From a virus, in the IMG/VR virus record IMGVR_UViG_3300031951_000093, positions 15,994 to 79,993 of that record: DNA of 64,000 bases, one strand, 5' to 3'. Shown here piece after piece: positions 1-64,000 of this stretch. A program made the translations under genes and the position numbers. How positions within the stretch are numbered: position 1 is the first letter of the stretch; every line of letters begins with the position of its first letter. The notes beneath the pieces were generated by a model. The model did not search any database. It saw only the letters and a program-made list of their open reading frames with translations, and was not told the origin of the DNA.

Positions 1-108
1 GACCAGTTCAGCGGTGGTGATCGCGAGAGCAATCAGGGGTGTGATGACGCGGGCTGCAGTTTCCAGATTGCGGCCAATGTTGGCGGAGGAAAAATCAGAT
101 GGTTTCAT
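1..108 (-). CDS. hypothetical protein, runs off the left edge (MKPSDFSSANIGRNLETAARV...)
   Basis: ATG at 106-108 downstream of a repeat/-10 promoter and 5' hairpin; open to window edge. Confidence 0.6.
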   Translation of the reverse strand, partial: MKPSDFSSANIGRNLETAARVITPLIALAITTAELV

Positions 109-200
109 GGCGGAAAAGGGTGTGGTTTGAGTGGATGGTGGCCGGGGCCATCTCAGGGCCTCGCCGGCTGCTGAGGCTGTCTCTGTCGCCTCATGTGCCA

Positions 201-252
201 ATCATAGGGTGCGTTGCCGCCAGGGGGGCGGATCTGTAACAATCTGTTGTAA
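201..252 (-). promoter_or_regulatory. HLR1-like direct repeat + -10 promoter
   Basis: minus strand ACAACAGA-TT-GTTACAGA; TATGAT 34 nt after start of second half-site. Confidence 0.75.
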
Positions 253-267
253 TTGACCTGAGGCATG

Positions 268-291
268 AAAAAGCCCCGAACCTGCGGGGCT
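268..291 (-). terminator. rho-independent terminator
   Basis: GCCCCG-caggtt-CGGGGC followed by TTTTT on minus strand. Confidence 0.8.
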
Positions 292-309
292 GTCGTCAAC
301 GAGCTGTCG

Positions 310-576
310 CTATTTGGCGCGGCGATGATCAAGCGCGTGCATTTCCCATCGCTCGGCATACTCATAAACTCGCTGGAGCATCTGCAGTGCTTCATCACGC
401 TCATTGCGAGCCCGTTGCCATGCGTCGGAACGCTGAGGATAAAAATCCCTTGCATTGCAGGTTGCTGCAACTAAAGCATCAGAGGCTTGGCTAACGGCCT
501 TGCGCACTGCGCGATACTCAGTATATAGGCTATCTGCATCGGTTCCGTTCAGGTGGATTGTTGGAAGGGTGGTCAT
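310..576 (-). CDS. hypothetical phage protein (MTTLPTIHLNGTD...)
   Basis: ORF; start context TGCAAGCCATGACC shared with the ATG at 790; followed by terminator. Confidence 0.75.
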   Translation of the reverse strand: MTTLPTIHLNGTDADSLYTEYRAVRKAVSQASDALVAATCNARDFYPQRSDAWQRARNERDEALQMLQRVYEYAERWEMHALDHRRAK

Positions 577-610
577 GGCTTGCAAGTGAGAAGGTTTGAG
601 CGAAAGGTGG

Positions 611-1165
611 TCAAAATAAGTCAACCAAAAGAGGCCAGTTGGGCATGGAAGGGTCGTAGACCGCTTCAAGAGCCGGCTTAAGGCGCTCCGTTGTGACGCA
701 AAACACGCCACCACCAGGGGTGGGCCAGTCGTGATAGTTCCACCCAACGGAAGTTTGAGCAAGAATCTCTTGGACGGTAGGGGTGGTCATGGCTTGCACA
801 ATAGAAGAGGTAGACCGAGGAGAATTCAAGGGTGAAGCTTGTTGTGGTTGAGCTGTAGCCAAAAAAGGAGCCAAAAAATCCTTGATGTAATCAACCGACT
901 CGCCTTTCGAGGCGAATTGACTGTTAAAAGCCCAATGATATTGCATTAAGCCCTCAAAGGGCTTGTAATCATCTTCGCGATGAATTATCACGATCAATGT
1001 CTCAAATCCTCTTTGACACTGAAAAATTGTGTCTCCGCTTTTTAGCCAATTGTATCTATACGCCGTAAAGGCGGGATGCCATTGAAAAAGATCAATGCAC
1101 CAGCCAGCCGATGCAAGAAGGTCTTGAGCCCTTTGAATTCTATAGGAAGTGAAAGCGTCGGTCAT
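611..1165 (-). CDS. hypothetical protein; last 59 aa (own ATG at 790) paralogous to 21338..21559
   Basis: ORF after promoter at 1215-1265; PTVQEILAQTSVG/LKPALEAVYDPSMPNW resembles PTVEQVLENTAIG/LRPLLESAYDSTCPNW. Confidence 0.65.
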   Translation of the reverse strand: MTDAFTSYRIQRAQDLLASAGWCIDLFQWHPAFTAYRYNWLKSGDTIFQCQRGFETLIVIIHREDDYKPFEGLMQYHWAFNSQFASKGESVDYIKDFLAPFLATAQPQQASPLNSPRSTSSIVQAMTTPTVQEILAQTSVGWNYHDWPTPGGGVFCVTTERLKPALEAVYDPSMPNWPLLVDLF

Positions 1166-1214
1166 GATAGAAGCGCAATTGAGTGCCGGTCGGATCTCTC
1201 CTCCCGATGCACTG

Positions 1215-1265
1215 ATCATAAGACGCAAGGCCAGCGCACGGGATTAACCTGTCGCAATTCGTCAC
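1215..1265 (-). promoter_or_regulatory. HLR1-like direct repeat + -10 promoter
   Basis: GTGACGAA-TT-GCGACAGG, TATGAT at 35 nt, then GGA-GAGA-TCC hairpin. Confidence 0.65.
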
Positions 1266-1306
1266 AAAGCCCACTCAATGCGCTAAACTGCTTAGGCCGA
1301 TACCAA

Positions 1307-1627
1307 ATGGCCATGACTGACTCCCTGCCGTTCGACGCCACCGACACCCCTGATCTGACTGATGATCGCGTGTCTGATGTGATGACACAACTTGATGAAT
1401 GTGAATTTTCGGCGGATGAATATCACAAGCTTGTGGAAACAATTCTGATGTCTTTGGCTGTTAGCTATGAAGACTCTGTTTCTCAAGAAATGGAGCGCGA
1501 GGAAGTTATGTTTTTAACTTCAATGGCAACACGGTTTCAAGGCGCTTATGAATTGATTCATATTGGAGATGACGACGAAGACGATGAAGATGGCGACAAT
1601 GATGACGATTTTGAAGATGATGATTGA
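1307..1627 (+). CDS. highly acidic hypothetical protein
   Basis: ORF with D/E-rich tail, followed by terminator. Confidence 0.7.
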   Translation: MAMTDSLPFDATDTPDLTDDRVSDVMTQLDECEFSADEYHKLVETILMSLAVSYEDSVSQEMEREEVMFLTSMATRFQGAYELIHIGDDDEDDEDGDNDDDFEDDD

Positions 1628-1651
1628 TTGCATCTAGCCAATTCGCAAGAC

Positions 1652-1677
1652 AAGGCTGATAATTGTCAGCCTTTTTT
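1652..1677 (+). terminator. terminator between convergent genes
   Basis: AAGGCTGA-taattg-TCAGCCTT + T run. Confidence 0.7.
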
Positions 1678-2056
1678 ATCGCTTGGGCATATATGAGTGA
1701 AGTTGGTTAATTAATGTCTTTAAGTCATCTTCTGAAAGCGTATCAACAGAATGACCAACTTGTTGCAGCCTGAATCTAGCAGCAACTTGCAATCGCCTCA
1801 TTTGAATAGCTTTTTCAATTTCTTGCTTTTCTTCTTCGGTTGGAATCCACGCAAAAACATGACTCCATGGATCACGACTGCTTCCTCTTAATTCACCATT
1901 TGACTTATTAAATACATGCTTTTCTGTAGCAAACGTTGCCTTGGTTACTTTTGTAACCTCAAGAAGCATGATTGAAGTGCGATCAGTAACAGCAATAATG
2001 TCGCCGATTTTTATGTTTTGAAAGTTTTGGTTTTTCGTTGATTGAAGTAAATTCAT
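1676..2056 (-). CDS. hypothetical phage protein
   Basis: ORF from ATG 2054-2056; TATGAT at 2094-2099 upstream. Confidence 0.7.
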   Translation of the reverse strand: MNLLQSTKNQNFQNIKIGDIIAVTDRTSIMLLEVTKVTKATFATEKHVFNKSNGELRGSSRDPWSHVFAWIPTEEEKQEIEKAIQMRRLQVAARFRLQQVGHSVDTLSEDDLKTLINQLHSYMPKR

Positions 2057-2165
2057 GGAAATAGAAAGGGCTAAACTGCTTACCCTTTCTTGGATCATAG
2101 CGCAGAGCAAAACAACCAGCGCCGTGCTGATGTAAAACTTTACAATTGTAATTGCGTCAAAACAC

Positions 2166-2190
2166 AAAAAAGCCCGGACTTGCCGGGCTT
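2166..2190 (-). terminator. rho-independent terminator
   Basis: AAGCCCGG-caagt-CCGGGCTT + T run. Confidence 0.8.
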
Positions 2191-2211
2191 GATTACAATT
2201 GCGTGAGCTGA

Positions 2212-3192
2212 TCAATTCACCCCACATAACTGCAGAGCGCTGGCCCTGGCTCGTTCGACCACGCGGCTACCCTGCCCCCAGGTGGCAGATTGAAAGCGGG
2301 TGGACAGCTTGCCATCGCGCAAGCTGGTTTCGACTTCCGTCACAGCGTTATATCCGCCCCATACGGTATTCTGAACGCCATCAAAATGTGTCCCATATCC
2401 ACCAGCATAAGCATTACGCAGTTTTTCCCACTTGCGAGGAGAATCTTCAATCGTGCCATGCCTGATACCTTCAGGAGTTGCAACAGATGGCAAGTTATAA
2501 AGATGACCAAGCCATGTTTTATAACTTTCAAAATCCATTGGTGTTTCCGCCATGCGCTTATATTCTTCTACGTGCTTACCAAATGTTTGACGAGCAACGT
2601 CGATATTGCGCATAATTTCATCAATTTGTGCAATACCAATTTTTGTATGATTGACGGAAAACTGCTTGCCAGTTCGTGCGCCATCTGCCTGGGCAAAGCC
2701 TAAAGTATTTTGACAAACAACACGAATATCTGTAAACATTCCGCCAAATGATGTCATTCCATCATGGCCAAGATAACCAACAAAATTACGATGAATTTTG
2801 TCACCTTCAACAATACTTGCATCAGTACCAAGAATTTTGCCGGTAAAGGCAATCTTGGCGCCTTTTTTAAGTACAACCACCGTATCCATAATGATGTCAT
2901 CACGAAGCATTTCAGCCAATTGGCATAATGTTTCGTTTTGGATCAATTCATACTGCGGCGAAACAGTGCCCAAAACTTCATTATTGTCCATACGACAAAC
3001 AGCAACACGTTGGTCAATTTGCTGATAAACGTCTTCGTTCTTAACAAATAGCGGACGCTTTTCGACTTCAAACAATGCGCCAGCGCGAGTGAAAGCCTCG
3101 CGAGCCGGCAAAGTGCCTTCAATGACTTCGCCGAGACCGTGCCAGGCACGCTCGCCATTCATCATGATGCCGGAGTGAAAGTTGTGAGCCAT
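2212..3192 (-). CDS. DUF932 (phage/plasmid-like TIGR03299) family protein
   Basis: AWHGLG N-terminus, YELIQN, HDG, IRVVCQNTL, TVWGGYNAVTE motifs. Confidence 0.9.
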   Translation of the reverse strand: MAHNFHSGIMMNGERAWHGLGEVIEGTLPAREAFTRAGALFEVEKRPLFVKNEDVYQQIDQRVAVCRMDNNEVLGTVSPQYELIQNETLCQLAEMLRDDIIMDTVVVLKKGAKIAFTGKILGTDASIVEGDKIHRNFVGYLGHDGMTSFGGMFTDIRVVCQNTLGFAQADGARTGKQFSVNHTKIGIAQIDEIMRNIDVARQTFGKHVEEYKRMAETPMDFESYKTWLGHLYNLPSVATPEGIRHGTIEDSPRKWEKLRNAYAGGYGTHFDGVQNTVWGGYNAVTEVETSLRDGKLSTRFQSATWGQGSRVVERARASALQLCGVN

Positions 3193-3240
3193 GGTCGTGG
3201 GGATAGGGTTTGCGTCGGGCTTTGTCCGCCTGACTCCCGA

Positions 3241-3291
3241 ATCATATGCGCAGGATGCGACGGGATGGGTGGCCCTGTAACACTCTGTTGT
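3241..3291 (-). promoter_or_regulatory. HLR1-like direct repeat + -10 promoter
   Basis: ACAACAGA-GT-GTTACAGG, TATGAT at 35 nt. Confidence 0.75.
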
Positions 3292-3313
3292 AATCCCCTA
3301 CCAGTCTCCGATC

Positions 3314-3532
3314 TCATGGCACAGGCAATCCGCTTTCCAAGCGATCAAGAACGGCAGGATCTACATAGAAAACCTCCCCTCCTTTGTACAGACACGCTTG
3401 TCCAGGGCGTGGGCCTGGTTGGATCGGGGGAATCAACCGCTCTGCGTCTGCGAGCTGCCTTAAAAATTCTTCAGGGCTAATGCCGCGTGAGGGGTTCATG
3501 GGTTGGCGTTTGGCGTTGGTGGGGTCAGTCAT
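3314..3532 (-). CDS. hypothetical protein
   Basis: ORF overlapping upstream stop in a tight minus-strand operon. Confidence 0.55.
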   Translation of the reverse strand: MTDPTNAKRQPMNPSRGISPEEFLRQLADAERLIPPIQPGPRPGQACLYKGGEVFYVDPAVLDRLESGLPVP

Positions 3533-3710
3533 TGGCATTCTCCTTTTCGTTCTCAAAACGATTCAAAGCTACAAAAAGATACTCAGGTATTTCTTCCCAC
3601 CAACAATTGTCGTAATTCTCAATGCCCCAGTAAAAACGACCGCCTTCTTGTTTTACCTCAAGGTTGCCATAGTAGTTGCCAATAGTCCCAACTTTTCTTA
3701 TGTTAGCCAT
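3525..3710 (-). CDS. hypothetical phage protein (IGNYYGNLEVK...YWGIENYD)
   Basis: ORF coupled to neighbours. Confidence 0.7.
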   Translation of the reverse strand: MANIRKVGTIGNYYGNLEVKQEGGRFYWGIENYDNCWWEEIPEYLFVALNRFENEKENAND

Positions 3711-3918
3711 CGGCCTGCTTCTTGCCTGCCAGTGCGTCACACACGGCCTGCTGATTGGCCGCCACAGCAAGAAGCTCACGCCGGATCTTGCGGCGCTCGC
3801 CCTGGCGCTGGTGATGCGCATCAGCATAAAAGGCCGGAAGATTCTCCTCTTCAGGGAGAACCGCGTCTACCACCAGGCGTATCAGGGGCGCGTAATCGAC
3901 GGGGGCGGGGGTGGTCAT
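3703..3918 (-). CDS. hypothetical protein
   Basis: ORF in operon. Confidence 0.6.
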   Translation of the reverse strand: MTTPAPVDYAPLIRLVVDAVLPEEENLPAFYADAHHQRQGERRKIRRELLAVAANQQAVCDALAGKKQADG

Positions 3919-3934
3919 GAGGGGGCGTGGCGGA

Positions 3935-4108
3935 TTAAAGTGTTGTTGAGTTAAGAAGAATCATTACAACCGCTAAAGACAGTAATTTTATCGGAGGCTG
4001 ATTTGTGCTTCCATGTAAAATCCAATTAAGAATAAACATGGAAATACAAAAGGCGGCAAGTGATTTTAGCAGCCAACTAAGAATCCTGAGGAATTTAAGA
4101 AAATCCAT
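3935..4108 (-). CDS. small two-TM membrane protein
   Basis: two hydrophobic stretches. Confidence 0.5.
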   Translation of the reverse strand: MDFLKFLRILSWLLKSLAAFCISMFILNWILHGSTNQPPIKLLSLAVVMILLNSTTL

Positions 4109-4623
4109 AGTGCGGTGGGGTGGTGTGGTGAATAGATAGCGCATTCTGCGCAGCATCAGCGGCAAGAGAAACGCGCCGATAAGCAGGGCTCCAGCCCCCG
4201 CGGCTTCGGATGTGATCTGCGGCTTCGATTAGGGCAAAGTGAGCGGCTTGCAGGGCTTTTCTTAGATCGGCGGCGGTTGCGTTGGCTGCCATTGGGAAGA
4301 TGCGGTGGGGTAGGGTGGGGTGGGGTGATGTGGCGCCATCACAGATGTCACCAGTATTCATCTCGCTCTCTAAACCAGCGCTTAACATGACGTTGAATGC
4401 GACGGCACTTTTCCTGGCCCTTTCCTGCTACCAGGGGAGGATTGCAAGACTCAGGGCTAAACCTATGACACGAGCCAAGCGGAACCGGATGAATTGACGG
4501 CCAGTCAATCCATGGCCAAGCCATAGTTCTTGCAAAGGATTGGGCGGCAGATTGACAGGCAAAAAGATAATCGGCGTGTTCTGTTTCAACAACGTAAATA
4601 GGCTTGATCATTAGAGGATGTGC

Positions 4624-4663
4624 GGTGGCGTGATGTGAGCCGTCGGAATAGGCCCGGCGGATG
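4624..4663. repeat. 40-bp direct repeat copy 1 (copy 2 at 4960..4999)
   Basis: GGTGGCGTGATGTGAGCCGTYGGAATAGGCCCGGCGGATG, 39/40 identical. Confidence 0.9.
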
Positions 4664-4667
4664 ATAA

Positions 4668-4943
4668 TCAAGAATGCCAAAAGTCAAGGCTTTCTTCGTC
4701 TTGATACCCTTTTCTAAAAGTTCCGGGGGGCAGTGGAAAAATAATCCCCCAAAAACCTTTGTTATAGTCTGAGCGCGTTACTACAAATACTTCTATTTTT
4801 TCATCTTCAAGATCTGGAAAATCTTGCTTGGCTTGTGCCGCTAATTTGTTAATAAAAACTATATCATGTCGATAGCTGTTAAAAGACATAATAATTCCTT
4901 CGCAGCTAGACCGATTGTGAAGAATTCGCTTGTCGTAAGCCAT
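4668..4943 (-). CDS. hypothetical protein flanked by 40-bp repeats
   Basis: AT-rich ORF between repeats. Confidence 0.7.
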   Translation of the reverse strand: MAYDKRILHNRSSCEGIIMSFNSYRHDIVFINKLAAQAKQDFPDLEDEKIEVFVVTRSDYNKGFWGIIFPLPPGTFRKGYQDEESLDFWHS

Positions 4944-4959
4944 GATCTTGGGTGTGTGG

Positions 4960-4999
4960 GGTGGCGTGATGTGAGCCGTTGGAATAGGCCCGGCGGATG
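4960..4999. repeat. 40-bp direct repeat copy 2
   Basis: see copy 1. Confidence 0.9.
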
Positions 5000-5005
5000 G
5001 TGGTG

Positions 5006-5536
5006 TCAGGAATTAACGAATACTGGCCGCTCGCAATTTTCAACGGCCCAGCGTAGCCAATAGGCCAGCCATTCGCCACGGCACAAATTGGGGTCATAGC
5101 GAGGATCATCAACGTAGTCATCAGGGTTATACCAGTTGATGTCATTTTTCTCGATACCCTCTTTCAATGGCGCATACTGAGCGATATGATCTGGATGCTT
5201 TGCTTTGTAAGCGGCAAGACGGCGCTCAACTTCTTCAACATGCTCAATGGTAATCGGCGCCGCTCTTGAGTATTCAGACATTAACGGATACCGCGTATTT
5301 CCATTGATTTCTGTTTCATCTGATCCACCGTTTTTGCTGTCAAACATGATATGCAGCAAGCCAAGGCTTTTCATGCTTTTGTGCCAACCCTTATAAGATG
5401 GCCATCTTTGATTTTCGCAGTCAGTCGGTTCGCCATAGGCTGGAGCATCATCGTGCCTGACTAATTTGCAATTAATTTCTACAGATTCTTCATTGTAATC
5501 TATTGATGCTTCTCCGATTCGCAAGTTGTGTCCCAT
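5006..5536 (-). CDS. hypothetical phage protein (MGHNLRIGEA...WLAYWLRWAVENCERPVFVNS)
   Basis: ORF after promoter at 5643-5702. Confidence 0.75.
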   Translation of the reverse strand: MGHNLRIGEASIDYNEESVEINCKLVRHDDAPAYGEPTDCENQRWPSYKGWHKSMKSLGLLHIMFDSKNGGSDETEINGNTRYPLMSEYSRAAPITIEHVEEVERRLAAYKAKHPDHIAQYAPLKEGIEKNDINWYNPDDYVDDPRYDPNLCRGEWLAYWLRWAVENCERPVFVNS

Positions 5537-5642
5537 GGGTGCGTGCGCAATGGAATAGTGTGCCGAGAATGCCGACAATCTGGCAGGCTCTCGGCGGGCC
5601 AGGGCCTAAGCCCGGAGGAGGCGGTTGCCTCCCAATGCACAC

Positions 5643-5766
5643 ACCCTAACCCCTGCCATCGTGATCTGCGCTGATCCCGTCAAGCATTTCACAATCTGTA
5701 ACAATTGCCAGGCATGTTTCAAATTGCAACAGCATAACCACAAGCGGCGCACATGTGCCATATAAT
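5643..5766. promoter_or_regulatory. back-to-back HLR1-like promoters
   Basis: minus: GTTACAGA-TT-GTGAAATG with TAGGGT at 44 nt; plus: GTTTCAAA-TT-GCAACAGC with TATAAT at 35 nt. Confidence 0.7.
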
Positions 5767-5772
5767 GATTTT

Positions 5773-5890
5773 CGAGGGGGAGACACCTCGCAAAACATAG
5801 TCCTCCGGTAACAGCTCACACGGCCGGATACCAATCGAGAGCAACATGGCCTGAATAAGCCTCTATTGCTGGTTGGGCCGGCATTAAATT
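5773..5890 (+). ncRNA. candidate small structured RNA
   Basis: promoter with perfect TATAAT, no usable ORF before the convergent gene, three hairpins. Confidence 0.45.
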
Positions 5891-5894
5891 TTTG

Positions 5895-6365
5895 TTATGA
5901 TTTTGAAGTAATTTGTGATGCCTCTCCACGCTTCGCCATGCGATCATAAAGAATTACATTAACAGTTGCAGCTAAATTCATGCAATAATGTGTAGGAACA
6001 TATATTATATCCTGGCACCATTCAATGGTTTTGATTCCCAGTGTGCTATCTTCCGGGCCAAAAATATAAAACGCACGCTCAGGGTGAGTGTATTCAGGTA
6101 ATGGTGTTGCGCCATCAATTAAATCAACCGCTACAGGCACAGCGCCATAAGGTACAACATCGCGCAGATCAGTGCATTCAATTAGTGGTGTATGGCGATG
6201 CTGTTTTTGTGTATCTACACAAGAAGGGCTAAACCTTTTGCCGGATATACATATAAGCGATGCACCATAACAACCTGCGGCACGCAATACACTACCTACA
6301 TTAGCTGCTGTTTTAGGCTGATGAAGACCAATCGCAGCATAACCACGATGAAGGTTTGTGATCAT
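5895..6365 (-). CDS. SpoU/TrmH-family (SPOUT) RNA methyltransferase
   Basis: NVGSVLRAAGCYG, YIFGPED, CMNLAATVNVILYDR motifs. Confidence 0.88.
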   Translation of the reverse strand: MITNLHRGYAAIGLHQPKTAANVGSVLRAAGCYGASLICISGKRFSPSCVDTQKQHRHTPLIECTDLRDVVPYGAVPVAVDLIDGATPLPEYTHPERAFYIFGPEDSTLGIKTIEWCQDIIYVPTHYCMNLAATVNVILYDRMAKRGEASQITSKS

Positions 6366-6386
6366 TAGTTGAAGCGTTAAAAATGC

Positions 6387-6436
6387 AATCTACAGTGATC
6401 AGCGCTTTGCCGGCAAAATCCGTAACACATCGTTAC
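6387..6436 (-). promoter_or_regulatory. HLR1-like direct repeat + -10 promoter
   Basis: GTAACGAT-GT-GTTACGGA, TAGATT at 34 nt. Confidence 0.55.
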
Positions 6437-6512
6437 GCTGCGCATTGCAGTGATCTGTTACAATAGAACACGAGTCACAGCACTAGCCACTCAGAACCCT
6501 GCCTTCTCCCTT

Positions 6513-7238
6513 ATGGATCCACGTTTTCGCGTTGAAATCATCGCTCAAACGCCTAATCCCCAGCAGTGCATGTATGCCGCAATGCATCAGGATTATAGTG
6601 AAGGTTTTGTGTATGATGAGCGTGATAAATGGCCGGATGAAACTAAAGCTGGGGAGATCTGTGTTAAGCGATTATTGAATGGAGAACGTGGGCATTATGG
6701 AATACTGGAGCATCAGCAAATTATCCTTAATTGTGGGTACTTTCCCCATTCCGTAATGCAGCAAGCTCGGACACACAGGGTAGGCGTAAGTATGGATTGT
6801 CAGTCGATGCGTTATACTGGAGATCGTATCTGCAGAGCTGCTAGTGGCGAATTACATCTTGAAGATGTATTCTATTTGCGGCCATTGGGTCATTATACTG
6901 ACCGTCAAGGCAAAAAATATGAATACACACACAATCAGCGCGGAGAAGATCTTCATATCTGCAGCGTCGCTGCTGAACGCTATCGCAACCTAATCGAAGC
7001 CGGATACGCTGAAGAACACGCACGCGGAATCCTTCCCTTTGATTATAGGCAGCACTTTGTAGTTAGCTTTAATGCGCGATCATTTATGCACTTCCTTGAT
7101 TTGCGTGCAAAATTAGATGCTCAGCTAGAAATCAGACAGCTTTGTGATCTGATGTGGCCGCATTTCAAGGCTTGGGTGCCGCAAATTGCGGAATGGTATG
7201 AAAAGGCGCGATTGCATAAGGCACGGTTGGCGCCATAA
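6513..7238 (+). CDS. thyX: FAD-dependent thymidylate synthase (cyanobacterial type)
   Basis: GHYGILEH, QARTHRVGVSMDCQSMRY, DAQLEIR motifs. Confidence 0.95.
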   Translation: MDPRFRVEIIAQTPNPQQCMYAAMHQDYSEGFVYDERDKWPDETKAGEICVKRLLNGERGHYGILEHQQIILNCGYFPHSVMQQARTHRVGVSMDCQSMRYTGDRICRAASGELHLEDVFYLRPLGHYTDRQGKKYEYTHNQRGEDLHICSVAAERYRNLIEAGYAEEHARGILPFDYRQHFVVSFNARSFMHFLDLRAKLDAQLEIRQLCDLMWPHFKAWVPQIAEWYEKARLHKARLAP

Positions 7239-7243
7239 GGATT

Positions 7244-7293
7244 GTTTCAATTTGTAACCGCTTAGGTGATGGCGTGCAAGGCAGGCTTATGAT
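7244..7293 (+). promoter_or_regulatory. HLR1-like direct repeat + -10 promoter
   Basis: GTTTCAAT-TT-GTAACCGC, TATGAT at 34 nt, then hairpin. Confidence 0.7.
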
Positions 7294-7344
7294 TGCGTGT
7301 GAAGGGCGGCACAGATTTATGGCTGCCTTCTTTTGAAAAGCATC

Positions 7345-7509
7345 ATGAATTCACAAGCCTTAAAAAAAGGAATCATTTGCTGGGTTTCTACCGTAACCGG
7401 CAAGACTGGGCATGGTAAACCGCTATCTCTTGAGGATGCCAATCGCCTGGCTCGCCAAGCCAACGCAAAAAATCCCCTAATTATTTACACAGTCAAAGAG
7501 GTGCAATGA
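7345..7509 (+). CDS. small hypothetical protein (MNSQALKKGIICWVSTVTGKTGHG...)
   Basis: 54-aa ORF read manually; ATGA overlap with next gene. Confidence 0.65.
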   Translation: MNSQALKKGIICWVSTVTGKTGHGKPLSLEDANRLARQANAKNPLIIYTVKEVQ

Positions 7510-8150
7510 CAACTCACAAATTTAGCAACATGACTCACGCTATGCCATCAGAATTGCGTCGATTTGTTGATTTTCTTGCCGCCAACCCATCACCAGTTGA
7601 TGTAGTTGAAGGCAAATTTTATATGGTGCCTTGTGTAGCGCAGCCGAAGAATGCCATGCCAAATGATCATCCTGCTTATGTTCCGCTAATCGGAACTGTG
7701 CACGAAGATCGAGACGTGATTGGGTTTGATCCCTGGCATGTGCATGTAGACACTAGATTTATCACATATAAACGTCATTACTTAGCCTATCGTAACCTTG
7801 GTTATCCAGTTAGCCTAACCAATCATCCATGGCTGACCGAAAAATGGCCCGAAGAAGAGCTTAATCCATGGGCTTATTCAGAGCTATCAGTAAGACGCTT
7901 TAAAGCTCGCCGATCAGCACCGCCCTGGATGCCGCCAAATGCTGCTAGATGGCAACGCGATCTAGAAGACGCCTACGCTGGCGCTAGCGCCGCGTGTGGC
8001 GTCTGCCCCCACCGTCAACTCCCGCTGGCCGCTGGCCGCGACGTGGGCAATGGTGTGCGCCAATGTTCTGGTCATGGGCTGTGCTGGAATCGTGATGGGC
8101 GCATGGTGCGCCAGGTGGCATCGCAAGCTGTTCAAATTCGTTGGTGTTGA
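7506..8150 (+). CDS. protein with C-terminal Rieske [2Fe-2S]-like domain
   Basis: CPHRQLPL...CSGHGLCWNRDG matches CxH...CxxH. Confidence 0.7.
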   Translation: MTTHKFSNMTHAMPSELRRFVDFLAANPSPVDVVEGKFYMVPCVAQPKNAMPNDHPAYVPLIGTVHEDRDVIGFDPWHVHVDTRFITYKRHYLAYRNLGYPVSLTNHPWLTEKWPEEELNPWAYSELSVRRFKARRSAPPWMPPNAARWQRDLEDAYAGASAACGVCPHRQLPLAAGRDVGNGVRQCSGHGLCWNRDGRMVRQVASQAVQIRWC

Positions 8151-8317
8151 TTTTGTAAGAAGCCATGATTACTTTGCAAATGCTCAGTGCATTCGATAGG
8201 TTAATCACAAAGCCTGCTGGCCACCGTGGCTTGACTTGTTACAAGGCTTAACATTTGCAAAATGTTAAGGGCACCAATTCAGAATTGAACTATCCACATT
8301 ATAGCACAAATCAGCCA

Positions 8318-8758
8318 TCACTCTTCCAGTGCGATCAAAGTAATCAAAACCCCCGGCAACTCACTACCAACACAATAGCGCTTGCTCGTATTACCATCTA
8401 CAATATAGCTATCGTCTTTGTAAAGCACACCCGTCAAAGCATCGCTTATTCCACGCAATAACTTATCCCTGTCGGGGCGTGTCTTCATGTATTTAGGCGC
8501 ATTAGGCTTCAGCCCTTTCTTGTTGAAATGTGACCTAGGTCTTTGAAATATAAAAACAGCGCTCATTGATACGGCACCTTCTATCATTGCAATATCAAGA
8601 TCAATAGCTACACTTGTGACAAGATCGCGCCATTCTTCTAGTTGTTTGCATGTTTCAATCAATATAGCTCTACCTTCTTTATTTTTGCCAACATATTTCT
8701 TTGATCCTTGTGGCGCAGGATTCATCCCTCGCACTTCAAATGTGATTGCATTGGTCAC
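8318..8758 (-). CDS. rusA: RusA-family Holliday junction resolvase
   Basis: PAPQGSK, RPDRDKLLRGISDALTGVLYKDDS. Confidence 0.9.
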   Translation of the reverse strand: MTNAITFEVRGMNPAPQGSKKYVGKNKEGRAILIETCKQLEEWRDLVTSVAIDLDIAMIEGAVSMSAVFIFQRPRSHFNKKGLKPNAPKYMKTRPDRDKLLRGISDALTGVLYKDDSYIVDGNTSKRYCVGSELPGVLITLIALEE

Positions 8759-9156
8759 TTTGTTTGACGTTCGAGTTTTGTTATTATAGCATTTTGGCGA
8801 TCAATTATTTGACTTTGCATTTTAATTGTAAATTGAGATGTTTTTACCTCTTCAGCCAGTTCTGTTAGCGCTGATCTTTGATCTTCAATATGAAGTCTCA
8901 ATAACTTGCGATCTTTATTAGCTTCTTTGTATTTAAAGGCAAAGTGCTTTGCACAGCACCGATAAAGCTTGTCCATAACGAAAGTAACTCTTTCTGTGCG
9001 AAATTCAAAATGTTTTTCTATAAATTTATCAGCAAGACTTCTTATCACGCAGTCACCTATCCATCCTTGCCTGTCAAACAGATCATTATCTTCTATAATC
9101 TGCCACATATCATCTTCTGTGGCGTTTTCTCTAATGAAATCATCAAACAAAGTCAT
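8755..9156 (-). CDS. hypothetical protein
   Basis: ATGA-coupled ORF. Confidence 0.7.
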   Translation of the reverse strand: MTLFDDFIRENATEDDMWQIIEDNDLFDRQGWIGDCVIRSLADKFIEKHFEFRTERVTFVMDKLYRCCAKHFAFKYKEANKDRKLLRLHIEDQRSALTELAEEVKTSQFTIKMQSQIIDRQNAIITKLERQTK

Positions 9157-9755
9157 CTGGATTGATCGCGTTGTTTTCTATTTACACTAGCACAATACAA
9201 AGCATCTACCCAAGCCTGTAACACTTCGTCGCCATTGTGCAGCTCAATCTTCACCTGTTCATCACTCACTTGAATCAAGCTGCAAACGTCAATCATCACC
9301 CCACGATCGGCCAACGTGGCCACCGCTGAGCCCATCTCAGCCCATGGCACAACCGCAGGAGCACCACCTAATCCGCTTGGCCATACCGAAACTAACCCCA
9401 GCCCCTTGCTACCTAAATTCGCTGCAATATCAACAGTTACAGCAGCTTCATGTTGCGGAACTATTAAGTGAATCATTGCACCTAAAATCTCCATCTTTTC
9501 CCATAACTTATGATTGATTAAAATATCTATCATCGGCTTAACGGAATTAAACTTATCCGATGGCTTCCAGTCTTTGTTTTTTGCATAACTAATAGCAGCC
9601 GCACGCAGTAGCTTATTGCGCCCAGAAAATGAAGGCGGTAAATTATACGCTTCTGATATGATATTCATCGCAGGCATCAAGATCTTTTCTCCTGCAATAT
9701 ATAAGCCTTCTTCAGGCACGGGCTTTACATCATCGCCCTTAATCCATTTCACCAT
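9153..9755 (-). CDS. hypothetical protein
   Basis: coupled ORF. Confidence 0.7.
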   Translation of the reverse strand: MVKWIKGDDVKPVPEEGLYIAGEKILMPAMNIISEAYNLPPSFSGRNKLLRAAAISYAKNKDWKPSDKFNSVKPMIDILINHKLWEKMEILGAMIHLIVPQHEAAVTVDIAANLGSKGLGLVSVWPSGLGGAPAVVPWAEMGSAVATLADRGVMIDVCSLIQVSDEQVKIELHNGDEVLQAWVDALYCASVNRKQRDQSR

Positions 9756-10444
9756 GGCACATCATCCTCTTTCGTGGTAGTATCTTCAACAGATCCCAGC
9801 CTTTCTTTAATAGCTGTTTCTAGCATTTCTTGCGCTAGATTTTTGTTGCGGGCGATCCATTCATAAGCCAAGGTACCCTGATGTAATAATGGTTTTTTTC
9901 CCATTGATCCACGTAATACGCTTTCGTACATTATCTTGCCCAGTGGACCTTGCAATGGAAATTCAAGTAGTTGTTTTGTTGGTTCTATTGTTGAAATTAA
10001 AATCTTACATTTTTCATAGTATTTGCGCCGTTCTTCTATTGTCATACTGTTTGCATTCCAGTAGGCACCAGCCGGTAGCCTGTATTCATCTGAAATGGGC
10101 ATAAATTCCTCGCGCTGTGGTGATGGGTCGTGAAAAGTGTCTGGATCAGATATTCTCGTTCTCAGGTCACTTCTAAAGCCACGATTTAATACTGCTACAT
10201 TATTTTGCAGTGGGTAAATATATCTAAATAGTTGCATGTGAAACGCCATGTCATCTGGTGGATTTGGATCTAGTAGCCGCTGCTTAATTGCATATTGCAA
10301 AATGAACGGATTCAACTCTACAACCACCTTATCTGATAATTGCACATACATCTTGGCTAAAGTCGTTGTAGATAACTGCCGCATCTTCGGCAACATTTCT
10401 AATGCGCAAGCAATCAACCCGGTGAAGTCTTCTTCACTGATCAT
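9749..10444 (-). CDS. hypothetical protein in replication operon (possible helicase-loader partner)
   Basis: coupled ORF; function inferred from position only. Confidence 0.55.
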   Translation of the reverse strand: MISEEDFTGLIACALEMLPKMRQLSTTTLAKMYVQLSDKVVVELNPFILQYAIKQRLLDPNPPDDMAFHMQLFRYIYPLQNNVAVLNRGFRSDLRTRISDPDTFHDPSPQREEFMPISDEYRLPAGAYWNANSMTIEERRKYYEKCKILISTIEPTKQLLEFPLQGPLGKIMYESVLRGSMGKKPLLHQGTLAYEWIARNKNLAQEMLETAIKERLGSVEDTTTKEDDVPW

Positions 10445-11148
10445 GTCGGGAATTGTTGTAGGATTTGACCATCAAGCAAGCATCCACCTTTATCGCCTGA
10501 TCTGCCGCCATTTTGCTTGTGCCAATAGGCAACATTATGCTCGGCGCATTGATCTCTTAATGATCTAAACCAATTTATATCAGCAGGTCTTGCGTTAGGG
10601 CCGGATTCGCCGCCGCTGATAACCCAATTGATTTGGCTCATATATTCCACCGGAATAATCACTTTGCTCAACAATGGTTCAGCACTAATAAAGCGCACTT
10701 TTGCTGGAGTATAACTCAGATAATGAATTCGTTGCAGGCACAAATAACTCTGCTTTTCGCAGCTTACGCCAAGCCATACGTTATCCCATCCTTCACCCCA
10801 GTCGTCAGGCAGATGATCATGTATACGATGCGCTCTTTTTGTCAGAATTTGATATGTCAAGTGTGGCGTGCGCCTAATTATATCCCATGCTTCATCGCGC
10901 CATTTATCCGCATCAACATGAAAAAAGTCACTCCAGCTACACGTAAAGACCTTCGCCGGATCTTTCCATTTTAATGGCTTATTAAATGTAGTTGGCGCAC
11001 TTCTTGTTACAACATTAGACTTAATCCCCCATCGCCCTTCGCGTTCTGTAAACATATAACAATTATCGCAGCCTGAACTAACTTTGTTACATCCTTGCCA
11101 TGGGTTCCATGTGTGATCCGTCCACGAAATGGCTGTGTTTTGACCCAT
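10441..11148 (-). CDS. phage Gp37/Gp68 (DUF5131) family protein
   Basis: ISWTDHTWNPWQGCNKVSSGCDNCY, ILTKR, ISAEPLL, WVISGGESG. Confidence 0.93.
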   Translation of the reverse strand: MGQNTAISWTDHTWNPWQGCNKVSSGCDNCYMFTEREGRWGIKSNVVTRSAPTTFNKPLKWKDPAKVFTCSWSDFFHVDADKWRDEAWDIIRRTPHLTYQILTKRAHRIHDHLPDDWGEGWDNVWLGVSCEKQSYLCLQRIHYLSYTPAKVRFISAEPLLSKVIIPVEYMSQINWVISGGESGPNARPADINWFRSLRDQCAEHNVAYWHKQNGGRSGDKGGCLLDGQILQQFPT

Positions 11149-12347
11149 CAAACAGCACCTTGAGAAAGTGACGTGCAATCCATCATAGCAAAAAACTCAG
11201 CCTCCTCGCGTGCCTGACGTTCTTTAAGTTTTTTTACGATTTGTGAAGCTTCGTGTGCTTTCTCTAAGACATCTTGACGACCATATCTTTGGCGTGGTTT
11301 AGATGATCCACCGCCCATCTTAATGAAGTTATTTAGAGTAATCGACATCCAGCCTTTGCCGTTGATTCTTGCTTTTATTCCAAGGTCACACTGCTCTGAT
11401 ACAGCATCTAAACCACCGTTTACAAAGTCATTGATTTTTGTTAACTCTTGAATCAAAAGAGACCATGCTTGAGGTGTTTTTTTGCCTGCTTTATGCTGCC
11501 AAAATGCTATAATTTTTTCAGAAACCGGAAGCAGCGCCGCCGGAACGTCATCGTTATTAGGGCAAAAAACGGCCGATTTTGCCTTTGAGGCCTGCTTTTT
11601 GACAGGGGCCTCTGAGGGGCCTTCTAGGGGCCTTGGCTGGCCCCAGGGTGGTATGGGCTGCTGAGGCTGTTTTTGGACGCTCAGGGGCGATTCTGGAGGG
11701 GTCTGAGGAGCTCGTGGCTCCAGAAACGATGGATCGCTGATCAGGAAGGTGGGCATGATGGGGTTTTCCACAGGGTTTTCCACAGGTTGGGGAGAAGGGG
11801 CTTTTTCCACGTGGCCGGGCGGTGTGTCGCTGACCGAAGGTCGGCGGGGCTGTTCCGAGCCGTGGGGGGGCGCAAAAGGGGGGTCTTGGTTTTTAAGTTT
11901 TGTTCTTGTTAAAGGCTTCTTGTTAGTGTCCCCCCCCATTTGGGGGAGGGGACCCCTCCCCTGTTTGGGGGATCCCCCATTTGGGGGAGGGGTCCCCCGT
12001 TTGGGGGAGGGGTGTGATCGCGGTCTGATGCGTTCCGATCGGACGTGATAAACCGTTGCAAATCCAGGCCGCTCATGTTTTTCGATCCAACCCTGATCCA
12101 CTAGGACCCGCAGGGATCTGCGAATGTCGTCACCCTTCATTCCGCACTCCTGCTCAAGCCTGGCGATCGTTGGGAACGCAGCGTCTGCGATGCCGGCATG
12201 ATGCCAAAGCCAGCCGTAGACGAAGACCAATCCCTTTCTGTCTCGTGCTGCTGTTAGCAGGTCCAACGGTACCTGCACAAATGCCGATCGCGTCAGTTGA
12301 TCGCGGAGGTTGCCGTCGCCAGTTGTAGACGGTTTCGATGTTTTCAT
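11148..12347 (-). CDS. phage replication initiator (lambda O-like, N-terminal wHTH)
   Basis: AFPTIARLEQECGM...LRVLVDQGWI wHTH; central low-complexity region containing iterons. Confidence 0.75.
   Translation of the reverse strand: MKTSKPSTTGDGNLRDQLTRSAFVQVPLDLLTAARDRKGLVFVYGWLWHHAGIADAAFPTIARLEQECGMKGDDIRRSLRVLVDQGWIEKHERPGFATVYHVRSERIRPRSHPSPKRGTPPPNGGSPKQGRGPLPQMGGDTNKKPLTRTKLKNQDPPFAPPHGSEQPRRPSVSDTPPGHVEKAPSPQPVENPVENPIMPTFLISDPSFLEPRAPQTPPESPLSVQKQPQQPIPPWGQPRPLEGPSEAPVKKQASKAKSAVFCPNNDDVPAALLPVSEKIIAFWQHKAGKKTPQAWSLLIQELTKINDFVNGGLDAVSEQCDLGIKARINGKGWMSITLNNFIKMGGGSSKPRQRYGRQDVLEKAHEASQIVKKLKERQAREEAEFFAMMDCTSLSQGAV
11764..11811 (+). promoter_or_regulatory. DnaA-box-like cluster (TTTTCCACA x2, TTTTCCACG)
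   Basis: 11764-11772, 11776-11784, 11803-11811. Confidence 0.55.
11890..12012. repeat. replication origin: four iterons plus AT-rich tract
   Basis: CCCCCRTTTGGGGGAGGGG-like units at about 11933, 11957, 11974, 11994 next to T-rich 11890-11925. Confidence 0.75.
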
Positions 12348-12446
12348 GGTAAAATCACCTTAGTTCTGTTTTCATGCAAGCTCCTTTCAGTCGGCAAAAC
12401 TGAATCGGGAGCATCCGAGCCTACGGTTTGCGCCGTAGGCTTTTTC

Positions 12447-12520
12447 ATCTTAGCAGCCTTTTGAGATCTGCGTAACGATTCGTAACGAGTTGCGCAAGGC
12501 TTGTGGTTGGGTGCTATGGT
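12447..12520. promoter_or_regulatory. divergent promoter region with CGTAACGA direct repeat
   Basis: CGTAACGA at 12471 and 12481; TAAGAT (minus, 12447-12452) and TATGGT (plus, 12515-12520). Confidence 0.55.
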
Positions 12521-12543
12521 TTTGGTTGAGTTGAATTTTCTTG

Positions 12544-12741
12544 ATGGATCGATCTGAAATTCTTTCATGGGTCTTTGCGCTATCGATTCTCTTTTCAATC
12601 ATTTCCTCGGCTCACTTGATTGGCGCTTTTAATGAAGCATCCGCATTTAATCGCTTTACAACAGGGCCAAAAGCTACCGTTTGGGATGCGTTGTTTCTTG
12701 AGCTTCGCGTAGAAGCACAGTGCAATAATCAAAAGCCTTGA
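12544..12741 (+). CDS. small membrane protein
   Basis: N-terminal TM segment. Confidence 0.6.
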   Translation: MDRSEILSWVFALSILFSIISSAHLIGAFNEASAFNRFTTGPKATVWDALFLELRVEAQCNNQKP

Positions 12742-12839
12742 AATGGAAAGCTTTGTAAACTTAATCCCCATCGCATCGCGTGATGCCTTATGGTGGTGGT
12801 TGCTTCTTTCAGCTTCATTGCTTTTGTTGAGTTCTGTTT

Positions 12840-13007
12840 ATGATGACTGATCTAACGCCTGAGCGAATTCGCGCCATAGATGACTACAGGCTTAAAAAAG
12901 AAAAGCTTTGGCAGGCTGAGGATGAGCTTGCTTTAGCAGCATTAGAATGTCGATCAAGCGGGATTAATCCTGAATTTATCACTGAAACCGGCTACGGACC
13001 AAAATGA
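12840..13007 (+). CDS. small hypothetical protein (MMTDLTPERIRAIDDY...)
   Basis: manually read ORF with ATGA coupling to next small hydrophobic ORF. Confidence 0.55.
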   Translation: MMTDLTPERIRAIDDYRLKKEKLWQAEDELALAALECRSSGINPEFITETGYGPK

Positions 13008-13295
13008 TTAAACTTCTTGCCGCCGTTATTGGCGGTGCTTTATCAATCGTTGTACTAATTGCTCCTGGTTATGCACCTGCTTGGTTAATTTTTTTGCACT
13101 GGCTGCTTGCAGTTTGTCAGTGGACACTTGTTTTTTGGATTATTTCTTTAATTAAGGCAAGCAAAAATGACTAACGGATTTTCCGCCGTTTTTGCCTTTC
13201 TCCTATTTCTTGCGGGATCAATGTCAATTGTATGCACCGCTGCTTTTGTGCTTATGAAAATAACTGAAGATCCCAGGGAATAACAGCTACAAAAA

Positions 13296-13368
13296 GGCGG
13301 CCTAGCAATCTGGAGAATGCAGTGGCCTCATAAGCCTCCGAAGGTGGGTCCGATTCCCACGGCCGCCA
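13296..13368 (+). tRNA. tRNA with CAT anticodon (elongator Met or Ile2)
   Basis: acceptor GGCGGCC/GGCCGCC-A, loop CTCATAA, T arm GTGGG-TCCGATT-CCCAC (TCC instead of TTC). Confidence 0.8.
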
Positions 13369-13543
13369 TTACAACTCATGACAAGCTCATGACAAGTGCA
13401 AAACCCTTGCACCACAACAGATCTCAAGGATTTTCAAACCTGATCTGATGGCGATTTTTAGCACTTGCGATACTGCTTTAATGCCAGGCCGCTTGCGATT
13501 TGTTGCATTTTATGCCAAGATCATAGAAATTTAATTTCATGAC

Positions 13544-14263
13544 ATGGCAAAAAGTAATGTTTGGGATATAAATTGCGGCCATAGTTCACGGAATAAAGAA
13601 AGCAAAGAAGCTTATCGGCGCTTTAGGATTTACCTTGAGATGGGTCCATCGCGTAACGTAAACAAGCTGTCTTCGATATTGAAAATACCAAGACAAAATC
13701 TTTATGTTCAAGCAAAAACATATAGCTGGGCCGATAGAGTCGAAGCCTATGATACTTATATCGCAAAAGCGAATCAAATAGATAGCATGAATAAAATGGT
13801 GGATGGCCTATCGCCATTACCTGAAGTTAATGTTTTGACGCCAGATCCTGAAGTAATAAACCCTGACGTGATTGACTATAATGCAATGACGGCAAAACCA
13901 GATAGGCATACGCAAGAAATTAGCTTATATCAAAGACAATTTAAGGGCATTGGTCAAAGTTTAGCTAATGAAGCGCTTGCTACATTGGAACTTGCTAAAG
14001 ACTGTCGGGAAGTAATTCAGCAAGATGCAGAGCGATATAAAAAAGCAGTAGAAGATGGTGCACATGACAAAGCATTAAGCATTGCAAAGCGTATATCTGA
14101 AAAGATTAAGCAATACACTATGCTTGGTGGTTTAGCTGTAAACTATGGCAACAGCAGTCGTACACTCTGGGGCGATGCGATCGGGATCAATACCGTGCTA
14201 CAGTGTTTCTATACTATGCAACAAAATGTTAAGAGTGGCGCGAAGGGTGGAAAGCGTGGGTAA
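13544..14263 (+). CDS. putative terminase small subunit
   Basis: ESKEAYRRFRIYLEMGPSR...YSWADRVEAYD resembles a common TerS N-terminal HTH. Confidence 0.55.
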   Translation: MAKSNVWDINCGHSSRNKESKEAYRRFRIYLEMGPSRNVNKLSSILKIPRQNLYVQAKTYSWADRVEAYDTYIAKANQIDSMNKMVDGLSPLPEVNVLTPDPEVINPDVIDYNAMTAKPDRHTQEISLYQRQFKGIGQSLANEALATLELAKDCREVIQQDAERYKKAVEDGAHDKALSIAKRISEKIKQYTMLGGLAVNYGNSSRTLWGDAIGINTVLQCFYTMQQNVKSGAKGGKRG

Positions 14264-14266
14264 GAT
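14218..14266 (+). promoter_or_regulatory. HLR1-like direct repeat + -10 promoter
   Basis: GCAACAAA-AT-GTTAAGAG, TAAGAT at 33 nt. Confidence 0.55.
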
Positions 14267-14289
14267 ATGGGGGTTCCTTTCGTTGAGGT

Positions 14290-14490
14290 TTGATTTTGGA
14301 CGGTTCGATTCTTAATCGGTTGCGTGATACAATTGGCTTTGAATATGACAAAAGGCTGGGTTTTTTTGTTGTGTTTGAAGAAGGAGAGTATTTTGATACT
14401 AATCTTTCAATTGATCAAATGATGCAACTTAGCCAGGAAATCGCTGATCTAGCGCAAAAAGCAATGCAAGAGGAGGAAGGTAATGCCTGA
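14290..14490 (+). CDS. hypothetical protein (similar to next gene)
   Basis: SILNRL...QLSQEIADLA vs SILKRL...QLGDELIAMA. Confidence 0.6.
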   Translation: MILDGSILNRLRDTIGFEYDKRLGFFVVFEEGEYFDTNLSIDQMMQLSQEIADLAQKAMQEEEGNA

Positions 14491-14761
14491 TTCAATCCTC
14501 AAACGATTAGGAGGCATTTTCTCCGTGTGGGTTAATGCCGCAGGCACATTTACCGTGCAAGCCAAGCATTACGGTTATTCAACTGCGCTAGAATCCTTGA
14601 CGGCAACAGAATTGCGTCAACTCGGCGACGAATTGATCGCAATGGCAGATGCAATGGAACCGGAATCAGAACAGGAAGATATTGATCCATCCGAAGCAGA
14701 AATGCACGATTGGAACAATCATCCTGCGCTCACCGCAGAGCAAAGAGGAGGCGTGAAATGA
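14483..14761 (+). CDS. hypothetical protein
   Basis: ORF with GAGGAGG SD. Confidence 0.7.
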   Translation: MPDSILKRLGGIFSVWVNAAGTFTVQAKHYGYSTALESLTATELRQLGDELIAMADAMEPESEQEDIDPSEAEMHDWNNHPALTAEQRGGVK

Positions 14762-14855
14762 ACATTGCGTTTTATGTTGCAATCGCTGTGGTATTGCTCC
14801 CTATGATAGTGGTTGCGTTTGTTGCTGCTGTTTGTGGGGCGAAAGGTTTCAAATC

Positions 14856-15134
14856 ATGAGCGAACAAATCAAGCCATTGTTTCACCTTGCAAAACACAAA
14901 GATGGCAATCATCGCGGATCACTTAGGTTGAGATGGTTTATTAAATATGGCGACTCAATGACTGATTTTGGGTTTTCGACCAAATCAGAAGCGTTAGAAT
15001 GGGTTCGTAGACATTGGCTGCTTAATGCTGTTGATTGGCAGAGTAAATATATATTTAGACTAAAAGGTGATACTAGGGATATTTCAATTGTCAGCAAGGA
15101 TGGATATTCGCTAAAAGCCTTTTCTTGTGTTTAA
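14856..15134 (+). CDS. hypothetical protein
   Basis: ORF. Confidence 0.6.
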   Translation: MSEQIKPLFHLAKHKDGNHRGSLRLRWFIKYGDSMTDFGFSTKSEALEWVRRHWLLNAVDWQSKYIFRLKGDTRDISIVSKDGYSLKAFSCV

Positions 15135-15135
15135 T

Positions 15136-15185
15136 GTTTCAAATTGTTAAAACAGCTAGCCGTCTGATTGTGTTAGTCTTATCGT
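15136..15185 (+). promoter_or_regulatory. HLR1-like direct repeat + -10 promoter
   Basis: GTTTCAAA-TT-GTTAAAAC, TATCGT at 34 nt. Confidence 0.7.
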
Positions 15186-15206
15186 AAGGAAGTCCACCCA
15201 AAGACC

Positions 15207-15461
15207 ATGAATTTTCAACCTCCAGCGCTTAATCCGCGCCCAATCCATCCTTCCTCTAGGCCTCAACCAGTGAAGCCTAGGCCATTAGATCGCCCCAAAG
15301 CGCAAATTGCCATGATCACAACAGAATATGCGCATCGGTTGCTTGCATTGTTTGCGCTATTGTTTGTCATCTCTTTGGGATCTTGCACCATTGCGCCTAT
15401 TCTTGGGGCATTAGAAGGTGCTAGGATTCACGCTCCGGCTAAAACCGCGATGGTGGCGTGA
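15207..15461 (+). CDS. Pro-rich membrane protein
   Basis: ORF with TM segment. Confidence 0.6.
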   Translation: MNFQPPALNPRPIHPSSRPQPVKPRPLDRPKAQIAMITTEYAHRLLALFALLFVISLGSCTIAPILGALEGARIHAPAKTAMVA

Positions 15462-15820
15462 TGGACTTCATTCAGTGCGCGGAATTACTAGAGTCTGAGG
15501 GCTTTGGTAATGCAGCTAAGTTTTTGCGCAATTTCAACAGTGATTCAACTATGTACAATGACACAGATCTGATGAGTTTACTGACTGACCCTAACATCAG
15601 TCAAGGTGCAAAAATTGGCGTCTTGGCTGACATGGTTGTGCCGAATGAGCCAGAGCCAAATTTGAACAAAGGTTATTCTGAAGTGCAGAATAACTTGCAG
15701 GAAATTGCGATGGTGACGTGGATGGCCAAGCAGGCAGTAAGGAAAGAGATGATTGAGATTGCGACTAGTTTGCAAGATGTATCGGTAAACAGTGTAAAAA
15801 TAGTTGATAAGGAGGCTTGA
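15458..15820 (+). CDS. hypothetical protein
   Basis: coupled ORF. Confidence 0.65.
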   Translation: MMDFIQCAELLESEGFGNAAKFLRNFNSDSTMYNDTDLMSLLTDPNISQGAKIGVLADMVVPNEPEPNLNKGYSEVQNNLQEIAMVTWMAKQAVRKEMIEIATSLQDVSVNSVKIVDKEA

Positions 15821-16674
15821 TTGTGATGAAACTATTGCGCGGCGGGTCTTGGGACCCCTTTCCCGAGGACTGCCGCTCGGCTTCCCGCTTCCACGGCGCC
15901 CCCGACCTTGCCGACGACTTCGTCGGGTTCCGCGTGGTCTGCCTCCCGTCACCTTCACCTTCAATCTTTCAACAGATGATTAAACTATTGCGCGGCGGCT
16001 CTTGGGTTAACCATCCCCGGTTCTGCCGCTCGGCCTACCGCGGCAGGGACCACTCGGATTACCGCTACAATGGCTGCGGTTTCCGCGTCACTCAGCCACC
16101 AGGTGCATCCTCGTTTGAAATTACAATGGTTCCCATTTTAGCAGGTGAATTCATGATGGGAACATCAAGCGACCTAAATGAATGGAGCGACGAAGAGCCA
16201 CAACATTTGGTGAATATAAATAGCTTTTCAATAAGCCAAACGCCTATTACTCAGACGCAATGGCGGGCAGTGGCATCATTGCCAAAAGTTGAAATAAATC
16301 TAAAGCTAGATCCATCTTATTTCAAGGGTGATAATCTGCCTGTTGAGAGTGTAAACTGGTATGAAGCAATGGAGTTTTGTCGGAGGTTAAGCGCCGCAAC
16401 GGGAGAAAAATATACACTACCAACAGAAGCGCAGTGGGAATACGCTTGCCGTGCTGGTACTACAACGCCATATAACATAGGGGACAAAATCACAAAAGAA
16501 CAAGCGAACTGTGGCAGCAGTAAAACCACACCAGTGCTCAAGTATCCTCCTAACACCTGGGGATTGCATGATATGCACGGCAATGTTTGGGAATGGTGCT
16601 TAGATGATTGGCACCCTAATTATGAAGGCGCTCCAAATGATGGTAGTGCTTGGCTTGATGGAGATGCAAAATGA
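15817..16674 (+). CDS. FGE-sulfatase/CLec-fold protein, circularly permuted, with two N-terminal DGR-VR-like repeats
   Basis: GEFMMG, LPVESVNW, LPTEAQWEYACRAG, GLHDMHGNVWEWC; RGGSW..CRSA.R..GFRV twice at N-terminus and absent at C-terminus. Confidence 0.88.
   Translation: MIVMKLLRGGSWDPFPEDCRSASRFHGAPDLADDFVGFRVVCLPSPSPSIFQQMIKLLRGGSWVNHPRFCRSAYRGRDHSDYRYNGCGFRVTQPPGASSFEITMVPILAGEFMMGTSSDLNEWSDEEPQHLVNINSFSISQTPITQTQWRAVASLPKVEINLKLDPSYFKGDNLPVESVNWYEAMEFCRRLSAATGEKYTLPTEAQWEYACRAGTTTPYNIGDKITKEQANCGSSKTTPVLKYPPNTWGLHDMHGNVWEWCLDDWHPNYEGAPNDGSAWLDGDAK
15829..16089 (+). repeat. two tandem ~110-bp VR-like repeats (period 153)
   Basis: AAACTATTGCGCGGCGG.TCTTGG...TGCCGCTCGGC...TTCCGCGT in both copies. 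Confidence 0.85.
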
Positions 16675-16958
16675 GACTACAAACTGCTGAAGATAGTGTA
16701 AATTGGCTGCGATGCAATGGCCATGTTAAGATTGGAGTTAAACTTCAAAAAGATTTAGATGCTAATGCTGATATGGTAATAGACAACAAAGAACCTCCGC
16801 TGCATTGCTTGTTAGATGAAGATCCAGAAGCGCAGTTGCCGGAAGTTTGCGTGTTTGATGATCCTGATGGCGTCATAAATGACTGCGCATTTGCTAGACA
16901 TATTTGTGCACAAGGTAGGCTTAAAACAGCATGTAAATACTATAAAAAAGAGATATGA
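16671..16958 (+). CDS. hypothetical Cys-rich protein
   Basis: ATGA-coupled ORF. Confidence 0.6.
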   Translation: MRLQTAEDSVNWLRCNGHVKIGVKLQKDLDANADMVIDNKEPPLHCLLDEDPEAQLPEVCVFDDPDGVINDCAFARHICAQGRLKTACKYYKKEI

Positions 16959-17257
16959 CCAAACAAGTAGATCGGGCATTCTGGGATCAACCAAAGCAGC
17001 TAGACGGCGAGCGCTGGCAAGATTATGTGGTTCGTTTAAGGAGGTTTCGAGAGCAATATGTAGAACCGATAAAAGGTGAGCATTATATAGATTATCTCAT
17101 TCGATGGAAGTGGTTTTATGTTGAGCAGCAACAAATAAGGAATGAGCAATTAAGAGAAAAAAACCAGGCGAAAAAAGAAAAACTTATCAAAGCAAAAAGA
17201 AAGACCAAAATACGATTAAGACTCAAACCACCTGCACATACTAATGCACAATCATGA
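16955..17257 (+). CDS. hypothetical protein
   Basis: ATGA-coupled ORF. Confidence 0.65.
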   Translation: MTKQVDRAFWDQPKQLDGERWQDYVVRLRRFREQYVEPIKGEHYIDYLIRWKWFYVEQQQIRNEQLREKNQAKKEKLIKAKRKTKIRLRLKPPAHTNAQS

Positions 17258-17601
17258 CCGATTCACAAAACCAGCAAGATAAGCTTGCAGAATTAGAAAG
17301 AGATCTTATGTTTGAACGTGCTCAAATTAAAGAAGAGCGCAATAAAATCAACAAAGAAGGAGAAGCATTTTTAAGGGAAATTGATAAAATGCAAAATGAG
17401 TTAGCATCATATAAAGAAGCTTTGGTGCTTGCTGGCAGGATGGCAGATTGCGCCATTAATCTAGTTGGAGGGAGTACTTTGAATGAAGTAATTCAACCAG
17501 TAAGAATTGATCATGTCTCAAGCGCCGCACATCAGTTGCGATTGGTTGTTGAAGCATATAATGATTGCATTATTCAAATGCACGGAACCACAAAACAATG
17601 A
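17254..17601 (+). CDS. coiled-coil hypothetical protein
   Basis: ATGA-coupled ORF. Confidence 0.65.
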   Translation: MTDSQNQQDKLAELERDLMFERAQIKEERNKINKEGEAFLREIDKMQNELASYKEALVLAGRMADCAINLVGGSTLNEVIQPVRIDHVSSAAHQLRLVVEAYNDCIIQMHGTTKQ

Positions 17602-18290
17602 AAGGCTTTTTCATCACCCTAGAAGGCATCGACGGATGCGGCAAGACCACACAACTCAAGTCACTGGCTGAATGGCTGCCCACAAGTGGCCTGATGCCCC
17701 CTGGTGCCGAGTTGATCACCACGCGAGAGCCAGGCGGCACGGAGTTGGGGATGTTATTGCGAGGGCTTTTGTTGAGCCCATTGAAGGGTCAGGAGCCGAG
17801 CCGTAGGGCTGAGCTATTGTTGTATATGGCCGATCGTGCTCAACACGTGGAAAGAGTGATCATGCCAGCACTAGGGGCTGGCCATTGGGTGTTATGCGAT
17901 CGTTTTAGCGCGTCAACAATTGCGTATCAGGGTTATGGAAGGGGGTGGCCGTTGAGTGATATTGAAAGGTTGAATCATTTTGCAACTACGGGTCTTAGGC
18001 CTGACCTAACCCTGTTGATAGATATTTCAGTAGATGAAGCACTAAAGCGTACAAAAAATAAGCAGCCGGATCGAATTGAAGCGGAAGGAAGAGAGTTTTT
18101 GAAGCGAGTGCGTCAAGGGTATGAAAAGCATAATGTCACAATGGTCTTTTATGATGCATACACAAACAGTGTAGATGCTTCTCGAAGTCAGACTTTATTC
18201 ATAAGAATAAACGGATTAGACTCTGTAGAATTGGTAACGCAAAAGTGTAAAGATGTGATTAGCGATCGTGTTCTGCAGTTAAAATCATGA
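17598..18290 (+). CDS. tmk: thymidylate (dTMP) kinase
   Basis: FITLEGIDGCGKTTQ, TREPGGT, LCDRFSASTIAYQGYGRG, PDLTL. Confidence 0.96.
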   Translation: MKGFFITLEGIDGCGKTTQLKSLAEWLPTSGLMPPGAELITTREPGGTELGMLLRGLLLSPLKGQEPSRRAELLLYMADRAQHVERVIMPALGAGHWVLCDRFSASTIAYQGYGRGWPLSDIERLNHFATTGLRPDLTLLIDISVDEALKRTKNKQPDRIEAEGREFLKRVRQGYEKHNVTMVFYDAYTNSVDASRSQTLFIRINGLDSVELVTQKCKDVISDRVLQLKS

Positions 18291-18577
18291 GCATGTGGAA
18301 TTTATCTCCAGGAGGAGGAATAGATATTGATCCCGAAGATCTTCGCAGCATCATTCAGGGTAAGTGTATGATCAGAAAGTGCCCTGATTGCAATGGTGAT
18401 GGTAATGTGTATTGGCATTACAAATCAGATGATGATGAAAATCCAAGGCAGGTAAGTCGTCAGTTTTTTGATGACTGGGAAAATAGAGACAATGACGAAG
18501 ACAATGGTCCATCTGTTGAAGAAGAATTATGCGAAACGTGTTGGGGTGTTGGGTATATTGCAGCGATTAAATCATGA
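18287..18577 (+). CDS. small zinc-finger protein (CPDCNGDG...CETCWGVG)
   Basis: DnaJ-like CxxCxGxG pair. Confidence 0.65.
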   Translation: MSMWNLSPGGGIDIDPEDLRSIIQGKCMIRKCPDCNGDGNVYWHYKSDDDENPRQVSRQFFDDWENRDNDEDNGPSVEEELCETCWGVGYIAAIKS

Positions 18578-18670
18578 AACCCGAAAGCCCGCATGGATCA
18601 AAGATGAAGAAATGTGGAGGCGTATCGTGGGATCTGCTAGGATTAAGCTTCCTTTTGAGACTGAGATTCA

Positions 18671-19594
18671 ATGAGCATTTCTGAAGATGTTGCTTTTTAT
18701 GATTTAATGGAAAGCAAGCGCAAGGCAAGCCTTACTTCACAGAATCTTATTGATCTTTTTGCAGAGCTTGAAGATTTTAAGGTTGTTGACGTTGCAGAAA
18801 TTGAACATTATTATAGGTATAGACTGCCGGAGACAACATCTGAAAACTACAAAAAAATCTTGGTGCGTCTTGCTCAAGAATATGTGCACGTCAAACTAGG
18901 ATTAATCACGGAGAAAGCGATTGAAATTGACAAAATTGACAAATTTGGCTACTCTATTGCGGTAGAATTTAATCCGCTTTTTTGGGTTCCTGAAGATTCT
19001 AATGATGTGATTAGAGTTCAAATAGAGTATAAGGAGATTTACATCAAACAGTTAAAGCGTAACCTAAAAAGTGCAGGTTATTTGATTCCAAATCTTGATT
19101 TTCAACCCTTGCAATCTCCCATGAAAGATCAACTTAATCCATCCTGCTGGGATGCACTTCAAAGCTTCCGTGATCTAAATGTAAATGCGCCGCTTGTTGA
19201 TTGTTTGCTTGATTTACGCAAGCAGATTGCAGAAAAAGATAAGCCTGTGAATAATTTTTACAAGCAGGATGCAATTGAAGACGAATTAGATCACACAATT
19301 ACCATTGATGGCGTTGTTTATTATAGCGCTGAGCATCATAAGCCCGTGAGCGGTGAGATGGTGATTGGGTTTACAAAGCCGTTTACTTCTTATGAAGCTA
19401 ACGATGACCGGCGTAACAATGGATTGCCTTCTTTCTTGCGCCCGATGCCTGAAATTACTTGGTATTCATCGGATAAATCCTGCTGGCTTGTTCCTTGCGG
19501 GTCAAGTTATCGTGAAGAAAATATAAAAGCGTGGACAAAACTGCCGCATCCTGAGAGAACTGAAGAGCTTTTTGATTTTATGGATAGGATCTGA
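18671..19594 (+). CDS. hypothetical multi-module protein
   Basis: 307-aa ORF. Confidence 0.7.
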   Translation: MSISEDVAFYDLMESKRKASLTSQNLIDLFAELEDFKVVDVAEIEHYYRYRLPETTSENYKKILVRLAQEYVHVKLGLITEKAIEIDKIDKFGYSIAVEFNPLFWVPEDSNDVIRVQIEYKEIYIKQLKRNLKSAGYLIPNLDFQPLQSPMKDQLNPSCWDALQSFRDLNVNAPLVDCLLDLRKQIAEKDKPVNNFYKQDAIEDELDHTITIDGVVYYSAEHHKPVSGEMVIGFTKPFTSYEANDDRRNNGLPSFLRPMPEITWYSSDKSCWLVPCGSSYREENIKAWTKLPHPERTEELFDFMDRI

Positions 19595-19597
19595 GCC

Positions 19598-19996
19598 ATG
19601 GGACTTGATCTTTCACATAATGCATTCTCAGGTAGTTATAGATCATTTAACAGCTTGCGTTCATTTGTTTGCGAAGCTGCTGGCGGCAGTTGGCCGCCTC
19701 ATTCTGATAAAAAGCTGGATCCTAAGCTTTGGTATATTGATGATGCGTTTAGCAAGGATACTCATCCTGGCCTTTGGGAGTTTTTGTCACATTCAGATAG
19801 CATGGGTGAAATCAGTCCATTGCTATGTGCATCATTAGCAAAAGACCTAGAAGAATTATTGCCGACCATGGTTAAAATGGACTCAATTGGTCTGGGTCAT
19901 ATTGCAAGAAATGGAGGATATGTTGCGACCGTAAATAAACTAATTATTGGATGTAAAGCCGCCGCCGCTATGGGCGAGCCTTTGCATTTTAAGTGA
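19598..19996 (+). CDS. hypothetical phage protein (MGLDLSH...FLSHSDSMGEI)
   Basis: ORF. Confidence 0.75.
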   Translation: MGLDLSHNAFSGSYRSFNSLRSFVCEAAGGSWPPHSDKKLDPKLWYIDDAFSKDTHPGLWEFLSHSDSMGEISPLLCASLAKDLEELLPTMVKMDSIGLGHIARNGGYVATVNKLIIGCKAAAAMGEPLHFK

Positions 19997-19998
19997 TT

Positions 19999-20085
19999 AC
20001 AACAGAATGTGAAGATTTTCCGCGAAAAGGGGCAGGTGGTGGCCTTGTGGGATAGGATGTGTTCATCGGGGGAGAGATCCTCCGC
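19999..20085 (+). promoter_or_regulatory. HLR1-like repeat, -10 and GAGA hairpin
   Basis: ACAACAGA-AT-GTGAAGAT, TAGGAT at 44 nt, CGGGGGA-GAGA-TCCTCCG. Confidence 0.6.
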
Positions 20086-20118
20086 CACCCTCAGCCGGTC
20101 TTGTAGCCGGATTTGTAT

Positions 20119-20430
20119 ATGACCAATGACAACATTAAATTGGTGTTTACAGACGAAGTTGGCGATAAAATTCTTGGCTTTACTGTTCGGAGTGACAACA
20201 ACTGCTCAATCATTTGCAAAACGATTGAGCAGTTGCAGGAAGTTGGCGCAACCGCTTGGGCAAACAGCGTTGAGCTGTTGATTTGGCTGAGTCGGACGCC
20301 AGAATTCTGGGGTGAGGCTGCTACCAGCGCTCGTTTTTTGGTATGGGATCAGAATGCAAAATTAGCGAGAGAAGTGACTGTTCCTCGCAAGGGTTGTGAA
20401 AGGCCTTTTGATAGGTGGGATTTGATCTAA
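20119..20430 (+). CDS. hypothetical protein (cassette gene)
   Basis: ORF between promoter and terminator at about 20446-20467. Confidence 0.7.
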   Translation: MTNDNIKLVFTDEVGDKILGFTVRSDNNCSIICKTIEQLQEVGATAWANSVELLIWLSRTPEFWGEAATSARFLVWDQNAKLAREVTVPRKGCERPFDRWDLI

Positions 20431-20485
20431 GCGATATAAGATCTCACCCCAGCCATGCTGGGGTTTTGCATGTTTTGATTCGATT

Positions 20486-20563
20486 ACAACAGATTGTTAC
20501 AGATCCCTCCAGTTGCCGGATGTGTGCCCTATAGTAAGTGCATCGAAGGCAGAGATGCTTTCT
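20486..20563 (+). promoter_or_regulatory. HLR1-like repeat, -10 and GAGA hairpin
   Basis: ACAACAGA-TT-GTTACAGA, TATAGT at 34 nt, GAAGGCA-GAGA-TGCTTTC. Confidence 0.8.
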
Positions 20564-20578
20564 CAACCCCAAAATCAA

Positions 20579-20779
20579 ATGACTAAAGTCACCCAATCCC
20601 GCGCCCAGACTGTTATCAATGATCTTTTAGCTGTGCTCGCCTCTGGCACTTGCGTCAATCGCGCCTTTGTTGTTCATCACTTTGCAGAAGCTGGCTACGC
20701 AGACCACTTAGCTACTCGCCACGCCGACGACATGATTGCCTTGCTGGAAGAGTTCTATCCAGGTATTTTTGCTAACTGA
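20579..20779 (+). CDS. small hypothetical protein (cassette gene)
   Basis: ORF MTKVTQSRAQ..., terminator at about 20803-20826. Confidence 0.7.
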   Translation: MTKVTQSRAQTVINDLLAVLASGTCVNRAFVVHHFAEAGYADHLATRHADDMIALLEEFYPGIFAN

Positions 20780-20842
20780 TCCCGGCTAATCGCCGTCTCA
20801 CTGCCCTTCAACCGAAGGGCTTTTTCATGTTTTAGTTTGATT

Positions 20843-20919
20843 GCAACAGTTTGTTACAAGCTGATTCCGCTCTGTGATGCGTGCCCTATAGTGAGTTCAT
20901 CGAGAGCAGAGATGCTTTC
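20843..20919 (+). promoter_or_regulatory. HLR1-like repeat, -10 and GAGA hairpin
   Basis: GCAACAGT-TT-GTTACAAG, TATAGT at 34 nt, GAGAGCA-GAGA-TGCTTTC. Confidence 0.8.
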
Positions 20920-20941
20920 TCAACCCCATGCCCCTCGCATC

Positions 20942-21157
20942 ATGGCTACTACCGAGTTTGCCACCGCTGCTGATTTTGCTAATTGGGCTAATCGCGCTAA
21001 GTCTATGACTTCAGCAGAGCTGCTTTACACAGTTAATGATTGCCAACGGGCTGCTAAGGCAATGCGTGGCTGGAATCCAGTCAAGGAAGGTTTTTATGTT
21101 GATCAGGCTTGCACTTACGGAATGGAGTTAACTCGCCGCCGCAGATCTGTTGCTTGA
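20942..21157 (+). CDS. small hypothetical protein (cassette gene)
   Basis: ORF MATTEFATAADF..., terminator at about 21192-21214. Confidence 0.75.
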   Translation: MATTEFATAADFANWANRAKSMTSAELLYTVNDCQRAAKAMRGWNPVKEGFYVDQACTYGMELTRRRRSVA

Positions 21158-21230
21158 TGCATGTGTGCAAGCAGTTGTTTTAGCCAATCACCCCCGGTCA
21201 TGCCGGGGTTTTTTATGCTTTGAAATAATT

Positions 21231-21310
21231 ACAACAGTTTGTTACGAGTTGGCGCCAGTGTCGTGGCTCGTGCTCTATGATGTTTGTATCGAAGGCAGAG
21301 ATGACCTTCG
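21231..21310 (+). promoter_or_regulatory. HLR1-like repeat, -10 and GAGA hairpin
   Basis: ACAACAGT-TT-GTTACGAG, TATGAT at 35 nt, CGAAGGCA-GAGA-TGaCCTTCG. Confidence 0.8.
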
Positions 21311-21337
21311 CCCATCACCCCACCGCAGCGGCAATCC

Positions 21338-21559
21338 GTGTCATTCATTCATTCCGAAGAAGTTCCAACTGTTGAGCAGGTGCTAGAAAACACCGCCATC
21401 GGCTGCGACATGCACAGTTGGGCATGTGAAGGCGGAAGCATTGAGATCAGCTCCGAAGATCTCCGCCCCCTGCTGGAATCCGCTTATGACTCAACCTGCC
21501 CTAATTGGATGGCATTTGTTGATACTGAAGAGCTTGAATCGGTCGGAAATCTGGCCTGA
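21338..21559 (+). CDS. small hypothetical protein, paralog of 611..790
   Basis: shared PTV..L...G...H.W and L.P.LE..YD...PNW motifs. Confidence 0.7.
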   Translation: MSFIHSEEVPTVEQVLENTAIGCDMHSWACEGGSIEISSEDLRPLLESAYDSTCPNWMAFVDTEELESVGNLA

Positions 21560-21861
21560 TCACATGACCTTTTCCGACCTAGCCTTTATCCTAGGACTTC
21601 ACATCACAATCATCCCCATCGCCATTCTCGTTAATGTCTTCCTCTCCAAGCAAGCCTCTTGATAATTACGAAAGGTGTCAAGGATTTGAATTAACATCAA
21701 ATGTTTTGCATCCTGATTGTTTGGATTGCCAGATTCGGCACAGAGAATCAATTGATCCAAGTCGGCAAAGCTTCTTTGTGGTTAGTCCAAGAGAATTCTT
21801 GAACAATCGTTGCCCCTATAGAGTTTGATCTGTTAAGATGGGTTAAAACGACTCACCGCTT

Positions 21862-24174
21862 GTGTCTGATTTTCCAGCATCTGCGCCCGCCGCCAATCCG
21901 GTTTTCTGCCGTACCTATAGTCGCAAGGGACCACAAGGTCGCGAGAGCTGGCAACATGTCGTAGAGCGTAATCTGAGCGGTCTGGCGAAGCTTGGTCGCC
22001 TTAATGATGATCAGGTTGCCCTATTGCGCAAGATGCAACTAGAGCAGAAAGCGCTACCTTCAGGCCGTTGGTTGTGGGTTGGCGGTACTGACTGGATTGA
22101 TAAGCCAGAAAATGTAAGCGGTGCATACAATTGTACGTCAACGGATCTAACCGATTGGCGTGCTTTTGCGTTGATGATGGATTTAGCGATGATGGGTAGT
22201 GGAACTGGCGCCATCATTGAGCCTCACATGGTTGATATGTTGCCGGTGATTCGGAATAGGTTGAATGTAGTTGTTACAGGTATATTTGGCCAAGCGTCTT
22301 CAGATCCACAAACTAGCGTTGAATATCACACTGTGTATCTTGATGAAGATTATACGCCAAGCATTGATGTATTAATTGAAGTTGGCGACAGCCGTAAGGG
22401 ATGGGTTGACGCTTACTACACAATGTTTGAACTTGCCAGTAATGCCTCCATTTCGGCTTTATATGGAGAAAATACCCAAGTTGCCGTAAGTGTTGATATA
22501 TCCAAGGTTCGTCCTTCTGGCTCGCCACTAAAAGGCTTCGGCGGCACAGCAAATCCAGTGAAGCTAAAGGATTTGTTTGTTAAAATGGCTGCGATTTTTA
22601 ACAAAGCTCAAGGCAGAAAACTTACATCAGTTGAGTGTTGTTTGCTTACGGATGAAGCGGCGTTAGTTGTAGTTGCCGGCAATGTGCGTCGTAGCGCTTC
22701 AATTAAACAATTCAGCGCAAATGATACCGAGGCAAGTATAGCAAAAGACAACCTATGGCAGCAAGATGAAGACGGCAACTGGCGCATTGATCCTGAGCGT
22801 GATGCTTTGCGCATGGCGAATCACACCCTAGTCTATCATAATTATCCAACAAGAGAAGAGATCGTAGATTCTGTCCGCAGGCAATACCTATCGGGTGAAG
22901 GTGCGATTATGTTTGCTCCTGAAGCTATTGCAAGATCAAATCGTGATATTTTGACCGATAGGCAGATGCAAATTGATTTTATCTCAGCTTATTGTGATCA
23001 CAAGCAAAGTGGTGCTGAGATGATTAAGCAGTTGGATCCTGATTGCGTGGAAGATAGTGATAAGCTAGAACATAGAATGGGCAGGTATGGGATTAACCCA
23101 TGCGGCGAAATTCAAGGTAAAAACTTTCACTGCAATCTAGCAGAAGTGCATCTAAACCAGCTATTACCATCCGATCGGCTGGGGCAACAATCAGCATTCA
23201 CCGCCGCTGCTTTATCTGTTGCGGCATTGTTACATCATAAGTTTCAGGAGCCACGTTATCAGTACAGCAGAGATCTTGATCCTATCGTTGGTGTAAGTTT
23301 CACGGGATTGTTTGACTTTTTTGTTGAGGCATTTGGTGTGCCATGGCTTGAATGGTGGACAGAGGGAAGGCCTAATAATTATGTGGGGATTGCATATAAA
23401 GAAGCTGAGGCGGCTTATTTAAGAGAATGGCGTGAAATTGTAGAAGATGCTGTTCGGAAGTATTGCGATGATCATGGGCTGAAGTGTCCTAATCGCATGA
23501 CGACATGTCAACCGGCCGGGACCAAGAGTCTTCTTACTGGTGCGTCACCAGGCTGGCATCCGCCGAAGGCGCAGCGCTTCATCCGTCGCATCACCTTCCG
23601 CAGGGATGATCCCGTGGCCCTGGCCTGCCTCGATTATGGCTACACCATTGTGCCTAGCCAGAGCGACAAGGATGAGCAGGGCCGCCTATTGGATGATCCC
23701 TTTGATCCGCGCTGTACCGAGTGGCTCGTGGAGATCCCCACGGAAGTGAGCTGGGCCAACCTGCCGGGAGCGGATCAGATCAGAATTGATCAATTCTCAG
23801 CCCTGGCTCAGTTTGACTTCTACATGCAAGTACAGACGCACTATACAAGGCATAACACATCTGCCACGATTGAGTTTAGGGAGCATGAAATTGAGCCCTT
23901 GGCTGATAAGATTCATGATGCAATCGTGAATCATAAAGGCTACATTTCCGCCGCTTTACTGGCTCGCTTTGATGCAAACGAAACATTCCCCCGCCTGCCT
24001 TTTGAACCGATCGACAAGGCAACATACGAGCGCCTTCATGAAGAAGTGTTACAACGTCGCAAAGGGGATGACTTTTTTGCGCTGCTTCAGGCCTATGATA
24101 GCGGGAGTTTAGTGGAGGCTGGCCCTGCAGGATGTGACTCGGATAAGTGCTTGCTGCCGCAGGCTAAAAAGTAA
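21862..24174 (+). CDS. nrdJ: class II (B12-dependent) ribonucleotide reductase, cyanobacterial type
   Basis: PSGRWLW, AYNC, GNVRRSA, INPCGEI, QPAGTKSLL, C-terminal CDSDKC. Confidence 0.95.
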   Translation: MSDFPASAPAANPVFCRTYSRKGPQGRESWQHVVERNLSGLAKLGRLNDDQVALLRKMQLEQKALPSGRWLWVGGTDWIDKPENVSGAYNCTSTDLTDWRAFALMMDLAMMGSGTGAIIEPHMVDMLPVIRNRLNVVVTGIFGQASSDPQTSVEYHTVYLDEDYTPSIDVLIEVGDSRKGWVDAYYTMFELASNASISALYGENTQVAVSVDISKVRPSGSPLKGFGGTANPVKLKDLFVKMAAIFNKAQGRKLTSVECCLLTDEAALVVVAGNVRRSASIKQFSANDTEASIAKDNLWQQDEDGNWRIDPERDALRMANHTLVYHNYPTREEIVDSVRRQYLSGEGAIMFAPEAIARSNRDILTDRQMQIDFISAYCDHKQSGAEMIKQLDPDCVEDSDKLEHRMGRYGINPCGEIQGKNFHCNLAEVHLNQLLPSDRLGQQSAFTAAALSVAALLHHKFQEPRYQYSRDLDPIVGVSFTGLFDFFVEAFGVPWLEWWTEGRPNNYVGIAYKEAEAAYLREWREIVEDAVRKYCDDHGLKCPNRMTTCQPAGTKSLLTGASPGWHPPKAQRFIRRITFRRDDPVALACLDYGYTIVPSQSDKDEQGRLLDDPFDPRCTEWLVEIPTEVSWANLPGADQIRIDQFSALAQFDFYMQVQTHYTRHNTSATIEFREHEIEPLADKIHDAIVNHKGYISAALLARFDANETFPRLPFEPIDKATYERLHEEVLQRRKGDDFFALLQAYDSGSLVEAGPAGCDSDKCLLPQAKK

Positions 24175-24182
24175 ACCATCGC

Positions 24183-24401
24183 ATGGAATTGTTGACCTAC
24201 AAAGCCCTGCAAATCCAAGCCGCACTAAGGCGCCAGAAAAACGATTGCGATCTTCAAATTCAAAAGCTATTAGCTATTTTGAAGTTAAAATCATTTAATG
24301 ATCTGGCGCCTAATTTACAAGATGATTTGCTCTGGAGCTTGAATGAGCTTAGGCGTAGATCTGGTGTGTTGACGCGAAGGACTGATAGGCTTTATAGTTG
24401 A
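24183..24401 (+). CDS. hypothetical protein
   Basis: ORF. Confidence 0.55.
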   Translation: MELLTYKALQIQAALRRQKNDCDLQIQKLLAILKLKSFNDLAPNLQDDLLWSLNELRRRSGVLTRRTDRLYS

Positions 24402-24461
24402 TTTTTGACTCACTCATTGTCGTTTTTGTTATGAACTCAAATTTAATCACGCGCGCCCCAA

Positions 24462-24878
24462 ATGACACACTTCACTGATTCTGATTTTGAGAGAATCAAA
24501 AATGCAATAAATTATACGCAGGCAACTGTTGAAAGCGGATGTGGACTTGTTCGCAAGCTTCACATAGGAAGACTTTACCAGAGTCAAAACTTTCTTAATC
24601 GGGCTCACAATTTAAGCGAAGACATGCTTGAAGAAATACAATCAGGCGACATGTTTCTTGCTCATGTGCAACTTAGTCACTTGTTAGAGTGCGTAGAGGG
24701 CTTTCTTTGTCTAGCAAGGCAACAGGAAGATGATAGAGATAGCGATGAGCATCCAGAGCCAGTAGAATGGGCAGATGTTGACGAAAGCTTTATTAAAGCA
24801 TGTAGCTATTGTTTTGCCAAAAGTTATGGCATTCTTGCTTGGTTGAAATTAGTGAGAGAATCGCTTAATGTGGCCTAA
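24462..24878 (+). CDS. hypothetical protein
   Basis: ORF. Confidence 0.65.
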   Translation: MTHFTDSDFERIKNAINYTQATVESGCGLVRKLHIGRLYQSQNFLNRAHNLSEDMLEEIQSGDMFLAHVQLSHLLECVEGFLCLARQQEDDRDSDEHPEPVEWADVDESFIKACSYCFAKSYGILAWLKLVRESLNVA

Positions 24879-25098
24879 GCAAACAGCGCTGATTTTATGA
24901 TTAATCCAGCAACCCTTAACCCTTGCCCCGGCATAGTCTACCTCGAAGAAGACTACATTTACGAAGAATGCGAAACCTGCCTCAGGCGAAAAGTATCTAA
25001 CGATTTGCCACCGATTGAGCCGCCATTGATTATTGCGATTTGGTGTGAATACGGTGTGCATGAATAGATGCTATCATGGGGCATCTGCGCTTTAAATC

Positions 25099-25374
25099 AT
25101 GACCATTAAGATTGGCAAAGAATCCTTTAAGGGGTATAACAAGCCAAAGCGGACTCCTGGGCATCCGAAGAAGAGCCATGCCGTAGCAGCTAGGGAGAAT
25201 GGCCAGGTTAAGCTGATTCGTTTTGGTCAGCAAGGTGTCAGCGGATCGCCCCCGAGCAAAAACGAAAGCAATGCTGACAAAAAGCGCCGCGCCAGTTTTC
25301 AGGCTCGTCATGCAAAAAATATAAAGAAAGGTAAAATGAGTGCTGCCTATTGGGCCAACAAGGTAAAGTGGTGA
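25099..25374 (+). CDS. small basic phage protein (DUF6321-like)
   Basis: NKPKRTPGHPKKSH, KLIRFGQQG, RRASFQARH, SAAYWANKVKW. Confidence 0.75.
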   Translation: MTIKIGKESFKGYNKPKRTPGHPKKSHAVAARENGQVKLIRFGQQGVSGSPPSKNESNADKKRRASFQARHAKNIKKGKMSAAYWANKVKW

Positions 25375-25757
25375 CGCCAAAAATCCCCGGCTGGGGCATT
25401 GCAAAGGCCATGATTATTGAGACACGTAAAGCGCCAGATGGACGCACGGAGGCTTGTATTTTGCCGCCAGAACATGAAGCACCTTTTTGGGTGGATTTGC
25501 AGCAGATTGCGCAGTTTAGGGGGAGGTTCATATATGATGAGAAGGCATCTTTGGCTCAGGAGCCTGGCGACGATGATTCCAGCAAGGATTCAAATTAAGG
25601 ATGGGGTTGTTCATAGAATGGATGAATTTATTTTATCGCTTGATATGCAGACGCCATGGGTTCGAGAAGTGTTTACTAAAGATCAGCTTGAATACTGCCG
25701 CATCACCAGAAAAGCCAGAGCAAAGAACAAGTCAATTCGCCCTAGGTTGATTGGAGG

Positions 25758-26030
25758 TTGATTATAGTGAGCCAAACAGGATGGAATCAACTTACTCAAG
25801 AGTGTCCAGAAATTTTGCAGCTAATGGCTGAACTTCCATTGCACATGAGACCTGGCATGATAAACGCTGTTTATGATGCAAAAAGAGGTGTCGAATTAAA
25901 TGCGCTATCTGATTGGCTTGTAAATTGGCTGTGTTTTTGCAATGCTCGCGACACAGAGTTATGCGCCAATGTTTACTCTCTTCTTGAGAAACTAGGAAAA
26001 GTATCTTCAACATGGCGCATTAAGAATTGA
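25758..26030 (+). CDS. hypothetical protein
   Basis: GGAGG SD, coupled ORF. Confidence 0.6.
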   Translation: MIIVSQTGWNQLTQECPEILQLMAELPLHMRPGMINAVYDAKRGVELNALSDWLVNWLCFCNARDTELCANVYSLLEKLGKVSSTWRIKN

Positions 26031-26032
26031 TC

Positions 26033-26728
26033 ATGGAAAATCTTTATGAAATGATTAAAGCCCTGGAGGCCAGGGTAGAAGAGCTGGAGTCTGCAAAAAG
26101 ATTTGTAACAACTGCTTCGAAGGATCCGCATCCTGGCGACAATGGCAATGCCCCCAATCGACTGGCTTTTATGAAGGATGAATTTCTTCCAGACCTTCCC
26201 AAGCCTTTTCCCGCCAATCTCAATGATCTCTACGACCCGACCTTCAGCGACGGATTGAGCCCGTCTGAGCACCTGGACCGCCTTTATGGCCACCGTGCGG
26301 CTCCACCGCACCCGGCAGAGGATCCAACCGACGACGAACTGTTGCGCGCCTATGACACCGCCAAGCGCAAGGACTACTACGAGGGCCTTCCCGGTGAAGG
26401 CTGGCACTGGCGAGGCGAAAAGGAGGCAACTGTCTGCGGCCTTCGCGCGGTGATCGCCCGCTATGGCCGCCCTGCCCTTGAGCCCGTCACAAAAGGCAAC
26501 AGACCAATCTCAAAGATTAGTTCAATCTCAGAGATCAGGTCCTTCTATAACGAGGATGGCGAATGCTGGTGCTTTGAAAGGGCTGACGGGGAGTGGGATG
26601 TTCCAGCTTCCTGGCACTTACGCGTGCCATACCACGCTGATGAGTATTTTCTGCCGCATTATTATTTCCCGGTGCCAGGCAGCCATTCTCCTGACGCCAC
26701 GAAAATGGCTGGGGAGGTGCAGCCATGA
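26033..26728 (+). CDS. hypothetical modular protein
   Basis: ORF; shares C-terminal motifs with next gene. Confidence 0.7.
   Translation: MENLYEMIKALEARVEELESAKRFVTTASKDPHPGDNGNAPNRLAFMKDEFLPDLPKPFPANLNDLYDPTFSDGLSPSEHLDRLYGHRAAPPHPAEDPTDDELLRAYDTAKRKDYYEGLPGEGWHWRGEKEATVCGLRAVIARYGRPALEPVTKGNRPISKISSISEIRSFYNEDGECWCFERADGEWDVPASWHLRVPYHADEYFLPHYYFPVPGSHSPDATKMAGEVQP
26675..26715. repeat. 41-bp direct repeat with internal palindrome (copy 2 at 27166..27206)
   Basis: CCAGGCARCCATTCTCCYGACGCCACGAAAATGGCTGGGGA, 39/41 identical. Confidence 0.9.
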
Positions 26729-27228
26729 GCAACGCCACCAAACGCTGGCCCCTTGCCGACGCCGAGCACATCGCCGTCGGCAGCGAGCAACTGGGCGCCA
26801 TTGCCGGCCCCGTGATGCAAGCGCCAATCCGTGAAGAGCTGAGGGCATTTGTCCACAGCCTGGAGCCATGGGCGACATGGTTAAAACCTGGCTCCTTGAT
26901 TGAGGATATTGACCGCGATCTGGTCGATTTGATGATGGCCGCGTTGCAGCGGTTTGGCCGCCCCGCCTTCCATCCCATCCCGGTCTCCGAGCGGCTGCCG
27001 GGGCCTGATGATTGCTGCCCCAACCCTCGCAATGGCCAAGGGCAATGGTGTTGGGGATGGGTGCAGCATGACCCGATCCTCTACGGCGGCCGTTGGCGAA
27101 TGATGTGCCGCGAATGGCTCCTTGATGAGGCCCTGGCGTGGGCTCCATGGTGGGCGTTCCCTATACCAGGCAACCATTCTCCCGACGCCACGAAAATGGC
27201 TGGGGAAAACCACACACCACAAAGCTAG
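26725..27228 (+). CDS. hypothetical protein (PIPVSERLP...W-rich module)
   Basis: ATGA-coupled ORF. Confidence 0.7.
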
Positions 27229-27237
27229 GAGGATCAC

Positions 27238-27600
27238 ATGACTGATTTTGAAGCGCAAGTGAAGGCCGCCGCCGAAAAGGCGGTGCTGCATTTCATCGAA
27301 AGCGGCGGATGGCTGCTGCCTAATTACCAAGGGCGGCTGAAGGTGCCCGAGGAGTGGATGGCCGAGTGTTGGAAGCTTGTGGACGCCGACAAAGTGCGCA
27401 CCCAGATAGCCCCGCTCGTAGAGCGCCTGAGCGCTGCGCATGGTGTCGCGGGCGGAGAGACGCAGCTTGCGGTTGGCCTCCTGCTGCAGGGTGCTGGTGG
27501 TGAACGGAGGCACCGGGAAAGGCTTCGGGCGCTGGTGCGGGATCACATGGATTCCATAATGAAGGCCGGCCCCATGGCTAAACCGGAGGGCCAATCATGA
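27238..27600 (+). CDS. hypothetical protein carrying an antisense topA fragment
   Basis: AGGAGG SD, ATGA coupling. Confidence 0.65.
27406..27516 (-). pseudogene. topA: 111-bp fragment of type IA DNA topoisomerase I
   Basis: [37 protein letters not shown]; high GC3. Confidence 0.88.
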
Positions 27601-27983
27601 GCCACCTTAAAATCCTCGCCGCAATCCTCTGCCCATGCGCCGCGATCCTTTGCCTATGGTGGTTAATCCACCGGCAGAATGGGGTGATCGAAAAACAAAA
27701 GGCTTCTATTTCTGTGCTAGCTGAATTAATTAAAGATCATCGAAAAAAGCTGGCAGGTGCAGGCGTTTGCCGCTTTCATGCAATGCCGCAATGTGATGAT
27801 TTGCTGCATGGTAAATGCTGGCTCACGTGGCCAAACTGCAAGGGTTGGATATTTGACAGTCCAAGTGAATGCACCAATTGGAGTCACTGGCTGCCTTATT
27901 GGTTCATTCCCCTGGTTACCGCGCCAACCGAGCCTCTCCGTCATGACAGCAAGCCCGCAAAGCCTTGGGAGGGCCAGCCATGA
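27597..27983 (+). CDS. hypothetical membrane-anchored protein
   Basis: ATGA-coupled, N-terminal TM. Confidence 0.65.
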   Translation: MSHLKILAAILCPCAAILCLWWLIHRQNGVIEKQKASISVLAELIKDHRKKLAGAGVCRFHAMPQCDDLLHGKCWLTWPNCKGWIFDSPSECTNWSHWLPYWFIPLVTAPTEPLRHDSKPAKPWEGQP

Positions 27984-28183
27984 CCACCTGCAACACCTGC
28001 AACAACACCATCCCAGACCCCGCTGAGGAATGGCCCGACGGCAATGGCGGCACCATCTGCCAGGAGTGCTGGGAGACTGAGTCTTCCCGGATGTGGTGGG
28101 CGGCGGTGATCCCCCTCGATCAAGCGGATGCGCTGGGGGCGAGTGGAACGGCGGCGTGGGAGGGGCAACCATGCTCGCCCTAA
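27980..28183 (+). CDS. small zinc-finger protein (CNTC...CQEC)
   Basis: ATGA-coupled, CxxC pair. Confidence 0.6.
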   Translation: MTTCNTCNNTIPDPAEEWPDGNGGTICQECWETESSRMWWAAVIPLDQADALGASGTAAWEGQPCSP

Positions 28184-28268
28184 GCGTCATGCCGTTGGGC
28201 TGATCGTTGCTCCTGCGGTCCGCCAGAGCCGCGCCCAATCTGGCATCATTCCATCACATCCACACCCC

Positions 28269-28634
28269 ATGCCCACCCTCAGATTTGAAGGCTACAGCGA
28301 CGACACGTTCGGTGAATACGCTCACACGAACAATGACTACGACAACTGCGCCAGTGGCGAGTCGATCGAGTTTCTTGTGGAAGATCCGTCAACAGGCTTT
28401 GCCTTAATTGTGACTGGACAACATTGCCCTGGCAACTCTTTTGGCTGGTTGATTGGTGTTTCAAATGGAAATACAAAGTTGCCATTTCCGAGTTGGCCGA
28501 TGAAATTTCAGCCACAAAAATTTCAGCCACAAGAAGAACCCTTCTTTGCTGATCCATGTTTAGTAATTGAAGCACCCGACGGCGTGCTTTTGCGCTGCCT
28601 GACCAGGGAAGTGGCAGCAATCCACCACCAATAG
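28269..28634 (+). CDS. hypothetical phage protein (LRFEGYSDDTFGEY)
   Basis: ORF. Confidence 0.7.
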   Translation: MPTLRFEGYSDDTFGEYAHTNNDYDNCASGESIEFLVEDPSTGFALIVTGQHCPGNSFGWLIGVSNGNTKLPFPSWPMKFQPQKFQPQEEPFFADPCLVIEAPDGVLLRCLTREVAAIHHQ

Positions 28635-28645
28635 GAGGTAATTAA

Positions 28646-28836
28646 ATGGCCGCCACCGATTTAATACGACTACAAGGCGCCAACGCGCGCGCGGCTGGTG
28701 TTGATTATTTTTCAAATCCCTTCACGTCATTAGATCGGGTTCCGCCGCAACTGGGGAGGACATTGGCGATTGGGCCGCCAAAGTTAGGGCTTGGTGGGAT
28801 GGGTGGGAAGTCGAAGACTTTTTAAGGCACGATTAA
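28646..28836 (+). pseudogene. frameshifted small CrpP-related-like phage gene
   Basis: GGAGG SD; QGANARAAG...NPF, then AATGEDIGDWAAKVRAWWDGW continues in another frame after about 28745. Confidence 0.55.
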
Positions 28837-28964
28837 TTAGCGGCTCGTCATGGCAAGCAATATGGTGTTTATTTGTGTCCACATTGTGATGGCACACATT
28901 TAACTACCAAACTTGAAAATGCTGATTTATACGAGCCGTTACTTTATGTAACATCTTGAGCAGT

Positions 28965-29038
28965 GTTACGGATTGTTTCAACGCCAGCCATCAGCAGACT
29001 TGATGGCTGATAATTAGTTCACGGGGCAGAGATGCTCC
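28965..29038 (+). promoter_or_regulatory. HLR1-like repeat, -10 and GAGA hairpin
   Basis: GTTACGGA-TT-GTTTCAAC, GATAAT at 34 nt, GGGGCA-GAGA-TGCTCC. Confidence 0.8.
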
Positions 29039-29059
29039 ACAATCTTGGCCCCCAATTCA

Positions 29060-29479
29060 ATGAACTCCCCTCAATTAGTCTTTATTCACAACGGATACTG
29101 GTATTCATACTACGAACCTAACGACATGAAAGAAGTTGTACTGTGGACAAGATATAAACTTAAGCCCGTTAGCGGCGAGAGCGTGCCGGTGAATGGTAGG
29201 CACAAAGCAATTGTCATTGATAGTAATATCTTAAGAATCATATCTGGCGGAGAATGGTACGGAGAATCAGTAATAAACTCTAATTTGAGTGATTTTAAGT
29301 TTGAATTTGATGATCAATACCATGATGACTTCAAGGCTGGCGCAACAAGAGGATTCACTGGCAAACGCGCATGTCATCGTGATTTTTATTATCGCCAGTG
29401 TGATGACTGGAGATCTGGATATGATGAGGGCCGCAGAGCACGCCTAGCAGCGATTGAAAAGGCTAAGCTGCCCTTTTGA
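29060..29479 (+). CDS. hypothetical protein (cassette gene)
   Basis: ORF after promoter. Confidence 0.7.
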   Translation: MNSPQLVFIHNGYWYSYYEPNDMKEVVLWTRYKLKPVSGESVPVNGRHKAIVIDSNILRIISGGEWYGESVINSNLSDFKFEFDDQYHDDFKAGATRGFTGKRACHRDFYYRQCDDWRSGYDEGRRARLAAIEKAKLPF

Positions 29480-29493
29480 TGATAAAATCTAAC

Positions 29494-29603
29494 CCTTGGT
29501 CGTCCCATCATCCGTAAGGGGGGAGCCGTGGCTGTTTTTTGGGGGCAGCCTGGAACGGTATCGAAGGCCAAGGGCGCCGCAGGGCACCGCCCGCTCTGCG
29601 GCT
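29494..29603 (+). ncRNA. candidate structured RNA 5' of tRNA-Thr
   Basis: CCCTTGGTC/GGCCAAGGG closing a multi-branch fold plus GCCGCAGGGC/GCTCTGCGGC hairpin. Confidence 0.45.
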
Positions 29604-29605
29604 TC

Positions 29606-29678
29606 GCCGATTTAGCTCAGTTGGTAGAGCAGCGCTTTTGTAAGGCGCTTGTCGCCGGTTCGATTCCGGCAATCGGCT
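29606..29678 (+). tRNA. tRNA-Thr (TGT)
   Basis: GCCGATT/AATCGGC acceptor, TAGCTCAGTTGGTAGAGC D arm, TTTGTAA loop, GGTTCGATTCC. Confidence 0.95.
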
Positions 29679-29707
29679 TTGTATCAAGATGAACAGTTGG
29701 TGAGTTT

Positions 29708-29782
29708 GTTTCAAATTGTTACGACTGGCTTGTGAGTTGCCATCTATGCCCTATGGTGAGTTCACAGGGGCAGAGATGCCCC
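29708..29782 (+). promoter_or_regulatory. HLR1-like repeat, -10 and GAGA hairpin
   Basis: GTTTCAAA-TT-GTTACGAC, TATGGT at 34 nt, GGGGCA-GAGA-TGCCCC. Confidence 0.8.
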
Positions 29783-29800
29783 ACCACCCCAATTTTAATC

Positions 29801-30046
29801 ATGACCCGCCCTGTTCTTTTTTTAACCGGTAACATCACTAATATCACTACTACTAACTACGAAAGCGGCACTTGCTGCACTAAATTTACACTTGAATGCA
29901 CTGCTGGATGCTGGGCTGGAATGCCGGTTCCTTGTGAAGCATGGGGCAAATTAGCCAGTGATGTAGCACAACTTACTTCCGCTTTGTTTGTCGGAGAATT
30001 GATGCTTGGCAGCACGCTATTGATTTCTGAATGGTTTGCTGACTAG
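29801..30046 (+). CDS. minimal SSB-like OB-fold protein
   Basis: LTGNI...YESG...KFTL...CEAWGKLA resembles the SSB core; no acidic tail. Confidence 0.5.
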   Translation: MTRPVLFLTGNITNITTTNYESGTCCTKFTLECTAGCWAGMPVPCEAWGKLASDVAQLTSALFVGELMLGSTLLISEWFAD

Positions 30047-30107
30047 CACACTTGCAAACATGCTTTGCCCCGGCCGATCCGGGGCTTTTTTATGTCTATG
30101 CAGAAGT

Positions 30108-30192
30108 GTTACAGGTTGTGACAATCCTGTTTCAATCCTTTCTCTGTTAGGCCTGTTGGGTTATAATACGAGCACAGGGGCAGAGATGCCCC
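30108..30192 (+). promoter_or_regulatory. triple HLR1-like repeat, -10 and GAGA hairpin
   Basis: GTTACA/GTGACA/GTTTCA, TATAAT at 30162, GGGGCA-GAGA-TGCCCC; terminator about 30067-30091 upstream. Confidence 0.8.
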
Positions 30193-30210
30193 ACCACCCC
30201 AATTTTAAAA

Positions 30211-30489
30211 ATGGCTCGCATCACCATTGCCACCATCAAGCCCGGAACTGTGATTGAAGTTGGTTATCGCGGCAAAAGCATGGGGCCTTCTGAGTTTCTT
30301 GGCTTCGGCACGGATGACGAAACCGCATCGTTTGCATCTTTAGCTCAACTCAGGTGCAATGTTGCAGATGAAGATGCTCACCGTGCGATCTTTCGAGACG
30401 TGAAAGATGGGTCCACCTGGGCGGCTTATAGGCTCAACAAACGTTGGGTCGTGGGCACATCTGCGGATTACCTGCAGTTTTTTGCTTGA
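30211..30489 (+). CDS. small hypothetical protein (cassette gene)
   Basis: ORF, terminator about 30514-30537. Confidence 0.75.
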   Translation: MARITIATIKPGTVIEVGYRGKSMGPSEFLGFGTDDETASFASLAQLRCNVADEDAHRAIFRDVKDGSTWAAYRLNKRWVVGTSADYLQFFA

Positions 30490-30567
30490 CTTATTTGTTT
30501 TGTGATACGCATTGCTCCGGTCAATCCGGGGCTTTTTAATGTAGGATACAGGCGTTGCATTCGCTCA

Positions 30568-31185
30568 GTGCTTAAAAACGATCGCTGGATCAGGGAGCAA
30601 GCCGCCCAAGGGATGATCGAGCCGTTCGCGCCGGAGCTGGTGCGGGAGGTGGAACTGGTGGAGCCCGGCCATGCTCCGTTTGGTCACAGGCAGCGCCCCG
30701 TCCTCTCCTACGGAACTGGCTCTTACGGCTACGACCTACGGCTCTCGCCGAGAGAGTTCCTGATCTTCCGGCATGTGCCGGGAACCGTCATGAATCCCAA
30801 GCGCTTCAATCCGGCGAACCTTGAGCCCGTTGACCTGCACCATGATGAGGATGGCGCGTATTTCATCCTGCCCGCTCACTCCTATGGGCTGGGTGTGGCG
30901 CTAGAAAGGCTGCGTGTGCCGTCCAATATCACGGTAATCTGCCTAGGAAAGAGCACCTACGCACGGCTGGGGATCATCACAAATATGACACCTGCTGAAG
31001 CTAGTTGGGAGGGGCATTTAACGCTTGAATTCTCTAACTCATCTGGCGCAGATTGTCGAGTTTACGCGGAGGAGGGCATCTGCCAACTTCTATTCTTTGA
31101 AGGTGATCCGTGTGATACTACCTATCAAGATCGCAAGGGAAAATATCAGCACCAGCCTGAGCGCGTCATTATTGCAAGGGTCTAA
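30568..31185 (+). CDS. dcd: dCTP deaminase (cyanobacterial type)
   Basis: LKNDRWI, LSYGTGSYGYDLRL, GKSTYARLG, EGICQLLFF, YQDRKGKYQ. Confidence 0.95.
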   Translation: MLKNDRWIREQAAQGMIEPFAPELVREVELVEPGHAPFGHRQRPVLSYGTGSYGYDLRLSPREFLIFRHVPGTVMNPKRFNPANLEPVDLHHDEDGAYFILPAHSYGLGVALERLRVPSNITVICLGKSTYARLGIITNMTPAEASWEGHLTLEFSNSSGADCRVYAEEGICQLLFFEGDPCDTTYQDRKGKYQHQPERVIIARV

Positions 31186-31571
31186 TGCAACAAATCAAAA
31201 TGAAGAAAGCAATCAACAAGCGTAAGATTGCTTCATCCGCCAGGCGTGATCCTGGTACGTTGATTCAATTTGGGGCATATATTTTCCCAATCAATGATAT
31301 AGCAAGAATTGAGGATAAAGTTAAAAAATTGTACGATCATGAATCGGATCAGCAGATAGGGTGGACATTTTCTGTCGTATTGAAAAATGGTGATATTTTA
31401 TTGTGGGAAATTGACGAAAGAGACTATGACGACCAAGAAGCTTTGATGGATTATTATACTCAATCGAAGGAGTACGCCGAAGCATTACGAATTGCAACAA
31501 TTCAGCTTGTGTGGGGATCAGACGTTACAATAGTGAGGCCCGAAGACACTATCCATGACGACTCCGTTTGA
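31185..31571 (+). CDS. hypothetical protein
   Basis: coupled ORF; IFPINDIARI similar to IFPLKDIQRV in next gene. Confidence 0.65.
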   Translation: MQQIKMKKAINKRKIASSARRDPGTLIQFGAYIFPINDIARIEDKVKKLYDHESDQQIGWTFSVVLKNGDILLWEIDERDYDDQEALMDYYTQSKEYAEALRIATIQLVWGSDVTIVRPEDTIHDDSV

Positions 31572-31863
31572 TTCTCTGGTCTCTGTTTATGGGGACATAT
31601 TTCCGCTGAAGGATATTCAGCGCGTTGGGCCGTTGTATTGGGTGATAACAGAATCATGTCCGGCAGTTATTCAGTACGAAATCCATCTCTGCACTGGGGA
31701 GATTGCTGTGATTAGATACAATACAGGTCAATATATTAAAAATATGATGGACTGGAATCAAGTAGAACAAGGTCGTCAACAGATCATTGATGCACGCTGG
31801 CCAACGATGCACAAAATTGTTATCCCGGATCCAGCGATAGAGAGGCAAGGTGATGACTGTTAA
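31555..31863 (+). CDS. hypothetical protein
   Basis: coupled ORF. Confidence 0.65.
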   Translation: MTTPFDSLVSVYGDIFPLKDIQRVGPLYWVITESCPAVIQYEIHLCTGEIAVIRYNTGQYIKNMMDWNQVEQGRQQIIDARWPTMHKIVIPDPAIERQGDDC

Positions 31864-32079
31864 ATCTATGCCAATCTGGCTTGAAGCCTACATAGCGGCA
31901 GAAAAAGAAAAATTTAATAAGTTTTCAAAAGCCATAAAGCCACGTACGAGAAAGTATTACTTGCTGAAAATTTCTTGTTCATTGATAGCTATTGGATCTA
32001 GCGATAGGGAGGCAAGGCGAGGTATTGAGACGAGCCAATAATGAAATGTCTTAATTCTTAACCACGACTCACTAACCCC

Positions 32080-32907
32080 ATGGGCGACTCAAGCGGCCTT
32101 CCCGCAAAAGCAGTCTTCATCCGACAGCTATCCGGTCCTTTAGCAAAAGAATGGAATGCCTGTAAACAAAGCGACAGCCTATGTTTATACTACGAAATTG
32201 ATGGACTGCGACGCATTCTTCATGATTTATCCCACCCAGATGCGATCAACTACCGGGAGCTTGCTGGTGATCGTTATGTTCCACTTGGATCCATGCAATT
32301 TGTACCATTTGGATCTGTTGAGTTTACGCAAGAATACTGTAAGCAAATGGGCATTGTTTTGCCTCCCAACTTTTCTTATGGTGTGCATCCTGGTCAACTG
32401 GATGAGTTTTTATTGCGCAGGGTAACAAGACATCCTTATGATGATGTTGCAAACGATAGATTCATTAAACCAGTCAAACTTAAGTTGTTTGATGCTGGAA
32501 AAAAGGCAGATATTACAAATAGTGCTTATCATATTAACCCAGATGTGTGGGCTTCAAAATTTGTACAGCTTGGGGCAGAATTTAGGTACTATATTCATAA
32601 AGGTAAAATACTAGGATGGTGCCGATATGATGCTTTGAACGAAGACTACCCTGATCCTGATCATAAGCTAGTTGAAGCCATTGTAAGTAAAATTAACGCA
32701 ACAAGCGACGCAGTGCCTATCGCTTATTCTGTTGATATTGGGTACAGAGTAGACCTTGATCGCTATTGCCTGGTTGAGATGAATGATTTTTGGTCGCTTG
32801 GATGGTATACCTATAAAGATTCGCAATCAAAGCCGATCACAGCAGAGCAATATGCTCAAGCGGTGGTTGATCGGTGGTTGCAGATCTCTACTCCATTAAT
32901 CCCATGA
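32080..32907 (+). CDS. ATP-grasp domain protein (DUF4343/R2K-like)
   Basis: FIKPV..KLF, EFRYYI..G.I, YSVDIG, LVEMNDFWSLG. Confidence 0.75.
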   Translation: MGDSSGLPAKAVFIRQLSGPLAKEWNACKQSDSLCLYYEIDGLRRILHDLSHPDAINYRELAGDRYVPLGSMQFVPFGSVEFTQEYCKQMGIVLPPNFSYGVHPGQLDEFLLRRVTRHPYDDVANDRFIKPVKLKLFDAGKKADITNSAYHINPDVWASKFVQLGAEFRYYIHKGKILGWCRYDALNEDYPDPDHKLVEAIVSKINATSDAVPIAYSVDIGYRVDLDRYCLVEMNDFWSLGWYTYKDSQSKPITAEQYAQAVVDRWLQISTPLIP

Positions 32908-33200
32908 ACATTCTTCACGTTTCCCGTCAGACCTACAGCGAAGTGGTGATCAGGCGTGTAGACTGCCCTACGTGCAAGCGCATTAGGTTTATGGTCATCA
33001 CACATGCGCCATGGTATGATACAGACCGCACCTGTCTTCGATGCGGCGAACGATGGGACGTGGATGGCACCAGGGCCGATAGGCCATTTGAACGCGGATG
33101 GCGCAAAAAATCAATCCAAGCCGCCAAAGATCTTTACCGCAAGTATCATCCAAAAACAACTCACAACCGCAACTCAATTCATCAAGGACAAACAAAATGA
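32904..33200 (+). CDS. zinc-ribbon protein
   Basis: CPTC...CLRCG. Confidence 0.65.
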   Translation: MNILHVSRQTYSEVVIRRVDCPTCKRIRFMVITHAPWYDTDRTCLRCGERWDVDGTRADRPFERGWRKKSIQAAKDLYRKYHPKTTHNRNSIHQGQTK

Positions 33201-33439
33201 AACCATTTGACTATTATTCCAAGCCACAGACGTCATTTAAAAAGCATCGGGACAGGCATAACGAAGAATCATGCAGACTTCATCAGCAATTTATATCTGA
33301 TCTTTATGCTGAATTTGATGTCAGCGACCATCCCAAAAAAGGCGAGGTGTTTGGCCTTGCGTGGGAGTATGGACATGCGGGTGGACACGAGAATGTCTAT
33401 AATTATTTTGTGGATTTAGTTGAACTTATTAAAGATTGA
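33197..33439 (+). CDS. hypothetical phage protein (LAWEYGHAGG)
   Basis: ATGA-coupled ORF. Confidence 0.7.
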   Translation: MKPFDYYSKPQTSFKKHRDRHNEESCRLHQQFISDLYAEFDVSDHPKKGEVFGLAWEYGHAGGHENVYNYFVDLVELIKD

Positions 33440-33441
33440 TC

Positions 33442-33738
33442 ATGCCATTCTTTGCCCCAAATCACGCTATCATTGAAGCTATTGAATATGACGGCACACC
33501 GCAATGCGCGAGCGAAATTGCTAAATGGGCCAAGCCTCAAATTGTTAGGCCGGGGATCTCAGTTAGCTTTGCCGATAGCAAGCTTTTTGTGCTTTATTTT
33601 GATCGCGCCCAGTCAATGACTGACGCGCGAGAGATTAGCAAGGGTGACTATATTGCTATTGAACATGGAAGGCCTATTGTAATTTCTGGCGAAGAATTCA
33701 AATCCGAATACGAGCTTGTTCCTTTGCTGGATGATTGA
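33442..33738 (+). CDS. phage protein (IEAIEYDG...GDYI...FKSEYE family)
   Basis: motif typical of a common small phage family. Confidence 0.7.
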   Translation: MPFFAPNHAIIEAIEYDGTPQCASEIAKWAKPQIVRPGISVSFADSKLFVLYFDRAQSMTDAREISKGDYIAIEHGRPIVISGEEFKSEYELVPLLDD

Positions 33739-33799
33739 CTAAGAATCATAGCAATTAGGCCGCGATTAGTGCTACAATTAAGGCGTGTCTTAGGTCTTT

Positions 33800-35452
33800 A
33801 TGAGTTCGTTTCCGCGCATAGACATGCTGTCAGTTGCCGCAAGGGATGCCTATGATGGCTTCTCCTTGCTTGGCGTGCTCGAAACACAACATCGAATAGA
33901 GACAGCAAGATCCGCTGAAGTTGAGCCTTATGCCGAATCGTTTAGGACGTATATTAAAACATCTTATCCAAGGTTTCCATTTACAAAGCACACAAATAGA
34001 CTGATTGATATTGCCCAGCGTGTTGCCGATGGTGATCTGCCTAGGCTTATGGTGGAACTCCCGCCTAGGCATTGGAAATCTACGATATTTTCTAGATTTT
34101 TGCCTGGTTATTGCATTAGAAGGTTTCCTGACCGTAGCGCTGGTATTTGTTGTCATACACAAGATCTTGCGACAGGATTTAGTGAGAATGCACGGGATTA
34201 TTTTGTAGCATCTGGAGGGATCCTGCGGGCTTCCCTGCGTGGCAAGGAAGAGTGGGGACCCGATGATGGGATCGGGAGCTGCTGGACTGCTGGGGTCGGC
34301 AAGGGTACGGGCAAACCGGGTCATTTTTTGTTTGTGGATGATCCGATCAAATCCAGGGAGCAGGCAGAATCAGCGGCATATCGGCGGCAGATTCACTCAT
34401 GGTGGGATTCGGTGCTGAGCACACGAGAGGAGCCTGGTAGCTCAATGGTGATTGTTCATACTAGATGGCATGAATATGATCTAATTGGCTACTTGCTGGA
34501 GAAGAATTTAGAACTTGAAAAAGAAGGTCTTGAAACCGAATGTGAGCGCTGGCATGTTATATCGCTACCCATTGAAGCATTGCCCGCGAATGATATTAAG
34601 CCATTGCCTTCTAGTGTAACGAGAGAGATTGATTCAAGAAATGTTGGAGAACCGCTAGATCCCGATAGATTTGGTCAAAAGTTTATCAAAAGGAAGCGTG
34701 CAAACACTCCTCCGAGGGACTGGGAGGCAATCTATCAGCAGAGGCCAAGCGCTGGCGCGGGTACCGTATTCTTCAAAGATCGCCTCGCCTTCTATAGCTG
34801 TGATCACTGGAGAGGATTAGAAGGTGACCCAATCCTGCCACAACAATTTATCCGTAAGATTCTATCTGTAGATTGCACATTTGATGATACAGCAGGTAGC
34901 GATATGGTCGCTATGGGATTATATGGGCAGACTGAGCATGGCTTATGGAAGTTAGATCTTGTCAACGAAAGATTAGACTTTCCAAAGACCTTAAATATGA
35001 TCAAAACACTTTACAAAAAGCATTATTTTAATGAGTTGTTGATTGAGAAGAAAGCTAATGGCGCTGGCATCATCAAGATGCTCGAATCTGAGCAGTCCCA
35101 TGGCTTCCGGGTGGTTGCTGCTGGCGTCGGAGAGATGGGCTCGAAAGAGGGCCGGGCTAATGCTGCCAGTGTAGAAGTAAATAGCGGCCGCGTGCTGTTG
35201 CCAAGGTCAGCTCCGTGGACAAATGAGTGCATAGATCAGCTCACTAAGTTCCCATCTGGTGTACATGATGATATTGTGGATGAAGTAAGCCAGGTTGTGA
35301 TTTATGTCACTGGAAGTGGGCCATTGAAGTTTGAAACCGTAAGTTGGGGATATGGCGTAGCAATGATACCAGGAAGTGGCGGAAATAGCCATGGAATAGG
35401 ATATAATCAAGCTGCCATGATTGGCGCTCAAAATGGAGTTTACAGCCGATGA
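33800..35452 (+). CDS. terL: terminase large subunit
   Basis: LPPRHWKST Walker A, FVDDPIK, HTRWHEYDL, SVDC, IEKKANG, FPSGVHDDIVD. Confidence 0.95.
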   Translation: MSSFPRIDMLSVAARDAYDGFSLLGVLETQHRIETARSAEVEPYAESFRTYIKTSYPRFPFTKHTNRLIDIAQRVADGDLPRLMVELPPRHWKSTIFSRFLPGYCIRRFPDRSAGICCHTQDLATGFSENARDYFVASGGILRASLRGKEEWGPDDGIGSCWTAGVGKGTGKPGHFLFVDDPIKSREQAESAAYRRQIHSWWDSVLSTREEPGSSMVIVHTRWHEYDLIGYLLEKNLELEKEGLETECERWHVISLPIEALPANDIKPLPSSVTREIDSRNVGEPLDPDRFGQKFIKRKRANTPPRDWEAIYQQRPSAGAGTVFFKDRLAFYSCDHWRGLEGDPILPQQFIRKILSVDCTFDDTAGSDMVAMGLYGQTEHGLWKLDLVNERLDFPKTLNMIKTLYKKHYFNELLIEKKANGAGIIKMLESEQSHGFRVVAAGVGEMGSKEGRANAASVEVNSGRVLLPRSAPWTNECIDQLTKFPSGVHDDIVDEVSQVVIYVTGSGPLKFETVSWGYGVAMIPGSGGNSHGIGYNQAAMIGAQNGVYSR

Positions 35453-36339
35453 ATCGCCAGTCAACGCAAACACCTAAGGCTGTTGGTGCTCGAAGCACTA
35501 AAGTTCGAGCGGTTAATCATGAAAAGACCGAAGTCAAGACCAAGATTGGATCGCCAACAGAATATAGCGAACAGCTTGCGATAGACAATATCAAGCTAGC
35601 ACAGAAACACGCTCATGTGATGTCAATACGAACAAAGATGCCCTATGAAGACTTATATCAAGTTGCGTTGATTGGCCTGATTAAGGCTTGTCGTAAATAT
35701 GATCCATCCAAGGTTAATCCTGACAATGGCAAGCCATATAAGCTAAGCACAATTGCCGTGCCATTTATTGATGGTGCGATGTATCAATACCTAAGGGATC
35801 GTGGCCATAGCACAGGCGTCAAGTTTCCTGACCGATGGAGAGATAAGGCTAGTATTGTCCGTAAGATGTCTGCGAATGGATCCTGTGTTGAAGATATTGC
35901 AACCGCAACTAACTTACGAGCTGATGAAGTAAATGAAATCCTAACAGCACAAAGCGCACCAGTTGCGCTAGATCCAGAAATCAAGCTGTATTCAAATAGC
36001 ATTGATGATAGCGAATATGAAGACTTTTATGAGCTGATACAAGCGCTAGCAATCGTAGATCGAGCACATGCCGCAATATCAACAATTGATCAAGGATTGC
36101 TGGAAGCAGCATGGAATCATCAGCGCCGTAGGCAGATTGCAACCGGGCCATTTTTTCAATTTATGCAACGCGCCAAGAAGGTGTTGTCTGGTGTTTCGAT
36201 TGTAATTGAAAAGCAAATTGATTTGTCTATTGAAGTCAAAACAGAAGAAAACCTGACGCCCATGTCATCAGGCAGGCGCAGGGTATCAGATCCGAAAGAA
36301 ATAATAGATACTGTAATGAGCCAGCTAGACCTATTTTAA
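35449..36339 (+). CDS. sigma-70 family factor, SigF/SigB-like
   Basis: EDLYQVALIGLIKACRKYDP, STIAVPFIDGAMYQYLRD. Confidence 0.9.
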   Translation: MNRQSTQTPKAVGARSTKVRAVNHEKTEVKTKIGSPTEYSEQLAIDNIKLAQKHAHVMSIRTKMPYEDLYQVALIGLIKACRKYDPSKVNPDNGKPYKLSTIAVPFIDGAMYQYLRDRGHSTGVKFPDRWRDKASIVRKMSANGSCVEDIATATNLRADEVNEILTAQSAPVALDPEIKLYSNSIDDSEYEDFYELIQALAIVDRAHAAISTIDQGLLEAAWNHQRRRQIATGPFFQFMQRAKKVLSGVSIVIEKQIDLSIEVKTEENLTPMSSGRRRVSDPKEIIDTVMSQLDLF

Positions 36340-36346
36340 CTCTTAA

Positions 36347-36356
36347 CGGGAAAACT
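36347..36356 (+). promoter_or_regulatory. late promoter motif CGGGAAAACT (also 37927, 42652, 42862, 44957, 45875, 49270, 54123, 62147)
   Basis: recurs 27-39 nt upstream of late/structural gene starts. Confidence 0.7.
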
Positions 36357-36381
36357 AGCCTAGCATATATGGTAGATAACG

Positions 36382-37923
36382 GTGCAGCAAAGACTTTCAC
36401 ATCCTACGAGCAATGGTAAGCTGCCATCATTCCGCCATCCTAGGCTAGAAGAAGTCATAGATGATTTGGATCTTGTTTATGATTGTTGGGAGCAACTGCG
36501 CACAAAGGATCAACAAAAACGCTATCTAATCAGGGAGCAAGCTGAGCCGCTTGTGGCCTATCGTGGCAGGCTAGAACGTGCATCATATCCGTCATACTTT
36601 AGGGACGGAATTGATGCCTTTGCTGGTGAATTAAGTCGATTTGAGTTGCGTAATCCACCGAAAACTTTGCTTGCTAGTCAAAATGATATTGATGGTAAAG
36701 GCACAAGCCTAAAAGCCTGGTTTATGGCTGCTGATGCGTTGCTGATGCGTGATAATGGCTGCCTGCTGATGGTGGATAAGGAAAAAAGCACAAACAGAAC
36801 AAGAGGAGATGATATTGCAAATGGCAATAGGCCATTCTTTTCTTATGCTGAGCGCCGTAATGTATTGAACTGGCGTACAGCAAAAGATAATGGCAGGGAG
36901 GTTATATCTGCTGTAACAATTCTTGAATGGCATGAAGAAGCGGATGGTGAATATGGGGTTAAGTTAGTGCCGCATTATCGCGTTATGCAAGGTGGTGATT
37001 GGAAGCTGCTAAAGATTGTAGGCGAATCAAGTGATCGCGGTGGATTGCGCAATAAGGCAACACAAACAGTAGAAGAGGTAGATCAAGGAGAATTCATTGG
37101 TTATCAAAAGCAAAAGCTAAAGTATCCTCCCGTGAAATGGTATAATAATCCAAGAGATGGCATAGGTGAAGGTGCGCCGATGTTGCTTTCGACTGCTAAA
37201 TTAACACTAGATTGGTATAGAAGTTATAGCGATTTGAAAGAGTTATTGCATAAGTGTGCGATGCCTATTCCAGTGCTGAAAGATTCTAATCGGCAGATGA
37301 TACCAGGGCCAGATGGTACTCCAATGCCAGCACCTATTGTACTGGGTCCAAATCAAATCATGCAGATTTTTGATAAAGATGGTAGCTTTTCTTTCGCCGA
37401 GCCAAGCGGTAGCAGCTTGGATAAGCACATGCAAGTGCTAAAAGAATTAGAAGCAAATATCGACCGTAGCTTGCTTAATTTTGTGCTCAGTGGTAGTAGC
37501 AATCGAACCGCAACAGAAGTTGAACTGCAAAGCGCAAGCATTCAAGCAAACCTAACAAGCTTATCAGAATCCAAAGAATCTGCAATGCAATCATTGTATG
37601 AGCTATGGGCAAAGTTCACGGGTGAACAAATACCTAATGATGCCGGTCTTGATATGAAGGCATCCATCACAGAGAAAGAAGTTGATAATGATACGCTAAC
37701 TATGTGCAGTGGATTATACGATAAGGGTCTGATGATGCGCGAAACGTTCCTTGCGCTGGCGCAGCGCCGTGGGCTGCTCAGGCCCAAGGTAGACGCGAAG
37801 AAAGAGGCTGCACTGCTTGCAGTTGAAGATGAAAAAAATAACGCACTGCTAAATCCTCCTGCTCCATCGCCCAATGATCTGGCGGGCGATAATGTAGACG
37901 CGCAGGGGCTGCCTATTCAATAA
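36382..37923 (+). CDS. portal protein (DUF4055-like)
   Basis: YRGRLERA, NDIDGKGTSL, RTATE; position after terminase. Confidence 0.85.
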   Translation: MQQRLSHPTSNGKLPSFRHPRLEEVIDDLDLVYDCWEQLRTKDQQKRYLIREQAEPLVAYRGRLERASYPSYFRDGIDAFAGELSRFELRNPPKTLLASQNDIDGKGTSLKAWFMAADALLMRDNGCLLMVDKEKSTNRTRGDDIANGNRPFFSYAERRNVLNWRTAKDNGREVISAVTILEWHEEADGEYGVKLVPHYRVMQGGDWKLLKIVGESSDRGGLRNKATQTVEEVDQGEFIGYQKQKLKYPPVKWYNNPRDGIGEGAPMLLSTAKLTLDWYRSYSDLKELLHKCAMPIPVLKDSNRQMIPGPDGTPMPAPIVLGPNQIMQIFDKDGSFSFAEPSGSSLDKHMQVLKELEANIDRSLLNFVLSGSSNRTATEVELQSASIQANLTSLSESKESAMQSLYELWAKFTGEQIPNDAGLDMKASITEKEVDNDTLTMCSGLYDKGLMMRETFLALAQRRGLLRPKVDAKKEAALLAVEDEKNNALLNPPAPSPNDLAGDNVDAQGLPIQ

Positions 37924-37961
37924 TTGCGGGAAAAATATAATGATTCTAAGTTAAGACTGTA

Positions 37962-39116
37962 ATGGCTCGCGGCGGCAGATCAGGCAAAAAGCGGACCCAA
38001 TACGTCCGCGACGCGCAGGGGCAGTTCGCCTCAACACCAGGCGGTGGCAAAAAGGCCACACCTAGCGCCGTCAGGAAAGCCGCTAAGGCCGCTACGCTGA
38101 AGGGCGGCACACTAGCAGCCAGAACATCCCTGAGGAAGTCCAGGGCCAAGCTCAAGGGCATCGACAAGGCGGATCCAACCCTTCAAACTTCACTATCAAA
38201 ACGTGCACAGAAAGGTGCCGTAACTCGTGGCAGCAAAAATCTAACCAAGACGATTAAGTCAAGCCGAACACGACTGATTGGTGCTAAGCCTAACGCAAAT
38301 ACAATCAAGAAAAAGCGGCCAGCTTCGATGGCTCACGTCTTGAAAGATGTGACTCGTTCAATGTCGCCAGATGATGCGCAACGTGTACTAGGGAAGAAGC
38401 CACTTGCAAAGCGAAAAATCAACGCAACCGTTAAGACGAGCACAATTAAGAAGAAGCGCAGTCCTATACTTGAAGCTAAACCATTACAAAAGCCAGCGGC
38501 TGAACGTCCGGGCTCGATGACTTCTATCTTGAAAAATACGCTACGCACACTAGCTCAAGCTGATGCGCAACGCATAAGAGAAATTGAATCAATTACAGGG
38601 CAAAAAATTAAGCCAATTAAGCAGCGTGCTGCCGCTATTGCCGCTGGAGATCGCGTCAGGAGCACGGTCAAGGGCGGCAAGGTTGCGGATACCCTGCGGG
38701 CGGGTCTTCGTGAGCTGGCGCAGAGCGATGCCAGGACCATGCGGGAAATGTCAAAGATTGTGAAGGATGCGACGCCTAGGGTGGGCGGAGCGAAGGGAGA
38801 GAATAGTATCAAAGAACTCGCGAAGCCTAAATTGAAACGCGAACCAAAAACAAAATCTGACATAATAAAACAAACTCGAAGAATTATTGAAAAAGCAAGT
38901 GCACGAAAAGAGAAATCCATGTATTCATACGTTATATTCAAGAACGAAAAACGAATTAAAAATGCTACAAAGATTAGAGAAGCAATATTCAACCCACCAA
39001 AGCAAAAAAAACAAAGACAAAAGCGGGATCCATCGCGCCCTACTAGCAAACAGCTTGCAATACGAAGATGGCATGCATCTATGGATGCATGGAATAGAGC
39101 CCAAAGAATGATCTAA
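37962..39116 (+). CDS. highly basic protein, YVRDxxGxF family paralog 1
   Basis: K/R-rich; N-terminus shared with 44990 and 45908. Confidence 0.8.
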   Translation: MARGGRSGKKRTQYVRDAQGQFASTPGGGKKATPSAVRKAAKAATLKGGTLAARTSLRKSRAKLKGIDKADPTLQTSLSKRAQKGAVTRGSKNLTKTIKSSRTRLIGAKPNANTIKKKRPASMAHVLKDVTRSMSPDDAQRVLGKKPLAKRKINATVKTSTIKKKRSPILEAKPLQKPAAERPGSMTSILKNTLRTLAQADAQRIREIESITGQKIKPIKQRAAAIAAGDRVRSTVKGGKVADTLRAGLRELAQSDARTMREMSKIVKDATPRVGGAKGENSIKELAKPKLKREPKTKSDIIKQTRRIIEKASARKEKSMYSYVIFKNEKRIKNATKIREAIFNPPKQKKQRQKRDPSRPTSKQLAIRRWHASMDAWNRAQRMI

Positions 39117-39171
39117 AAAGCAAAAAGCCCGGCTAATCCGGGCCATTGCTGTTGATTGAGCCTGGCGATAA

Positions 39172-39399
39172 TCAACCTGCGTCAGTTAAGTCGATCCCTA
39201 CGATTCTCATGTTGTCGCGCTTCATGCCGATCTGCTCCATTTCGTTAAGTGCATTCATTGCAGACTGCCAGGAATCAAATAGCAGGTCATTAGGGCTAAA
39301 CGCCTGAAGGTAGTCGGTTGCCCCTGAATTACGATCCAGCCACACACCATTGTGGCGGTACTGCAGCTCAAAGCGTTCCTCGGATTGAATGGTGGTCAT
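39172..39399 (-). CDS. small moron-like gene
   Basis: own repeat promoter, TGGG-GAGA-CCCA hairpin and terminator about 39122-39143. Confidence 0.7.
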   Translation of the reverse strand: MTTIQSEERFELQYRHNGVWLDRNSGATDYLQAFSPNDLLFDSWQSAMNALNEMEQIGMKRDNMRIVGIDLTDAG

Positions 39400-39415
39400 T
39401 GGGTTCAATGCAGTG

Positions 39416-39485
39416 GATGGGTCTCCCCACGACCAAATAATACACCATCATCCCATGGCCCCGGAAAAATGAAACAAGCTGTAAC
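39416..39485 (-). promoter_or_regulatory. HLR1-like repeat, -10 and GAGA hairpin
   Basis: GTTACAGC-TT-GTTTCATT, TATTAT at 33 nt. Confidence 0.75.
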
Positions 39486-39511
39486 ATAGGCAGATCAACC
39501 GCCGATAACCC

Positions 39512-41407
39512 ATGGCAACCATAGGCGACCAACAGCTAGCACTATCTGACGATTATGCCGAAGCATTAGATATGCTAAGCAATCGTGCGGTTGATAATAC
39601 CAAAGCGGCCTTAGTGCGATCACTTAAGCGTACCTTAAAAGATCTGCGCCGATACTATTCAGATTTCATTGATCCTGAGCTGAAAAAATATCAATCAGCC
39701 GATGGCAAGATGCGTCGCCCAATGTCATATTCTATCGCTGATAGTAATGCCAAAATGGTTAAGCTTCTTCAGATTGCGCAAGAATACTTTCCAGAGCAAG
39801 AATTGAATCGTATCACAGCACAATATAAGAAAGATTTTGGCGAAGCCGTACAGCTTGGCGGTGATTTGGGTAAAGAATTGGCGCAATTAGTTGATTCTGA
39901 TGGCAAAGGGAATAGCATGTTTGTTGGCGCCAGTAAAGAAGCTGTGATCGGCGCCGCTAACACAGCATCAGCTTATATCAGGCGCGAAGTTGAAACTTTT
40001 CGTGATGATATTGCACGCATTGTGCAGGATGGTATTGGACGCGGGAAAAGCTCTAAAGCATTAGAGAAAGATATAAGAGTTGCACTATTGGGTGCAAAGG
40101 ATCCAAATAATATCACACCTAAATTAGGTCTTCTTCGCCGGGCTGAATTGATTGCAAGATCTGAGCTTGCTAATGCTTATACTGGTGCGCAAAAAGCAGC
40201 CGCAGCGCGTAATGGGTATAAGTATGGGAGGTTTATTACAACACAAGATGAAAGGACTTGTCCGTATTGCGCATCTAGGCATGGTAAGATATATTTGTTA
40301 AGTGAAATGACTGGAACTTTGCACCCTAGATGCGTCTTGGGTGATACAAAGGTTTCCCCTGGGCCTTTCTCTGCGGTTATGCGCGGCTGGTACCGGGGCA
40401 ACATCGTAACCATAAGACTTGATGATGGGAGCAGCCAATCCGTCACCGGCCATCACCCAGTGTTGACGACTGATGGAATCAAGCCCGCTTGCGCTCTCAG
40501 CAAGGGTGATAATTTGATTGGTGATCGCATTAATATCCTCTCTGATTCCTGCTCTGAACCAGACTTCCACCAGGTGCCAGCCTGCGCCGAGAACATATTT
40601 GCGGCGCTTGTTCAATCTGGCGCCATGCCTGCCGTAAGCGTGCCAGTTTCCCCCTTGGATCTCCACGGCGATGGAGTGTGTATTGATGGCAAGATCGAGA
40701 TTGTAAGGTCCACAAGCCTTCTCGAAGGTTACTGGAAAACCGCGACAGGCAAGAATGCTGGCGAGGGCAATAGCGCGAGTCGATACATGGCTTTTAGACA
40801 GTTCTCTACCTTGCGCCTGCCTGATCTGACGATCCTCGGGCTGGGGGGTGCCGCGTGTGGCAGCATGAGCATTCTGAGTGAGGCGCAATCTGTCCTCGCG
40901 GGAGGATTGAGCCATGCGGAGATACATAGAATCACTACGTCCGCGTGGCGTAATCCCTCGCTCACGCAACCTGTTGTCAATGACACTTCGACTAACAAAA
41001 AATTGCTCGGCAAGTGCTTTGACGCTTTTCCCGGACTCGTACAGACTCACAATATCATCGACATTCAGATGAGCGAATTTTCTGGTCATGTTTACAGTTT
41101 TGAAACATTTTGTGGCTACTATTATACAGGATCCCAGTCAAGGATCGTTAACCAAAATTGCCGATGCAGCCTATCTCCAGTTTCTGATCTTGCAGTAGAA
41201 GAAACTGATCCCGAATTGCGCCGTGAATTATTAAGGGAAGACTTTTGGGAGAAGGAACGGAATAATGTATGGAAAAAGTTTGCCGATACTAAAGAATGGC
41301 CATTTGAAAAGGCTTCTAAAGTATTAGAAGATCACCTTAAAAAGCCATCTGCCAGTGAGAAACGGCTTTATCCTGACATCAAGGAAGCTCCTAAGCCGGT
41401 TGCTTGA
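39512..41407 (+). CDS. MuF/SPP1 gp7-like head morphogenesis protein containing an intein
   Basis: RAELIARSE, DERTCPYC, LHPR|intein|CRC. Confidence 0.9.
   Translation: MATIGDQQLALSDDYAEALDMLSNRAVDNTKAALVRSLKRTLKDLRRYYSDFIDPELKKYQSADGKMRRPMSYSIADSNAKMVKLLQIAQEYFPEQELNRITAQYKKDFGEAVQLGGDLGKELAQLVDSDGKGNSMFVGASKEAVIGAANTASAYIRREVETFRDDIARIVQDGIGRGKSSKALEKDIRVALLGAKDPNNITPKLGLLRRAELIARSELANAYTGAQKAAAARNGYKYGRFITTQDERTCPYCASRHGKIYLLSEMTGTLHPRCVLGDTKVSPGPFSAVMRGWYRGNIVTIRLDDGSSQSVTGHHPVLTTDGIKPACALSKGDNLIGDRINILSDSCSEPDFHQVPACAENIFAALVQSGAMPAVSVPVSPLDLHGDGVCIDGKIEIVRSTSLLEGYWKTATGKNAGEGNSASRYMAFRQFSTLRLPDLTILGLGGAACGSMSILSEAQSVLAGGLSHAEIHRITTSAWRNPSLTQPVVNDTSTNKKLLGKCFDAFPGLVQTHNIIDIQMSEFSGHVYSFETFCGYYYTGSQSRIVNQNCRCSLSPVSDLAVEETDPELRRELLREDFWEKERNNVWKKFADTKEWPFEKASKVLEDHLKKPSASEKRLYPDIKEAPKPVA
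40298..41089 (-). CDS. HTH + Vsr/DUF559-like endonuclease encoded antisense within the intein
   Basis: IVSLYESGKSVKALAEQFFVSRSVIDNRL HTH; PYNLDLA..IAVEIQGGNWH..GWHLVEVW; TATAAT at 41121-41126 (minus). Confidence 0.82.
   Translation of the reverse strand: MTRKFAHLNVDDIVSLYESGKSVKALAEQFFVSRSVIDNRLRERGITPRGRSDSMYLRMAQSSREDRLRLTQNAHAATRGTPQPEDRQIRQAQGRELSKSHVSTRAIALASILACRGFPVTFEKACGPYNLDLAINTHSIAVEIQGGNWHAYGRHGARLNKRRKYVLGAGWHLVEVWFRAGIREDINAITNQIITLAESASGLDSISRQHWVMAGDGLAAPIIKSYGYDVAPVPAAHNRRERPRGNLCITQDASRVQSSSHFT
40331..41158 (+). mobile_element. intein (276 aa)
   Basis: block A CVLGDTKV, block B VTGHHPVLT, block F GHVYSFET, terminal QN with +1 Cys; excision restores HPRCRC. Confidence 0.88.
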
Positions 41408-41409
41408 TT

Positions 41410-41490
41410 GTTGCGGTTTGTTACGGTGGGACACTGATGAGCTGCTTGTGTTGTATGGTATGAATGCTAGAGCAATCCAGCGCTAGCATT
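41410..41490 (+). promoter_or_regulatory. HLR1-like repeat, -10 and 5' hairpin
   Basis: GTTGCGGT-TT-GTTACGGT, TATGGT at 34 nt, AATGCTAG/CTAGCATT stem. Confidence 0.75.
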
Positions 41491-41505
41491 GCGTTCCCTT
41501 AACCC

Positions 41506-41835
41506 ATGACTGCTCAATTCAATTTAGAGTCTGTAGTAATCGAAGATACTCAATACATTCGAGCTGACCTTTGTCAGCAACGAGCAACGGGCAATCGCGC
41601 TGTTGTTGTTGTCGATCGAGGGTGGATCTTTGCTGGTAACGTGCAGAGAACAGAGGCTGAGATTACATTGTCTCAAGTTGTGCATGTTTTCAAATGGTCA
41701 AGCATTGGATTTGACGGCATGATTGCAAATCCAAAATCTGACAACGTTGATTTGCGCAAAATGAATCAGGAAGTCAAGATACCGCTTGCATCCGTGATTT
41801 TTGCCATTCCAGTTGATGACGACTGGGGGATTTGA
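41506..41835 (+). CDS. hypothetical protein (DUF6948-like), neighbour of Gly-rich gene
   Basis: VVVVDRGWIFAG motif. Confidence 0.65.
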   Translation: MTAQFNLESVVIEDTQYIRADLCQQRATGNRAVVVVDRGWIFAGNVQRTEAEITLSQVVHVFKWSSIGFDGMIANPKSDNVDLRKMNQEVKIPLASVIFAIPVDDDWGI

Positions 41836-41898
41836 TTGGTTTGTTTCAGGATGCACAATCTCGCGCATCCTAAATTCCACCTATTAACAAAAGGTTTT

Positions 41899-42201
41899 AT
41901 GCCTGATTCTGCATTCCTGCCGGTTGGCAATGGCAATGGCAATGGCTATGGCGATGGCTATGGCGATGGCAATGGTAATGGCGATGGCTATGGCTATGGC
42001 AATGGCTATGGCAATGGCTATGGCTATGGCTATGGCTATGGCGATGGATATGGCAATGGCTATGGCTATGGCTATGGCTATGGCGATGGATATGGCTATG
42101 GCTATGGCTATGGATATGGCAATGGCTATGGCGATAGCAATGGCTATGGCTATGGCTATGGCGATGGCTATGGAACACCATCTATTAGGATTAGAAAATG
42201 A
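41899..42201 (+). CDS. Gly-(Tyr/Asn/Asp) repeat protein
   Basis: ATG 41899, (GX)n tract, ATGA coupling. Confidence 0.75.
   Translation: MPDSAFLPVGNGNGNGYGDGYGDGNGNGDGYGYGNGYGNGYGYGYGYGDGYGNGYGYGYGYGDGYGYGYGYGYGNGYGDSNGYGYGYGDGYGTPSIRIRK
41926..42174 (+). repeat. hexamer tandem repeat GGCDAT (about 40 copies)
   Basis: ggctat/ggcaat/ggcgat units. Confidence 0.95.
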
Positions 42202-42437
42202 AGGTCAAAGAATTGGCTAAATGGCTTGCATCCTTTGAGGATCAAGACGCTGAAGTGGAAGTGATAAGCCATTTACGCGGAAGCAGTTATTATGATCAAG
42301 GCGGCACTGCAACCACAGTGCCATTAGACGTAGAAAAGCACATAACCTATACTGACTTGCGCGGCAATCCATTTATTGAGGAAGGCTGTTCATATCATGG
42401 ATTACGTACGCTACTGATGGGCGAATTGGACGCCTAA
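42198..42437 (+). CDS. hypothetical phage protein (MKVKELAKWL..DQDAEV)
   Basis: ATGA-coupled ORF. Confidence 0.7.
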   Translation: MKVKELAKWLASFEDQDAEVEVISHLRGSSYYDQGGTATTVPLDVEKHITYTDLRGNPFIEEGCSYHGLRTLLMGELDA

Positions 42438-42681
42438 AACCAAACTCATTCTACCGAGCATCATCATGATTGGATTTACAGCAAAAGAAAAAGCAACTAT
42501 AAAAATGTATGGGAAAAGAGCGACGATTATCGGCAGGCTCGCATGTCCCGTGATCGGAGTGTTTGCCTTTTTTGCGCCAGGCCTTGCCACATACCTGATT
42601 GTAAAGATAATCAGGGAGAATCCAGAGCATTTTGTGAGTGATTAAACGTCAGGGGAAAATAACAACAACCGCCTCTGCCAC

Positions 42682-42861
42682 ATGGCAAAATCCAAAAAAC
42701 AAAAAGCCAGCGCCAAAAAGGTCTCCTCCGTCATGCACGAATGGAAGACCGGTGCGCTTCATAGTGGCAAGGGCGGTCCTGTTGTAACCAGTCGCCAACA
42801 AGCCATTGCGATTGCATTATCACAAGGCCGAAAAGCGGCAAAGGGGAAGAAGAAAAAATAG
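42682..42861 (+). CDS. small basic protein (DUF6496-like)
   Basis: manually read: KVSSVMHEWKTGALHSGKGGPVVTSRQQAIAIALS. Confidence 0.75.
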   Translation: MAKSKKQKASAKKVSSVMHEWKTGALHSGKGGPVVTSRQQAIAIALSQGRKAAKGKKKK

Positions 42862-42893
42862 CGGGAAAACTGAGGAAGCCATCTTTCTCCCTC

Positions 42894-43064
42894 ATGATGT
42901 ACGCCAAAAAGCCTGCAAAACCAAGCAAGAAAGGTGGCAGCAAGCCCAAAGGCGGAGGCAAACCCAAAGGTGGTGGCAGCAAAAAGACTCCCTCCAAGCC
43001 GAAGCCTAAAAAGCCCAGCGGTGGTAGCATGTTCCCTGATTACAATAGCATTAAAGTTGCTTAA
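42894..43064 (+). CDS. small K/G/P-rich basic protein
   Basis: manually read ORF after late motif at 42862. Confidence 0.65.
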   Translation: MMYAKKPAKPSKKGGSKPKGGGKPKGGGSKKTPSKPKPKKPSGGSMFPDYNSIKVA

Positions 43065-43067
43065 TCA

Positions 43068-43295
43068 ATGAACAGAACACCTACGTTAAGAATTATTCAA
43101 GCGATTGCTGTTTGTGTTGCTAGTCGCAATGCTGAAGGTGCAATGCAAGGTCTGCGCGTATTGCTAGACCTTGCAGATGAAGATGATGCGGAAAAGATGA
43201 TTCGACTATTGTTGGGTCATCTATCTGCAGGTGATCGCTTTTGGCTCGGCACAATTAATGGCGAGCGCAAAAAACAGGATCTTGCAGTGATCTAA
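43068..43295 (+). CDS. hypothetical protein
   Basis: ORF. Confidence 0.6.
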   Translation: MNRTPTLRIIQAIAVCVASRNAEGAMQGLRVLLDLADEDDAEKMIRLLLGHLSAGDRFWLGTINGERKKQDLAVI

Positions 43296-43296
43296 A

Positions 43297-43803
43297 ATGT
43301 TGGTTCAACTTCCTGATTTAGATAGTTCCTGGCGGCAAACTAGCACGATTAATGATCGTGAACTGATTAGGACATATCTAAATTATCCAGCATCAGAGGC
43401 TAGTCTTACGCTAATCATTCAGCAGATGAATAGCGTATCTTCCGTATCACCTGAAACGGTTGAGCGTATTCAAGGCTGGCTAGATGAGATCATCGAACTA
43501 GAGGAAGTGCAGGCCGATGCGGTTGCTGATGGCACCGCACATCTTGGCAATGTAAAGGAATATGAAGGCGTGATTCCAGGCACCAGCCCAACACGGGATC
43601 AGCAGCTCAGTCAGGCCGGCAAGCTGGCATGGGATACCAGCGTGCTAAAGGCCCGCTATTCGTTTGACGGAAGCGCTCGAAGCACCGCTCAGGGCCAGCG
43701 TGATGAACGGCGCGGAATGCTGGTATCACGCATCTCACAGGCTGTTGGCATCCCATATAACAGCCATGGCGGATATGGTAGCGCGACACTGATTAGAGGA
43801 TGA
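43297..43803 (+). CDS. putative head-tail adaptor/virion protein
   Basis: position and size only. Confidence 0.5.
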   Translation: MLVQLPDLDSSWRQTSTINDRELIRTYLNYPASEASLTLIIQQMNSVSSVSPETVERIQGWLDEIIELEEVQADAVADGTAHLGNVKEYEGVIPGTSPTRDQQLSQAGKLAWDTSVLKARYSFDGSARSTAQGQRDERRGMLVSRISQAVGIPYNSHGGYGSATLIRG

Positions 43804-44125
43804 TTTTTCCTCCTGCAGAAAGGATAGCGCTTTTGACATCATCTAAGGCGTCTTTTTTAACCTCAACAATGATTAAGGTGTATTGCCGTTTCTTGCGCCA
43901 TAGCTTAATCTGTGCGCCAAGACTTCTAATGTAATTACCAACGCTATTTAACACAGACCCGCTAGATACAACTAGACTTGCATTAGGTGGTAAATTCTTG
44001 AATTCATCATCTAGGTCGCTTATTTCAATGCCATCTAACTCAAGTAATATGTCCTCCATATAATTTTTACCCCAGAACTGATCATCAGCAATAAAAGCCT
44101 GCCATTCGCTTTTGGAGATTTTCAT
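43793..44125 (-). CDS. hypothetical protein, paralog A
   Basis: MKISK.EW...KDALDDVKSAILSAGGKIIL. Confidence 0.75.
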   Translation of the reverse strand: MKISKSEWQAFIADDQFWGKNYMEDILLELDGIEISDLDDEFKNLPPNASLVVSSGSVLNSVGNYIRSLGAQIKLWRKKRQYTLIIVEVKKDALDDVKSAILSAGGKIIL

Positions 44126-44286
44126 GATTCACTGGGAAGCAGAGAGATTGTAACACTATTGGAGGTGTTAGGCTTAACGCACATTTTTAAAGCGCGATGA
44201 ACGGCGCGGAATGCTGGTATCACGCATCTCACAGGCTGTTGGCATCCCATATAACAGCCATGGCGGATATGGTGGCGCGACACTGA

Positions 44287-44628
44287 TCAGAGGATGATCT
44301 TTCCTCCTGCAGAAAGGATGGCGCTTTTGACATCATCTAAGGCGTCTTTTTCAGCTTCAACCAGAAACGTTGAATGGCTTGTTTTTTTGCGCCATATATT
44401 AATTTGCGAATTAATTGATCGAACACGCTTGCCGGTATAGTCATTTCCTATAAAGCCGCTAACGGTAATTTTTGCACTAAGAGGCAGGTCGTCAAAATCC
44501 TCGCTTGTATCATCTTTTATTTCTTCTCCTTCATGTTCTATTTTGACGGACATGAAGTGTCTTGCGCAAAGGTCGTAAAGATGATCGCTATAACGAAAAT
44601 CAAGCCATTCTTTTTTGGAGATTTTCAT
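44287..44628 (-). CDS. hypothetical protein, paralog B
   Basis: same termini as paralog A. Confidence 0.75.
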   Translation of the reverse strand: MKISKKEWLDFRYSDHLYDLCARHFMSVKIEHEGEEIKDDTSEDFDDLPLSAKITVSGFIGNDYTGKRVRSINSQINIWRKKTSHSTFLVEAEKDALDDVKSAILSAGGKIIL

Positions 44629-44873
44629 GATTCACTGGGAAGCAGAGAGATTGTAACACTATTGGAGGTGTTGGGCTTAACGCACATTTTTAAGCTGTCA
44701 TACAAAGTTCCTTTGTGAACCACACAATCAATTGATCTTACCTCAATAGATGCCGCTTTTTTGTCGATGGAGACTTCAAATGCAGTTTGATCACCAACAA
44801 CAAATCGCACAAATTTAACACCATCAAGAACTTTAACGTTTTGCGTTAAGGTATGACCGGTTTCAATGCGCAT
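44625..44873 (-). CDS. hypothetical protein (MRIETGHTL...)
   Basis: ORF after promoter 44905-44953. Confidence 0.65.
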   Translation of the reverse strand: MRIETGHTLTQNVKVLDGVKFVRFVVGDQTAFEVSIDKKAASIEVRSIDCVVHKGTLYDSLKMCVKPNTSNSVTISLLPSES

Positions 44874-44904
44874 GGCCAGGGGGATTAGATCAGTGACAGA
44901 TCCT

Positions 44905-44953
44905 ATCGTAAACCATCGCGGCCAACCCTCTGATGATTGCAACAAAATGAAAC
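44905..44953 (-). promoter_or_regulatory. HLR1-like repeat + -10 promoter
   Basis: GTTTCATT-TT-GTTGCAAT, TACGAT at 33 nt. Confidence 0.65.
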
Positions 44954-44989
44954 AATCGGGAAAGCTACAGTATGTAACCCAATCTTCTC

Positions 44990-45874
44990 ATGCCACGCGG
45001 TCGCCGCCGTACTCAATACGTTAGGGACAACTCTGGTCGCTTCGCCTCGACTCCCGGAGGCGGCCCGTCCAAATCATCGCCAGCAGCCGTCAGGAAGGCC
45101 GCTAAGGCCGCTACGCTGAAGGGCGGCAGCCTGGCCGCTCGGACGAGTCTCAAGCGGTCCAAGGCTAAAATGGCAAGCATAGACAAGGCTGATCAGAGTC
45201 TTAAGACTTCACTCTCCAAGCGAGCGCAAAAAGGAGCAGTAACTCGCAGTCAAAAAGCCGCTCGTGCCGCGATCAAATCCAGTCGCAAGCGTATTGAACC
45301 AACAAGCGCAACGCTAAAGCGAAACAGGACGGTAAAAGGATTGCTTTTGGTTGGCATAAAAAGAAAAACTAAGTTGATCAAAGAGCTAACCGCTGCAAAA
45401 GAAAAGAGGCAACAAGAGAAAAAAACCGCCGCTAAAGTTAGCGCTGCAATCAAGAAAGGGCCTGTACCGTCAAAATTAAAATCAAAGACAGCGCCACCAC
45501 CCCCTCCGCCGTCAATATCTAAAAAGTCAAACGATGGCGAACCTGTATTAGTCCAAAAAGAATCTAAAGCCCCTGGATACAAAATACCAAAACCCCCTGC
45601 TGGATATAAAGCATCAGAATCGCCTAGCAAGACGCCATCCAAGGGACGGAGAATGGAGGCACGCATTTCTACTATTAGAACAAACCGATTAAGGAAAGAT
45701 GGATCGCCAGATCGACAATGGAAAGCGTATCAAACCGAAAAGCGAGCGGCAGAATTCTTGAGAGCTGCCGCTAGATTTGCCGAGCGAAAGGGTATTAGCC
45801 TAGATCAGGCATTGCGAAGCGGCCCAAAAAATAGCACGGCAAAAAGCAGGAAAAAGAAAAGAAATAGGTCTTAA
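44990..45874 (+). CDS. highly basic protein, paralog 2
   Basis: MPRGRRRTQYVRDNSGRFAS... Confidence 0.8.
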   Translation: MPRGRRRTQYVRDNSGRFASTPGGGPSKSSPAAVRKAAKAATLKGGSLAARTSLKRSKAKMASIDKADQSLKTSLSKRAQKGAVTRSQKAARAAIKSSRKRIEPTSATLKRNRTVKGLLLVGIKRKTKLIKELTAAKEKRQQEKKTAAKVSAAIKKGPVPSKLKSKTAPPPPPPSISKKSNDGEPVLVQKESKAPGYKIPKPPAGYKASESPSKTPSKGRRMEARISTIRTNRLRKDGSPDRQWKAYQTEKRAAEFLRAAARFAERKGISLDQALRSGPKNSTAKSRKKKRNRS

Positions 45875-45907
45875 CGGGAAAGCTACAGTATGTAACCCAA
45901 TCTTCTC

Positions 45908-47068
45908 ATGCCACGCGGTCGCCGCCGTACTCAATACGTTAGGGATGCTTCAGGGCAGTTTGCCTCGACTCCCGGCGGTGGCCCGTCCAAATCCTCACCA
46001 TCGGCCGTCAGGAAGGCCGCTAAGGCCGCTGCCTTGAAGGGTGGCACGTTAGCCGCTAGAACCTCCCTAAAGAGATCCAAGGCCAAGCTAGCAGCATCTC
46101 CCAGTCCCCAGCAAAAAGGCGCCGTAACTCGTGGACAAAAAGCCGCCCGCGCTGCGATCAAATCCAGCAAAACAAGGCTAAAAACAGGCTCAGAGTCTAA
46201 ACTTCGCAAGGGTCTGGCAACAACTCTTTTGACGATGGCGAAGAGCAAGCCCAAAGCGAAACCTGTTGAAGCAAAATCTACCACAAAAGCAAAATCTACT
46301 GCTAAAGCAAAGCCCACTACAAAAACAAAGAAGACCACCACTAAAGCGCAGCCTACGCAGAAAAAAGTAGAAACAAAGCCTAAAACATCAAAGAAAGTAG
46401 AAGTAAAGCAAGTCGATAAAAAGCCGCTGGCCAGGAAGGAGAATCTTGCCGCACAACGCGCTAAGCGAATGGCAGAAAAAACAGGAGTGATTCCTGGCAG
46501 CAAGTTTGAAAGTGGCCAGGCCGTTAAAACAATGAGCCTGAAGGAAATGCGTAGTGCTGTGATTAAGTCTGTCAAAGGAGCAGGCAAGCTTTCAATGGCC
46601 GCAATTGCGGTTGGGGCTGGCACGGGAACAGGTATATCGAGGATAGAATCAGGCCGAATGCCCAAGACGCGCAGTGAGTGGGAAAGGGCCTATCGCGCTT
46701 TGGTAAGGCTGCCCATGAGTGACAGGGGAAGAAAAGAGAAGCCTGGTGTTATCAACGGCATTGATATTCACAAAAACTTTAGGCCATGGGCTGTTTTTGG
46801 ATTGAACCCCAAGACGGCAAGTAAGGCTGATGTAGAACAAGCCTACCGAAGGATAGCAAAAAAGGTGCATCCTGATGCTGGTGGTCGTCAAAAAGATTTT
46901 GAACGGATTAAGTCTATGCGTGACTCGATCGTTTCAATGAGAAACATAGGTGAACAGATGAAGATCGACGCCAAAAAAAGTAGCCCTAAAACTAGCTCAA
47001 AAGCCAAGAAAAAATCTCAATCTAGAGCCAGGCCTTCTATGCTAATGCTGCCGCCATCCAGATCGTAA
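45908..47068 (+). CDS. highly basic protein, paralog 3, with C-terminal J-domain
   Basis: PWAVFGL...DVEQAYRRIAKKVHPDAGG...FERI. Confidence 0.85.
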   Translation: MPRGRRRTQYVRDASGQFASTPGGGPSKSSPSAVRKAAKAAALKGGTLAARTSLKRSKAKLAASPSPQQKGAVTRGQKAARAAIKSSKTRLKTGSESKLRKGLATTLLTMAKSKPKAKPVEAKSTTKAKSTAKAKPTTKTKKTTTKAQPTQKKVETKPKTSKKVEVKQVDKKPLARKENLAAQRAKRMAEKTGVIPGSKFESGQAVKTMSLKEMRSAVIKSVKGAGKLSMAAIAVGAGTGTGISRIESGRMPKTRSEWERAYRALVRLPMSDRGRKEKPGVINGIDIHKNFRPWAVFGLNPKTASKADVEQAYRRIAKKVHPDAGGRQKDFERIKSMRDSIVSMRNIGEQMKIDAKKSSPKTSSKAKKKSQSRARPSMLMLPPSRS

Positions 47069-47070
47069 TC

Positions 47071-47541
47071 ATGGCAACACCCTTTGCTCAGTTCCCTGGA
47101 ATGCGCATGGTTTGGCGGCGGCCAACGGATGCCCCCGCTGATCTGCGCGAAGGCATCAGGCCAGCGTTTGATACGGTTGTACTGGAAGCCTATGTTGACA
47201 CCAGCGGGCCTAGCAGTGAGCAGCCCCTGGGCGGGCAGCATATTGGATCCGCTAGCGTGGAGGGCAATATCACGCGATGGGCTGTGCTGCCATCGGGAGC
47301 AGATTGGCTGGATGCCGGATCATCGTGGTCATGGGATGATTCGGGGCTGAGACCAGCAGGGTTGCCGAGGGGGGAGAAAATGGCGGCCTTTTTGGGTGCT
47401 GTTACAAGCCTTCCTGATCTAGGCGACGGTGAAGTTGGGTGGTTGACTATTGCTACGATGTCCAGCGAAGGCGGAATTGATGGTATCGTAAGGCAGTTTG
47501 CGGGTGATGAATTTACCGGCACATTTGCAGCAGGAAGATGA
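47071..47541 (+). CDS. putative head-closure/neck protein
   Basis: position. Confidence 0.5.
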   Translation: MATPFAQFPGMRMVWRRPTDAPADLREGIRPAFDTVVLEAYVDTSGPSSEQPLGGQHIGSASVEGNITRWAVLPSGADWLDAGSSWSWDDSGLRPAGLPRGEKMAAFLGAVTSLPDLGDGEVGWLTIATMSSEGGIDGIVRQFAGDEFTGTFAAGR

Positions 47542-48038
47542 AGGCAACGACAAGAGTTAAAGGTGTTAAACTAAACGCATCATTTACCGCAAAAACAAAT
47601 CTTGCTGCTGAACGTGCGGCGGCATTTGTGTTTCCTGAAATCAATTCAGCATTCATGGCTGCAATGGGCGCCGAAGTGTGGCAATGGCCGCGCAAAACAA
47701 GGCGCAGCGGTAGTCGCACAAAAGAAGGCAAAAAAACGCCTGGCATTATTGTTGGCAGTCCGCGTAATATCGTAGATCTTGGTACGCTAAGAGCATCAGG
47801 TTATTATACAATATCTGGAACATTATGCACATTCAAATGGCCCGTAGTTTATGCTACAGCAGTGCACAATGGCGCCAGAATTCACCCGTGGGGAAACAAA
47901 AAGTTGCCGCTGGTAACTCTACCTCCAAGGCCTTGGACATCTGCTGTATTGGGCACAATTGCAGTGCCTGGCGTTGAGAAGTATCCTTATGGTAAGATGT
48001 TTAAGTTAGCGTTCATTTCTGCCTACCGTAAGCTATGA
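47538..48038 (+). CDS. putative tail completion protein (HK97 gp10-like)
   Basis: RNIVDLGTLRAS, YATAVHNG, PPRPW. Confidence 0.65.
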   Translation: MKATTRVKGVKLNASFTAKTNLAAERAAAFVFPEINSAFMAAMGAEVWQWPRKTRRSGSRTKEGKKTPGIIVGSPRNIVDLGTLRASGYYTISGTLCTFKWPVVYATAVHNGARIHPWGNKKLPLVTLPPRPWTSAVLGTIAVPGVEKYPYGKMFKLAFISAYRKL

Positions 48039-48805
48039 CAATCGACTTGATTCCCTGGGAGCAGGCTCCAAATGAAAAGCTAGAACCTGCAGAGATAAAG
48101 TGGAATGGAGGCATGTTTCTTGTGCCGCGATTAGGATATATGACACCAAATGAATTAACAAAAATCAGAGAGATTGATCCTGATAATGAAATCTATCGAA
48201 TGACATTGGACGCTACCGCGACAATGCACAAGGCGATGGAGGCGAATGAATATCACAGCTTACCGCTTGAACATCAGCTTTTTTTGATGCTTAGTACAAT
48301 TCATTTTGAACACAAAGGTGTTAGATCACTGGGTTTTGAAACTAATCCATTAAGAGAAGAGATTGAAACGAATTACAGAGAAATTCTTGATAATTATATT
48401 GCCTCAATTAGTGAACTAGAAAGGCGCGTTATGGTGCGCAGTGCAACCGTAATGATGCAAAGAATTGGGCCTGAATGGACAGATGAGGCAACTGCTGAGT
48501 TTCCCGAAGCAATACTTCTTTCTTTGTATTCACTGCAACAACAAGAGGAATATACAGGTAGAAACGAAGATCCTGCAGAGCAGCGCCGAGCGATTGAGGA
48601 AGACCTAAAAAAGTTGCAAGCGGCGGTGCGGTCAATTGTGGCCGCACGGACTGGGTTGAAGCCTACTGGGAATGCCGCAGATTATGGCCACATGCTACAG
48701 AATTTGAGCGAAGTAGCTTTGGAAGCCTCCCCGCCCCCTACGTCTCCGAAGCCCTTAAAAGAGGCTACAAAAACGAACGGGAAAGGCTTCACCGAGAAGA
48801 GTTGA
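48035..48805 (+). CDS. tail assembly chaperone (G-like)
   Basis: slippery A AAA AAG at 48607-48613. Confidence 0.7.
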   Translation: MTIDLIPWEQAPNEKLEPAEIKWNGGMFLVPRLGYMTPNELTKIREIDPDNEIYRMTLDATATMHKAMEANEYHSLPLEHQLFLMLSTIHFEHKGVRSLGFETNPLREEIETNYREILDNYIASISELERRVMVRSATVMMQRIGPEWTDEATAEFPEAILLSLYSLQQQEEYTGRNEDPAEQRRAIEEDLKKLQAAVRSIVAARTGLKPTGNAADYGHMLQNLSEVALEASPPPTSPKPLKEATKTNGKGFTEKS

Positions 48806-49287
48806 CTACCGCTCAGCTTGCGCTAATTCACGCAGAATCTAATCGGAATAAAGAAGTAAGAAGTGAGCCGTTTGATTTGAATGATTTTTGCTTCTTTAAT
48901 GAAATAGAAGAAAAACCAAAACCACCTAGTGCAGCTGGTGCAGCCTTGCTAGCGCTATTGGATCAAGATTTGCTGCCGGCCTTTGCATTTAATGGCCCAT
49001 GGCTTGAAGATCTAGCACGCGAAGGCAAGGGCATTGATCCGCCGTCTAGGCTGTGCTGGGCATCAGAGGATGCGATCCTGCTGGCGCCGTGGAGAGTCAG
49101 CCACGAAGAATGGGGAGGGATGTTGATAGCAATGCAAAGCGCTAATGATGCGGTGCGAACATTTTATGATGAGAAAGGCGCGTCTGTCACTTTAAGAATC
49201 CCCGAAAATGTTGTTCCCAAAAATGCGTTTAGCGCCGCTGACGGTAATGCCATTCTAATGATAGCAAGACGGGAAAACTTACAGTAG
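48613..49287 (+). CDS. -1 frameshift extension of tail chaperone (GT-like)
   Basis: -1 frame open from slip site (VASGG..DWVEAYW..LHREELTTAQL) to 49287. Confidence 0.7.
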   Translation, partial: VASGGAVNCGRTDWVEAYWECRRLWPHATEFERSSFGSLPAPYVSEALKRGYKNERERLHREELTTAQLALIHAESNRNKEVRSEPFDLNDFCFFNEIEEKPKPPSAAGAALLALLDQDLLPAFAFNGPWLEDLAREGKGIDPPSRLCWASEDAILLAPWRVSHEEWGGMLIAMQSANDAVRTFYDEKGASVTLRIPENVVPKNAFSAADGNAILMIARRENLQ

Positions 49288-49308
49288 AAAACTTTCAATT
49301 GACAAATC

Positions 49309-50169
49309 ATGACCACATCAGTTGCTTACACTCCTATTGTGGACAGGCAGCATTATATTGTGCCCATGCGAATGTCTTCTATTGTGCTGGAAGACGCTGC
49401 AATTGCCGCCGCGAACCAAGGAGCGCTGCTTAGCGACTGGATGGATGTTTCCAGTGTTATTTCTGGCGTCAAAGCAGTAACTTATTCTGGTAGTGGCAGC
49501 ACTTTTGAAGTCTTCATTGCCCCAGAAACTTTCACCATCACAAATGTTGCGCGAGCAACTGGTGTTGTTACGCTTACATTTTCAGCTAATCCCACTGGAA
49601 AGATTGCCGTTGGTGATTTTGTGAAAGTTGCTGCCACAACTAACACATCTGTTAATGGCACAGTTGAAGTCAAGACTGTTACTTCTACTGGCATTACCTA
49701 TGATCTGGCCGGGTCTAACATTACTGCGGTTGCTGATACGGGATCCGTCACCAGCGGCGCCTATCCCCTTGATGGGAATAGTAAACCCATCATGCTGAAT
49801 AACATCACTGGAGCACCATTTTCGACAAGCACGAATACAGAATCGGTCATCACTGATGATGCCGCTACGCTGGGCAATGCCGTCACAGTGGCGCTTACCG
49901 ATAGTCGAACCGCCGCCGTTAAAGGCATGACGGTGCATCGCGGAGTGGATCACAAGATCATGCAATTGTTCGACGCCTTCGGCACGTCTGAACAGCTCGC
50001 ATTCAAATATCTGCGCGTCGGACCCGGTGGCACTAGTGAAAAGCTGTTGTGCTATGCTCAGCTTTCTTCAATCTCTGAGGATGGCGATAGCGGCACGCTG
50101 CAGAAATTTAACGCCACAATGACCGTGCTGGGCCGCACTTACAAGATCTTTGATAATACTGCGGCCTGA
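49309..50169 (+). CDS. major tail tube protein
   Basis: T/S/G-rich, late motif upstream, terminator downstream. Confidence 0.7.
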   Translation: MTTSVAYTPIVDRQHYIVPMRMSSIVLEDAAIAAANQGALLSDWMDVSSVISGVKAVTYSGSGSTFEVFIAPETFTITNVARATGVVTLTFSANPTGKIAVGDFVKVAATTNTSVNGTVEVKTVTSTGITYDLAGSNITAVADTGSVTSGAYPLDGNSKPIMLNNITGAPFSTSTNTESVITDDAATLGNAVTVALTDSRTAAVKGMTVHRGVDHKIMQLFDAFGTSEQLAFKYLRVGPGGTSEKLLCYAQLSSISEDGDSGTLQKFNATMTVLGRTYKIFDNTAA

Positions 50170-50187
50170 TAATTGCGGGCAAAAGCC

Positions 50188-50216
50188 AAGCCTTCGGCCA
50201 GTCCGAAGGCTTTTTT
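50188..50216 (+). terminator. rho-independent terminator
   Basis: AAGCCTTCGG-ccagt-CCGAAGGCTT + T run. Confidence 0.85.
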
Positions 50217-50224
50217 GTGTCTTG

Positions 50225-51352
50225 TTATTGCTTGACTTGAATCGGCATGATCAAATACGTGGACAAGTTATCATCACTATCTGAATCTGTAATTACTGCT
50301 GGAGTTACAGGTGTATTGCAGCTTAATACAATTCGTTCGCATTTCAATGCTTTAACAGCATCTGTTAGATATTTCACGTTAAACGCTATTTCAAGCGGCT
50401 TACCTTCTAGATCCATGGCAAGCTGCTCGGACGCCTTCCCGCCATCCGCATCAGCTCGAATGGACATCATGCCCTGCTCATCGTTAAAGGCGATCCTGAC
50501 GGCATTGCTACCGTTGGATGCCATGGCCGCAATAGTGCCGACTCGGCCCAGGGAAAGAGCAAAAGCTTTTCGATCAATTATCACTGATGTTGTAAAGCTT
50601 TTTGGAATCAACTGCTCAACATTGGGATATGCCCCAGCAAACGATCGCGTAGTAATAGTTGTTGCGCCAGACTTTATGATTAATTGATCGCGAAATTTAG
50701 ATGGCGTAATGCTAATCTCTTCATCAGAAAGCCCAGCTATCTCCTTCATTGGAGCGATTGGAATTGTTAGATCAAGATCAGCAAGTGCATTAATTTTGTC
50801 ACTAGGCACGGCAAATGCTGCAACGCCAAGGCGATGGCCATCGGTGGCGGCGCAGCGAATTGTATTGCCAATTGTTTTAATGTTAACCCCCATCAAGATC
50901 TGTTTTGCTTCATCAGTGCTGCAACAAAAAGATACACTACTGGTAATCTTGTTTAACTCTGCCGCTGGCAGCAAAATTGAATCACCCTGAATAACAGGAA
51001 AATCAGGAAAATCAATCGGATCTGACGCTGACAGCTCGTAATTCCCTGACAATGACGATATGGTAAACCTTTCTTCTTCTAGGGAGAGAGATACAGGGCT
51101 GTCAGATGGAAGCTTTGATACAATCTCGTGCAAAAGCTTGTAATTCACAGCGGTAGATCCTGGCTGACCAACTTGCGCCAGAATCTTGGTCTCAATACCA
51201 AGATTCAAGTCAAATCCTGTTAGGATCAGCGATCCTTCTTCTGCCTTGAGCAAAACATTGGTCAGGATTGGGTGGCTGGCTCGACTGGGGACGGCACGTC
51301 CGCAGGCGGTTAGCGCACGGGAGAACTCAGCCTGTGAAACGATCAATTCCAT
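50225..51352 (-). CDS. dnaN: DNA polymerase III beta sliding clamp
   Basis: HPILTNVLL, TGFDL, AATDGHRL, YPNVEQLIP, IAFNVKYL, YLIMP. Confidence 0.95.
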   Translation of the reverse strand: MELIVSQAEFSRALTACGRAVPSRASHPILTNVLLKAEEGSLILTGFDLNLGIETKILAQVGQPGSTAVNYKLLHEIVSKLPSDSPVSLSLEEERFTISSLSGNYELSASDPIDFPDFPVIQGDSILLPAAELNKITSSVSFCCSTDEAKQILMGVNIKTIGNTIRCAATDGHRLGVAAFAVPSDKINALADLDLTIPIAPMKEIAGLSDEEISITPSKFRDQLIIKSGATTITTRSFAGAYPNVEQLIPKSFTTSVIIDRKAFALSLGRVGTIAAMASNGSNAVRIAFNDEQGMMSIRADADGGKASEQLAMDLEGKPLEIAFNVKYLTDAVKALKCERIVLSCNTPVTPAVITDSDSDDNLSTYLIMPIQVKQ

Positions 51353-51534
51353 TGAGATGGGAGCGAATAGAAGTGGGGGTGGGGCTGATCAGGACCAGCA
51401 ATGAAGGCCCGGATCTGATCACTGTGAACACGAGCCACCCATGCCGAAACAGGCATGGTGACTATCAAAAAGCCTAGCAGCATCTGCCAGTGAATTTTGG
51501 ATTGTGTCTTTATGTAACGGCGTGAGCGCGTCAT
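51343..51534 (-). CDS. small membrane protein
   Basis: TM segment, ATGA coupling. Confidence 0.5.
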   Translation of the reverse strand: MTRSRRYIKTQSKIHWQMLLGFLIVTMPVSAWVARVHSDQIRAFIAGPDQPHPHFYSLPSQWN

Positions 51535-51869
51535 AGCGAAGCCAGCAGGCAAGAGTGTAGGTAATTGATAGTATTTTCGCGTGCATTATTGGCAATTTGT
51601 TGATCAATAGCATTAAGCACTGTGGTCTTGACTGAATCAATAAAGACCTTTGGAGTGCTCGCTATATTAATACCTAAAACCTGATGCAACGAAATATCGC
51701 TTAATTTAACAGTATCAACACGACTTACAAGACCACAAGCTCCTTCGATGCAAAATTTATGGCTAATACCTGGCAAATCTCCGATCTCAATAAGCCAATC
51801 AACTTCCATGGATTTATTTCTCCAGCACAAAGGGCCAATTACGCCATGGTCTGAGGTGATCTCAATCAT
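51531..51869 (-). CDS. hypothetical protein
   Basis: coupled ORF. Confidence 0.6.
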   Translation of the reverse strand: MIEITSDHGVIGPLCWRNKSMEVDWLIEIGDLPGISHKFCIEGACGLVSRVDTVKLSDISLHQVLGINIASTPKVFIDSVKTTVLNAIDQQIANNARENTINYLHSCLLASL

Positions 51870-52527
51870 GTGCAGTACGGGGGTGTTGTTTGGTTTTGCC
51901 CGATCGAAAATGCCGAGCACGCTTAAATGTTAGACCAAGGCACGCTATGGTTTCTCCAGTTACAATAGAATGCTGGATTCTACTTGCGGAAACATTTAAG
52001 TGACTAGCTGCTATTGATGCGCTACTCCATTCCTGACCAGTCTCCACGCATGTCACCGTGTAAAGCGACTTCTTTGGACAAGACAAGTAATCTTTTATTG
52101 AATCAATAACATCCATGTCTTCTATTACCGCATACAAGTCATCACGCGAAACACCATGAAATAGTTCTGGGCGTAAACGCGCCAGTCGCGCTAGATTCTT
52201 TCTTTCGACATACCAAAAACAATGCTTGACGGGCTTAAGAATGGCTTTTGTGTCAGTCTTTTTTGTTAGCTGCTCAATAGACCATCTGCTCCATTTAAGC
52301 ATTCTTCCTGCATCAACTAATCTAATAATTGATGAATCCTCCACCATTATTGAAAGGCTTAGTTCTTCGCATTTATTCGTGATTGAATAACGTGTCCTTG
52401 TTGGCCACTTGCGCCGCCTTGCTGTTTGATTGTATCGTTTTATAGCGGAACAAAACGGGTACTCGCCAATGATTGACCGCAGGTAGTCAACTTCTTGTGT
52501 TGACCATTTGAATACTTTCTTTCCCAT
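51862..52527 (-). CDS. DNA-binding protein with NUMOD1-like C-terminus
   Basis: WSTQEVDYL; VTCVETGQEWSSASIAASHLNV. Confidence 0.6.
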   Translation of the reverse strand: MGKKVFKWSTQEVDYLRSIIGEYPFCSAIKRYNQTARRRKWPTRTRYSITNKCEELSLSIMVEDSSIIRLVDAGRMLKWSRWSIEQLTKKTDTKAILKPVKHCFWYVERKNLARLARLRPELFHGVSRDDLYAVIEDMDVIDSIKDYLSCPKKSLYTVTCVETGQEWSSASIAASHLNVSASRIQHSIVTGETIACLGLTFKRARHFRSGKTKQHPRTAHD

Positions 52528-52530
52528 GGC

Positions 52531-53289
52531 TTAATTAAACACCCATGCCCAGCCACTGTTGGGACCTTCAACAAGCCAACGTGGATTCATGTTTTTGTAG
52601 CTATAATGTAATCTCATGCCATGAATACCTCCAGCTTTAACAAAGCCACCATTAACCAGATCTTGTTCGCCATAGGGATCATGCACAATCCATCCTTTTT
52701 CAGTGTATCCAATAATAGTAATATAATGACCACCGCCAGTGGGCCTTGTCACGGGACCATTGTGTAACATTCCAATGGCAACGGGACGACCATTGCTAAT
52801 TTCCTGCTTGACCATATCTGCCGAGCAATTTGTGATGAAACGATGCTTGACACCCAGATGATGCAAAGCGTTTTGAACACTTGCCTGATTTGTTACATCA
52901 CCATATTGCTTGACTAACTTAACAAAATAATTATCATCGACAATCCCGGGTTCATCTTGTTTTTTGACCTTCAAATAGTTTAGGCACATAGATATTGACG
53001 TAGGCTGACATTCTCTCCATCCTTCAGGGCCATTATCGCCCTGGGCAAAATAATGAACTATCAACGGATTCGGAAAGCTTGGCGATGGCGCTGGCGGGGC
53101 CGGGGGGACAGAGGGAGAAAAGGCCTTAGCCCATGGTGCGTCTTCCCTAAGAATTTGATCCGCAGAAGCACCATCTTTGATTGCTTGATACAGCAATCGA
53201 ACGCCATCTTTCTGATGGCTTAGATTTGAATAGGCTTCAAAGCGATCTAAAAACCGCTCAAATGACAATGACATGTTCATAGGTTCCAC
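52531..53289 (-). CDS. C39-like peptidase, probable endolysin
   Basis: YFAQGDN..WRECQPTS, GGGHYITIIGY, HDPYG. Confidence 0.8.
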   Translation of the reverse strand: MEPMNMSLSFERFLDRFEAYSNLSHQKDGVRLLYQAIKDGASADQILREDAPWAKAFSPSVPPAPPAPSPSFPNPLIVHYFAQGDNGPEGWRECQPTSISMCLNYLKVKKQDEPGIVDDNYFVKLVKQYGDVTNQASVQNALHHLGVKHRFITNCSADMVKQEISNGRPVAIGMLHNGPVTRPTGGGHYITIIGYTEKGWIVHDPYGEQDLVNGGFVKAGGIHGMRLHYSYKNMNPRWLVEGPNSGWAWVFN

Positions 53290-53416
53290 AGTGAAACTGT
53301 CTCCCAGCCGAGAGAGTGAAGTCGTTCGAGTTCTGATTGCTCAGATCCTGGCGACACATCATAGACTACAGGCAATCCTACCGCTAGAGGGGGCGGATTA
53401 ACAGGTTCTTCACAAA

Positions 53417-53608
53417 TCAGTCTAATTTGATCGTGCATGGCGCCTTGGGGAGTGATTGTCTCATGGCCCATAGCGTAGCAGCCTTCTGGGCGTGCCATGC
53501 TTGCGCGAGCTGAGCGCATAGGCTCCGCAAGTTTTCAATGTCTGGCTCTTCCTGAATAACGCGCAACTGTCTCTCAAGTTCAAATTTTTGCGACAATGAC
53601 AATTCCAT
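53417..53608 (-). CDS. nblA: phycobilisome degradation adaptor NblA-like
   Basis: ELSLSQKFELER...LRSLCAQLAQAWHAQKAATLWAMRQ resembles picocyanobacterial/phage NblA. Confidence 0.75.
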   Translation of the reverse strand: MELSLSQKFELERQLRVIQEEPDIENLRSLCAQLAQAWHAQKAATLWAMRQSLPKAPCTIKLD

Positions 53609-53631
53609 TGAAAATCTTGCATTGCCTTGCC

Positions 53632-53680
53632 ATATTACTCGAAATATCCTAAAATAAACCGATCTGTAACAATTTGAAAA
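53632..53680 (-). promoter_or_regulatory. HLR1-like repeat + -10 promoter upstream of nblA
   Basis: TTTTCAAA-TT-GTTACAGA, TAATAT at 33 nt. Confidence 0.65.
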
Positions 53681-53688
53681 ATTAACAC

Positions 53689-54120
53689 ATGGCGCAACCT
53701 ATTAACTCGTATGAAATTTTCGATCTTCTTGCTGATGACGAGGAAATCACGGATCTAATCGGAGTGCATCGCCTCCGCGATGGATCCACTAGGCCAGCGC
53801 TGGCCCACCTATTCCCGAATGAAGCCATTGAGCCTACCACAACAGCCGAAGGTGTTGAAATAATTGTTTACAGGTCACCACAGGGCACGATGACGAAGAT
53901 AGCGGAAACAGGGCAAATACAAGTCATGCCAACTTTTCGCCTTTCCGTAACACAATGGGAGCCATCTTCTGGGGGATTCAATCAAGATGCTGTAATTAAT
54001 AGGATTCTTTACTTATTGCCTGGCGCTAACGCATCAGATGTAACCATAGAAGACTTTACATCAGGACTTCAACAGCACACAATTACCTGGCTTTGCCATG
54101 CGGCGGTGCTCGAAGCATAA
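53689..54120 (+). CDS. putative tail terminator
   Basis: acidic 143 aa, IFDLLADDEEITDLIG start, position. Confidence 0.55.
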   Translation: MAQPINSYEIFDLLADDEEITDLIGVHRLRDGSTRPALAHLFPNEAIEPTTTAEGVEIIVYRSPQGTMTKIAETGQIQVMPTFRLSVTQWEPSSGGFNQDAVINRILYLLPGANASDVTIEDFTSGLQQHTITWLCHAAVLEA

Positions 54121-54152
54121 AACGGGAAAACTAGGCATATCGTAGTCGTCGC

Positions 54153-57100
54153 GTGGCAGATCTTCAGGTTTCATTAGCGTTTCTTCTTGAAAATCAAGAG
54201 GAGGTTGCACGCGAGTTAGAGCGTGCTGGGGGTATCGCTGGTAAGGATTTTGGCGCTGGATTAAGTGAAGGCGCAAAGAAAGCCTTTCAAGATTTAATTG
54301 CTCAAGCCGATAAAGCAGCCAAAGAAGCAGGCATTAAGTTTAACAGAACTGATCTTTCTTTCAGGACTGCCGCTGGAAAATTCATATCACAAGAAGAGCT
54401 GCGAAAATTATCTACTCTAAACAAAGGATTAGAGGAAGCCAAGAGGGCTGTCGATTCATTCAAGTCTGCAATATCTCAGGCAACAAGGGAAGGCGCTCAG
54501 GGTTTCGGGCTTCTTGATTCGGCAATTGCAGGTGTATCAATATCTTTGACAAGCAGGCTGTCTGACGCGCTGCTTGCGACACTAGGGTCTGTTCGTGGAT
54601 TAGTCGGCGGGTTCCTTGAGTTAGACTCGGAAATTAGACTGGCTGCCGCCGCCGCTGGAGAGCAAGGAGGGTATCAAAAGCTTGGCGCTGTTATTGAAAA
54701 AGTTGGCATTGAAGCGGCAGGCACGTCGAAACAGGTTGCCGAGCTTGCCACATCGCTTGTGCGAGCTGGTTTTAGCGTGGATGAAGTGGCCAAGGCGTTG
54801 CCGGGCGTTGTTCGCGGTGCAGAGGCAACAGGAACAAGTTTCCAGCAATTTGGAGAGATTACTGGTAATACACTGAGGGGCTTTGGATTAGACGTTAAAG
54901 AAACGGCTCGTGTTGTCGATGTATTGGTAAATGCAGCAAATAGCAGCAACGCAAGTATTGAAGGATTAGGTTACACTTTTCAATATGCTGCTCCCATCGC
55001 CAAAGCATTGGGGGTGAGCCTAGAGGATCTGGCGTCAGCATCGGGGCTAATGGCCAACGCTGGTATTCAGGGCTCCGTGGCTGGCACTGGGCTTAGAACC
55101 GCTCTGGAGAAGCTTCAGCAGGCCGCAGGAGGGGCATCTCCTGAAGTGATGGGGCTGGCATGGAATCAAACTAGACTGGTGAGCGCTATGCAAAAAATTG
55201 GCGCCACTGTGATTGATACTCAAGGGAAGCTATTACCACTTGAGCAAGTATTTTTACGCCTAAAAGAAGGCCTTGAAAAGTTAAGCCAAGCCGATCAAGT
55301 ACAGTTATCTAACATTTTGTTTGGTGATGAAGCGGGCTCAAAAATGCTTGCTATCACCAATCAAAGCTCAGATGCAATTGTGAAGATGTTTGGCGATATG
55401 AAGAATAGCGCTGGCGCAACAGATGTAGCTAGAACTGCAATGAGCGGCGCAAAGCTTGAGATCATGCAACTACAGGGAACCGTAGATGCGCTTGGCAATA
55501 AATTAGGGGAAGTCACTGTAATCGGAATGAGACCACTTGTGGGCGCTGCTAATGCGCTTACGGGAGCCATTGCAGGGATGCCAGGCCCCGTCAAGACCAC
55601 TGTAGCGGCTTTGATTGTGCTGGCTGGTGCATCAGCAGCCGCAACGGTTGCGCTAGCAGCGGTAAACGCTGTTGTAAATCAAACTGGAGGATGGACGTTG
55701 CTTGCATCTAATGCAAAAAAAGCAGCAATTAGCATAGCTTCAATTGGTGGAACTGCGGCAGTTGTTGCAGGTGCTGCCGCTGCCTTTGCTGTATTTACTG
55801 GTGCAATAAAAGAAACGGATGAGGCGTCAAAAGCGTTGCTTCAAACTATGGTAGCGCTGGCGGCAACCGTTGGAACATTTAGAACATTGTCTACATTTAA
55901 GGTTCCGCCAATCCTTAGCGCTATATTGAGCCTTGGCGCTGGCATTGCGGCCTATGCTGGAATTGGGTCTCAAATCAAGGTAACGAATGATGATATAAAA
56001 CAGTTAAGTGATGAAACAAAATTACTAGAAGAGGAGATCTCTGCACTACAATCACAAGTAGAAGAAAATAAAGAATTGGGTATCAATACTGAATTAGCAG
56101 AAAAACGCATTGATAAATTATCCACTAAGCTGCAAAGCTTGAAGGGTCCGCTAGAGATTAAGCTAGATTTGCAAAAAGCAGAAAGCCAGGTAGAAACCTT
56201 AAGAAATAAGATCAAGTCAAACTGGCAACTTGGGGGAGCACCAGCTTTTGGCGGTGCACCATCGAATGCAATAAAAGATCAGTCAATCCCGACGGTTTTT
56301 CCGCTAATTCTTCCTTCAATGCTGATGAAGGATTCTTCTGTTGTGCAAGGGCTGTCGTCAGTAATGCCAGCTATTTATAGCACAAAGACCGGAAGTGCAG
56401 AAGAACCGCTGCAGTTGGCTCAACTAGAAGCAGCAGAAAGGCTCCGTGATATATATAAAGAAATAGATCGCGGTGCTGTTAATGACATCATAGGAGAAGC
56501 AGCGAAAAGAGATGCTAAAGAGATTGAAAAGCTAAATAATCAAGTTGATGCGCTAAAACTAAAGGCAACCAAATTACCGTTAGGAGCAAAAACAGAACGA
56601 GCTGAAGTAGATAAAGAGCTTGGTAATTTACAGCAAAAAATTGAAGGATTCAAGGCAAGAATTAAAATATCAACTAATGCCGAAGAAATTATGCTTGCTC
56701 AAGCAACGGTTGAACGGCAACTACAAAATCCAAATCTTACCGCAGAAGAGCGTGAAAACCTAGAAAAAGCATTGCTTACCTTGATCAACGAAAAGCTTAA
56801 ACTTCAAAAAGAAGAAATCTCAAATGCGGCTAAATTAAATAGCCTTGCCGCTGATTCCAAGGATCAATTGACAACGCAAGCAAGGTATTACGAAAAGCTA
56901 GTCGAAGGGACACGTAATGCAACAAATGAACAACTTGCTGCCGGAAAGATCACCAAATCACAAGCGGCGGAAAATATGCGCATTGTGCAGTTACAGCAAC
57001 TAGAAGCCGAGAGGCTAATCAAGCTACGTGATATAGCAAATCGCCAAGCAAAAGGGGAGGACGTAAGTTCACTGCGATCACAGCTAAATGATATAAATGA

Positions 57101-58580
57101 GAAACGATTGCCGCTTATAGAGCAAGGCAGGCAGGCTGCGATTGAAAAAGAGCTGTCTCTTATTCAGGTGCAAAAAGCTGAATACACAGCTATATTGACA
57201 GCTCGATTGGCAGAAAAAGATATTACAACACAGCAGTATGAAAACGAACTTCGCTATCTTGAGCGCGTTGCACTGGAGAAAGAAAAGGGCTCAAAACAGC
57301 GCCAGCTTGCGCTAGTCGATCCAAAGACACAAGAAGGATTGGATCTGCGATCACAAATCGCTAATCTAGATAAAGCAATCGCTGAGAATAGGCTTGCTAC
57401 TGCTAAAGCGGTGAGCGATAAGATCGCCGCCGAAGTTGATTCGTACTCTAGCTTACTTGACCTTTCCTCAAGGCGCCTTGACATAGAAAATCAAGGCAGG
57501 GATCAGTCAAAGAATAACTACGAACTTGAGATGCAATTTGTTCAAGCAATCACAGAGCAGGCACGTGCTAGGCAGGATTTGATCAGGTCTGAATTTGATC
57601 TACAATCCGCATCGCTAAATGCAAGTATTGCTGCGGCAGAATCTGAGCTATCTTCATTGCAAGGCAGGATGGAGGGAGCGCGATCTGGCAAGGAACGAAG
57701 GCAGATAGGAGAAGCTGTTGAGCGACAAGAAATAAGGATAGCTAACTTAAAAAATAAAGCAGCGGCAAACGCGGTCAGAGCAAAAGAAGCCGAGCTGGCA
57801 GGATTGCGTGATCAAGAATATCTTGAAGTGGCTTCACTTAATCTAAAGCAGCGCATGGCTTTGATTGATCAAGAATCAAGAGTTGCACAGTCAAGATTCT
57901 TAAATTATCAAGCTGCTATTGAACTAAGAAAAACGCTTGCAAAAGCCAAGGATCCAAGCCTAACAGAACAAGAAAGAAAAAACATGGAAGATATGGCTAA
58001 ACTGCAAGAAGATGCGCTAAACCTTAGTGCTAAAGATGTTGATTTTCAGTATGCCAAGCTGCAAGCAATTAAGGAAATCAACAAGATTGAGCGCGATACG
58101 CTTGCGATGAATCAACAAACAAGACGCAATAATACATACGCTGAACTGCTATCACTAGGCGGTGCTCGTTTTGCTGGTGGTGATGTTGTGCCAAGTAAAA
58201 AATATATCATTAACGAATTAGGGACAGAAGGATTCTTGTCTGAATCTGGTCAGTTTAGCTGGATCAATCAACCGGCCAATTCGCTATGGAAACCGCCTTC
58301 TAGAGGTGTCGTGATTCCCGCTAACATATCTGAATACTTGGCTAGTGTTGGCGCCATTCCTGGCGGGGCTAATGGCCGCACTGGGAATAGATCAACGAGG
58401 CTAGATCAGGTTACCCATTCTATTGGCGCAACTGGCGGAGTTGTTGATAGTATTACGAGGCAATCTTTGGCAATGGGCAAATTACAAAAAAGCATTGATA
58501 AACTTGCGACCAAGGATTGGACCGTAAACGTTCCAGTTCCAAGTAATGCAAGATTGCTACGCACTATTGGAGGTTTCTGA
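54153..58580 (+). CDS. tail tape measure protein (TP901-family core)
   Basis: 1475 aa helical; LMANAGIQGSVAGTGLR; C-terminal FAGG.V..YIINELGTE. Confidence 0.95.
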   Translation: MADLQVSLAFLLENQEEVARELERAGGIAGKDFGAGLSEGAKKAFQDLIAQADKAAKEAGIKFNRTDLSFRTAAGKFISQEELRKLSTLNKGLEEAKRAVDSFKSAISQATREGAQGFGLLDSAIAGVSISLTSRLSDALLATLGSVRGLVGGFLELDSEIRLAAAAAGEQGGYQKLGAVIEKVGIEAAGTSKQVAELATSLVRAGFSVDEVAKALPGVVRGAEATGTSFQQFGEITGNTLRGFGLDVKETARVVDVLVNAANSSNASIEGLGYTFQYAAPIAKALGVSLEDLASASGLMANAGIQGSVAGTGLRTALEKLQQAAGGASPEVMGLAWNQTRLVSAMQKIGATVIDTQGKLLPLEQVFLRLKEGLEKLSQADQVQLSNILFGDEAGSKMLAITNQSSDAIVKMFGDMKNSAGATDVARTAMSGAKLEIMQLQGTVDALGNKLGEVTVIGMRPLVGAANALTGAIAGMPGPVKTTVAALIVLAGASAAATVALAAVNAVVNQTGGWTLLASNAKKAAISIASIGGTAAVVAGAAAAFAVFTGAIKETDEASKALLQTMVALAATVGTFRTLSTFKVPPILSAILSLGAGIAAYAGIGSQIKVTNDDIKQLSDETKLLEEEISALQSQVEENKELGINTELAEKRIDKLSTKLQSLKGPLEIKLDLQKAESQVETLRNKIKSNWQLGGAPAFGGAPSNAIKDQSIPTVFPLILPSMLMKDSSVVQGLSSVMPAIYSTKTGSAEEPLQLAQLEAAERLRDIYKEIDRGAVNDIIGEAAKRDAKEIEKLNNQVDALKLKATKLPLGAKTERAEVDKELGNLQQKIEGFKARIKISTNAEEIMLAQATVERQLQNPNLTAEERENLEKALLTLINEKLKLQKEEISNAAKLNSLAADSKDQLTTQARYYEKLVEGTRNATNEQLAAGKITKSQAAENMRIVQLQQLEAERLIKLRDIANRQAKGEDVSSLRSQLNDINEKRLPLIEQGRQAAIEKELSLIQVQKAEYTAILTARLAEKDITTQQYENELRYLERVALEKEKGSKQRQLALVDPKTQEGLDLRSQIANLDKAIAENRLATAKAVSDKIAAEVDSYSSLLDLSSRRLDIENQGRDQSKNNYELEMQFVQAITEQARARQDLIRSEFDLQSASLNASIAAAESELSSLQGRMEGARSGKERRQIGEAVERQEIRIANLKNKAAANAVRAKEAELAGLRDQEYLEVASLNLKQRMALIDQESRVAQSRFLNYQAAIELRKTLAKAKDPSLTEQERKNMEDMAKLQEDALNLSAKDVDFQYAKLQAIKEINKIERDTLAMNQQTRRNNTYAELLSLGGARFAGGDVVPSKKYIINELGTEGFLSESGQFSWINQPANSLWKPPSRGVVIPANISEYLASVGAIPGGANGRTGNRSTRLDQVTHSIGATGGVVDSITRQSLAMGKLQKSIDKLATKDWTVNVPVPSNARLLRTIGGF

Positions 58581-59317
58581 TGATTACGATCACTTATTCT
58601 GGTCTTACCGCGACCATTCCAGATAGGATAACAAGTCTTCCGTTTGGATTTAATGAATCCAATACAAGACGCGGGCGAACCGCTGAAACGCTATCAATAG
58701 ATGGCTTTATGCTTAGGCAAGAAGCTTTGCCATTGATAGATCTATTCAAGGCCTGGAGAAATGCAAAGATTACGGAAGAAGATCCACAAAAAACAGGCGT
58801 TGTAGGCGCAACCGTTAGTGTGACCGGATCAGGATTAGGCTTTTCCTGGACCAATAAGGCGTGCTGGATTGATAAGGCACCTTCCATCCAATATGCCGGG
58901 ATTTTTGTTAGGGTCACCTTTGGACTTGTTGATGCCAATCAAGCGCTGCAAGTGCTGCTGGAGGAGCGTGATGACGCGGATGAAGATGGTATCAACCTTG
59001 GAACAATTACACTTGGCACGGCTGTTATCAATCTGCTTAGCTATCCAAATACCTATGAAGAATTACCTTCAATTTCTCGTAATTCCGCCGGTATTCATGT
59101 GATAACAGGAAAACTAGCTTTACAAGAAGTCAAAGAGATTGAGGGATGGGTAAGTGAAACGAACAAAAATAATCTTGAAACATGGCTAACTACAACGGTT
59201 CCCGTAACACCAGCGCCTAACACATGGTATCCAGCAAGCTATCAAAAGCCATCCGTAAAGACAAGGTTTGGAAATACTACTTATGATGTAAACTTGAAAA
59301 TCATTAGGATAGTCTGA
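58580..59317 (+). CDS. distal tail/baseplate protein
   Basis: position after TMP. Confidence 0.6.
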   Translation: MITITYSGLTATIPDRITSLPFGFNESNTRRGRTAETLSIDGFMLRQEALPLIDLFKAWRNAKITEEDPQKTGVVGATVSVTGSGLGFSWTNKACWIDKAPSIQYAGIFVRVTFGLVDANQALQVLLEERDDADEDGINLGTITLGTAVINLLSYPNTYEELPSISRNSAGIHVITGKLALQEVKEIEGWVSETNKNNLETWLTTTVPVTPAPNTWYPASYQKPSVKTRFGNTTYDVNLKIIRIV

Positions 59318-62145
59318 TGCCGATTGATGCCAGGGCAAGGGCATGGTGCAGCCTAGGCCCCCTATCCACTGAGCCAGTAACGCTATCGGAAACGCATCTG
59401 CAGGGCTCAGGAGGAGGAGTGATCAAGGTCACGGGCACAGTGAATCTTGCTGGTATCGTGCGCCCAACGCCAGGCGATGAAGTGTATTTTGCGGCAAGCG
59501 ATGGTCAAAACTGGATTTGTAGATTACCGCGTAAATTGCGCGTCCTAAATAGCTTTGCCGATCCAATAAGAAACATCACTACCGTAGCCGTTGGGTGTAA
59601 GTTTGCATATCTTGAAAATCGCAAAATACCGCTTGTTTATCCTAATGTAATTGATGCCACGCCAGAAATGGAAGAGGCAGAAAGATTACGCAGAACCCAA
59701 TCAATATCAGCCGCTTTTGTCGCCCAACATATATTAGATAAACTTGGATTAACCGCCGCTTCTTCAATTCCATTTACAAATTATAGAATCACTGACTGGT
59801 GGGATTTAAGCTCAGGATACGTGCAATCACTTGCAACAATAGCTGAGGCGGAATGTTACAGATGCAGGTTAAACGAAAATGAACAAGTTGAATTTATATC
59901 TTTAAGGCAAGAAATATCAACTGCGCCATTGCTTACAGAAAATCAAATCATAGACATAACACCACAAACCGTGGGTGAGTTACCGGCTGAACTTGTATAC
60001 GCAAAATATCAAAGAACAAGACTCAAAACACCGCAAAATCAACCGCCCGATAGTGATACAGTTAGAAAGCGAAATTGGGAGTTGGATGAATCATGGAATG
60101 TTGAGCAATATATACACACGGGGCCAGACGGTATTGAAAAGGGATCATTTGTGTCTTCGCGCAAGAGTGAATCAGAATATGATGCATGGGATAGGCTTAC
60201 CAGTCGAACAGAGACAACAATTGGACTAACTGGAACAACTATTGCGACAACATCGTACAAGTACGAAGCAGCACCGCCCAGTAAAAGCCCTAGCGGAGTT
60301 GTTTTAACTGATCCAAATCAAGACTATACGGTAGTCAAGGAAGAGTATTATACGCAAAAATCACCGCTAGCAGATATTGCCGGAGTATGTGGATTTGAGG
60401 GTTCGTTGTCTGAACTTCGATCACTGGGAACATTTACAAGCTCAAGAAGAGTTACCGAATTTGAGCGTGATAAAACATCAGGTATTACAAGGACTATTAC
60501 TAGAAATTTCGTTCCATTTTCTAGCACGCCATTTGGATCTGATGCGATACAAAAAAGCGCGTTTGATTCTTCTATTGAAGAGTTGCTAGTTATAGCAAGC
60601 GGACTGACTGAATATGGCAGCGAAACCAATATCAGAACAGAGAGAGAATACGGATTGAGGCGTAGGCCGGGGCAACAGGAGCGCAATCGCAGCGCAGATC
60701 AACAAGAGCCGCCCACAGTTCAGTATACAAACTTTACGTGGGATACCGGATCCATAACGAGCCAAACACAGATAGAACTTTCCCCGCCCTATGTGTCGGA
60801 TGACAGGCTAGTTAGAACTACAGTAAACGGAGTGACACAATGGCAGCTTGTGCTATCAGATGCGGCCCAGAAAGCACTTAGTTATGCTCGAACAGAAAAT
60901 AGGCTGCTTCTTGGCAACAGGGCTGGCCCAGGTATTCAGCTCCGACTGATTGATGCACCATCTGCGCCATTTGATCTATTTTATATACGAATGAATGGCT
61001 GCACCGCTGCTTATCGGGTTAATGGCACAACGTGGACAATAAGTGATTCCGGCATTGTTGTGTCTATTGACGCTTTATTCTGGGGAGCAATTGATGGCAA
61101 TATAAACAATGCTTGGTTTCCATTGCCGACCGGTGTTACATCTTTGCCAACACTGAATACAATTTCCACCAATGCCAATCCAAAGCCCGCTAATGCAATA
61201 GCGATTCCTCAAGGCTTTAATCCATTTAACGTTAATCTAAGCGCGTTGTTTGCGCTACTTCCTGTCAATCAACCTGCAGTACCAGCGGCAACGCTAAACC
61301 CATCTACTATTGTTAAGCCTTACACAGAAACCTTGCCTGTCTCATGCGGAATTAGTGTTGGGTTGACGTATGAGGCGATACTGCCCGATCTGCCTGCAAC
61401 AACTGTTACGGGTGGTGTTACTGTTGGCGCAATGTATGTTTTTAGATATGAAGCCGCACGAATTACGGCTGGCGTTGAAGTTGGCGTAATGTTAGCGGGT
61501 GAAACAGCATCAACGCTGCTATTTTTGCTTCAAATGACCGGAAGCAATGGAAGCACTGTGTTTACTGATTTAAGCGCAAATGAGATACCTGTAACTGCCT
61601 ATGGCAACGCGCAAATTAATAACAATGAGCTGCTATTAGACGGCAATGGTGATTATATTGTGGCAAACAGTTCTTTGCTGGCACTGCCGGGCGGAGAATC
61701 GGGAGCGTGGACAATTGAAGGGTTTGTTACTCCATTTACGGTCCCGTATGGCTGGGATGACTGGGTTGGTGTCTTATCGTTGTCTAGTGATGATATTGAT
61801 TTTATCTCTCTTAGCATGATAAATGCCGAGTGGACCGTAGGCGAATATGGCTTTACTAATCCAACTGGAATAACAGCATCTGCCAACACAAAGGTTCACT
61901 TTGCTTTTGTCTTTAGCAACTACACATTCAAAACATTCATCAATGGATCAATGTATTCTTCTCTGCTAAACTACTTTGAAGAGTTTAATGGTGCAACAGC
62001 TAACAAACTGGCACTTGGGCGCGTTTTTGATGATGGTTCCGGCAGTTATGTTGATTTTAATGGTAAGATTGGACCGATAAGGATTACCAGTGAAGTGCTG
62101 TACACAGACAACTTCACTCCACCAACATCATTCCCCAATCCTTAA
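59317..62145 (+). CDS. tail tip protein with C-terminal LamG/ConA-like domain
   Basis: LLDGNGDY..WTIEGFV..HFAFV..FING..LYTDNFTPPT. Confidence 0.75.
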   Translation: MPIDARARAWCSLGPLSTEPVTLSETHLQGSGGGVIKVTGTVNLAGIVRPTPGDEVYFAASDGQNWICRLPRKLRVLNSFADPIRNITTVAVGCKFAYLENRKIPLVYPNVIDATPEMEEAERLRRTQSISAAFVAQHILDKLGLTAASSIPFTNYRITDWWDLSSGYVQSLATIAEAECYRCRLNENEQVEFISLRQEISTAPLLTENQIIDITPQTVGELPAELVYAKYQRTRLKTPQNQPPDSDTVRKRNWELDESWNVEQYIHTGPDGIEKGSFVSSRKSESEYDAWDRLTSRTETTIGLTGTTIATTSYKYEAAPPSKSPSGVVLTDPNQDYTVVKEEYYTQKSPLADIAGVCGFEGSLSELRSLGTFTSSRRVTEFERDKTSGITRTITRNFVPFSSTPFGSDAIQKSAFDSSIEELLVIASGLTEYGSETNIRTEREYGLRRRPGQQERNRSADQQEPPTVQYTNFTWDTGSITSQTQIELSPPYVSDDRLVRTTVNGVTQWQLVLSDAAQKALSYARTENRLLLGNRAGPGIQLRLIDAPSAPFDLFYIRMNGCTAAYRVNGTTWTISDSGIVVSIDALFWGAIDGNINNAWFPLPTGVTSLPTLNTISTNANPKPANAIAIPQGFNPFNVNLSALFALLPVNQPAVPAATLNPSTIVKPYTETLPVSCGISVGLTYEAILPDLPATTVTGGVTVGAMYVFRYEAARITAGVEVGVMLAGETASTLLFLLQMTGSNGSTVFTDLSANEIPVTAYGNAQINNNELLLDGNGDYIVANSSLLALPGGESGAWTIEGFVTPFTVPYGWDDWVGVLSLSSDDIDFISLSMINAEWTVGEYGFTNPTGITASANTKVHFAFVFSNYTFKTFINGSMYSSLLNYFEEFNGATANKLALGRVFDDGSGSYVDFNGKIGPIRITSEVLYTDNFTPPTSFPNP

Positions 62146-62173
62146 GCGGGAAAATTAACTAAAACAATCAATC

Positions 62174-62617
62174 ATGGCATCCATTGCTCAATGCAGTCAA
62201 TCCGAGTTAGGCAGAGTTTACGAATTATCCTATCAAGGGAAGCCAGCTAGATTATGCTTGGCTTTTGATACGGCTTTAACGATTAACTCAACAACAGCAC
62301 AATGGGATGCTGTTGAATTAGCATCTGCCAATGGATATGCAAGGCAGTTGTTCACGCCAGCGGCTGGCAGTTATGATAGCGCCATAAATATGTTTAAGTC
62401 GCCTGATATTACACTGACATTCACAGCATCTGGCGCGGGTTTTTCCTATAATAGAGCTTACCTTGTGCTTGGCACTTTATCTGGGGGTGTTACAACATGG
62501 AACACCTACATCAGCTACCTAATTATTGAACCTGAAACAGTTGCGCTAGCACCTGGCGTTTCTAAGCCTTACGCAATAAACCTGTTGTCAAATGATATAA
62601 CCGTCAGCCCATTATAA
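62174..62617 (+). CDS. tail protein
   Basis: NGYARQ motif, late motif upstream. Confidence 0.65.
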   Translation: MASIAQCSQSELGRVYELSYQGKPARLCLAFDTALTINSTTAQWDAVELASANGYARQLFTPAAGSYDSAINMFKSPDITLTFTASGAGFSYNRAYLVLGTLSGGVTTWNTYISYLIIEPETVALAPGVSKPYAINLLSNDITVSPL

Positions 62618-63867
62618 TGACAACAAGAATTGGTATTGACTTGCCGCCTGATCTGCTTGAAGCTGCAAGGATCAGTCAAAGCATTAACAGAAACAGGCTT
62701 TTGAGCAGAGAAAGCAGAAACAAAACCAACGCACAAATTCAGCAGCGCATTAGCGTGCTGGATGATGGATTAGTTGAGCCATGGAAAAGTGCGGTACCTG
62801 AATACAAGCCTCCAGCGATAGCGCTACCTAAGGCAAAAAATGAATTTACATGGGCTGCAATAGAAGAGTATTTTGATCGCGCACTTGCATACGACTATGC
62901 TGCGCCATGTAGCGGCATCATTACAGGCACAAAGCAATACAGTTTTGATTATGCATTTGCGATAAAACAAAATAAACCAAAATACTTAAAGACTTTTAGG
63001 GATCAAGGAGAGGAAAGTCAAACGCGAGTAGAGTATCGTCGTTCGTATGATTACTCTGAGCAAGAAAGATTGTTTGATACTCAAAAAGGAACGATAGACA
63101 CAAGATATGATGAGTTTAACTTTGCAAATCCTCCAACGCAACTTACTGTAGTCAAAGAAGATGACTTTATCTATCCAGGTTCGGGAACGCCAATAATAAA
63201 GATTGATTCCGATGAATCAAGGAGGTTAGGTTTTACAATTACACAACAGCTAAGTGGACTGCAGGATGAACAAACAGGAGAATATGTGTGGTGTTCAGAC
63301 TGGAATCCTCCTCGATTCGTGAATCCAGCTTATGGCATTAATAATTTTCAGAGTTATAAACTGTCTGTATATTGCTCGATTCCTTCTCGCTATAAATTTT
63401 TATACGTTGTATGGAAAGAAACTGGAAGCGAATCGTTTACATTTAGCGGAATCAAAAGCAGTGAAAATCGGCGCGGGTTTGACGCAGATGGTTTTAGTTC
63501 CGGCCTTGACTACCGCAACAAAAGAATTTTGCATGTGCGGCAACTTGGGCCCTTCCCTGACGTGCCAATACTTGTGGGTGTAACTAAAATTCTTAACAGC
63601 GAGTTATACGGAGGATCGTACTATCCTCCGTATGACAATCTTCCTGTCTTCTCGGAAAGCCTTTTACCAGAAGATCTTCGTGGATTTATGACGGCGGTTT
63701 ACAGAGTGTCACCTAGAAACGATAAAAGGAATCAAGTGTTTGTTGTGAATTTTTCCGCTAATACACATCTTGATGAGATTTTATTAAACGTGACAAGCAC
63801 CAGCATTGTATCACTTCAAGAAAAGTTTTTAATTTTTGCTTCTAAAGAGAACTATGCAAACATCTGA
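62617..63867 (+). CDS. hypothetical virion/tail protein
   Basis: ORF in tail operon. Confidence 0.6.
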   Translation: MTTRIGIDLPPDLLEAARISQSINRNRLLSRESRNKTNAQIQQRISVLDDGLVEPWKSAVPEYKPPAIALPKAKNEFTWAAIEEYFDRALAYDYAAPCSGIITGTKQYSFDYAFAIKQNKPKYLKTFRDQGEESQTRVEYRRSYDYSEQERLFDTQKGTIDTRYDEFNFANPPTQLTVVKEDDFIYPGSGTPIIKIDSDESRRLGFTITQQLSGLQDEQTGEYVWCSDWNPPRFVNPAYGINNFQSYKLSVYCSIPSRYKFLYVVWKETGSESFTFSGIKSSENRRGFDADGFSSGLDYRNKRILHVRQLGPFPDVPILVGVTKILNSELYGGSYYPPYDNLPVFSESLLPEDLRGFMTAVYRVSPRNDKRNQVFVVNFSANTHLDEILLNVTSTSIVSLQEKFLIFASKENYANI

Positions 63868-64000
63868 TCAATCGCGCTCCGAGCAAGCGACCGAAATGTC
63901 TGCCTTGATTGCGCTTGCGAATCGAGCCAAGCTAAAAAAAAGAGAGGACGAAAACCGCATTATTGCCGAAGCAGTAAGGCAAGCCAAGCTATAGCAATCG

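Follow-up and report, generated by a model that had tools for sequence, protein, structure and literature searches.

Spread over 53 kb of the window (the whole 64,000-nucleotide stretch of viral DNA analysed here), and on both strands, are 22 copies of a single promoter class: a sigma-70-type -10 hexamer (TATgaT) with no -35 element and with a tandem box upstream. The preliminary description had listed 21 of these sites, all of which are present at the coordinates and on the strands it gave; the promoter at 31483-31531(+) has been added. Two TGTTACA-like half-sites 10 bp apart, as then described, are found at each listed site. Nearly all of the sites are intergenic, with a start codon 3-86 nt downstream of the predicted start site; the exception is 5715(+), for which no ORF of at least 40 codons was found to begin within 200 nt.

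The leftmost promoter, at 201-251(-), has the box TACAACA-GAT-TGTTACA and a TATGAT hexamer at offset 35 (offsets run from the proximal T of the box to the hexamer, in nt), and drives a leftward early operon. It is followed by 1215-1266(-) (TGTGACG-AAT-TGCGACA, TATGAT, offset 36) and by 3241-3292(-) (TACAACA-GAG-TGTTACA, TATGAT, offset 36), the latter preceding a DUF932 gene at 2212-3192. A long-form promoter at 5643-5703(-) (TGTTACA-GAT-TGTGAAA, TAGGGT, offset 45) is divergent from 5715-5766(+) (TGTTTCA-AAT-TGCAACA, TATAAT, offset 36), and 6387-6437(-) (CGTAACG-ATG-TGTTACG, TAGATT, offset 35) precedes a SpoU-type methylase gene. Further along are 7243-7293(+) (TGTTTCA-ATT-TGTAACC, TATGAT, offset 35); 12471-12520(+) (CGTAACG-ATT-CGTAACG, TATGGT, offset 34), which is divergent from the replication-initiator gene and has the weakest box, at 8 bits in leave-one-out scoring; 14217-14266(+) (TGCAACA-AAA-TGTTAAG, TAAGAT, offset 34); and 15135-15185(+) (TGTTTCA-AAT-TGTTAAA, TATCGT, offset 35).

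The long-form promoter at 19998-20058(+) (TACAACA-GAA-TGTGAAG, TAGGAT, offset 45) has a GAGA-loop leader hairpin. Three promoter cassettes lie downstream of it: 20485-20535(+) (TACAACA-GAT-TGTTACA, TATAGT, offset 35), with a GAGA hairpin and a terminator directly upstream; 20842-20892(+) (TGCAACA-GTT-TGTTACA, TATAGT, offset 35), with a GAGA hairpin and an upstream terminator at 20803-20820; and 21230-21281(+) (TACAACA-GTT-TGTTACG, TATGAT, offset 36), with an upstream terminator at 21192-21208. GAGA hairpins also accompany 28964-29014(+) (TGTTACG-GAT-TGTTTCA, GATAAT, offset 35), 29707-29757(+), directly after tRNA-Thr (TGTTTCA-AAT-TGTTACG, TATGGT, offset 35), and the long-form promoter at 30107-30167(+) (TGTTACA-GGT-TGTGACA, TATAAT, offset 45; upstream terminator at 30067-30085). 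The added promoter at 31483(+) (CATTACG-AAT-TGCAACA, TACAAT, offset 33) heads a block that appears to continue into the terminase and phage sigma-factor genes, an extent of transcript that we infer. Within the late region, 39437-39486(-) (TGTTACA-GCT-TGTTTCA, TATTAT, offset 34) drives a 78-aa ORF (39172-39408); beyond it are 41409-41459(+) (TGTTGCG-GTT-TGTTACG, TATGGT, offset 35), 44905-44954(-) (TGTTTCA-TTT-TGTTGCA, TACGAT, offset 34), which drives small minus-strand genes, and 53632-53681(-) (TTTTTCA-AAT-TGTTACA, TAATAT, offset 34), which drives a minus-strand operon ending with dnaN (50225-51352).

The distance from box to hexamer is closely constrained. In 18 of the 22 sites a TAnnnT hexamer lies 33-36 nt downstream of the first T in the proximal TGTTACA (binomial tail 3e-17), which corresponds to the 33-35 nt claimed earlier when counting from the G, and at one site the hexamer is indeed GATAAT, at offset 35. 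The long-spacing form described earlier also exists, although at three sites, 5703(-), 19998(+) and 30107(+), rather than two; in these the hexamer is found at 45 nt, and the difference between offsets 35 and 45 is exactly one helical turn. When all boxes scoring 14 bits or more in three related genomes were surveyed, with no -10 required, TAnnnT was concentrated at two distances, offsets 34-36 with 45 of 64 boxes and offset 45 with 6, the remaining offsets being close to a background of about 1.2. The interval between box and -10 shows no -35-like conservation, again as first described. With up to 2 mismatches allowed, the 80-kb genome contains 13 copies of the strict consensus TGTTACANNNTGTTACA, compared to one of the reversed-pattern control; a matrix trained on the sites finds 26 matches scoring 12 bits or more, where dinucleotide shuffles give 2.5, with leave-one-out scores for the sites of 8-26 bits. 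With a conserved -10, no -35 and a fixed, helically phased upstream site, these promoters have the architecture of the activator-dependent, -35-less class of sigma-70 promoters. It was too broad to call the class genome-wide, as the preliminary description did, since the late structural genes have a different motif, CGGGAAAACT. No account of the promoter class seen here turned up in literature searches.

The box, its spacing and the -10 have been kept in two related phages (portal proteins 75-80% identical), each with about 17-20 such sites, whereas their spacers have diverged. The repeated unit, derived from 61 sites, is ATTGTWACAR, and its two copies stand in direct tandem; the correlation between the two is 0.92 overall and, at the positions that discriminate direct from inverted repeats, 0.90 in the direct and 0.38 in the inverted orientation. 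NtcA sites (GTA-N8-TAC) and CRP-type sites (TGTGA-N6-TCACA) were rejected by inspection; for both the spacing is wrong, and the repeat here is direct, not inverted. A sister clade (64% GC, TerL 65-73% identical) has no excess of boxes. It has kept the sigma gene and carries 15-16 exact copies of CGGGAAAACT, a motif that precedes late structural genes and pairs with the phage sigma gene in both clades. A crude k-mer and spaced-repeat search of the sister clade found no alternative early motif; CTACGAC, which is enriched there, turned out to be coding sequence. Neither was an excess of boxes seen in the 13 cultured cyanophages scanned (S-CBS1 to S-CBS4, S-CRES2, P-SS2, S-PM2, Syn9, P-SSM2, S-CRM01, S-RSM4, Mel-JY01 and Ma-LMM01). 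When the structural region was searched as DNA against cultured phages, no match came up. Unrelated viral contigs were found with 6-14 co-oriented near-perfect boxes; these share no OmpR-type domain and no phrog_7595 homologue, and psbA is absent from five of the records. One of these box-rich records has a weak DNA match to a Microcystis phage.

The host is probably a picocyanobacterium. A cyanobacterial host is indicated by the phage DnaN, which is closest to those of Synechococcus and Cyanobium, by the terL-sigma gene order, which is the same as in the cyanosiphoviruses S-CBS2, S-CRES2 and P-SS2, and by a cyAbrB-type domain that, among the control genomes, occurs in the cyanobacterial one only. 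It is quite plausible that the window comes from an uncultured siphovirus-type phage of picocyanobacteria and that the 22 sites are its early and middle promoters.

Judged from the DNA, a host response regulator of the OmpR family is the most likely identity of the presumed activator of these promoters, and the leading candidate is RpaB, to which we would give a probability of about one half. The published RpaB-binding motif, HLR1, is (G/T)TTACA(T/A)(T/A)-N2, repeated with a 10-bp period, and RpaB activates when the centre of the motif is at -66 to -45 from the start site (PMC6525291). The claim that the phage box resembles it held: the box is a direct repeat of 10-bp period whose 61-site consensus, GTTACA-R-A-TT, fits (G/T)TTACA(T/A)(T/A)NN. 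Furthermore, the box centre, assuming a start 7 nt after the -10, is predicted at -47.5 (19 sites) or -57.5 (3 sites), inside the activating window. Since HLR1 shares the core, period and orientation of the box and activates from the position predicted for it, RpaB is the best candidate. Canonical HLR1 sites also precede hli genes in candidate hosts, some of them with GCAACA-type distal halves like those of the phage.

Some observations count against RpaB. The agreement with HLR1 is at the level of the consensus; single window sites fit loosely, departing from HLR1 at 2-7 (median 4-5) of its 16 specified positions, and at repeat position 7, which is A or T in HLR1, the phage boxes carry G as often as A. 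Each candidate host encodes 4-12 OmpR-type regulators, and the missing excess of boxes in the sister clade and in the 13 cultured cyanophages also weighs against it because RpaB is universal in cyanobacteria. In the host genomes, counts of canonical HLR1 (2 mismatches allowed) do not exceed the control overall, though its best matches precede hli genes, and in five candidate-host picocyanobacterial genomes the strict phage box is likewise no more frequent than the control. In 20 picocyanobacteria the roughly 600 nt upstream of psaA, used as a control, contain neither HLR1 (allowing 3 mismatches) nor a phage-type box, and therefore did not provide an activating-class host promoter for comparison of the spacing.

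Alternatively, the tandem boxes could be bound by a phage-encoded activator, either a small unannotated early protein or a cyAbrB-like one, with the likeness to HLR1 being coincidental or a mimicry that competes with RpaB. We think this unlikely, although the box is restricted to one narrow clade and is missing from the sister clade and the cultured relatives, and although its extra conserved bases (the T before each G, and TT at the N2 of HLR1) make a form that is not enriched in hosts. The three phages with boxes have in common about 25 proteins that the sister clade lacks; most of these cannot be assigned to a family, which is also true of most early proteins of the phage, so a candidate binder could lie among them. 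However, such a protein would need to be made first, and the early region has no excess of ordinary -35/-10 promoters and hence no other recognisable early promoter set; nor is a winged-helix, OmpR-type DNA-binding domain encoded by the window phage or its two relatives. Bacillus AbrB reportedly prefers TGGNA pairs with roughly 10-bp phasing, which speaks for a phage activator, but the operon of the cyAbrB-like gene is itself driven by two of these promoters. The cyAbrB-like protein was rejected as the binder; its gene is kept at 46-51% identity in the box-less sister clade and does not track the boxes. A phrog_7595 protein (25099-25374) was also rejected as a shared binder, being present in 5 of 80 motif-selected contigs and absent from the box-rich unrelated records.

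A different host OmpR-family regulator, for instance RpaA or a lineage-specific one, is a less probable binder again. Tandem 10-bp units are generic for this family, and both the number of such regulators in the candidate hosts and the loose fit of single sites to canonical HLR1 leave room for it, but it is the published RpaB site that has GTTACA with a 10-bp period, the position of the box agrees with the RpaB activating window, and cyanobacterial PhoB has Pho boxes that repeat every 11 bp. It is very improbable that the promoters are read by the phage sigma factor (35449-36339), with the box as an extended upstream recognition element. The phage does encode this sigma-70 region 2 protein; however, region 4 could not reach the box, whose end is 27-29 nt from the -10, the -10 itself is of host type, the sigma gene itself lies downstream of one such promoter, and it is CGGGAAAACT, before the structural genes, and not the box that travels with the sigma gene into the sister clade. 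Equally hard to credit is that the boxes are not activator sites at all but repressor operators, replication iterons or remnants of mobile terminator-promoter cassettes. Several do sit in stereotyped, seemingly duplicated terminator-box-promoter-hairpin cassettes, and additional half-sites cluster near 28937 and 6446, but this would not account for the fixed spacing to the -10 with its one-turn variant, the missing -35, the spread of sites over both strands with nearly all directed at genes, or the conservation of the box where the spacer diverges.

With RpaB or another OmpR-type host regulator as activator, the absent -35 contact would be replaced by a head-to-tail dimer on the two 10-bp units. 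Both units would face the same side of the helix, between about -57 and -40 in most promoters and shifted upstream by a turn in the other three. The bound activator would recruit host RNA polymerase; the phage sigma factor, made from the block that 31483(+) appears to head, would then turn on the late genes via CGGGAAAACT. A more tentative extension is that the entire pre-late programme (replication, nucleotide metabolism, small-gene cassettes and the phage sigma factor) is gated by phosphorylated host RpaB, an essential regulator of light/redox and clock-output responses, so that infection might start or stall with the photosynthetic state of the host, and that several unrelated uncultured phages, those with 6-14 near-perfect boxes, do likewise independently.

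The light dependence of cyanophage infection has long been known; to our knowledge, the molecular link from host light state to phage transcription is poorly understood. If the boxes are RpaB sites, they would provide a simple and directly testable mechanism for this coupling, in which the early and middle promoters, and hence the sigma factor and the late genes, work only when the regulator is in its DNA-binding form. A phage protein as binder would be a new activator, one recognising or mimicking the site of a host master regulator. The 22 stereotyped promoters, varying in box quality and with two helical phasings, form a compact natural set for the study of OmpR-type activation without a -35.

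The closest known system is the activating class of HLR1 in the RpaB regulon, at the photosystem I promoters of Synechocystis (Riediger et al. 2019, PMC6525291), which has the same GTTACA core and two direct repeats of 10-bp period, and a cyanobacterial host lineage in common with the inferred host of the phage. In the regulon the site is upstream of the would-be -35 with its centre in -66 to -45, and the phage box is predicted to lie likewise. The phage sites differ in being more degenerate singly, in the frequent G at repeat position 7 and in the conserved T before each G and TT in the spacer; and they are the main promoter class of a virus, with about 22 copies in 64 kb, whereas HLR1 serves a photosynthesis-gene regulon. 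HLR1 motifs in cyanophage genomes are mentioned in PMC6525291, in a passage citing a 2018 review; as described there these would likewise be sites for host RpaB on phage DNA, whereas the 13 cultured cyanophages scanned here have no excess of the box. The middle promoters of T4 (MotA box plus AsiA) also have an activator box in place of the -35 and a host-type -10, but there a phage protein reads the MotA box, which has its centre at -30, whereas the box here is a tandem repeat at about -47 for which no phage activator was identified. Proteobacterial OmpR/PhoB sites share the tandem 10- or 11-bp units and the conserved AC, and are bound head-to-tail by winged-helix domains; they belong to another group of organisms and, unlike the phage box, often overlap the -35. 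Finally, host PhoB, an OmpR-type response regulator, controls cyanophage pstS and phoA through the Pho box, and sites for NtcA, a CRP-family regulator, also occur in cyanophages. In those cases, as proposed here, the site of a host regulator before phage genes ties their expression to host physiology; they concern a few auxiliary metabolic genes, whereas the phage box precedes most of the early and middle transcription units.

All 21 promoter boxes listed in the preliminary description were recovered in place, and a matrix scan added a 22nd, 31483(+) (promoters are named by window start and strand). At each site the first bases of two TGTTACA-like heptamers lie 10 bp apart. Allowing up to 2 mismatches, the genome contains 13 copies of the strict box consensus and one of the reversed control; the matrix gives 26 matches scoring 12 bits or more, where shuffled sequence gives 2.5, and the leave-one-out matrix score is 8-26 bits at all sites. 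In 18/22 sites a TAnnnT hexamer begins 33-36 nt downstream of the proximal T (binomial tail 3e-17), and one site has GATAAT at offset 35. A longer spacing, one turn further, had been described for two sites; it is indeed present, at three sites (offset 45). When all boxes scoring 14 bits or more were collected from three genomes (the phage and two relatives), with no -10 demanded, TAnnnT peaked at offsets 34-36 (45/64 boxes) and at 45 (6 boxes), with a background of about 1.2 elsewhere; the short and long spacings are thus exactly one helical turn apart. The stretch between box and -10 is without any conservation and therefore holds no conserved -35, as originally proposed. At many sites gT(G/T)CA(T/C) follows about 6 nt after the -10, and its A was taken as the predicted transcription start. 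The sites occupy intergenic gaps or the ends of genes and, with one exception, face a start codon 3-86 nt beyond the predicted transcription start; for 5715(+) no ORF start of at least 40 codons was found within 200 nt. It is very probable that these boxes form a real and well-defined promoter class. Extra pairs of TGTAACA/TGTTACA-like half-sites, out of the 10-bp register, adjoin the boxes at 28964 (pair at 28937-28953) and 6437 (6446-6462).

The predicted start is followed by a 5'-proximal hairpin. This has a GAGA loop in 7/22 sites (20067-20084, 20545-20562, 20902-20919, 29023-29038, 29767-29782, 30177-30192 and, on the minus strand, 39404-39417), on a stem of at least 4 pairs whose sequence is variable and yet whose pairing is kept; other promoters have 5' hairpins with different loops. 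Strong terminators directly before several promoters complete what are terminator-box-promoter-hairpin-gene cassettes, and box promoter 29707(+) comes immediately after tRNA-Thr(TGT) (29606-29678, +).

The same architecture is seen in G002 and G003, complete relatives whose portal proteins are 80% and 75% identical to that of the phage. Box, spacing and -10 are kept at 17 and 20 of their sites respectively, and the GAGA hairpin at many, while the spacer sequence between box and -10 is free to differ among the three genomes. The 61 pooled sites give a tandem unit A-T-T-G-T-(T/A)-A-C-A-(A/G). Because a single half-site, TGTnACA, already comes close to a palindrome, direct and inverted symmetry were compared at the discriminating positions of these sites; the correlation is 0.90 for the direct model and 0.38 for the inverted one. 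This arrangement matches the head-to-tail dimer geometry of OmpR/PhoB-type winged-helix regulators. The box promoter class is absent from the sister clade (TerL 65-73% identical to that of the phage), nor was an early promoter motif found there when one was looked for. The sister-clade phages G035, G038 and G040 (loci L241-L251; TerL 65-69% identical) have about 32-34 proteins in common with the phage and a G+C content of 64% versus 46%. Thirteen cultured cyanophages also lack the box class.

The host of the phage is probably a picocyanobacterium. The source record (79,993 bp, rated complete; the window is bases 15994-79993) encodes within the window a siphovirus-type gene set that includes the large terminase (terL, 33800-35452), a sigma-70 region 2 protein (35449-36339), portal (36382-37923), a MuF-like protein (39512-41407) and tape measure (54153-58580), together with class II ribonucleotide reductase, ThyX, thymidylate kinase, RusA, a replication initiator, a DnaN clamp and tRNA-Met(CAT) (13296-13368, +). 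Among named cellular sequences, those closest to the clamp are picocyanobacterial (Synechococcus, Cyanobium, Prochlorococcus; 40-44% identity). The closest cultured phages by terminase, at 35-36% identity, are the cyanosiphoviruses S-CBS2, S-CRES1-3 and P-SS2, in which terL is likewise followed by the sigma factor. The phage also carries a cyAbrB-type domain (PF14250), a family present among 14 control genomes only in Synechococcus elongatus. Furthermore, the 64% G+C of the sister clade would fall within the range of Cyanobium-type picocyanobacteria, and is counted as a ground for such a host.

The preliminary description likened the box to HLR1, the published binding site of the cyanobacterial light/redox regulator RpaB, and at the level of the consensus the comparison holds: HLR1 consists of two (G/T)TTACA(T/A)(T/A) octamers 2 bases apart, and the 61-site consensus GTTACA-R-A-TT fits it. 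Single phage sites have 2-7 mismatches at the 16 specified HLR1 positions, and at repeat position 7 G is as common as A. RpaB acts as an activator from motifs centred between -66 and -45 (peak near -51) and as a repressor from motifs that overlap the start (PMC6525291). The phage boxes are centred at -47.5 from the predicted starts, or at -57.5 in the long form. In candidate hosts a canonical HLR1 lies directly before hli genes, some with a GCAACA distal half like that of several phage sites. Five picocyanobacterial genomes show no enrichment of the strict phage box form, and no HLR1 was found upstream of psaA in 20 picocyanobacteria, which leaves the phage promoters with no host counterpart of the activating class to be set beside. 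These two results, the mismatches of single sites, the number of OmpR-type regulators in candidate hosts and the absence of the box class from the sister clade and the cultured cyanophages count against RpaB or are neutral. With these points on both sides, host RpaB is the best single reading of the activator, with a probability of about 0.5. Another OmpR-type regulator of the host, of which candidate hosts have 4-12, is an improbable binder by comparison.

Alternatively, the boxes could be bound by a phage-encoded protein, which is possible because most early phage proteins have no family match, but we consider it unlikely. No OmpR-type DNA-binding domain was found in the phage or its relatives, and there is no other recognisable promoter set from which a phage activator could be made first, which favours RpaB; ordinary -35/-10 promoters show no excess over shuffled sequence in the first 40 kb of the window. 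Two phage proteins were considered individually. The cyAbrB-like protein (160 aa; PF14250 E 2e-21) is encoded before the window at L022:11653-12135 (-), that is G000:C1:11653-12135 of the whole record; a tblastn search of 50,697 cultured phage records gave no match, and the protein may be the phage's version of a global regulator of cyanobacteria. Its gene is conserved in both the 46%-GC and 64%-GC clades, and it was rejected as the binder since the sister clade, which lacks boxes, retains it at 46-51% identity. The very basic phrog_7595 protein of unknown function (25099-25374, +; 91 aa) is present in all three box-bearing phages and not in the sister clade. Of 80 unrelated contigs selected on the box motif alone, 5 encode it, and its absence from box-rich unrelated records led to its rejection as a shared binder.

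These unrelated records bear further on the question. The perfect tandem TGTTACARWTTGTTACA occurs in at least 116 IMG/VR contigs, and several records unrelated to the phage have 6-14 near-perfect, mostly co-oriented boxes where control matches are zero (G050, G052, G053, G077, G079, G080 and G085; loci L310, L312, L314, L356, L358, L359 and L367). They include a 169-kb genome with a completeness rating of 95%, and one of them matches a Microcystis phage weakly at the DNA level. Their boxes, TGTTACA-N3-TGTTACA, are an exact fit to canonical HLR1, and in several of the contigs inspected (L328, L318 and L310) they immediately precede TTGACA / TATAAT-type promoters that are full or nearly so. None of the five records tested for psbA (G050, G052, G077, G079 and G080) has it, and no OmpR-type domain was found across the wider set of box-rich records. 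The same box in several unrelated phages, with no shared phage protein found, leans towards host factors.

The genes for portal, head, tail and tape measure carry a second motif, CGGGAAAACT, 25-35 nt ahead of their start codons (window 36347, 37927, 42862, 44957, 45875, 49270, 54123 and 62147, all +; also at 1114-7812 of the whole record). Exact copies number 7-9 in the box-bearing clade and 15-16 in the sister clade, where the sigma gene is kept at 44% identity; the motif probably marks the late promoters that the phage sigma factor reads. The early/middle part of the genome has box promoters on both strands and the late part has CGGGAAAACT on one strand, together with four box promoters that drive non-structural inserts, the dnaN operon included. 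Given their host-like -10, the box promoters would be read by host polymerase. From gene order, promoter 31483(+) would head a block running into the terminase and sigma genes, and the sigma factor could then act on the CGGGAAAACT promoters. A stretch of about 70 nt (44957-45030 and 45875-45950, +) is near-identical between two neighbouring late genes, 44990-45874 and 45908-47068; it comprises late motif, leader and first codons, which suggests, from the sequence, duplication of a gene start.

Control of cyanophage genes by host PhoB is known. Since HLR1 sites in cyanophage genomes have also been mentioned in the literature (PMC6525291), the principle is not new. What is new is the scale and role: one box on essentially every early/middle transcription unit of a cyanosiphovirus, with these promoters feeding a phage sigma cascade.

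Follow-up and report, generated by a model that had tools for sequence, protein, structure and literature searches.

The targets of DGRs are thought to carry their variable region (VR) at the 3' end and to lie with the RT, or at least in the same genome. The closest described proteins are the FGE-type C-type-lectin-fold (CLec) DGR proteins, such as Treponema denticola TvpA (PDB 2y3c) and the cyanobacterial targets (PMC7517822), and remote targets without an adjacent RT are known among them. VR matches in cyanobacteria were located by Vallota-Eastman et al. 2020 (PMC7517822) near 3' ends and nowhere else. Wu et al. 2018 (PMC5758913) reported three DGRs whose VR is N-terminal and a single target in which three FGE domains stand in tandem; for an N-terminal VR the IMH must, according to these authors, lie in the coding sequence, and remote targets were expected not to be phage-borne. 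Their targets sit in cassettes together with RT and TR, and a permuted single domain with spare modules was not described. A trans-acting DGR, in which avd-TR-brt on a plasmid rewrites a phage target, is cited in the same paper (PMC5758913, ref. 9). A full-text literature search for DGR in combination with circular permutation found nothing relevant.

The window analysed here is a stretch of 64,000 nt; it covers bases 15994-79993 of an IMG/VR virus record of 79,993 bp, which CheckV rated complete. One gene of the window shares with the FGE-type CLec DGR proteins the scaffold and the variable segment, the variation at template-adenine codon positions 1-2 and the presence of a single Cys, not a catalytic pair. 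It differs from them in that the segment is N-terminal, duplicated and permuted, and in that the phage is without any RT or TR. As in the targets with an N-terminal VR of Wu et al. 2018 (PMC5758913), the IMH-like remnants are located in coding sequence. PvdO (PDB 5hha) and formylglycine-generating enzyme (1y1e and others) matched the core best in both sequence and fold, but these proteins have the colinear order, enzymatic or periplasmic roles and no hypervariability. With the trans-acting DGR (via PMC5758913) the gene would have in common a target rewritable by the machinery of another replicon; that system is a laboratory construct with a full IMH, whereas here the coupling would be natural, from host to virus, and the IMH is truncated. 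The gene departs from both expectations named at the outset, the VR at the 3' end and the RT with, or in the same genome as, the target. We read it, with a probability of roughly 0.55, as a real, translated cyanophage gene for a natural circular permutant, a non-enzymatic and DGR-derived binding protein of the FGE-type C-type-lectin fold. Its features, with the kind of evidence in brackets, are the following.

15809..15815, plus strand: Shine-Dalgarno-like AAGGAGG, 10 nt 5' of ATG 15826 (sequence reading)
15826..16674, plus strand: whole gene, probable circularly permuted FGE-type CLec-fold protein, 282 amino acids from the ATG (ORF list, Pfam, PHROG)
15838..15936, plus strand: module 1 (distal), VR-type RGGSW..CRSA.R..GFRV segment, GC 0.73 (repeat, Pfam, relatives)
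15937..15990, plus strand: linker, with truncated IMH-like GTCTGCCTCCC, degenerate VR 3' flank and in-frame ATG 15976 (comparison with VR 3' flanks, TRF)
15991..16089, plus strand: module 2 (core-proximal), segment of the same type, GC 0.67 (pLDDT, relatives)
16090..16122, plus strand: connector TQPPGASSFEIT, linking what was the C-terminal strand (GFRV) to what was the N-terminal strand (MVPILAGEF) (sequence reading, pLDDT 82-94)
16123..16671, plus strand: FGE/CLec core, profile 4-211, GC 0.44, ending ..GSAWLDGDAK (Pfam, phmmer, Foldseek)

The protein matched Pfam PF03781 (FGE-sulfatase) in three stretches (5.9e-55, 187 bits against a cut-off of 23.3) and PHROG 18508 (1e-73). Besides the ATG at 15826, GTG 15823 and TTG 15817 are alternative starts; the homologues begin with MK(I/L)LRGGSW. 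The stop codon of the gene is 16672-16674, and the stop of the upstream ORF (15818-15820) overlaps the longest form, that starting at 15817. A signal peptide is absent and the neighbours are small early-type genes. The upstream ORF (15458-15820) is 80% identical to that of the related locus L006, which carries a 24-nt in-frame insertion near its end (window:15776); for the other neighbours the identity is 92-99%.

The RGGSW..CRSA.R..GFRV segment (profile 208-254) is the usual end of the FGE domain; in the window gene it was found at the N-terminus, twice and in frame. The core corresponds to profile positions 4-211 of PF03781 and the two N-terminal copies to positions 208-253 and 214-254 (E values 1.8e-6 and 3.8e-5). 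The colinear order, core and then RGGSW..GFR, was thus replaced by one in which profile 208-254 comes before 4-211, two times over. When the protein was aligned to the PDB with phmmer, residues 100-278 matched PvdO 41-241, while residues 4-38 matched PvdO 249-283 and TvpA 255-294, the latter being the variable region of the DGR protein TvpA. From these alignments it follows that the segment order is swapped relative to the solved structures. The circular permutation proposed in the preliminary description was borne out by Pfam, PDB and genome-search alignments, which agree on the swapped order. Two of its further observations were confirmed: the copies at 15838 and 15991 are of equal length, both 33 codons from RGGSW to GFRV, and the ORF stops with GSAWLDGDAK* precisely where colinear relatives carry on with LLRGGSW. 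The swapped order, a connector of 12 residues and 27 permuted homologues are what characterizes a natural circular permutant, in which module 2 would occupy the native position. Catalytic FGE has a cysteine pair in the C-terminal segment (Cys336/Cys341 in human FGE). Each of the two modules contains one Cys, in P..CRSA.

AlphaFold (AF2) with an alignment of 122 sequences resulted in a model with a pLDDT of 80 and a pTM of 0.79; with a shallow alignment of 22 sequences the pLDDT was 53 and the model uninformative. Foldseek gave a probability of 1.00 to PvdO, FGE and TvpA. The core was modelled with pLDDT above 85, and module 2 with the 12-residue connector reached 70-94 and was contiguous with the core. 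Module 2 (pLDDT 70-91) is predicted to form strands at 52-57 and 72-76 and a helix at 64-67, the secondary structure expected of the closing segment, that is an LLRGG strand, a short P..C helix and strands towards GFRV. Residues 1-45, comprising module 1 and the linker, remained below 50 and were not placed, perhaps only because few of the aligned sequences cover module 1. The question of which repeat completes the fold, raised in the preliminary description, was answered by the model in favour of the core-proximal module 2. From pLDDT and secondary structure only, we infer a structurally sound permutation in which the fold is closed by module 2. The two modules may complete one fold in alternation, as first proposed, but the model placed only the core-proximal one, and it is the distal one that is hypervariable in the population.

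The modules are direct repeats within tandem 153-nt units, the distance from start to start being 153 nt. Their GC content of 0.64-0.73 is high compared with the core (0.44) and the phage (0.46), in agreement with the initial remark that they are GC-rich relative to the rest of the gene. The differences between the two had been described as lying mainly at codon positions 1-2, which holds only roughly (14, 14 and 10 differences at positions 1, 2 and 3), but the changes at the third position are indeed mostly C/T. Following module 1, GTCTGCCTCCC equals the beginning of the host-type VR end GTCTGCCTCCCCCAGG..CCCTTAA.., after which the sequence diverges. In the linker, TRF detected TCACCT in 2.5 copies, a degenerate copy of the VR 3' flank that is translated as VCLPSPSPSIFQQ; the degenerate copy of this CCCTT-rich flank is now read as LPSPSPSIFQQ, and the in-frame ATG at 15976 heads unit 2. 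The start of a VR end followed by a degenerate 3' flank after module 1 indicates that each unit derives from a VR together with the flank of that VR. At the 3' end of module 2 just a degenerate, CCACCAGG-like remnant of the host-type VR end GCCTCCCCCAGGAC is kept, and module 1 retains 11 nt more of template-end homology than module 2.

In each module a stable hairpin was found, its stem formed by the RGG codons (GCGGCGG) and the C-R-S codons (CUGCCGC; window:15839-15876 and 15992-16029). For a 90-nt segment the folding energy was -35.5 kcal/mol (z = -2.3), and the stem is common to VRs and TRs throughout the class.

Template sequences for comparison came from a pattern scan of species genomes, which yielded about 120 loci, mostly from Cyanobium, Synechococcus and planctomycetes, and included 15 asparagine-rich TRs. 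The adenine positions of the 15 real Cyanobium-type TRs were used as a mask with 26 adenine and 61 never-adenine positions. In control pairs of true TR and VR there were 0 non-A mismatches and 11-19 A mismatches. Between module 1 and module 2 of the window, 21/26 adenine positions differed compared with 9/61 never-adenine positions (p=6e-9), and between module 2 of the window and that of L006 the numbers were 15/26 and 4/61 (p=6e-7). The variation thus falls on template-adenine positions, as it does in the VR of a DGR. In the latter comparison the never-adenine divergence of 6.6% equals the background, the core divergence being 6%, a pattern as would be expected for rewriting from one template after the phages split. 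Module 1 of the window differs from that of L006 at 20/26 adenine positions and also at 12 of the 61 others, which points to different templates. Two C-to-T changes (TCG, GAT) are present in module 2 of the window outside the adenine positions, and since these are common to the relatives, module 2 behaves as an old, drifting copy. As shown by this pattern in the sequences, both modules appear to have been written by adenine-specific DGR mutagenesis from Cyanobium-type templates. The DGR origin first suggested for the modules was upheld by the position of the differences, the host-like GC content and the remnants of the VR 3' flank.

The RVT_1 search found no RT in the whole 79,993-bp record, nor in ten records of related phages, of which four are 98-100% complete; as a positive control, the same search detected the RT beside the TR of the class in Cyanobium genomes. 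A TR was likewise found neither in this record nor in the ten related ones, and a third module copy or template repeat was seen nowhere in the 79,993 bp. The lack of RT and TR noted at first for the window therefore holds for the complete record. The template-type end GCCTCCCCCAGCACCCTTC (IMH*, ..CCCCCAGCACCCTTC) had 0 exact matches in 2.9 million IMG/VR contigs, and the VR-type end GCCTCCCCCAGGACTAATTC (..CCCCCAGGACTAATTC) had 13 in IMG/VR. Judging from these matches, the phages seem to hold only targets of the Cyanobium-type DGR class. In a Cyanobium genome the template-type end adjoins the RT at a distance of a few hundred bases. In Cyanobium sp. Cruz CV13-4-11 (G008:C9:50166-51164) the template end is located about 330 nt after the RT gene.

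It had also been proposed to look for a TR differing only at adenines, in the rest of the genome and in candidate hosts. Such a cognate TR was not found in the collections searched, which are samples and no proof of absence: the module-1-type pattern, with up to 3 mismatches allowed, did not occur in 401 Cyanobiaceae genomes, and searches of IMG/VR and JGI metagenomes for module-2-type TR patterns returned other VRs only. The 15 real Cyanobium-type TRs were rejected as cognate templates, as the best of them leaves 8 non-A mismatches for module 1 and 14 for module 2. We infer that the writing machinery is cellular, because the phage has neither RT nor template; the identity of the host was deduced from template class and GC alone.

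Turnover of the two modules was compared among the relatives, where variation in P0001, P0002, P0135 and P0136 was assessed at the protein level only (cluster members of ~90% identity). Five versions of module 1 were found among the window, P0001/2, P0135, P0136 and L006, and they fall in two template classes, ..P..A...V and ..P..R...C. Module 2 was identical in six relatives, one codon away from that of the window, and different only in L006. With five versions of module 1 against a near-fixed module 2, the distal spare copy is the one that turns over. Identity to L006 was 59% in module 1 and 87-94% in flanks and core (linker 87%, core 94%), and the connector was 100% identical. Mosaics were also seen. 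Over its first 51 nt, hypervariable codons included, module 2 of the window matches an L018 cassette but for one mismatch, and its 3' half is different; ADDFV is present in module 1 of both the window and P0135, with different 5' parts.

In our reading of the gene, the last ~40 residues of the normal domain, the part which DGRs hypermutate and which forms the ligand-binding face, have come to lie at the N-terminus as two units. According to the model, module 2 would pack back onto the core and close the fold, leaving module 1 as an unpaired spare. During infection, cDNA of a host DGR might home or recombine into the phage copy, or finished host VRs might be captured across the conserved module ends. 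Module 1, with its 11 nt longer template-end homology, would then be the copy that turns over, and gain, loss or crossover of units within the array may bring a new tip beside the core. The permuted protein probably binds a variable host factor inside the cell, which is speculative.

Among these possibilities, capture only is a real, if rather unlikely, explanation of the whole. It states that the phage gene never was a retrohoming target, that VRs of hosts or other phages recombine via the RGGSW and GFRV ends, and that unequal crossover resizes the array. The IMH, truncated after module 1 and degenerate after module 2, may make canonical retrohoming impossible and fits such a course, as do the two mosaics described above, the origin of the module 1 versions from two template classes and a module number that ranges from 2 to 5 among the relatives. 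However, no donor VR identical to a module of the window was present among about 220 modules, the best matching at 78-83 of 99 positions. The non-adenine divergence of module 2 between the window and L006, equal to background, is what rewriting predicts, but a donor VR from the same DGR would fit equally.

A more far-reaching proposal is tentative and, taken as a whole, unlikely. RT-less cyanophages would keep multi-tip lectin scaffolds, with N-terminal in-frame arrays as in the window or with C-terminal -1-frame arrays preceded by a G_GGA_AAG slippery site as in the relatives, and would leave the writing to the DGR of the host. Rewriting during infection would affect the distal module, whose template homology is longest; the tip to be displayed would be picked by crossover or, in the C-terminal type, by frameshifting, and the scaffolds would be aimed at variable host factors.

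A search of 5.8 billion proteins yielded many homologues with the permuted order. One N-terminal module was found in P0067, P0086, P0120 and L010/P0115, two in P0001, P0002, P0024, P0025, P0017, P0022 and L006, three in P0010, P0013, P0020 and L008, four in P0004-7 and L007, and five in P0003. The permuted homologues originate from independent JGI, ENA, NCBI and Logan assemblies. Synteny with the window was seen only in L006, where it extends to both sides (neighbours 77-99% identical), and L007/L008, L009 and L010 have no neighbours in common with the window; the permuted architecture is therefore present in at least three unrelated phage backgrounds. In the sample of fetched loci the permuted layout was seen only in viral contigs, and among 78 cellular cores, 77 carry a single in-frame module at the C-terminus. 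A tree built with FastTree from the core only, with weak branch supports, placed 26 of the 27 permuted proteins in one clade of 34 rows (support 87), and the permuted label was far more clustered on this tree than in shuffles. The single modules of L010/P0115 and P0086, which belong to the permuted clade, have a phage-like GC content of 0.47-0.51 and have kept R-G-G-S, R-S and G-F-R. Drift in GC with retention of the motif positions speaks for a long-term function of the N-terminal module.

These data also bear on the idea that the modules are leftovers from the VR of an FGE gene once present upstream and since lost, that chance fused them in frame, and that the core is non-functional or works without its last segment. 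We consider this quite improbable. A relic could be imagined in a phage without RT or TR, with an eroded IMH, a module 1 left unplaced by AF2 and many out-of-frame cassettes in the relatives, a family prone to messy duplication. Against it stand the intact frame and the strong Shine-Dalgarno sequence, the architecture kept across the whole core clade, in unrelated phages and after amelioration of module GC, a module 2 that is modelled confidently and contiguous with the core, and a linker and connector conserved with L006 (87% and 100%).

The GC-rich islands in a low-GC phage could have hinted at a chimeric join, but an assembly artefact or chimera, which the preliminary description had named as a way for the permutation to fail, was rejected on the identical junctions in JGI, ENA and Logan assemblies of different samples and the synteny with L006 on both sides, and ordinary positive selection without a DGR was rejected on the coincidence of the variable positions with template adenines of real DGRs, so that both are very improbable.

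Two loci show other arrangements of the modules. In L010 (L010:4700-7150; IMGVR_UViG_3300033571_015173, DTR, 87.8 kb) three tandem colinear FGE genes are directly followed by a permuted one. From the last C-terminal module (6292) to the N-terminal module that opens the next gene (6440) the distance is 148 nt; none of the modules is VR-like any more, and their GC content is phage-like. In L018 (L018:6890-7500) a VR-type module, the one whose 5' half equals that of module 2 of the window, heads a downstream ORF that does not encode an FGE core, which indicates that a VR-type module can be grafted onto other proteins.

If our reading of the gene is right, the variable tip of a CLec protein can be transplanted to the N-terminus and stacked there, which would be natural evidence that the scaffold tolerates circular permutation and would be useful for the engineering of DGR-type display proteins. 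In a set of cyanophages this DGR class would be represented by its target half only, template and RT having been found solely in cellular genomes. Hypermutation from host to virus, or systematic theft of host VRs, would thereby become directly testable with a Cyanobium host and its phage. A host DGR acting as a writing service would, if true, be a cross-genome diversity system.

Cassettes were additionally found at the C-terminus of viral relatives. Ten viral cores are followed by a -1-frame cassette with its own stop and then by a frame-0 cassette. This arrangement of VR cassettes is located at L011:5918-6280 and 7017-7390, at L012:6478-6830 and in L021, L028, L030, L023, L025, L026 and L054. 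The layout was seen only in viral contigs and in 0/78 cellular cores. The shift is always -1. Of the 12 loci whose first cassette is out of frame, 7 have CTG GGA AAG at the junction, with G_GGA_AAG in phase, a heptamer that we take to be that of the lambda G/GT frameshift. This junction is followed within 1-6 nt by a GC hairpin, which is intrinsic to every VR of the class. Comparing L028 with L030, the first cassette is constant and without a full IMH, and the second has a full IMH and differs. Programmed -1 frameshifting that gives one core two tips is possible; alternatively, the -1-frame cassettes may be fossil VRs from aberrant homing. The locus L009 (L009:6676-7700; IMGVR_UViG_3300020197_000087) contains five -1-frame cassettes, one frame-0 cassette and a further one at the start of the next ORF. 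Each junction in arrays of this type repeats CTGCCTGGGAAAG, and related arrays are present in P0074, P0093 and P0028. Near-identical relatives have 3+1, 4+1 or 5+1 copies, and several of the L009-type cassettes are 3-4 non-A mismatches away from the TR of L135.

Follow-up and report, generated by a model that had tools for sequence, protein, structure and literature searches.

The MuF-like head morphogenesis gene of a phage in IMG/VR (record IMGVR_UViG_3300031951_000093) very probably carries a mobile class-1 intein with a separate nuclease gene on its antisense strand, the sense-strand filler that overlies this gene being spliced out with the intein. The DNA that was analyzed, referred to here as the window, is a stretch of 64,000 nucleotides (positions 15,994 to 79,993 of the record). 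An earlier reading made from the sequence alone had proposed such a double-coded mobile element, and this core proposal was supported by open frames on both strands, a nuclease fold in the antisense protein, and selection of the antisense type. Actinophage minor-capsid inteins with anti-sense VSR-like HENs have been reported in a preprint (Gosselin, Arsenault & Gogarten, bioRxiv 10.1101/2025.01.02.630785), so the window element is of an already known kind.

The MuF gene (39512-41407, plus strand) encodes a 631-aa precursor in which Pfam identified Phage_Mu_F at residues 166-273, and which matched head-protein families in PHROG. The frame reads ...TLHPR|CVLGDT...RIVNQN|CRCSL, which gives an insert of 276 aa (40331-41158, plus strand) between an N-extein (39512-40330, plus strand) and a C-extein (41159-41407, plus strand). 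The interruption at HPR|CRC and its coordinates, as given in the sequence-only reading, were reproduced from the ORFs. The insertion site is a conserved MuF motif, HP(N/R)|C(R)C, common to most of the loci examined, and the corresponding intein-less junction for the window is CACCCTAGA|TGCCGATGC. Assignment of the insert to class 1 was based on Cys1, the block B residues T39-x-x-H42 (T39-G-H-H42 in the window), the terminal Q275-N276, and Cys+1; C1, T39, H42, and N276 were invariant in 44 related intein sequences. The penultimate intein residue in the window is Gln, where His is usual.

Structural modeling and profile comparisons indicate that the splicing domain is a HINT domain of about 105 residues (1-66 and 238-276) predicted to surround a mostly low-confidence filler. 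In the AF2 model of the sense product, pLDDT was 91-98 over residues 1-60 of the N-terminal HINT subdomain (residues 1-66; 40331-40528, plus strand), dropped after approximately residue 66, and was 89-98 over the C-terminal HINT subdomain (residues 238-276, containing blocks F and G; 41042-41158, plus strand). Both subdomains show the selection pattern of sense coding described below, and the C-terminal segment also holds the start codon and the -10 element of the antisense nuclease. The model superposed on the Mtu RecA mini-intein with a Z of 12.4 and an rmsd of 1.6 Å (106 of 139 residues), and the intein-family profile matched solved inteins at residues 8-77 and 234-272. The Pfam Intein_splicing match on the insert of the window was weak (15 bits, under the gathering score); relatives passed this score. 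The filler itself (residues 67-237; 40529-41041, plus strand) lies at the usual endonuclease insertion point, and its pLDDT was below 50 over residues 129-232. Over residues 78-128 it was 86-94, in a model whose MSA holds mirrored covariation; this segment mirrors the nuclease core, and its confident prediction may be an artefact of that covariation. Pfam found no nuclease on the sense insert, in agreement with the earlier statement that the intein center has no recognizable in-frame nuclease.

The antisense gene is a 263-aa ORF on the minus strand (40298-41089, read from 41089 to 40298), identified as a homing-endonuclease gene from the ORF, its homologues, the AF2 model, and codon avoidance. 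Its coordinates were confirmed, as was the exact codon register that had been claimed for it: by coordinate arithmetic, sense codon positions 1, 2, and 3 lie opposite antisense positions 3, 2, and 1, and sense residue r faces antisense residue 254-r. The stop codon of the nuclease falls in the N-extein, 31 nt beyond the intein.

The protein is predicted to consist of a helix-turn-helix (HTH) region and a Vsr-like nuclease fold, and the Pfam, profile, and Foldseek matches agree with the earlier description of an HTH followed by a Vsr/DUF559-type nuclease. The HTH region (antisense residues ~10-61; 40907-41062, minus strand) was modeled by AF2 as helices over residues 10-61 and matched HTH_7 (E 0.003) and HTH_58 in Pfam. 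HTH_23, HTH_28, and HTH_7 were found on homologues, and the family profile matched resolvase and transposase HTH structures. Some relatives of the nuclease have two HTH copies. The nuclease domain (antisense residues ~104-220; 40430-40780, minus strand), of the Vsr-like, PD-(D/E)xK-derived type, matched PF18741 (REase MTES_1575) with 25.9 bits and an E of 1e-5, under the gathering threshold of 38.2 bits; many homologues have precomputed PF18741 matches, which makes the window protein a relative rather than a certified member. The family profile matched 3hrl (E 8e-6), 3r3p, which is I-Bth0305I (E 9e-4), and, weakly, Vsr. The mean pLDDT of the antisense AF2 model was 85, with values above 90 across most of residues 10-220, and the model was nearest to Vsr-family structures. 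Its best Foldseek matches were 1vsr (probability 1.00, TM-target 0.64), 1cw0, 3r3p (0.99, 0.62), and 3hrl (1.00, 0.76), which represent Vsr, I-Bth0305I, and a DUF559 protein; no match reached E ≤ 0.001, and the Vsr-family matches came first at E 0.0025-0.045.

Three residues stood out in the columns of 53 nuclease relatives: D132 (53/53; 40694-40696), E143 (50/53; 40661-40663), and H150 (49/53; 40640-40642), all on the minus strand. A Glu upstream of these is kept in 45 of the 53 relatives and is Ala106 in the window and its whole subclade. When positions were equated by profile alignment, the last Asp of the EDxHD motif had no conserved counterpart in the family, and a conserved Arg162 was found nearby. 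The sequence-only reading had cautioned that a missing upstream Glu could indicate a degenerate nuclease. The Glu is indeed missing, but the replacement is subclade-wide and the intein bears signs of recent transfer. The same reading had offered D(L/F)HGDG as a signature of the sense protein; it was ruled out as a functional motif because it is just the mirror image of (I)AVE(I/V)xG in the nuclease.

In many relatives, candidate expression signals of the nuclease lie within codons of splicing blocks F and G. The nuclease ATG of the window (41087-41089, minus strand) is the reverse complement of the CAT codon of block-F His253, and in relatives this His codon is CAT in 52 cases and CAC in 10, giving an antisense ATG or GTG. 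Block F spells its Leu as CTC in 57 of 68 cases (20 of 22 at low GC), and this choice forms a GGAGG SD. Relatives carry -10 elements in the place that corresponds to the window hexamer; some have perfect TTGACA-17-TATAAT promoters at a fixed position, and 18% of loci had a promoter score of at least 10/12, compared with 0.16% of the background. These patterns support a sigma70 promoter and a GGAGG SD built from block F/G codons in the family, where such signals are strongly enriched. An embedded promoter had been proposed for the window itself, where it appears plausible: the candidate -10 hexamer TATAAT is in place (41121-41126, minus strand, where the plus strand reads ATTATA), 31 nt above the ATG, but the TATAAT stands alone, with no convincing -35 and no SD for the nuclease, and a simple promoter scan of the window called nothing on the minus strand near 41120. 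Most genes of the window phage likewise have no SD.

Comparison of alleles suggests that the element is apparently still mobile. Between the window and the related loci L004/L005, the exteins differ at 175 of 819 and 34 of 249 nt, but just 2 of the 828 nt of the intein are different, and the tract of identity has its bounds at 40327 and 41170. An intein that is 99.8% identical inside exteins that have diverged by 14-21% indicates recent transfer. In the Jerseyvirus phages, intein-plus and intein-less alleles both occur, with extein proteins 87-91% identical and a precise junction, HPN|CRS; ER10 is without exactly those 272 codons that are borne by PK1, and LPSE1 is another intein carrier. At locus L069, a homologue of the nuclease is free-standing, convergent to an intein-less MuF gene that ends ...HPNCRCCLTFKVD, and no sense ORF lies over it, which points to the autonomy of the nuclease gene.

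If the antisense gene in the window were a decaying relic with an inactive nuclease, the intein would once have homed and would now be merely a spliced insert. The Ala at a Glu position conserved in 45/53 relatives, the want of both an SD and a -35 in the window, and a Pfam nuclease match under the gathering score would all fit such decay. However, the ORF is full length with D132, E143, and H150 intact, the Ala106 subclade as a whole is under purifying selection of the antisense type, genes of the window phage are generally without an SD, and the near-identical intein in diverged exteins requires a recent transfer. Decay is thus an unlikely explanation.

Free-standing nucleases of phages can exclude relatives, as the T4 seg and mob genes do. 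An antisense protein that is active, but primarily as a DNA-binding regulator or as a nuclease against competitors that resides in the intein, would be consistent with this, with the N-terminal HTH, and with the L069 gene lying free beside MuF. Such a role is very improbable, since in 108 of the 109 loci the gene is bound up with a single type of element in a single type of gene, the precise presence or absence of the element and the sharply bounded tract of identity are as homing predicts, and the nearest characterized relative, I-Bth0305I, is a homing endonuclease. Moreover, one and the same cleavage can both exclude intein-less relatives and lead to homing.

An autonomous antisense gene is also consistent with how the two strands evolve. 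In all but one of 109 related loci (82/83 and 26/26), which came from phages and MAGs with a GC of 0.38-0.71, the frames on the two strands were open in a single shared register. The codons TTA, CTA, and TCA, which are stops in the sense frame, were expected about 263 times in the nuclease genes and were absent from 70 of the 71 unique loci; all four that were observed belong to L069. The nuclease gene of the window contained none, against 12.4 expected. Chance is excluded by the open frames in a single register in nearly all loci together with this codon avoidance. High GC was ruled out as an explanation for the openness of the antisense frame because loci with a GC of 0.38-0.50 were equally open, and in most of them each gene would be expected to contain 6-17 sense stops. 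In other words, the antisense frame stays open among homologues even at low GC, as the earlier proposal of double coding implied.

The most variable codon position was sense position 3 in the exteins and the intein ends, and sense position 1, which is antisense position 3, over intein residues ~66-245; the contrast between positions was small over residues 66-125. Synonymous changes were counted in 14 independent pairs as sense-synonymous versus antisense-synonymous, in sequences that are related, such that the pooled counts are not fully independent. The counts were 184:21 in the N-extein, 131:48 over intein residues 1-66, 45:83 and 64:199 in the filler, where antisense-synonymous changes were commoner, 63:28 in the next segment, between the filler and the C-extein, and 48:4 in the C-extein. 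The central ratio (1:3) does not reach the reverse of the extein ratio (9:1), and hence either the constraint on the nuclease is looser or the sense filler retains some constraint of its own. The filler thus appears, from these patterns, to stay stop-free yet to evolve as an antisense gene, and no stronger selection on the sense insert was found, the codon-position pattern being the antisense one. The least probable explanation, that the center is a functional in-frame intein domain and the antisense ORF a by-product of codon usage, could draw on the sense frame being open everywhere, the confident model of residues 78-128, and the small contrast over residues 66-125, but it is scarcely credible given that codon-position and synonymous-change patterns in the center follow the antisense frame, that the matches to independent HMMs and to solved structures are those of the antisense protein and not of the sense protein, that pLDDT is below 50 over residues 129-232, that the L069 homologue has no overlying sense ORF, and that the confident segment is the mirror of the nuclease core and could be a mirrored-covariation artefact.

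For the favored reading, a mobile intein with an autonomous antisense endonuclease gene, the following mechanism can be proposed. The 171 codons between the HINT halves, at the usual endonuclease insertion point, would be read in two ways. In the sense direction they would be a stop-free, largely unstructured filler, translated within the MuF precursor and presumably removed by protein splicing; in the antisense direction they would supply an autonomous HTH plus Vsr-like endonuclease gene related to I-Bth0305I and DUF559. This gene would start inside block F, with its upstream signals in the codons of blocks F and G, and would therefore probably be transcribed against the late MuF message, with a timing of its own. 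During co-infection the nuclease would most likely cut an intein-less MuF gene near the sequence that encodes HPxCRC, and recombinational repair would then copy intein and nuclease jointly.

A further joint reading, for and against which the case is about evenly balanced, is that the codons of the splicing blocks constitute an expression cassette for the nuclease, kept by selection on synonymous sites, and that other codons serve two folds. The block-F His would be the start, Asp/Asn-Leu(CTC)-Gln would be the GGAGG SD, and a consensus -35 or an extended -10 would be spelled by the last codons, '...LSSN|C' or 'IITHN|C'. Parts of two domains that are predicted to be folded would share at least 33 codons (intein 34-66, nuclease 188-220), and sense residues 78-128, which mirror the nuclease core, may have a fold of their own.

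Several known systems resemble the window element. Antisense LAGLIDADG HENs in inteins, such as that of Synechocystis DnaX and others, are cited by the preprint back to Gorbalenya 1998 and Gogarten 2002; there too the intein contains its homing endonuclease as an ORF of its own on the opposite strand, while the nuclease family, Vsr-like with an HTH in the window, and the host genes differ. The actinophage inteins of bioRxiv 10.1101/2025.01.02.630785 are the closest, with an unsplit intein in a MuF/minor capsid gene and a Vsr-like endonuclease antisense to the HEN region, and the HHpred search of that preprint matched 3R3P. Novelty was therefore overestimated by the sequence-only reading, antisense intein HENs having been cited from 1998 and the VSR-like minor-capsid type reported in 2025. 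What is new here is the wider distribution and the details of expression. MuF genes of Gordonia phages were among the tblastn matches; the window, in contrast to the preprint's actinophages, is from a metagenome phage of ~46% GC that is not an actinophage, and further family members are present in Salmonella Jerseyvirus, in phages of Pseudomonas, Vibrio, and Haemophilus, and in MAGs assigned to more than 10 bacterial lineages. The word 'promoter' is absent from the main text of the preprint, and its available sections contained no analysis of a fixed codon register, a codon ban, or strand-specific selection, and no treatment of a splicing-block expression cassette or of double-fold codons.

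I-Bth0305I and the EDxHD enzymes (PMC3239194; PMC2677866) share with the window nuclease a catalytic fold of the Vsr type that has a conserved Asp and a general-base His, an N-terminal HTH/NUMOD-like DNA-binding part, and a phage-borne association with self-splicing elements. They differ in their location, which is a group I intron or the gap between the halves of a split intein, on the same strand; the window has Ala for the first Glu of the motif and no conserved equivalent of its last Asp, and the similarity is at the profile level only (E 9e-4). In the fractured genes of Dassa et al. 2009 (PMC2677866), a free-standing Vsr-like HEG likewise occupies the HEN site of a phage intein, but the HEG shares the strand of the host gene, which is split into two ORFs, whereas the sense frame of the window is continuous over 276 codons. 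A fractured-gene or split-intein reading was ruled out because the window and 108 of the 109 loci have an unbroken sense frame, and because that paper describes same-strand HEGs only. In the ShiLan insertion (PMC11855218), the host frame is also open through the insertion, whose actual product is a homing nuclease encoded in a different frame; that nuclease is of the HNH type in a shifted frame of the same strand, there is no splicing domain, and the insertion is retained in the host protein.

These results suggest that antisense ORFs in 'head morphogenesis' genes deserve gene calls rather than being discarded as shadows, and that the opposite strand is worth checking in inteins with an 'unknown' central domain. 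Because Salmonella Jerseyviruses with intein-plus and intein-minus alleles are cultivable, homing, splicing, and antisense expression are directly testable. The element provides a clean natural example of antisense dual coding over a long stretch, about 250 codons, with selection measurable on each strand. It illustrates how an intein can be colonized by a free-standing homing endonuclease while the host gene stays unbroken, and what antisense colonization in this register costs, which is an absolute ban on three codons. If the joint reading is true, the cassette would let the selfish nuclease be expressed independently of, and against, the late MuF transcript.

The MuF-type head morphogenesis gene (39512-41407, plus strand) encodes a protein of 631 aa, which has a Pfam match to Phage_Mu_F at residues 166-273 and also matches PHROG head and minor-head families. 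A 276-aa intein (40331-41158, plus strand) breaks a conserved motif of this protein (...TLHPR|CVLGDT...RIVNQN|CRCSL) and contains Cys1, block B (T39-G-H-H42), a terminal Asn, and a +1 Cys. The sense profile A2 matched solved inteins at residues 8-77 and 234-272 only. In the structural model of the sense protein, the HINT fold was made up of residues 1-66 and 238-276 and superimposed on the Mtu RecA mini-intein (Z 12.4, rmsd 1.6 Å over 106 residues), while pLDDT fell below 50 at residues 129-232. The mirror of the nuclease core, residues 78-128, was predicted with confidence and may represent either a real fold or mirrored covariation. Among the aligned relatives, two inteins (L082 and L083) start with Ala rather than Cys (AELPGN...) and one (L067) has a stop near its end; these could be variant copies, decaying copies, or misalignments. 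Just downstream of MuF (41836-42201, plus strand) is a 121-aa ORF made up, for nearly its whole length, of G-(N/D/Y)-G-Y repeats (GNGNGYGDGYG...), in which the other frames are open too. Further along, an identical 20-nt sequence, gtatgtaacccaatcttctc, is found at 44970-44989 and 45888-45907, directly upstream of the ORF starts at 44990 and 45908, and may be either a control element common to late genes or a piece of a gene head that has been duplicated.

The strand opposite the intein encodes a 263-aa ORF (41089 to 40298, minus strand); the sequence-only reading had located both correctly. It had also read this ORF as a helix-turn-helix (HTH) followed by a Vsr/DUF559-type motif, and several searches agreed. 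Pfam found HTH_7 and the REase MTES_1575 domain (PF18741, E 1e-5, under the gathering score), and called metagenomic homologs bear HTH_23/28/7 and PF18741. The 53-sequence profile of the antisense family (A3) matched, among solved structures, a DUF559 endonuclease-like protein (3hrl, 8e-6), the I-Bth0305I catalytic domain (3r3p, 9e-4), Vsr (weakly), and resolvase-type HTH domains. AlphaFold2 modeled the antisense protein with a mean pLDDT of 85, exceeding 90 for most of residues 10-220, and the model was ranked by Foldseek closest to 1vsr, 1cw0, 3r3p, and 3hrl, with probabilities of 0.99-1.00 but E values of 0.0025-0.045. In the family alignment D132 was invariant, and E143, H150, R162, and several Trp were nearly so; an upstream Glu, found in 45 of 53 sequences, is replaced by Ala106 in the window and in sequences closely related to it. 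In some GenBank records, such as that of Salmonella phage PK1 (L001:2426-3235), the antisense ORF already appears, lying within the head morphogenesis gene and named 'hypothetical protein', and in others the intein-containing MuF is labeled 'NAD+--asparagine ADP-ribosyltransferase'.

The coordinates place the two frames in exact register: codon positions 1, 2, and 3 of the sense strand pair with antisense positions 3, 2, and 1, and sense residue r faces antisense residue 254-r. Related loci were collected from IMG/VR (80 of 221 relatives), from genomes and metagenome-assembled genomes (26), and from phage records. In 108 of 109 loci, with GC contents of 0.38-0.71, both strands were open across the whole match in an identical register, the sole exception being L069, which is discussed below. 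In this fixed register, sense stops correspond to the antisense codons TTA, CTA, and TCA. Local Leu and Ser codon usage predicted approximately 263 of these in 71 unique nuclease genes, and 12.4 in the window gene alone; none occurred in the latter, nor in 70 of the 71, and therefore the sense frame is actively kept open.

Selection differed along the intein. In a 78-sequence codon alignment, which was made on the sense translation and hence was biased against an antisense pattern, variability peaked at sense position 3 in the exteins and across intein residues 1-50 and 246-276, and at sense position 1 (antisense position 3) across residues ~66-245. Codon changes that were sense-synonymous and antisense-nonsynonymous were also counted against the converse in 14 phylogenetically independent pairs. 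The ratios were 184:21 in the N-extein, 131:48 in intein residues 1-66, 45:83 in 67-128, 64:199 in 129-237, 63:28 in 238-276, and 48:4 in the C-extein. Evolution at the center follows the antisense protein, and at the ends it follows the intein. Approximately 33 codons, where the nuclease domain, which extends to residue ~220, overlaps the HINT N-subdomain, are structured in both readings. The dual coding noticed initially is confirmed, and its interpretation as a double-coded mobile element is supported.

In many relatives, expression signals for the nuclease are written in intein codons. The block-F His codon, read in reverse complement, supplies the nuclease start (CAT, n=52, giving ATG; CAC, n=10, giving GTG), and Leu in block F is encoded by CTC in 57 of 68 cases (20 of 22 low-GC loci), forming the center of a GGAGG Shine-Dalgarno (SD) sequence 8-9 nt above the start. 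Sigma70-like promoters scoring at least 10/12 were found upstream of the nuclease in 18% of loci, a strong enrichment over the 0.16% seen at random positions within them. In several loci the '...LSSN|C' (TTGACA) and 'LY' codons spell a perfect TTGACA-17-TATAAT whose position is fixed. In a distinct subclade (L059, L063, L083, L088, L092, L093, and L110), the last intein codons 'IITHN|C' (ATT ATA ACA CAT AAT TGC) give TGTGTTATAAT when read from the opposite strand, an extended -10 promoter. In the window, the previously noted TATAAT (41126 to 41121, minus strand) does lie 31 nt above the nuclease ATG, but no -35 or SD was found upstream of this gene, so that the embedded sigma70 promoter proposed there is no more than plausible. 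SD-like sequences precede only about one third of the long plus-strand ORFs of the window, MuF not among them, pointing to a host in which initiation is mostly SD-independent; since most genes of this phage lack an SD, the missing one is no argument against translation of the nuclease. Expression would be early or in the replication phase.

Comparisons of related phages point to mobility. In Jerseyvirus phage PK1, HPN and CRSTT are separated by a 272-aa intein; phage ER10, with an extein protein 87-91% identical, has a contiguous HPNCRSTT. Of 450 phage records matched at the nucleotide level, only 58 reached a coverage of 80% or more over the gene with its intein, and in several phage records among the matches listed, both exteins matched and ~816 bp were absent. 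The window differed from its IMG/VR relatives L004 and L005 at 175 of 819 nt in the N-extein and 34 of 249 nt in the C-extein, versus 2 of 828 nt in the intein, with the nearest extein differences at 40327 and 41170. A near-identical intein in divergent exteins, with differences close to its ends, is the hallmark of a recent transfer in which co-conversion tracts were very short, and this speaks for a nuclease that functions despite Ala106. In L107 (1307-3601, minus strand) an intein with an antisense nuclease, both of the same type, occupies a different MuF site (...AHRIE|CLPGDN...LYTGN|TIFRTN, +1 Thr) upstream of an uninterrupted CRCRC motif, which points to a site switch inside the same gene.

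In L069 (2210-3689), the nuclease homolog is free-standing, with 328 aa, two HTH copies, and four would-be sense stops. It is convergent to a short, intein-less MuF, which ends in ...RHPNCRCCLTFKVD with an intact HPNCRC motif, and the two genes share 14 nt at the MuF 3' end. The antisense protein therefore forms an autonomous gene family, and the element may have originated when a free-standing homing endonuclease gene beside MuF inserted into a mini-intein in reverse orientation. The L069 arrangement may be an ancestral or an 'escaped' state of the element.

Antisense homing endonucleases in inteins are not new. The Gosselin, Arsenault & Gogarten preprint (bioRxiv 10.1101/2025.01.02.630785) gives citations for antisense LAGLIDADG inteins that reach back to Gorbalenya 1998, and describes minor capsid inteins all with non-canonical endonucleases and an HHpred match to 3R3P. 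Same-strand Vsr-like endonuclease genes between split-intein halves were described by Dassa 2009 (PMC2677866), I-Bth0305I was characterized by Taylor 2011 (PMC3239194), and an 'intein-containing capsid morphogenesis protein' of Jerseyvirus was noted in PMC8425127, where the antisense gene is unmentioned. The preprint's inteins with antisense VSR-like endonucleases are from actinophages, whereas the window element is a new, non-actinophage member of this recently described kind. What is added here is the breadth of the family, which extends to Salmonella, Pseudomonas, Vibrio, and Haemophilus phages and to metagenome-assembled genomes assigned to many bacterial lineages, together with its universal register, absolute codon ban, and strand-specific selection, the free-standing neighbor copy, and an expression cassette written in block F/G codons.
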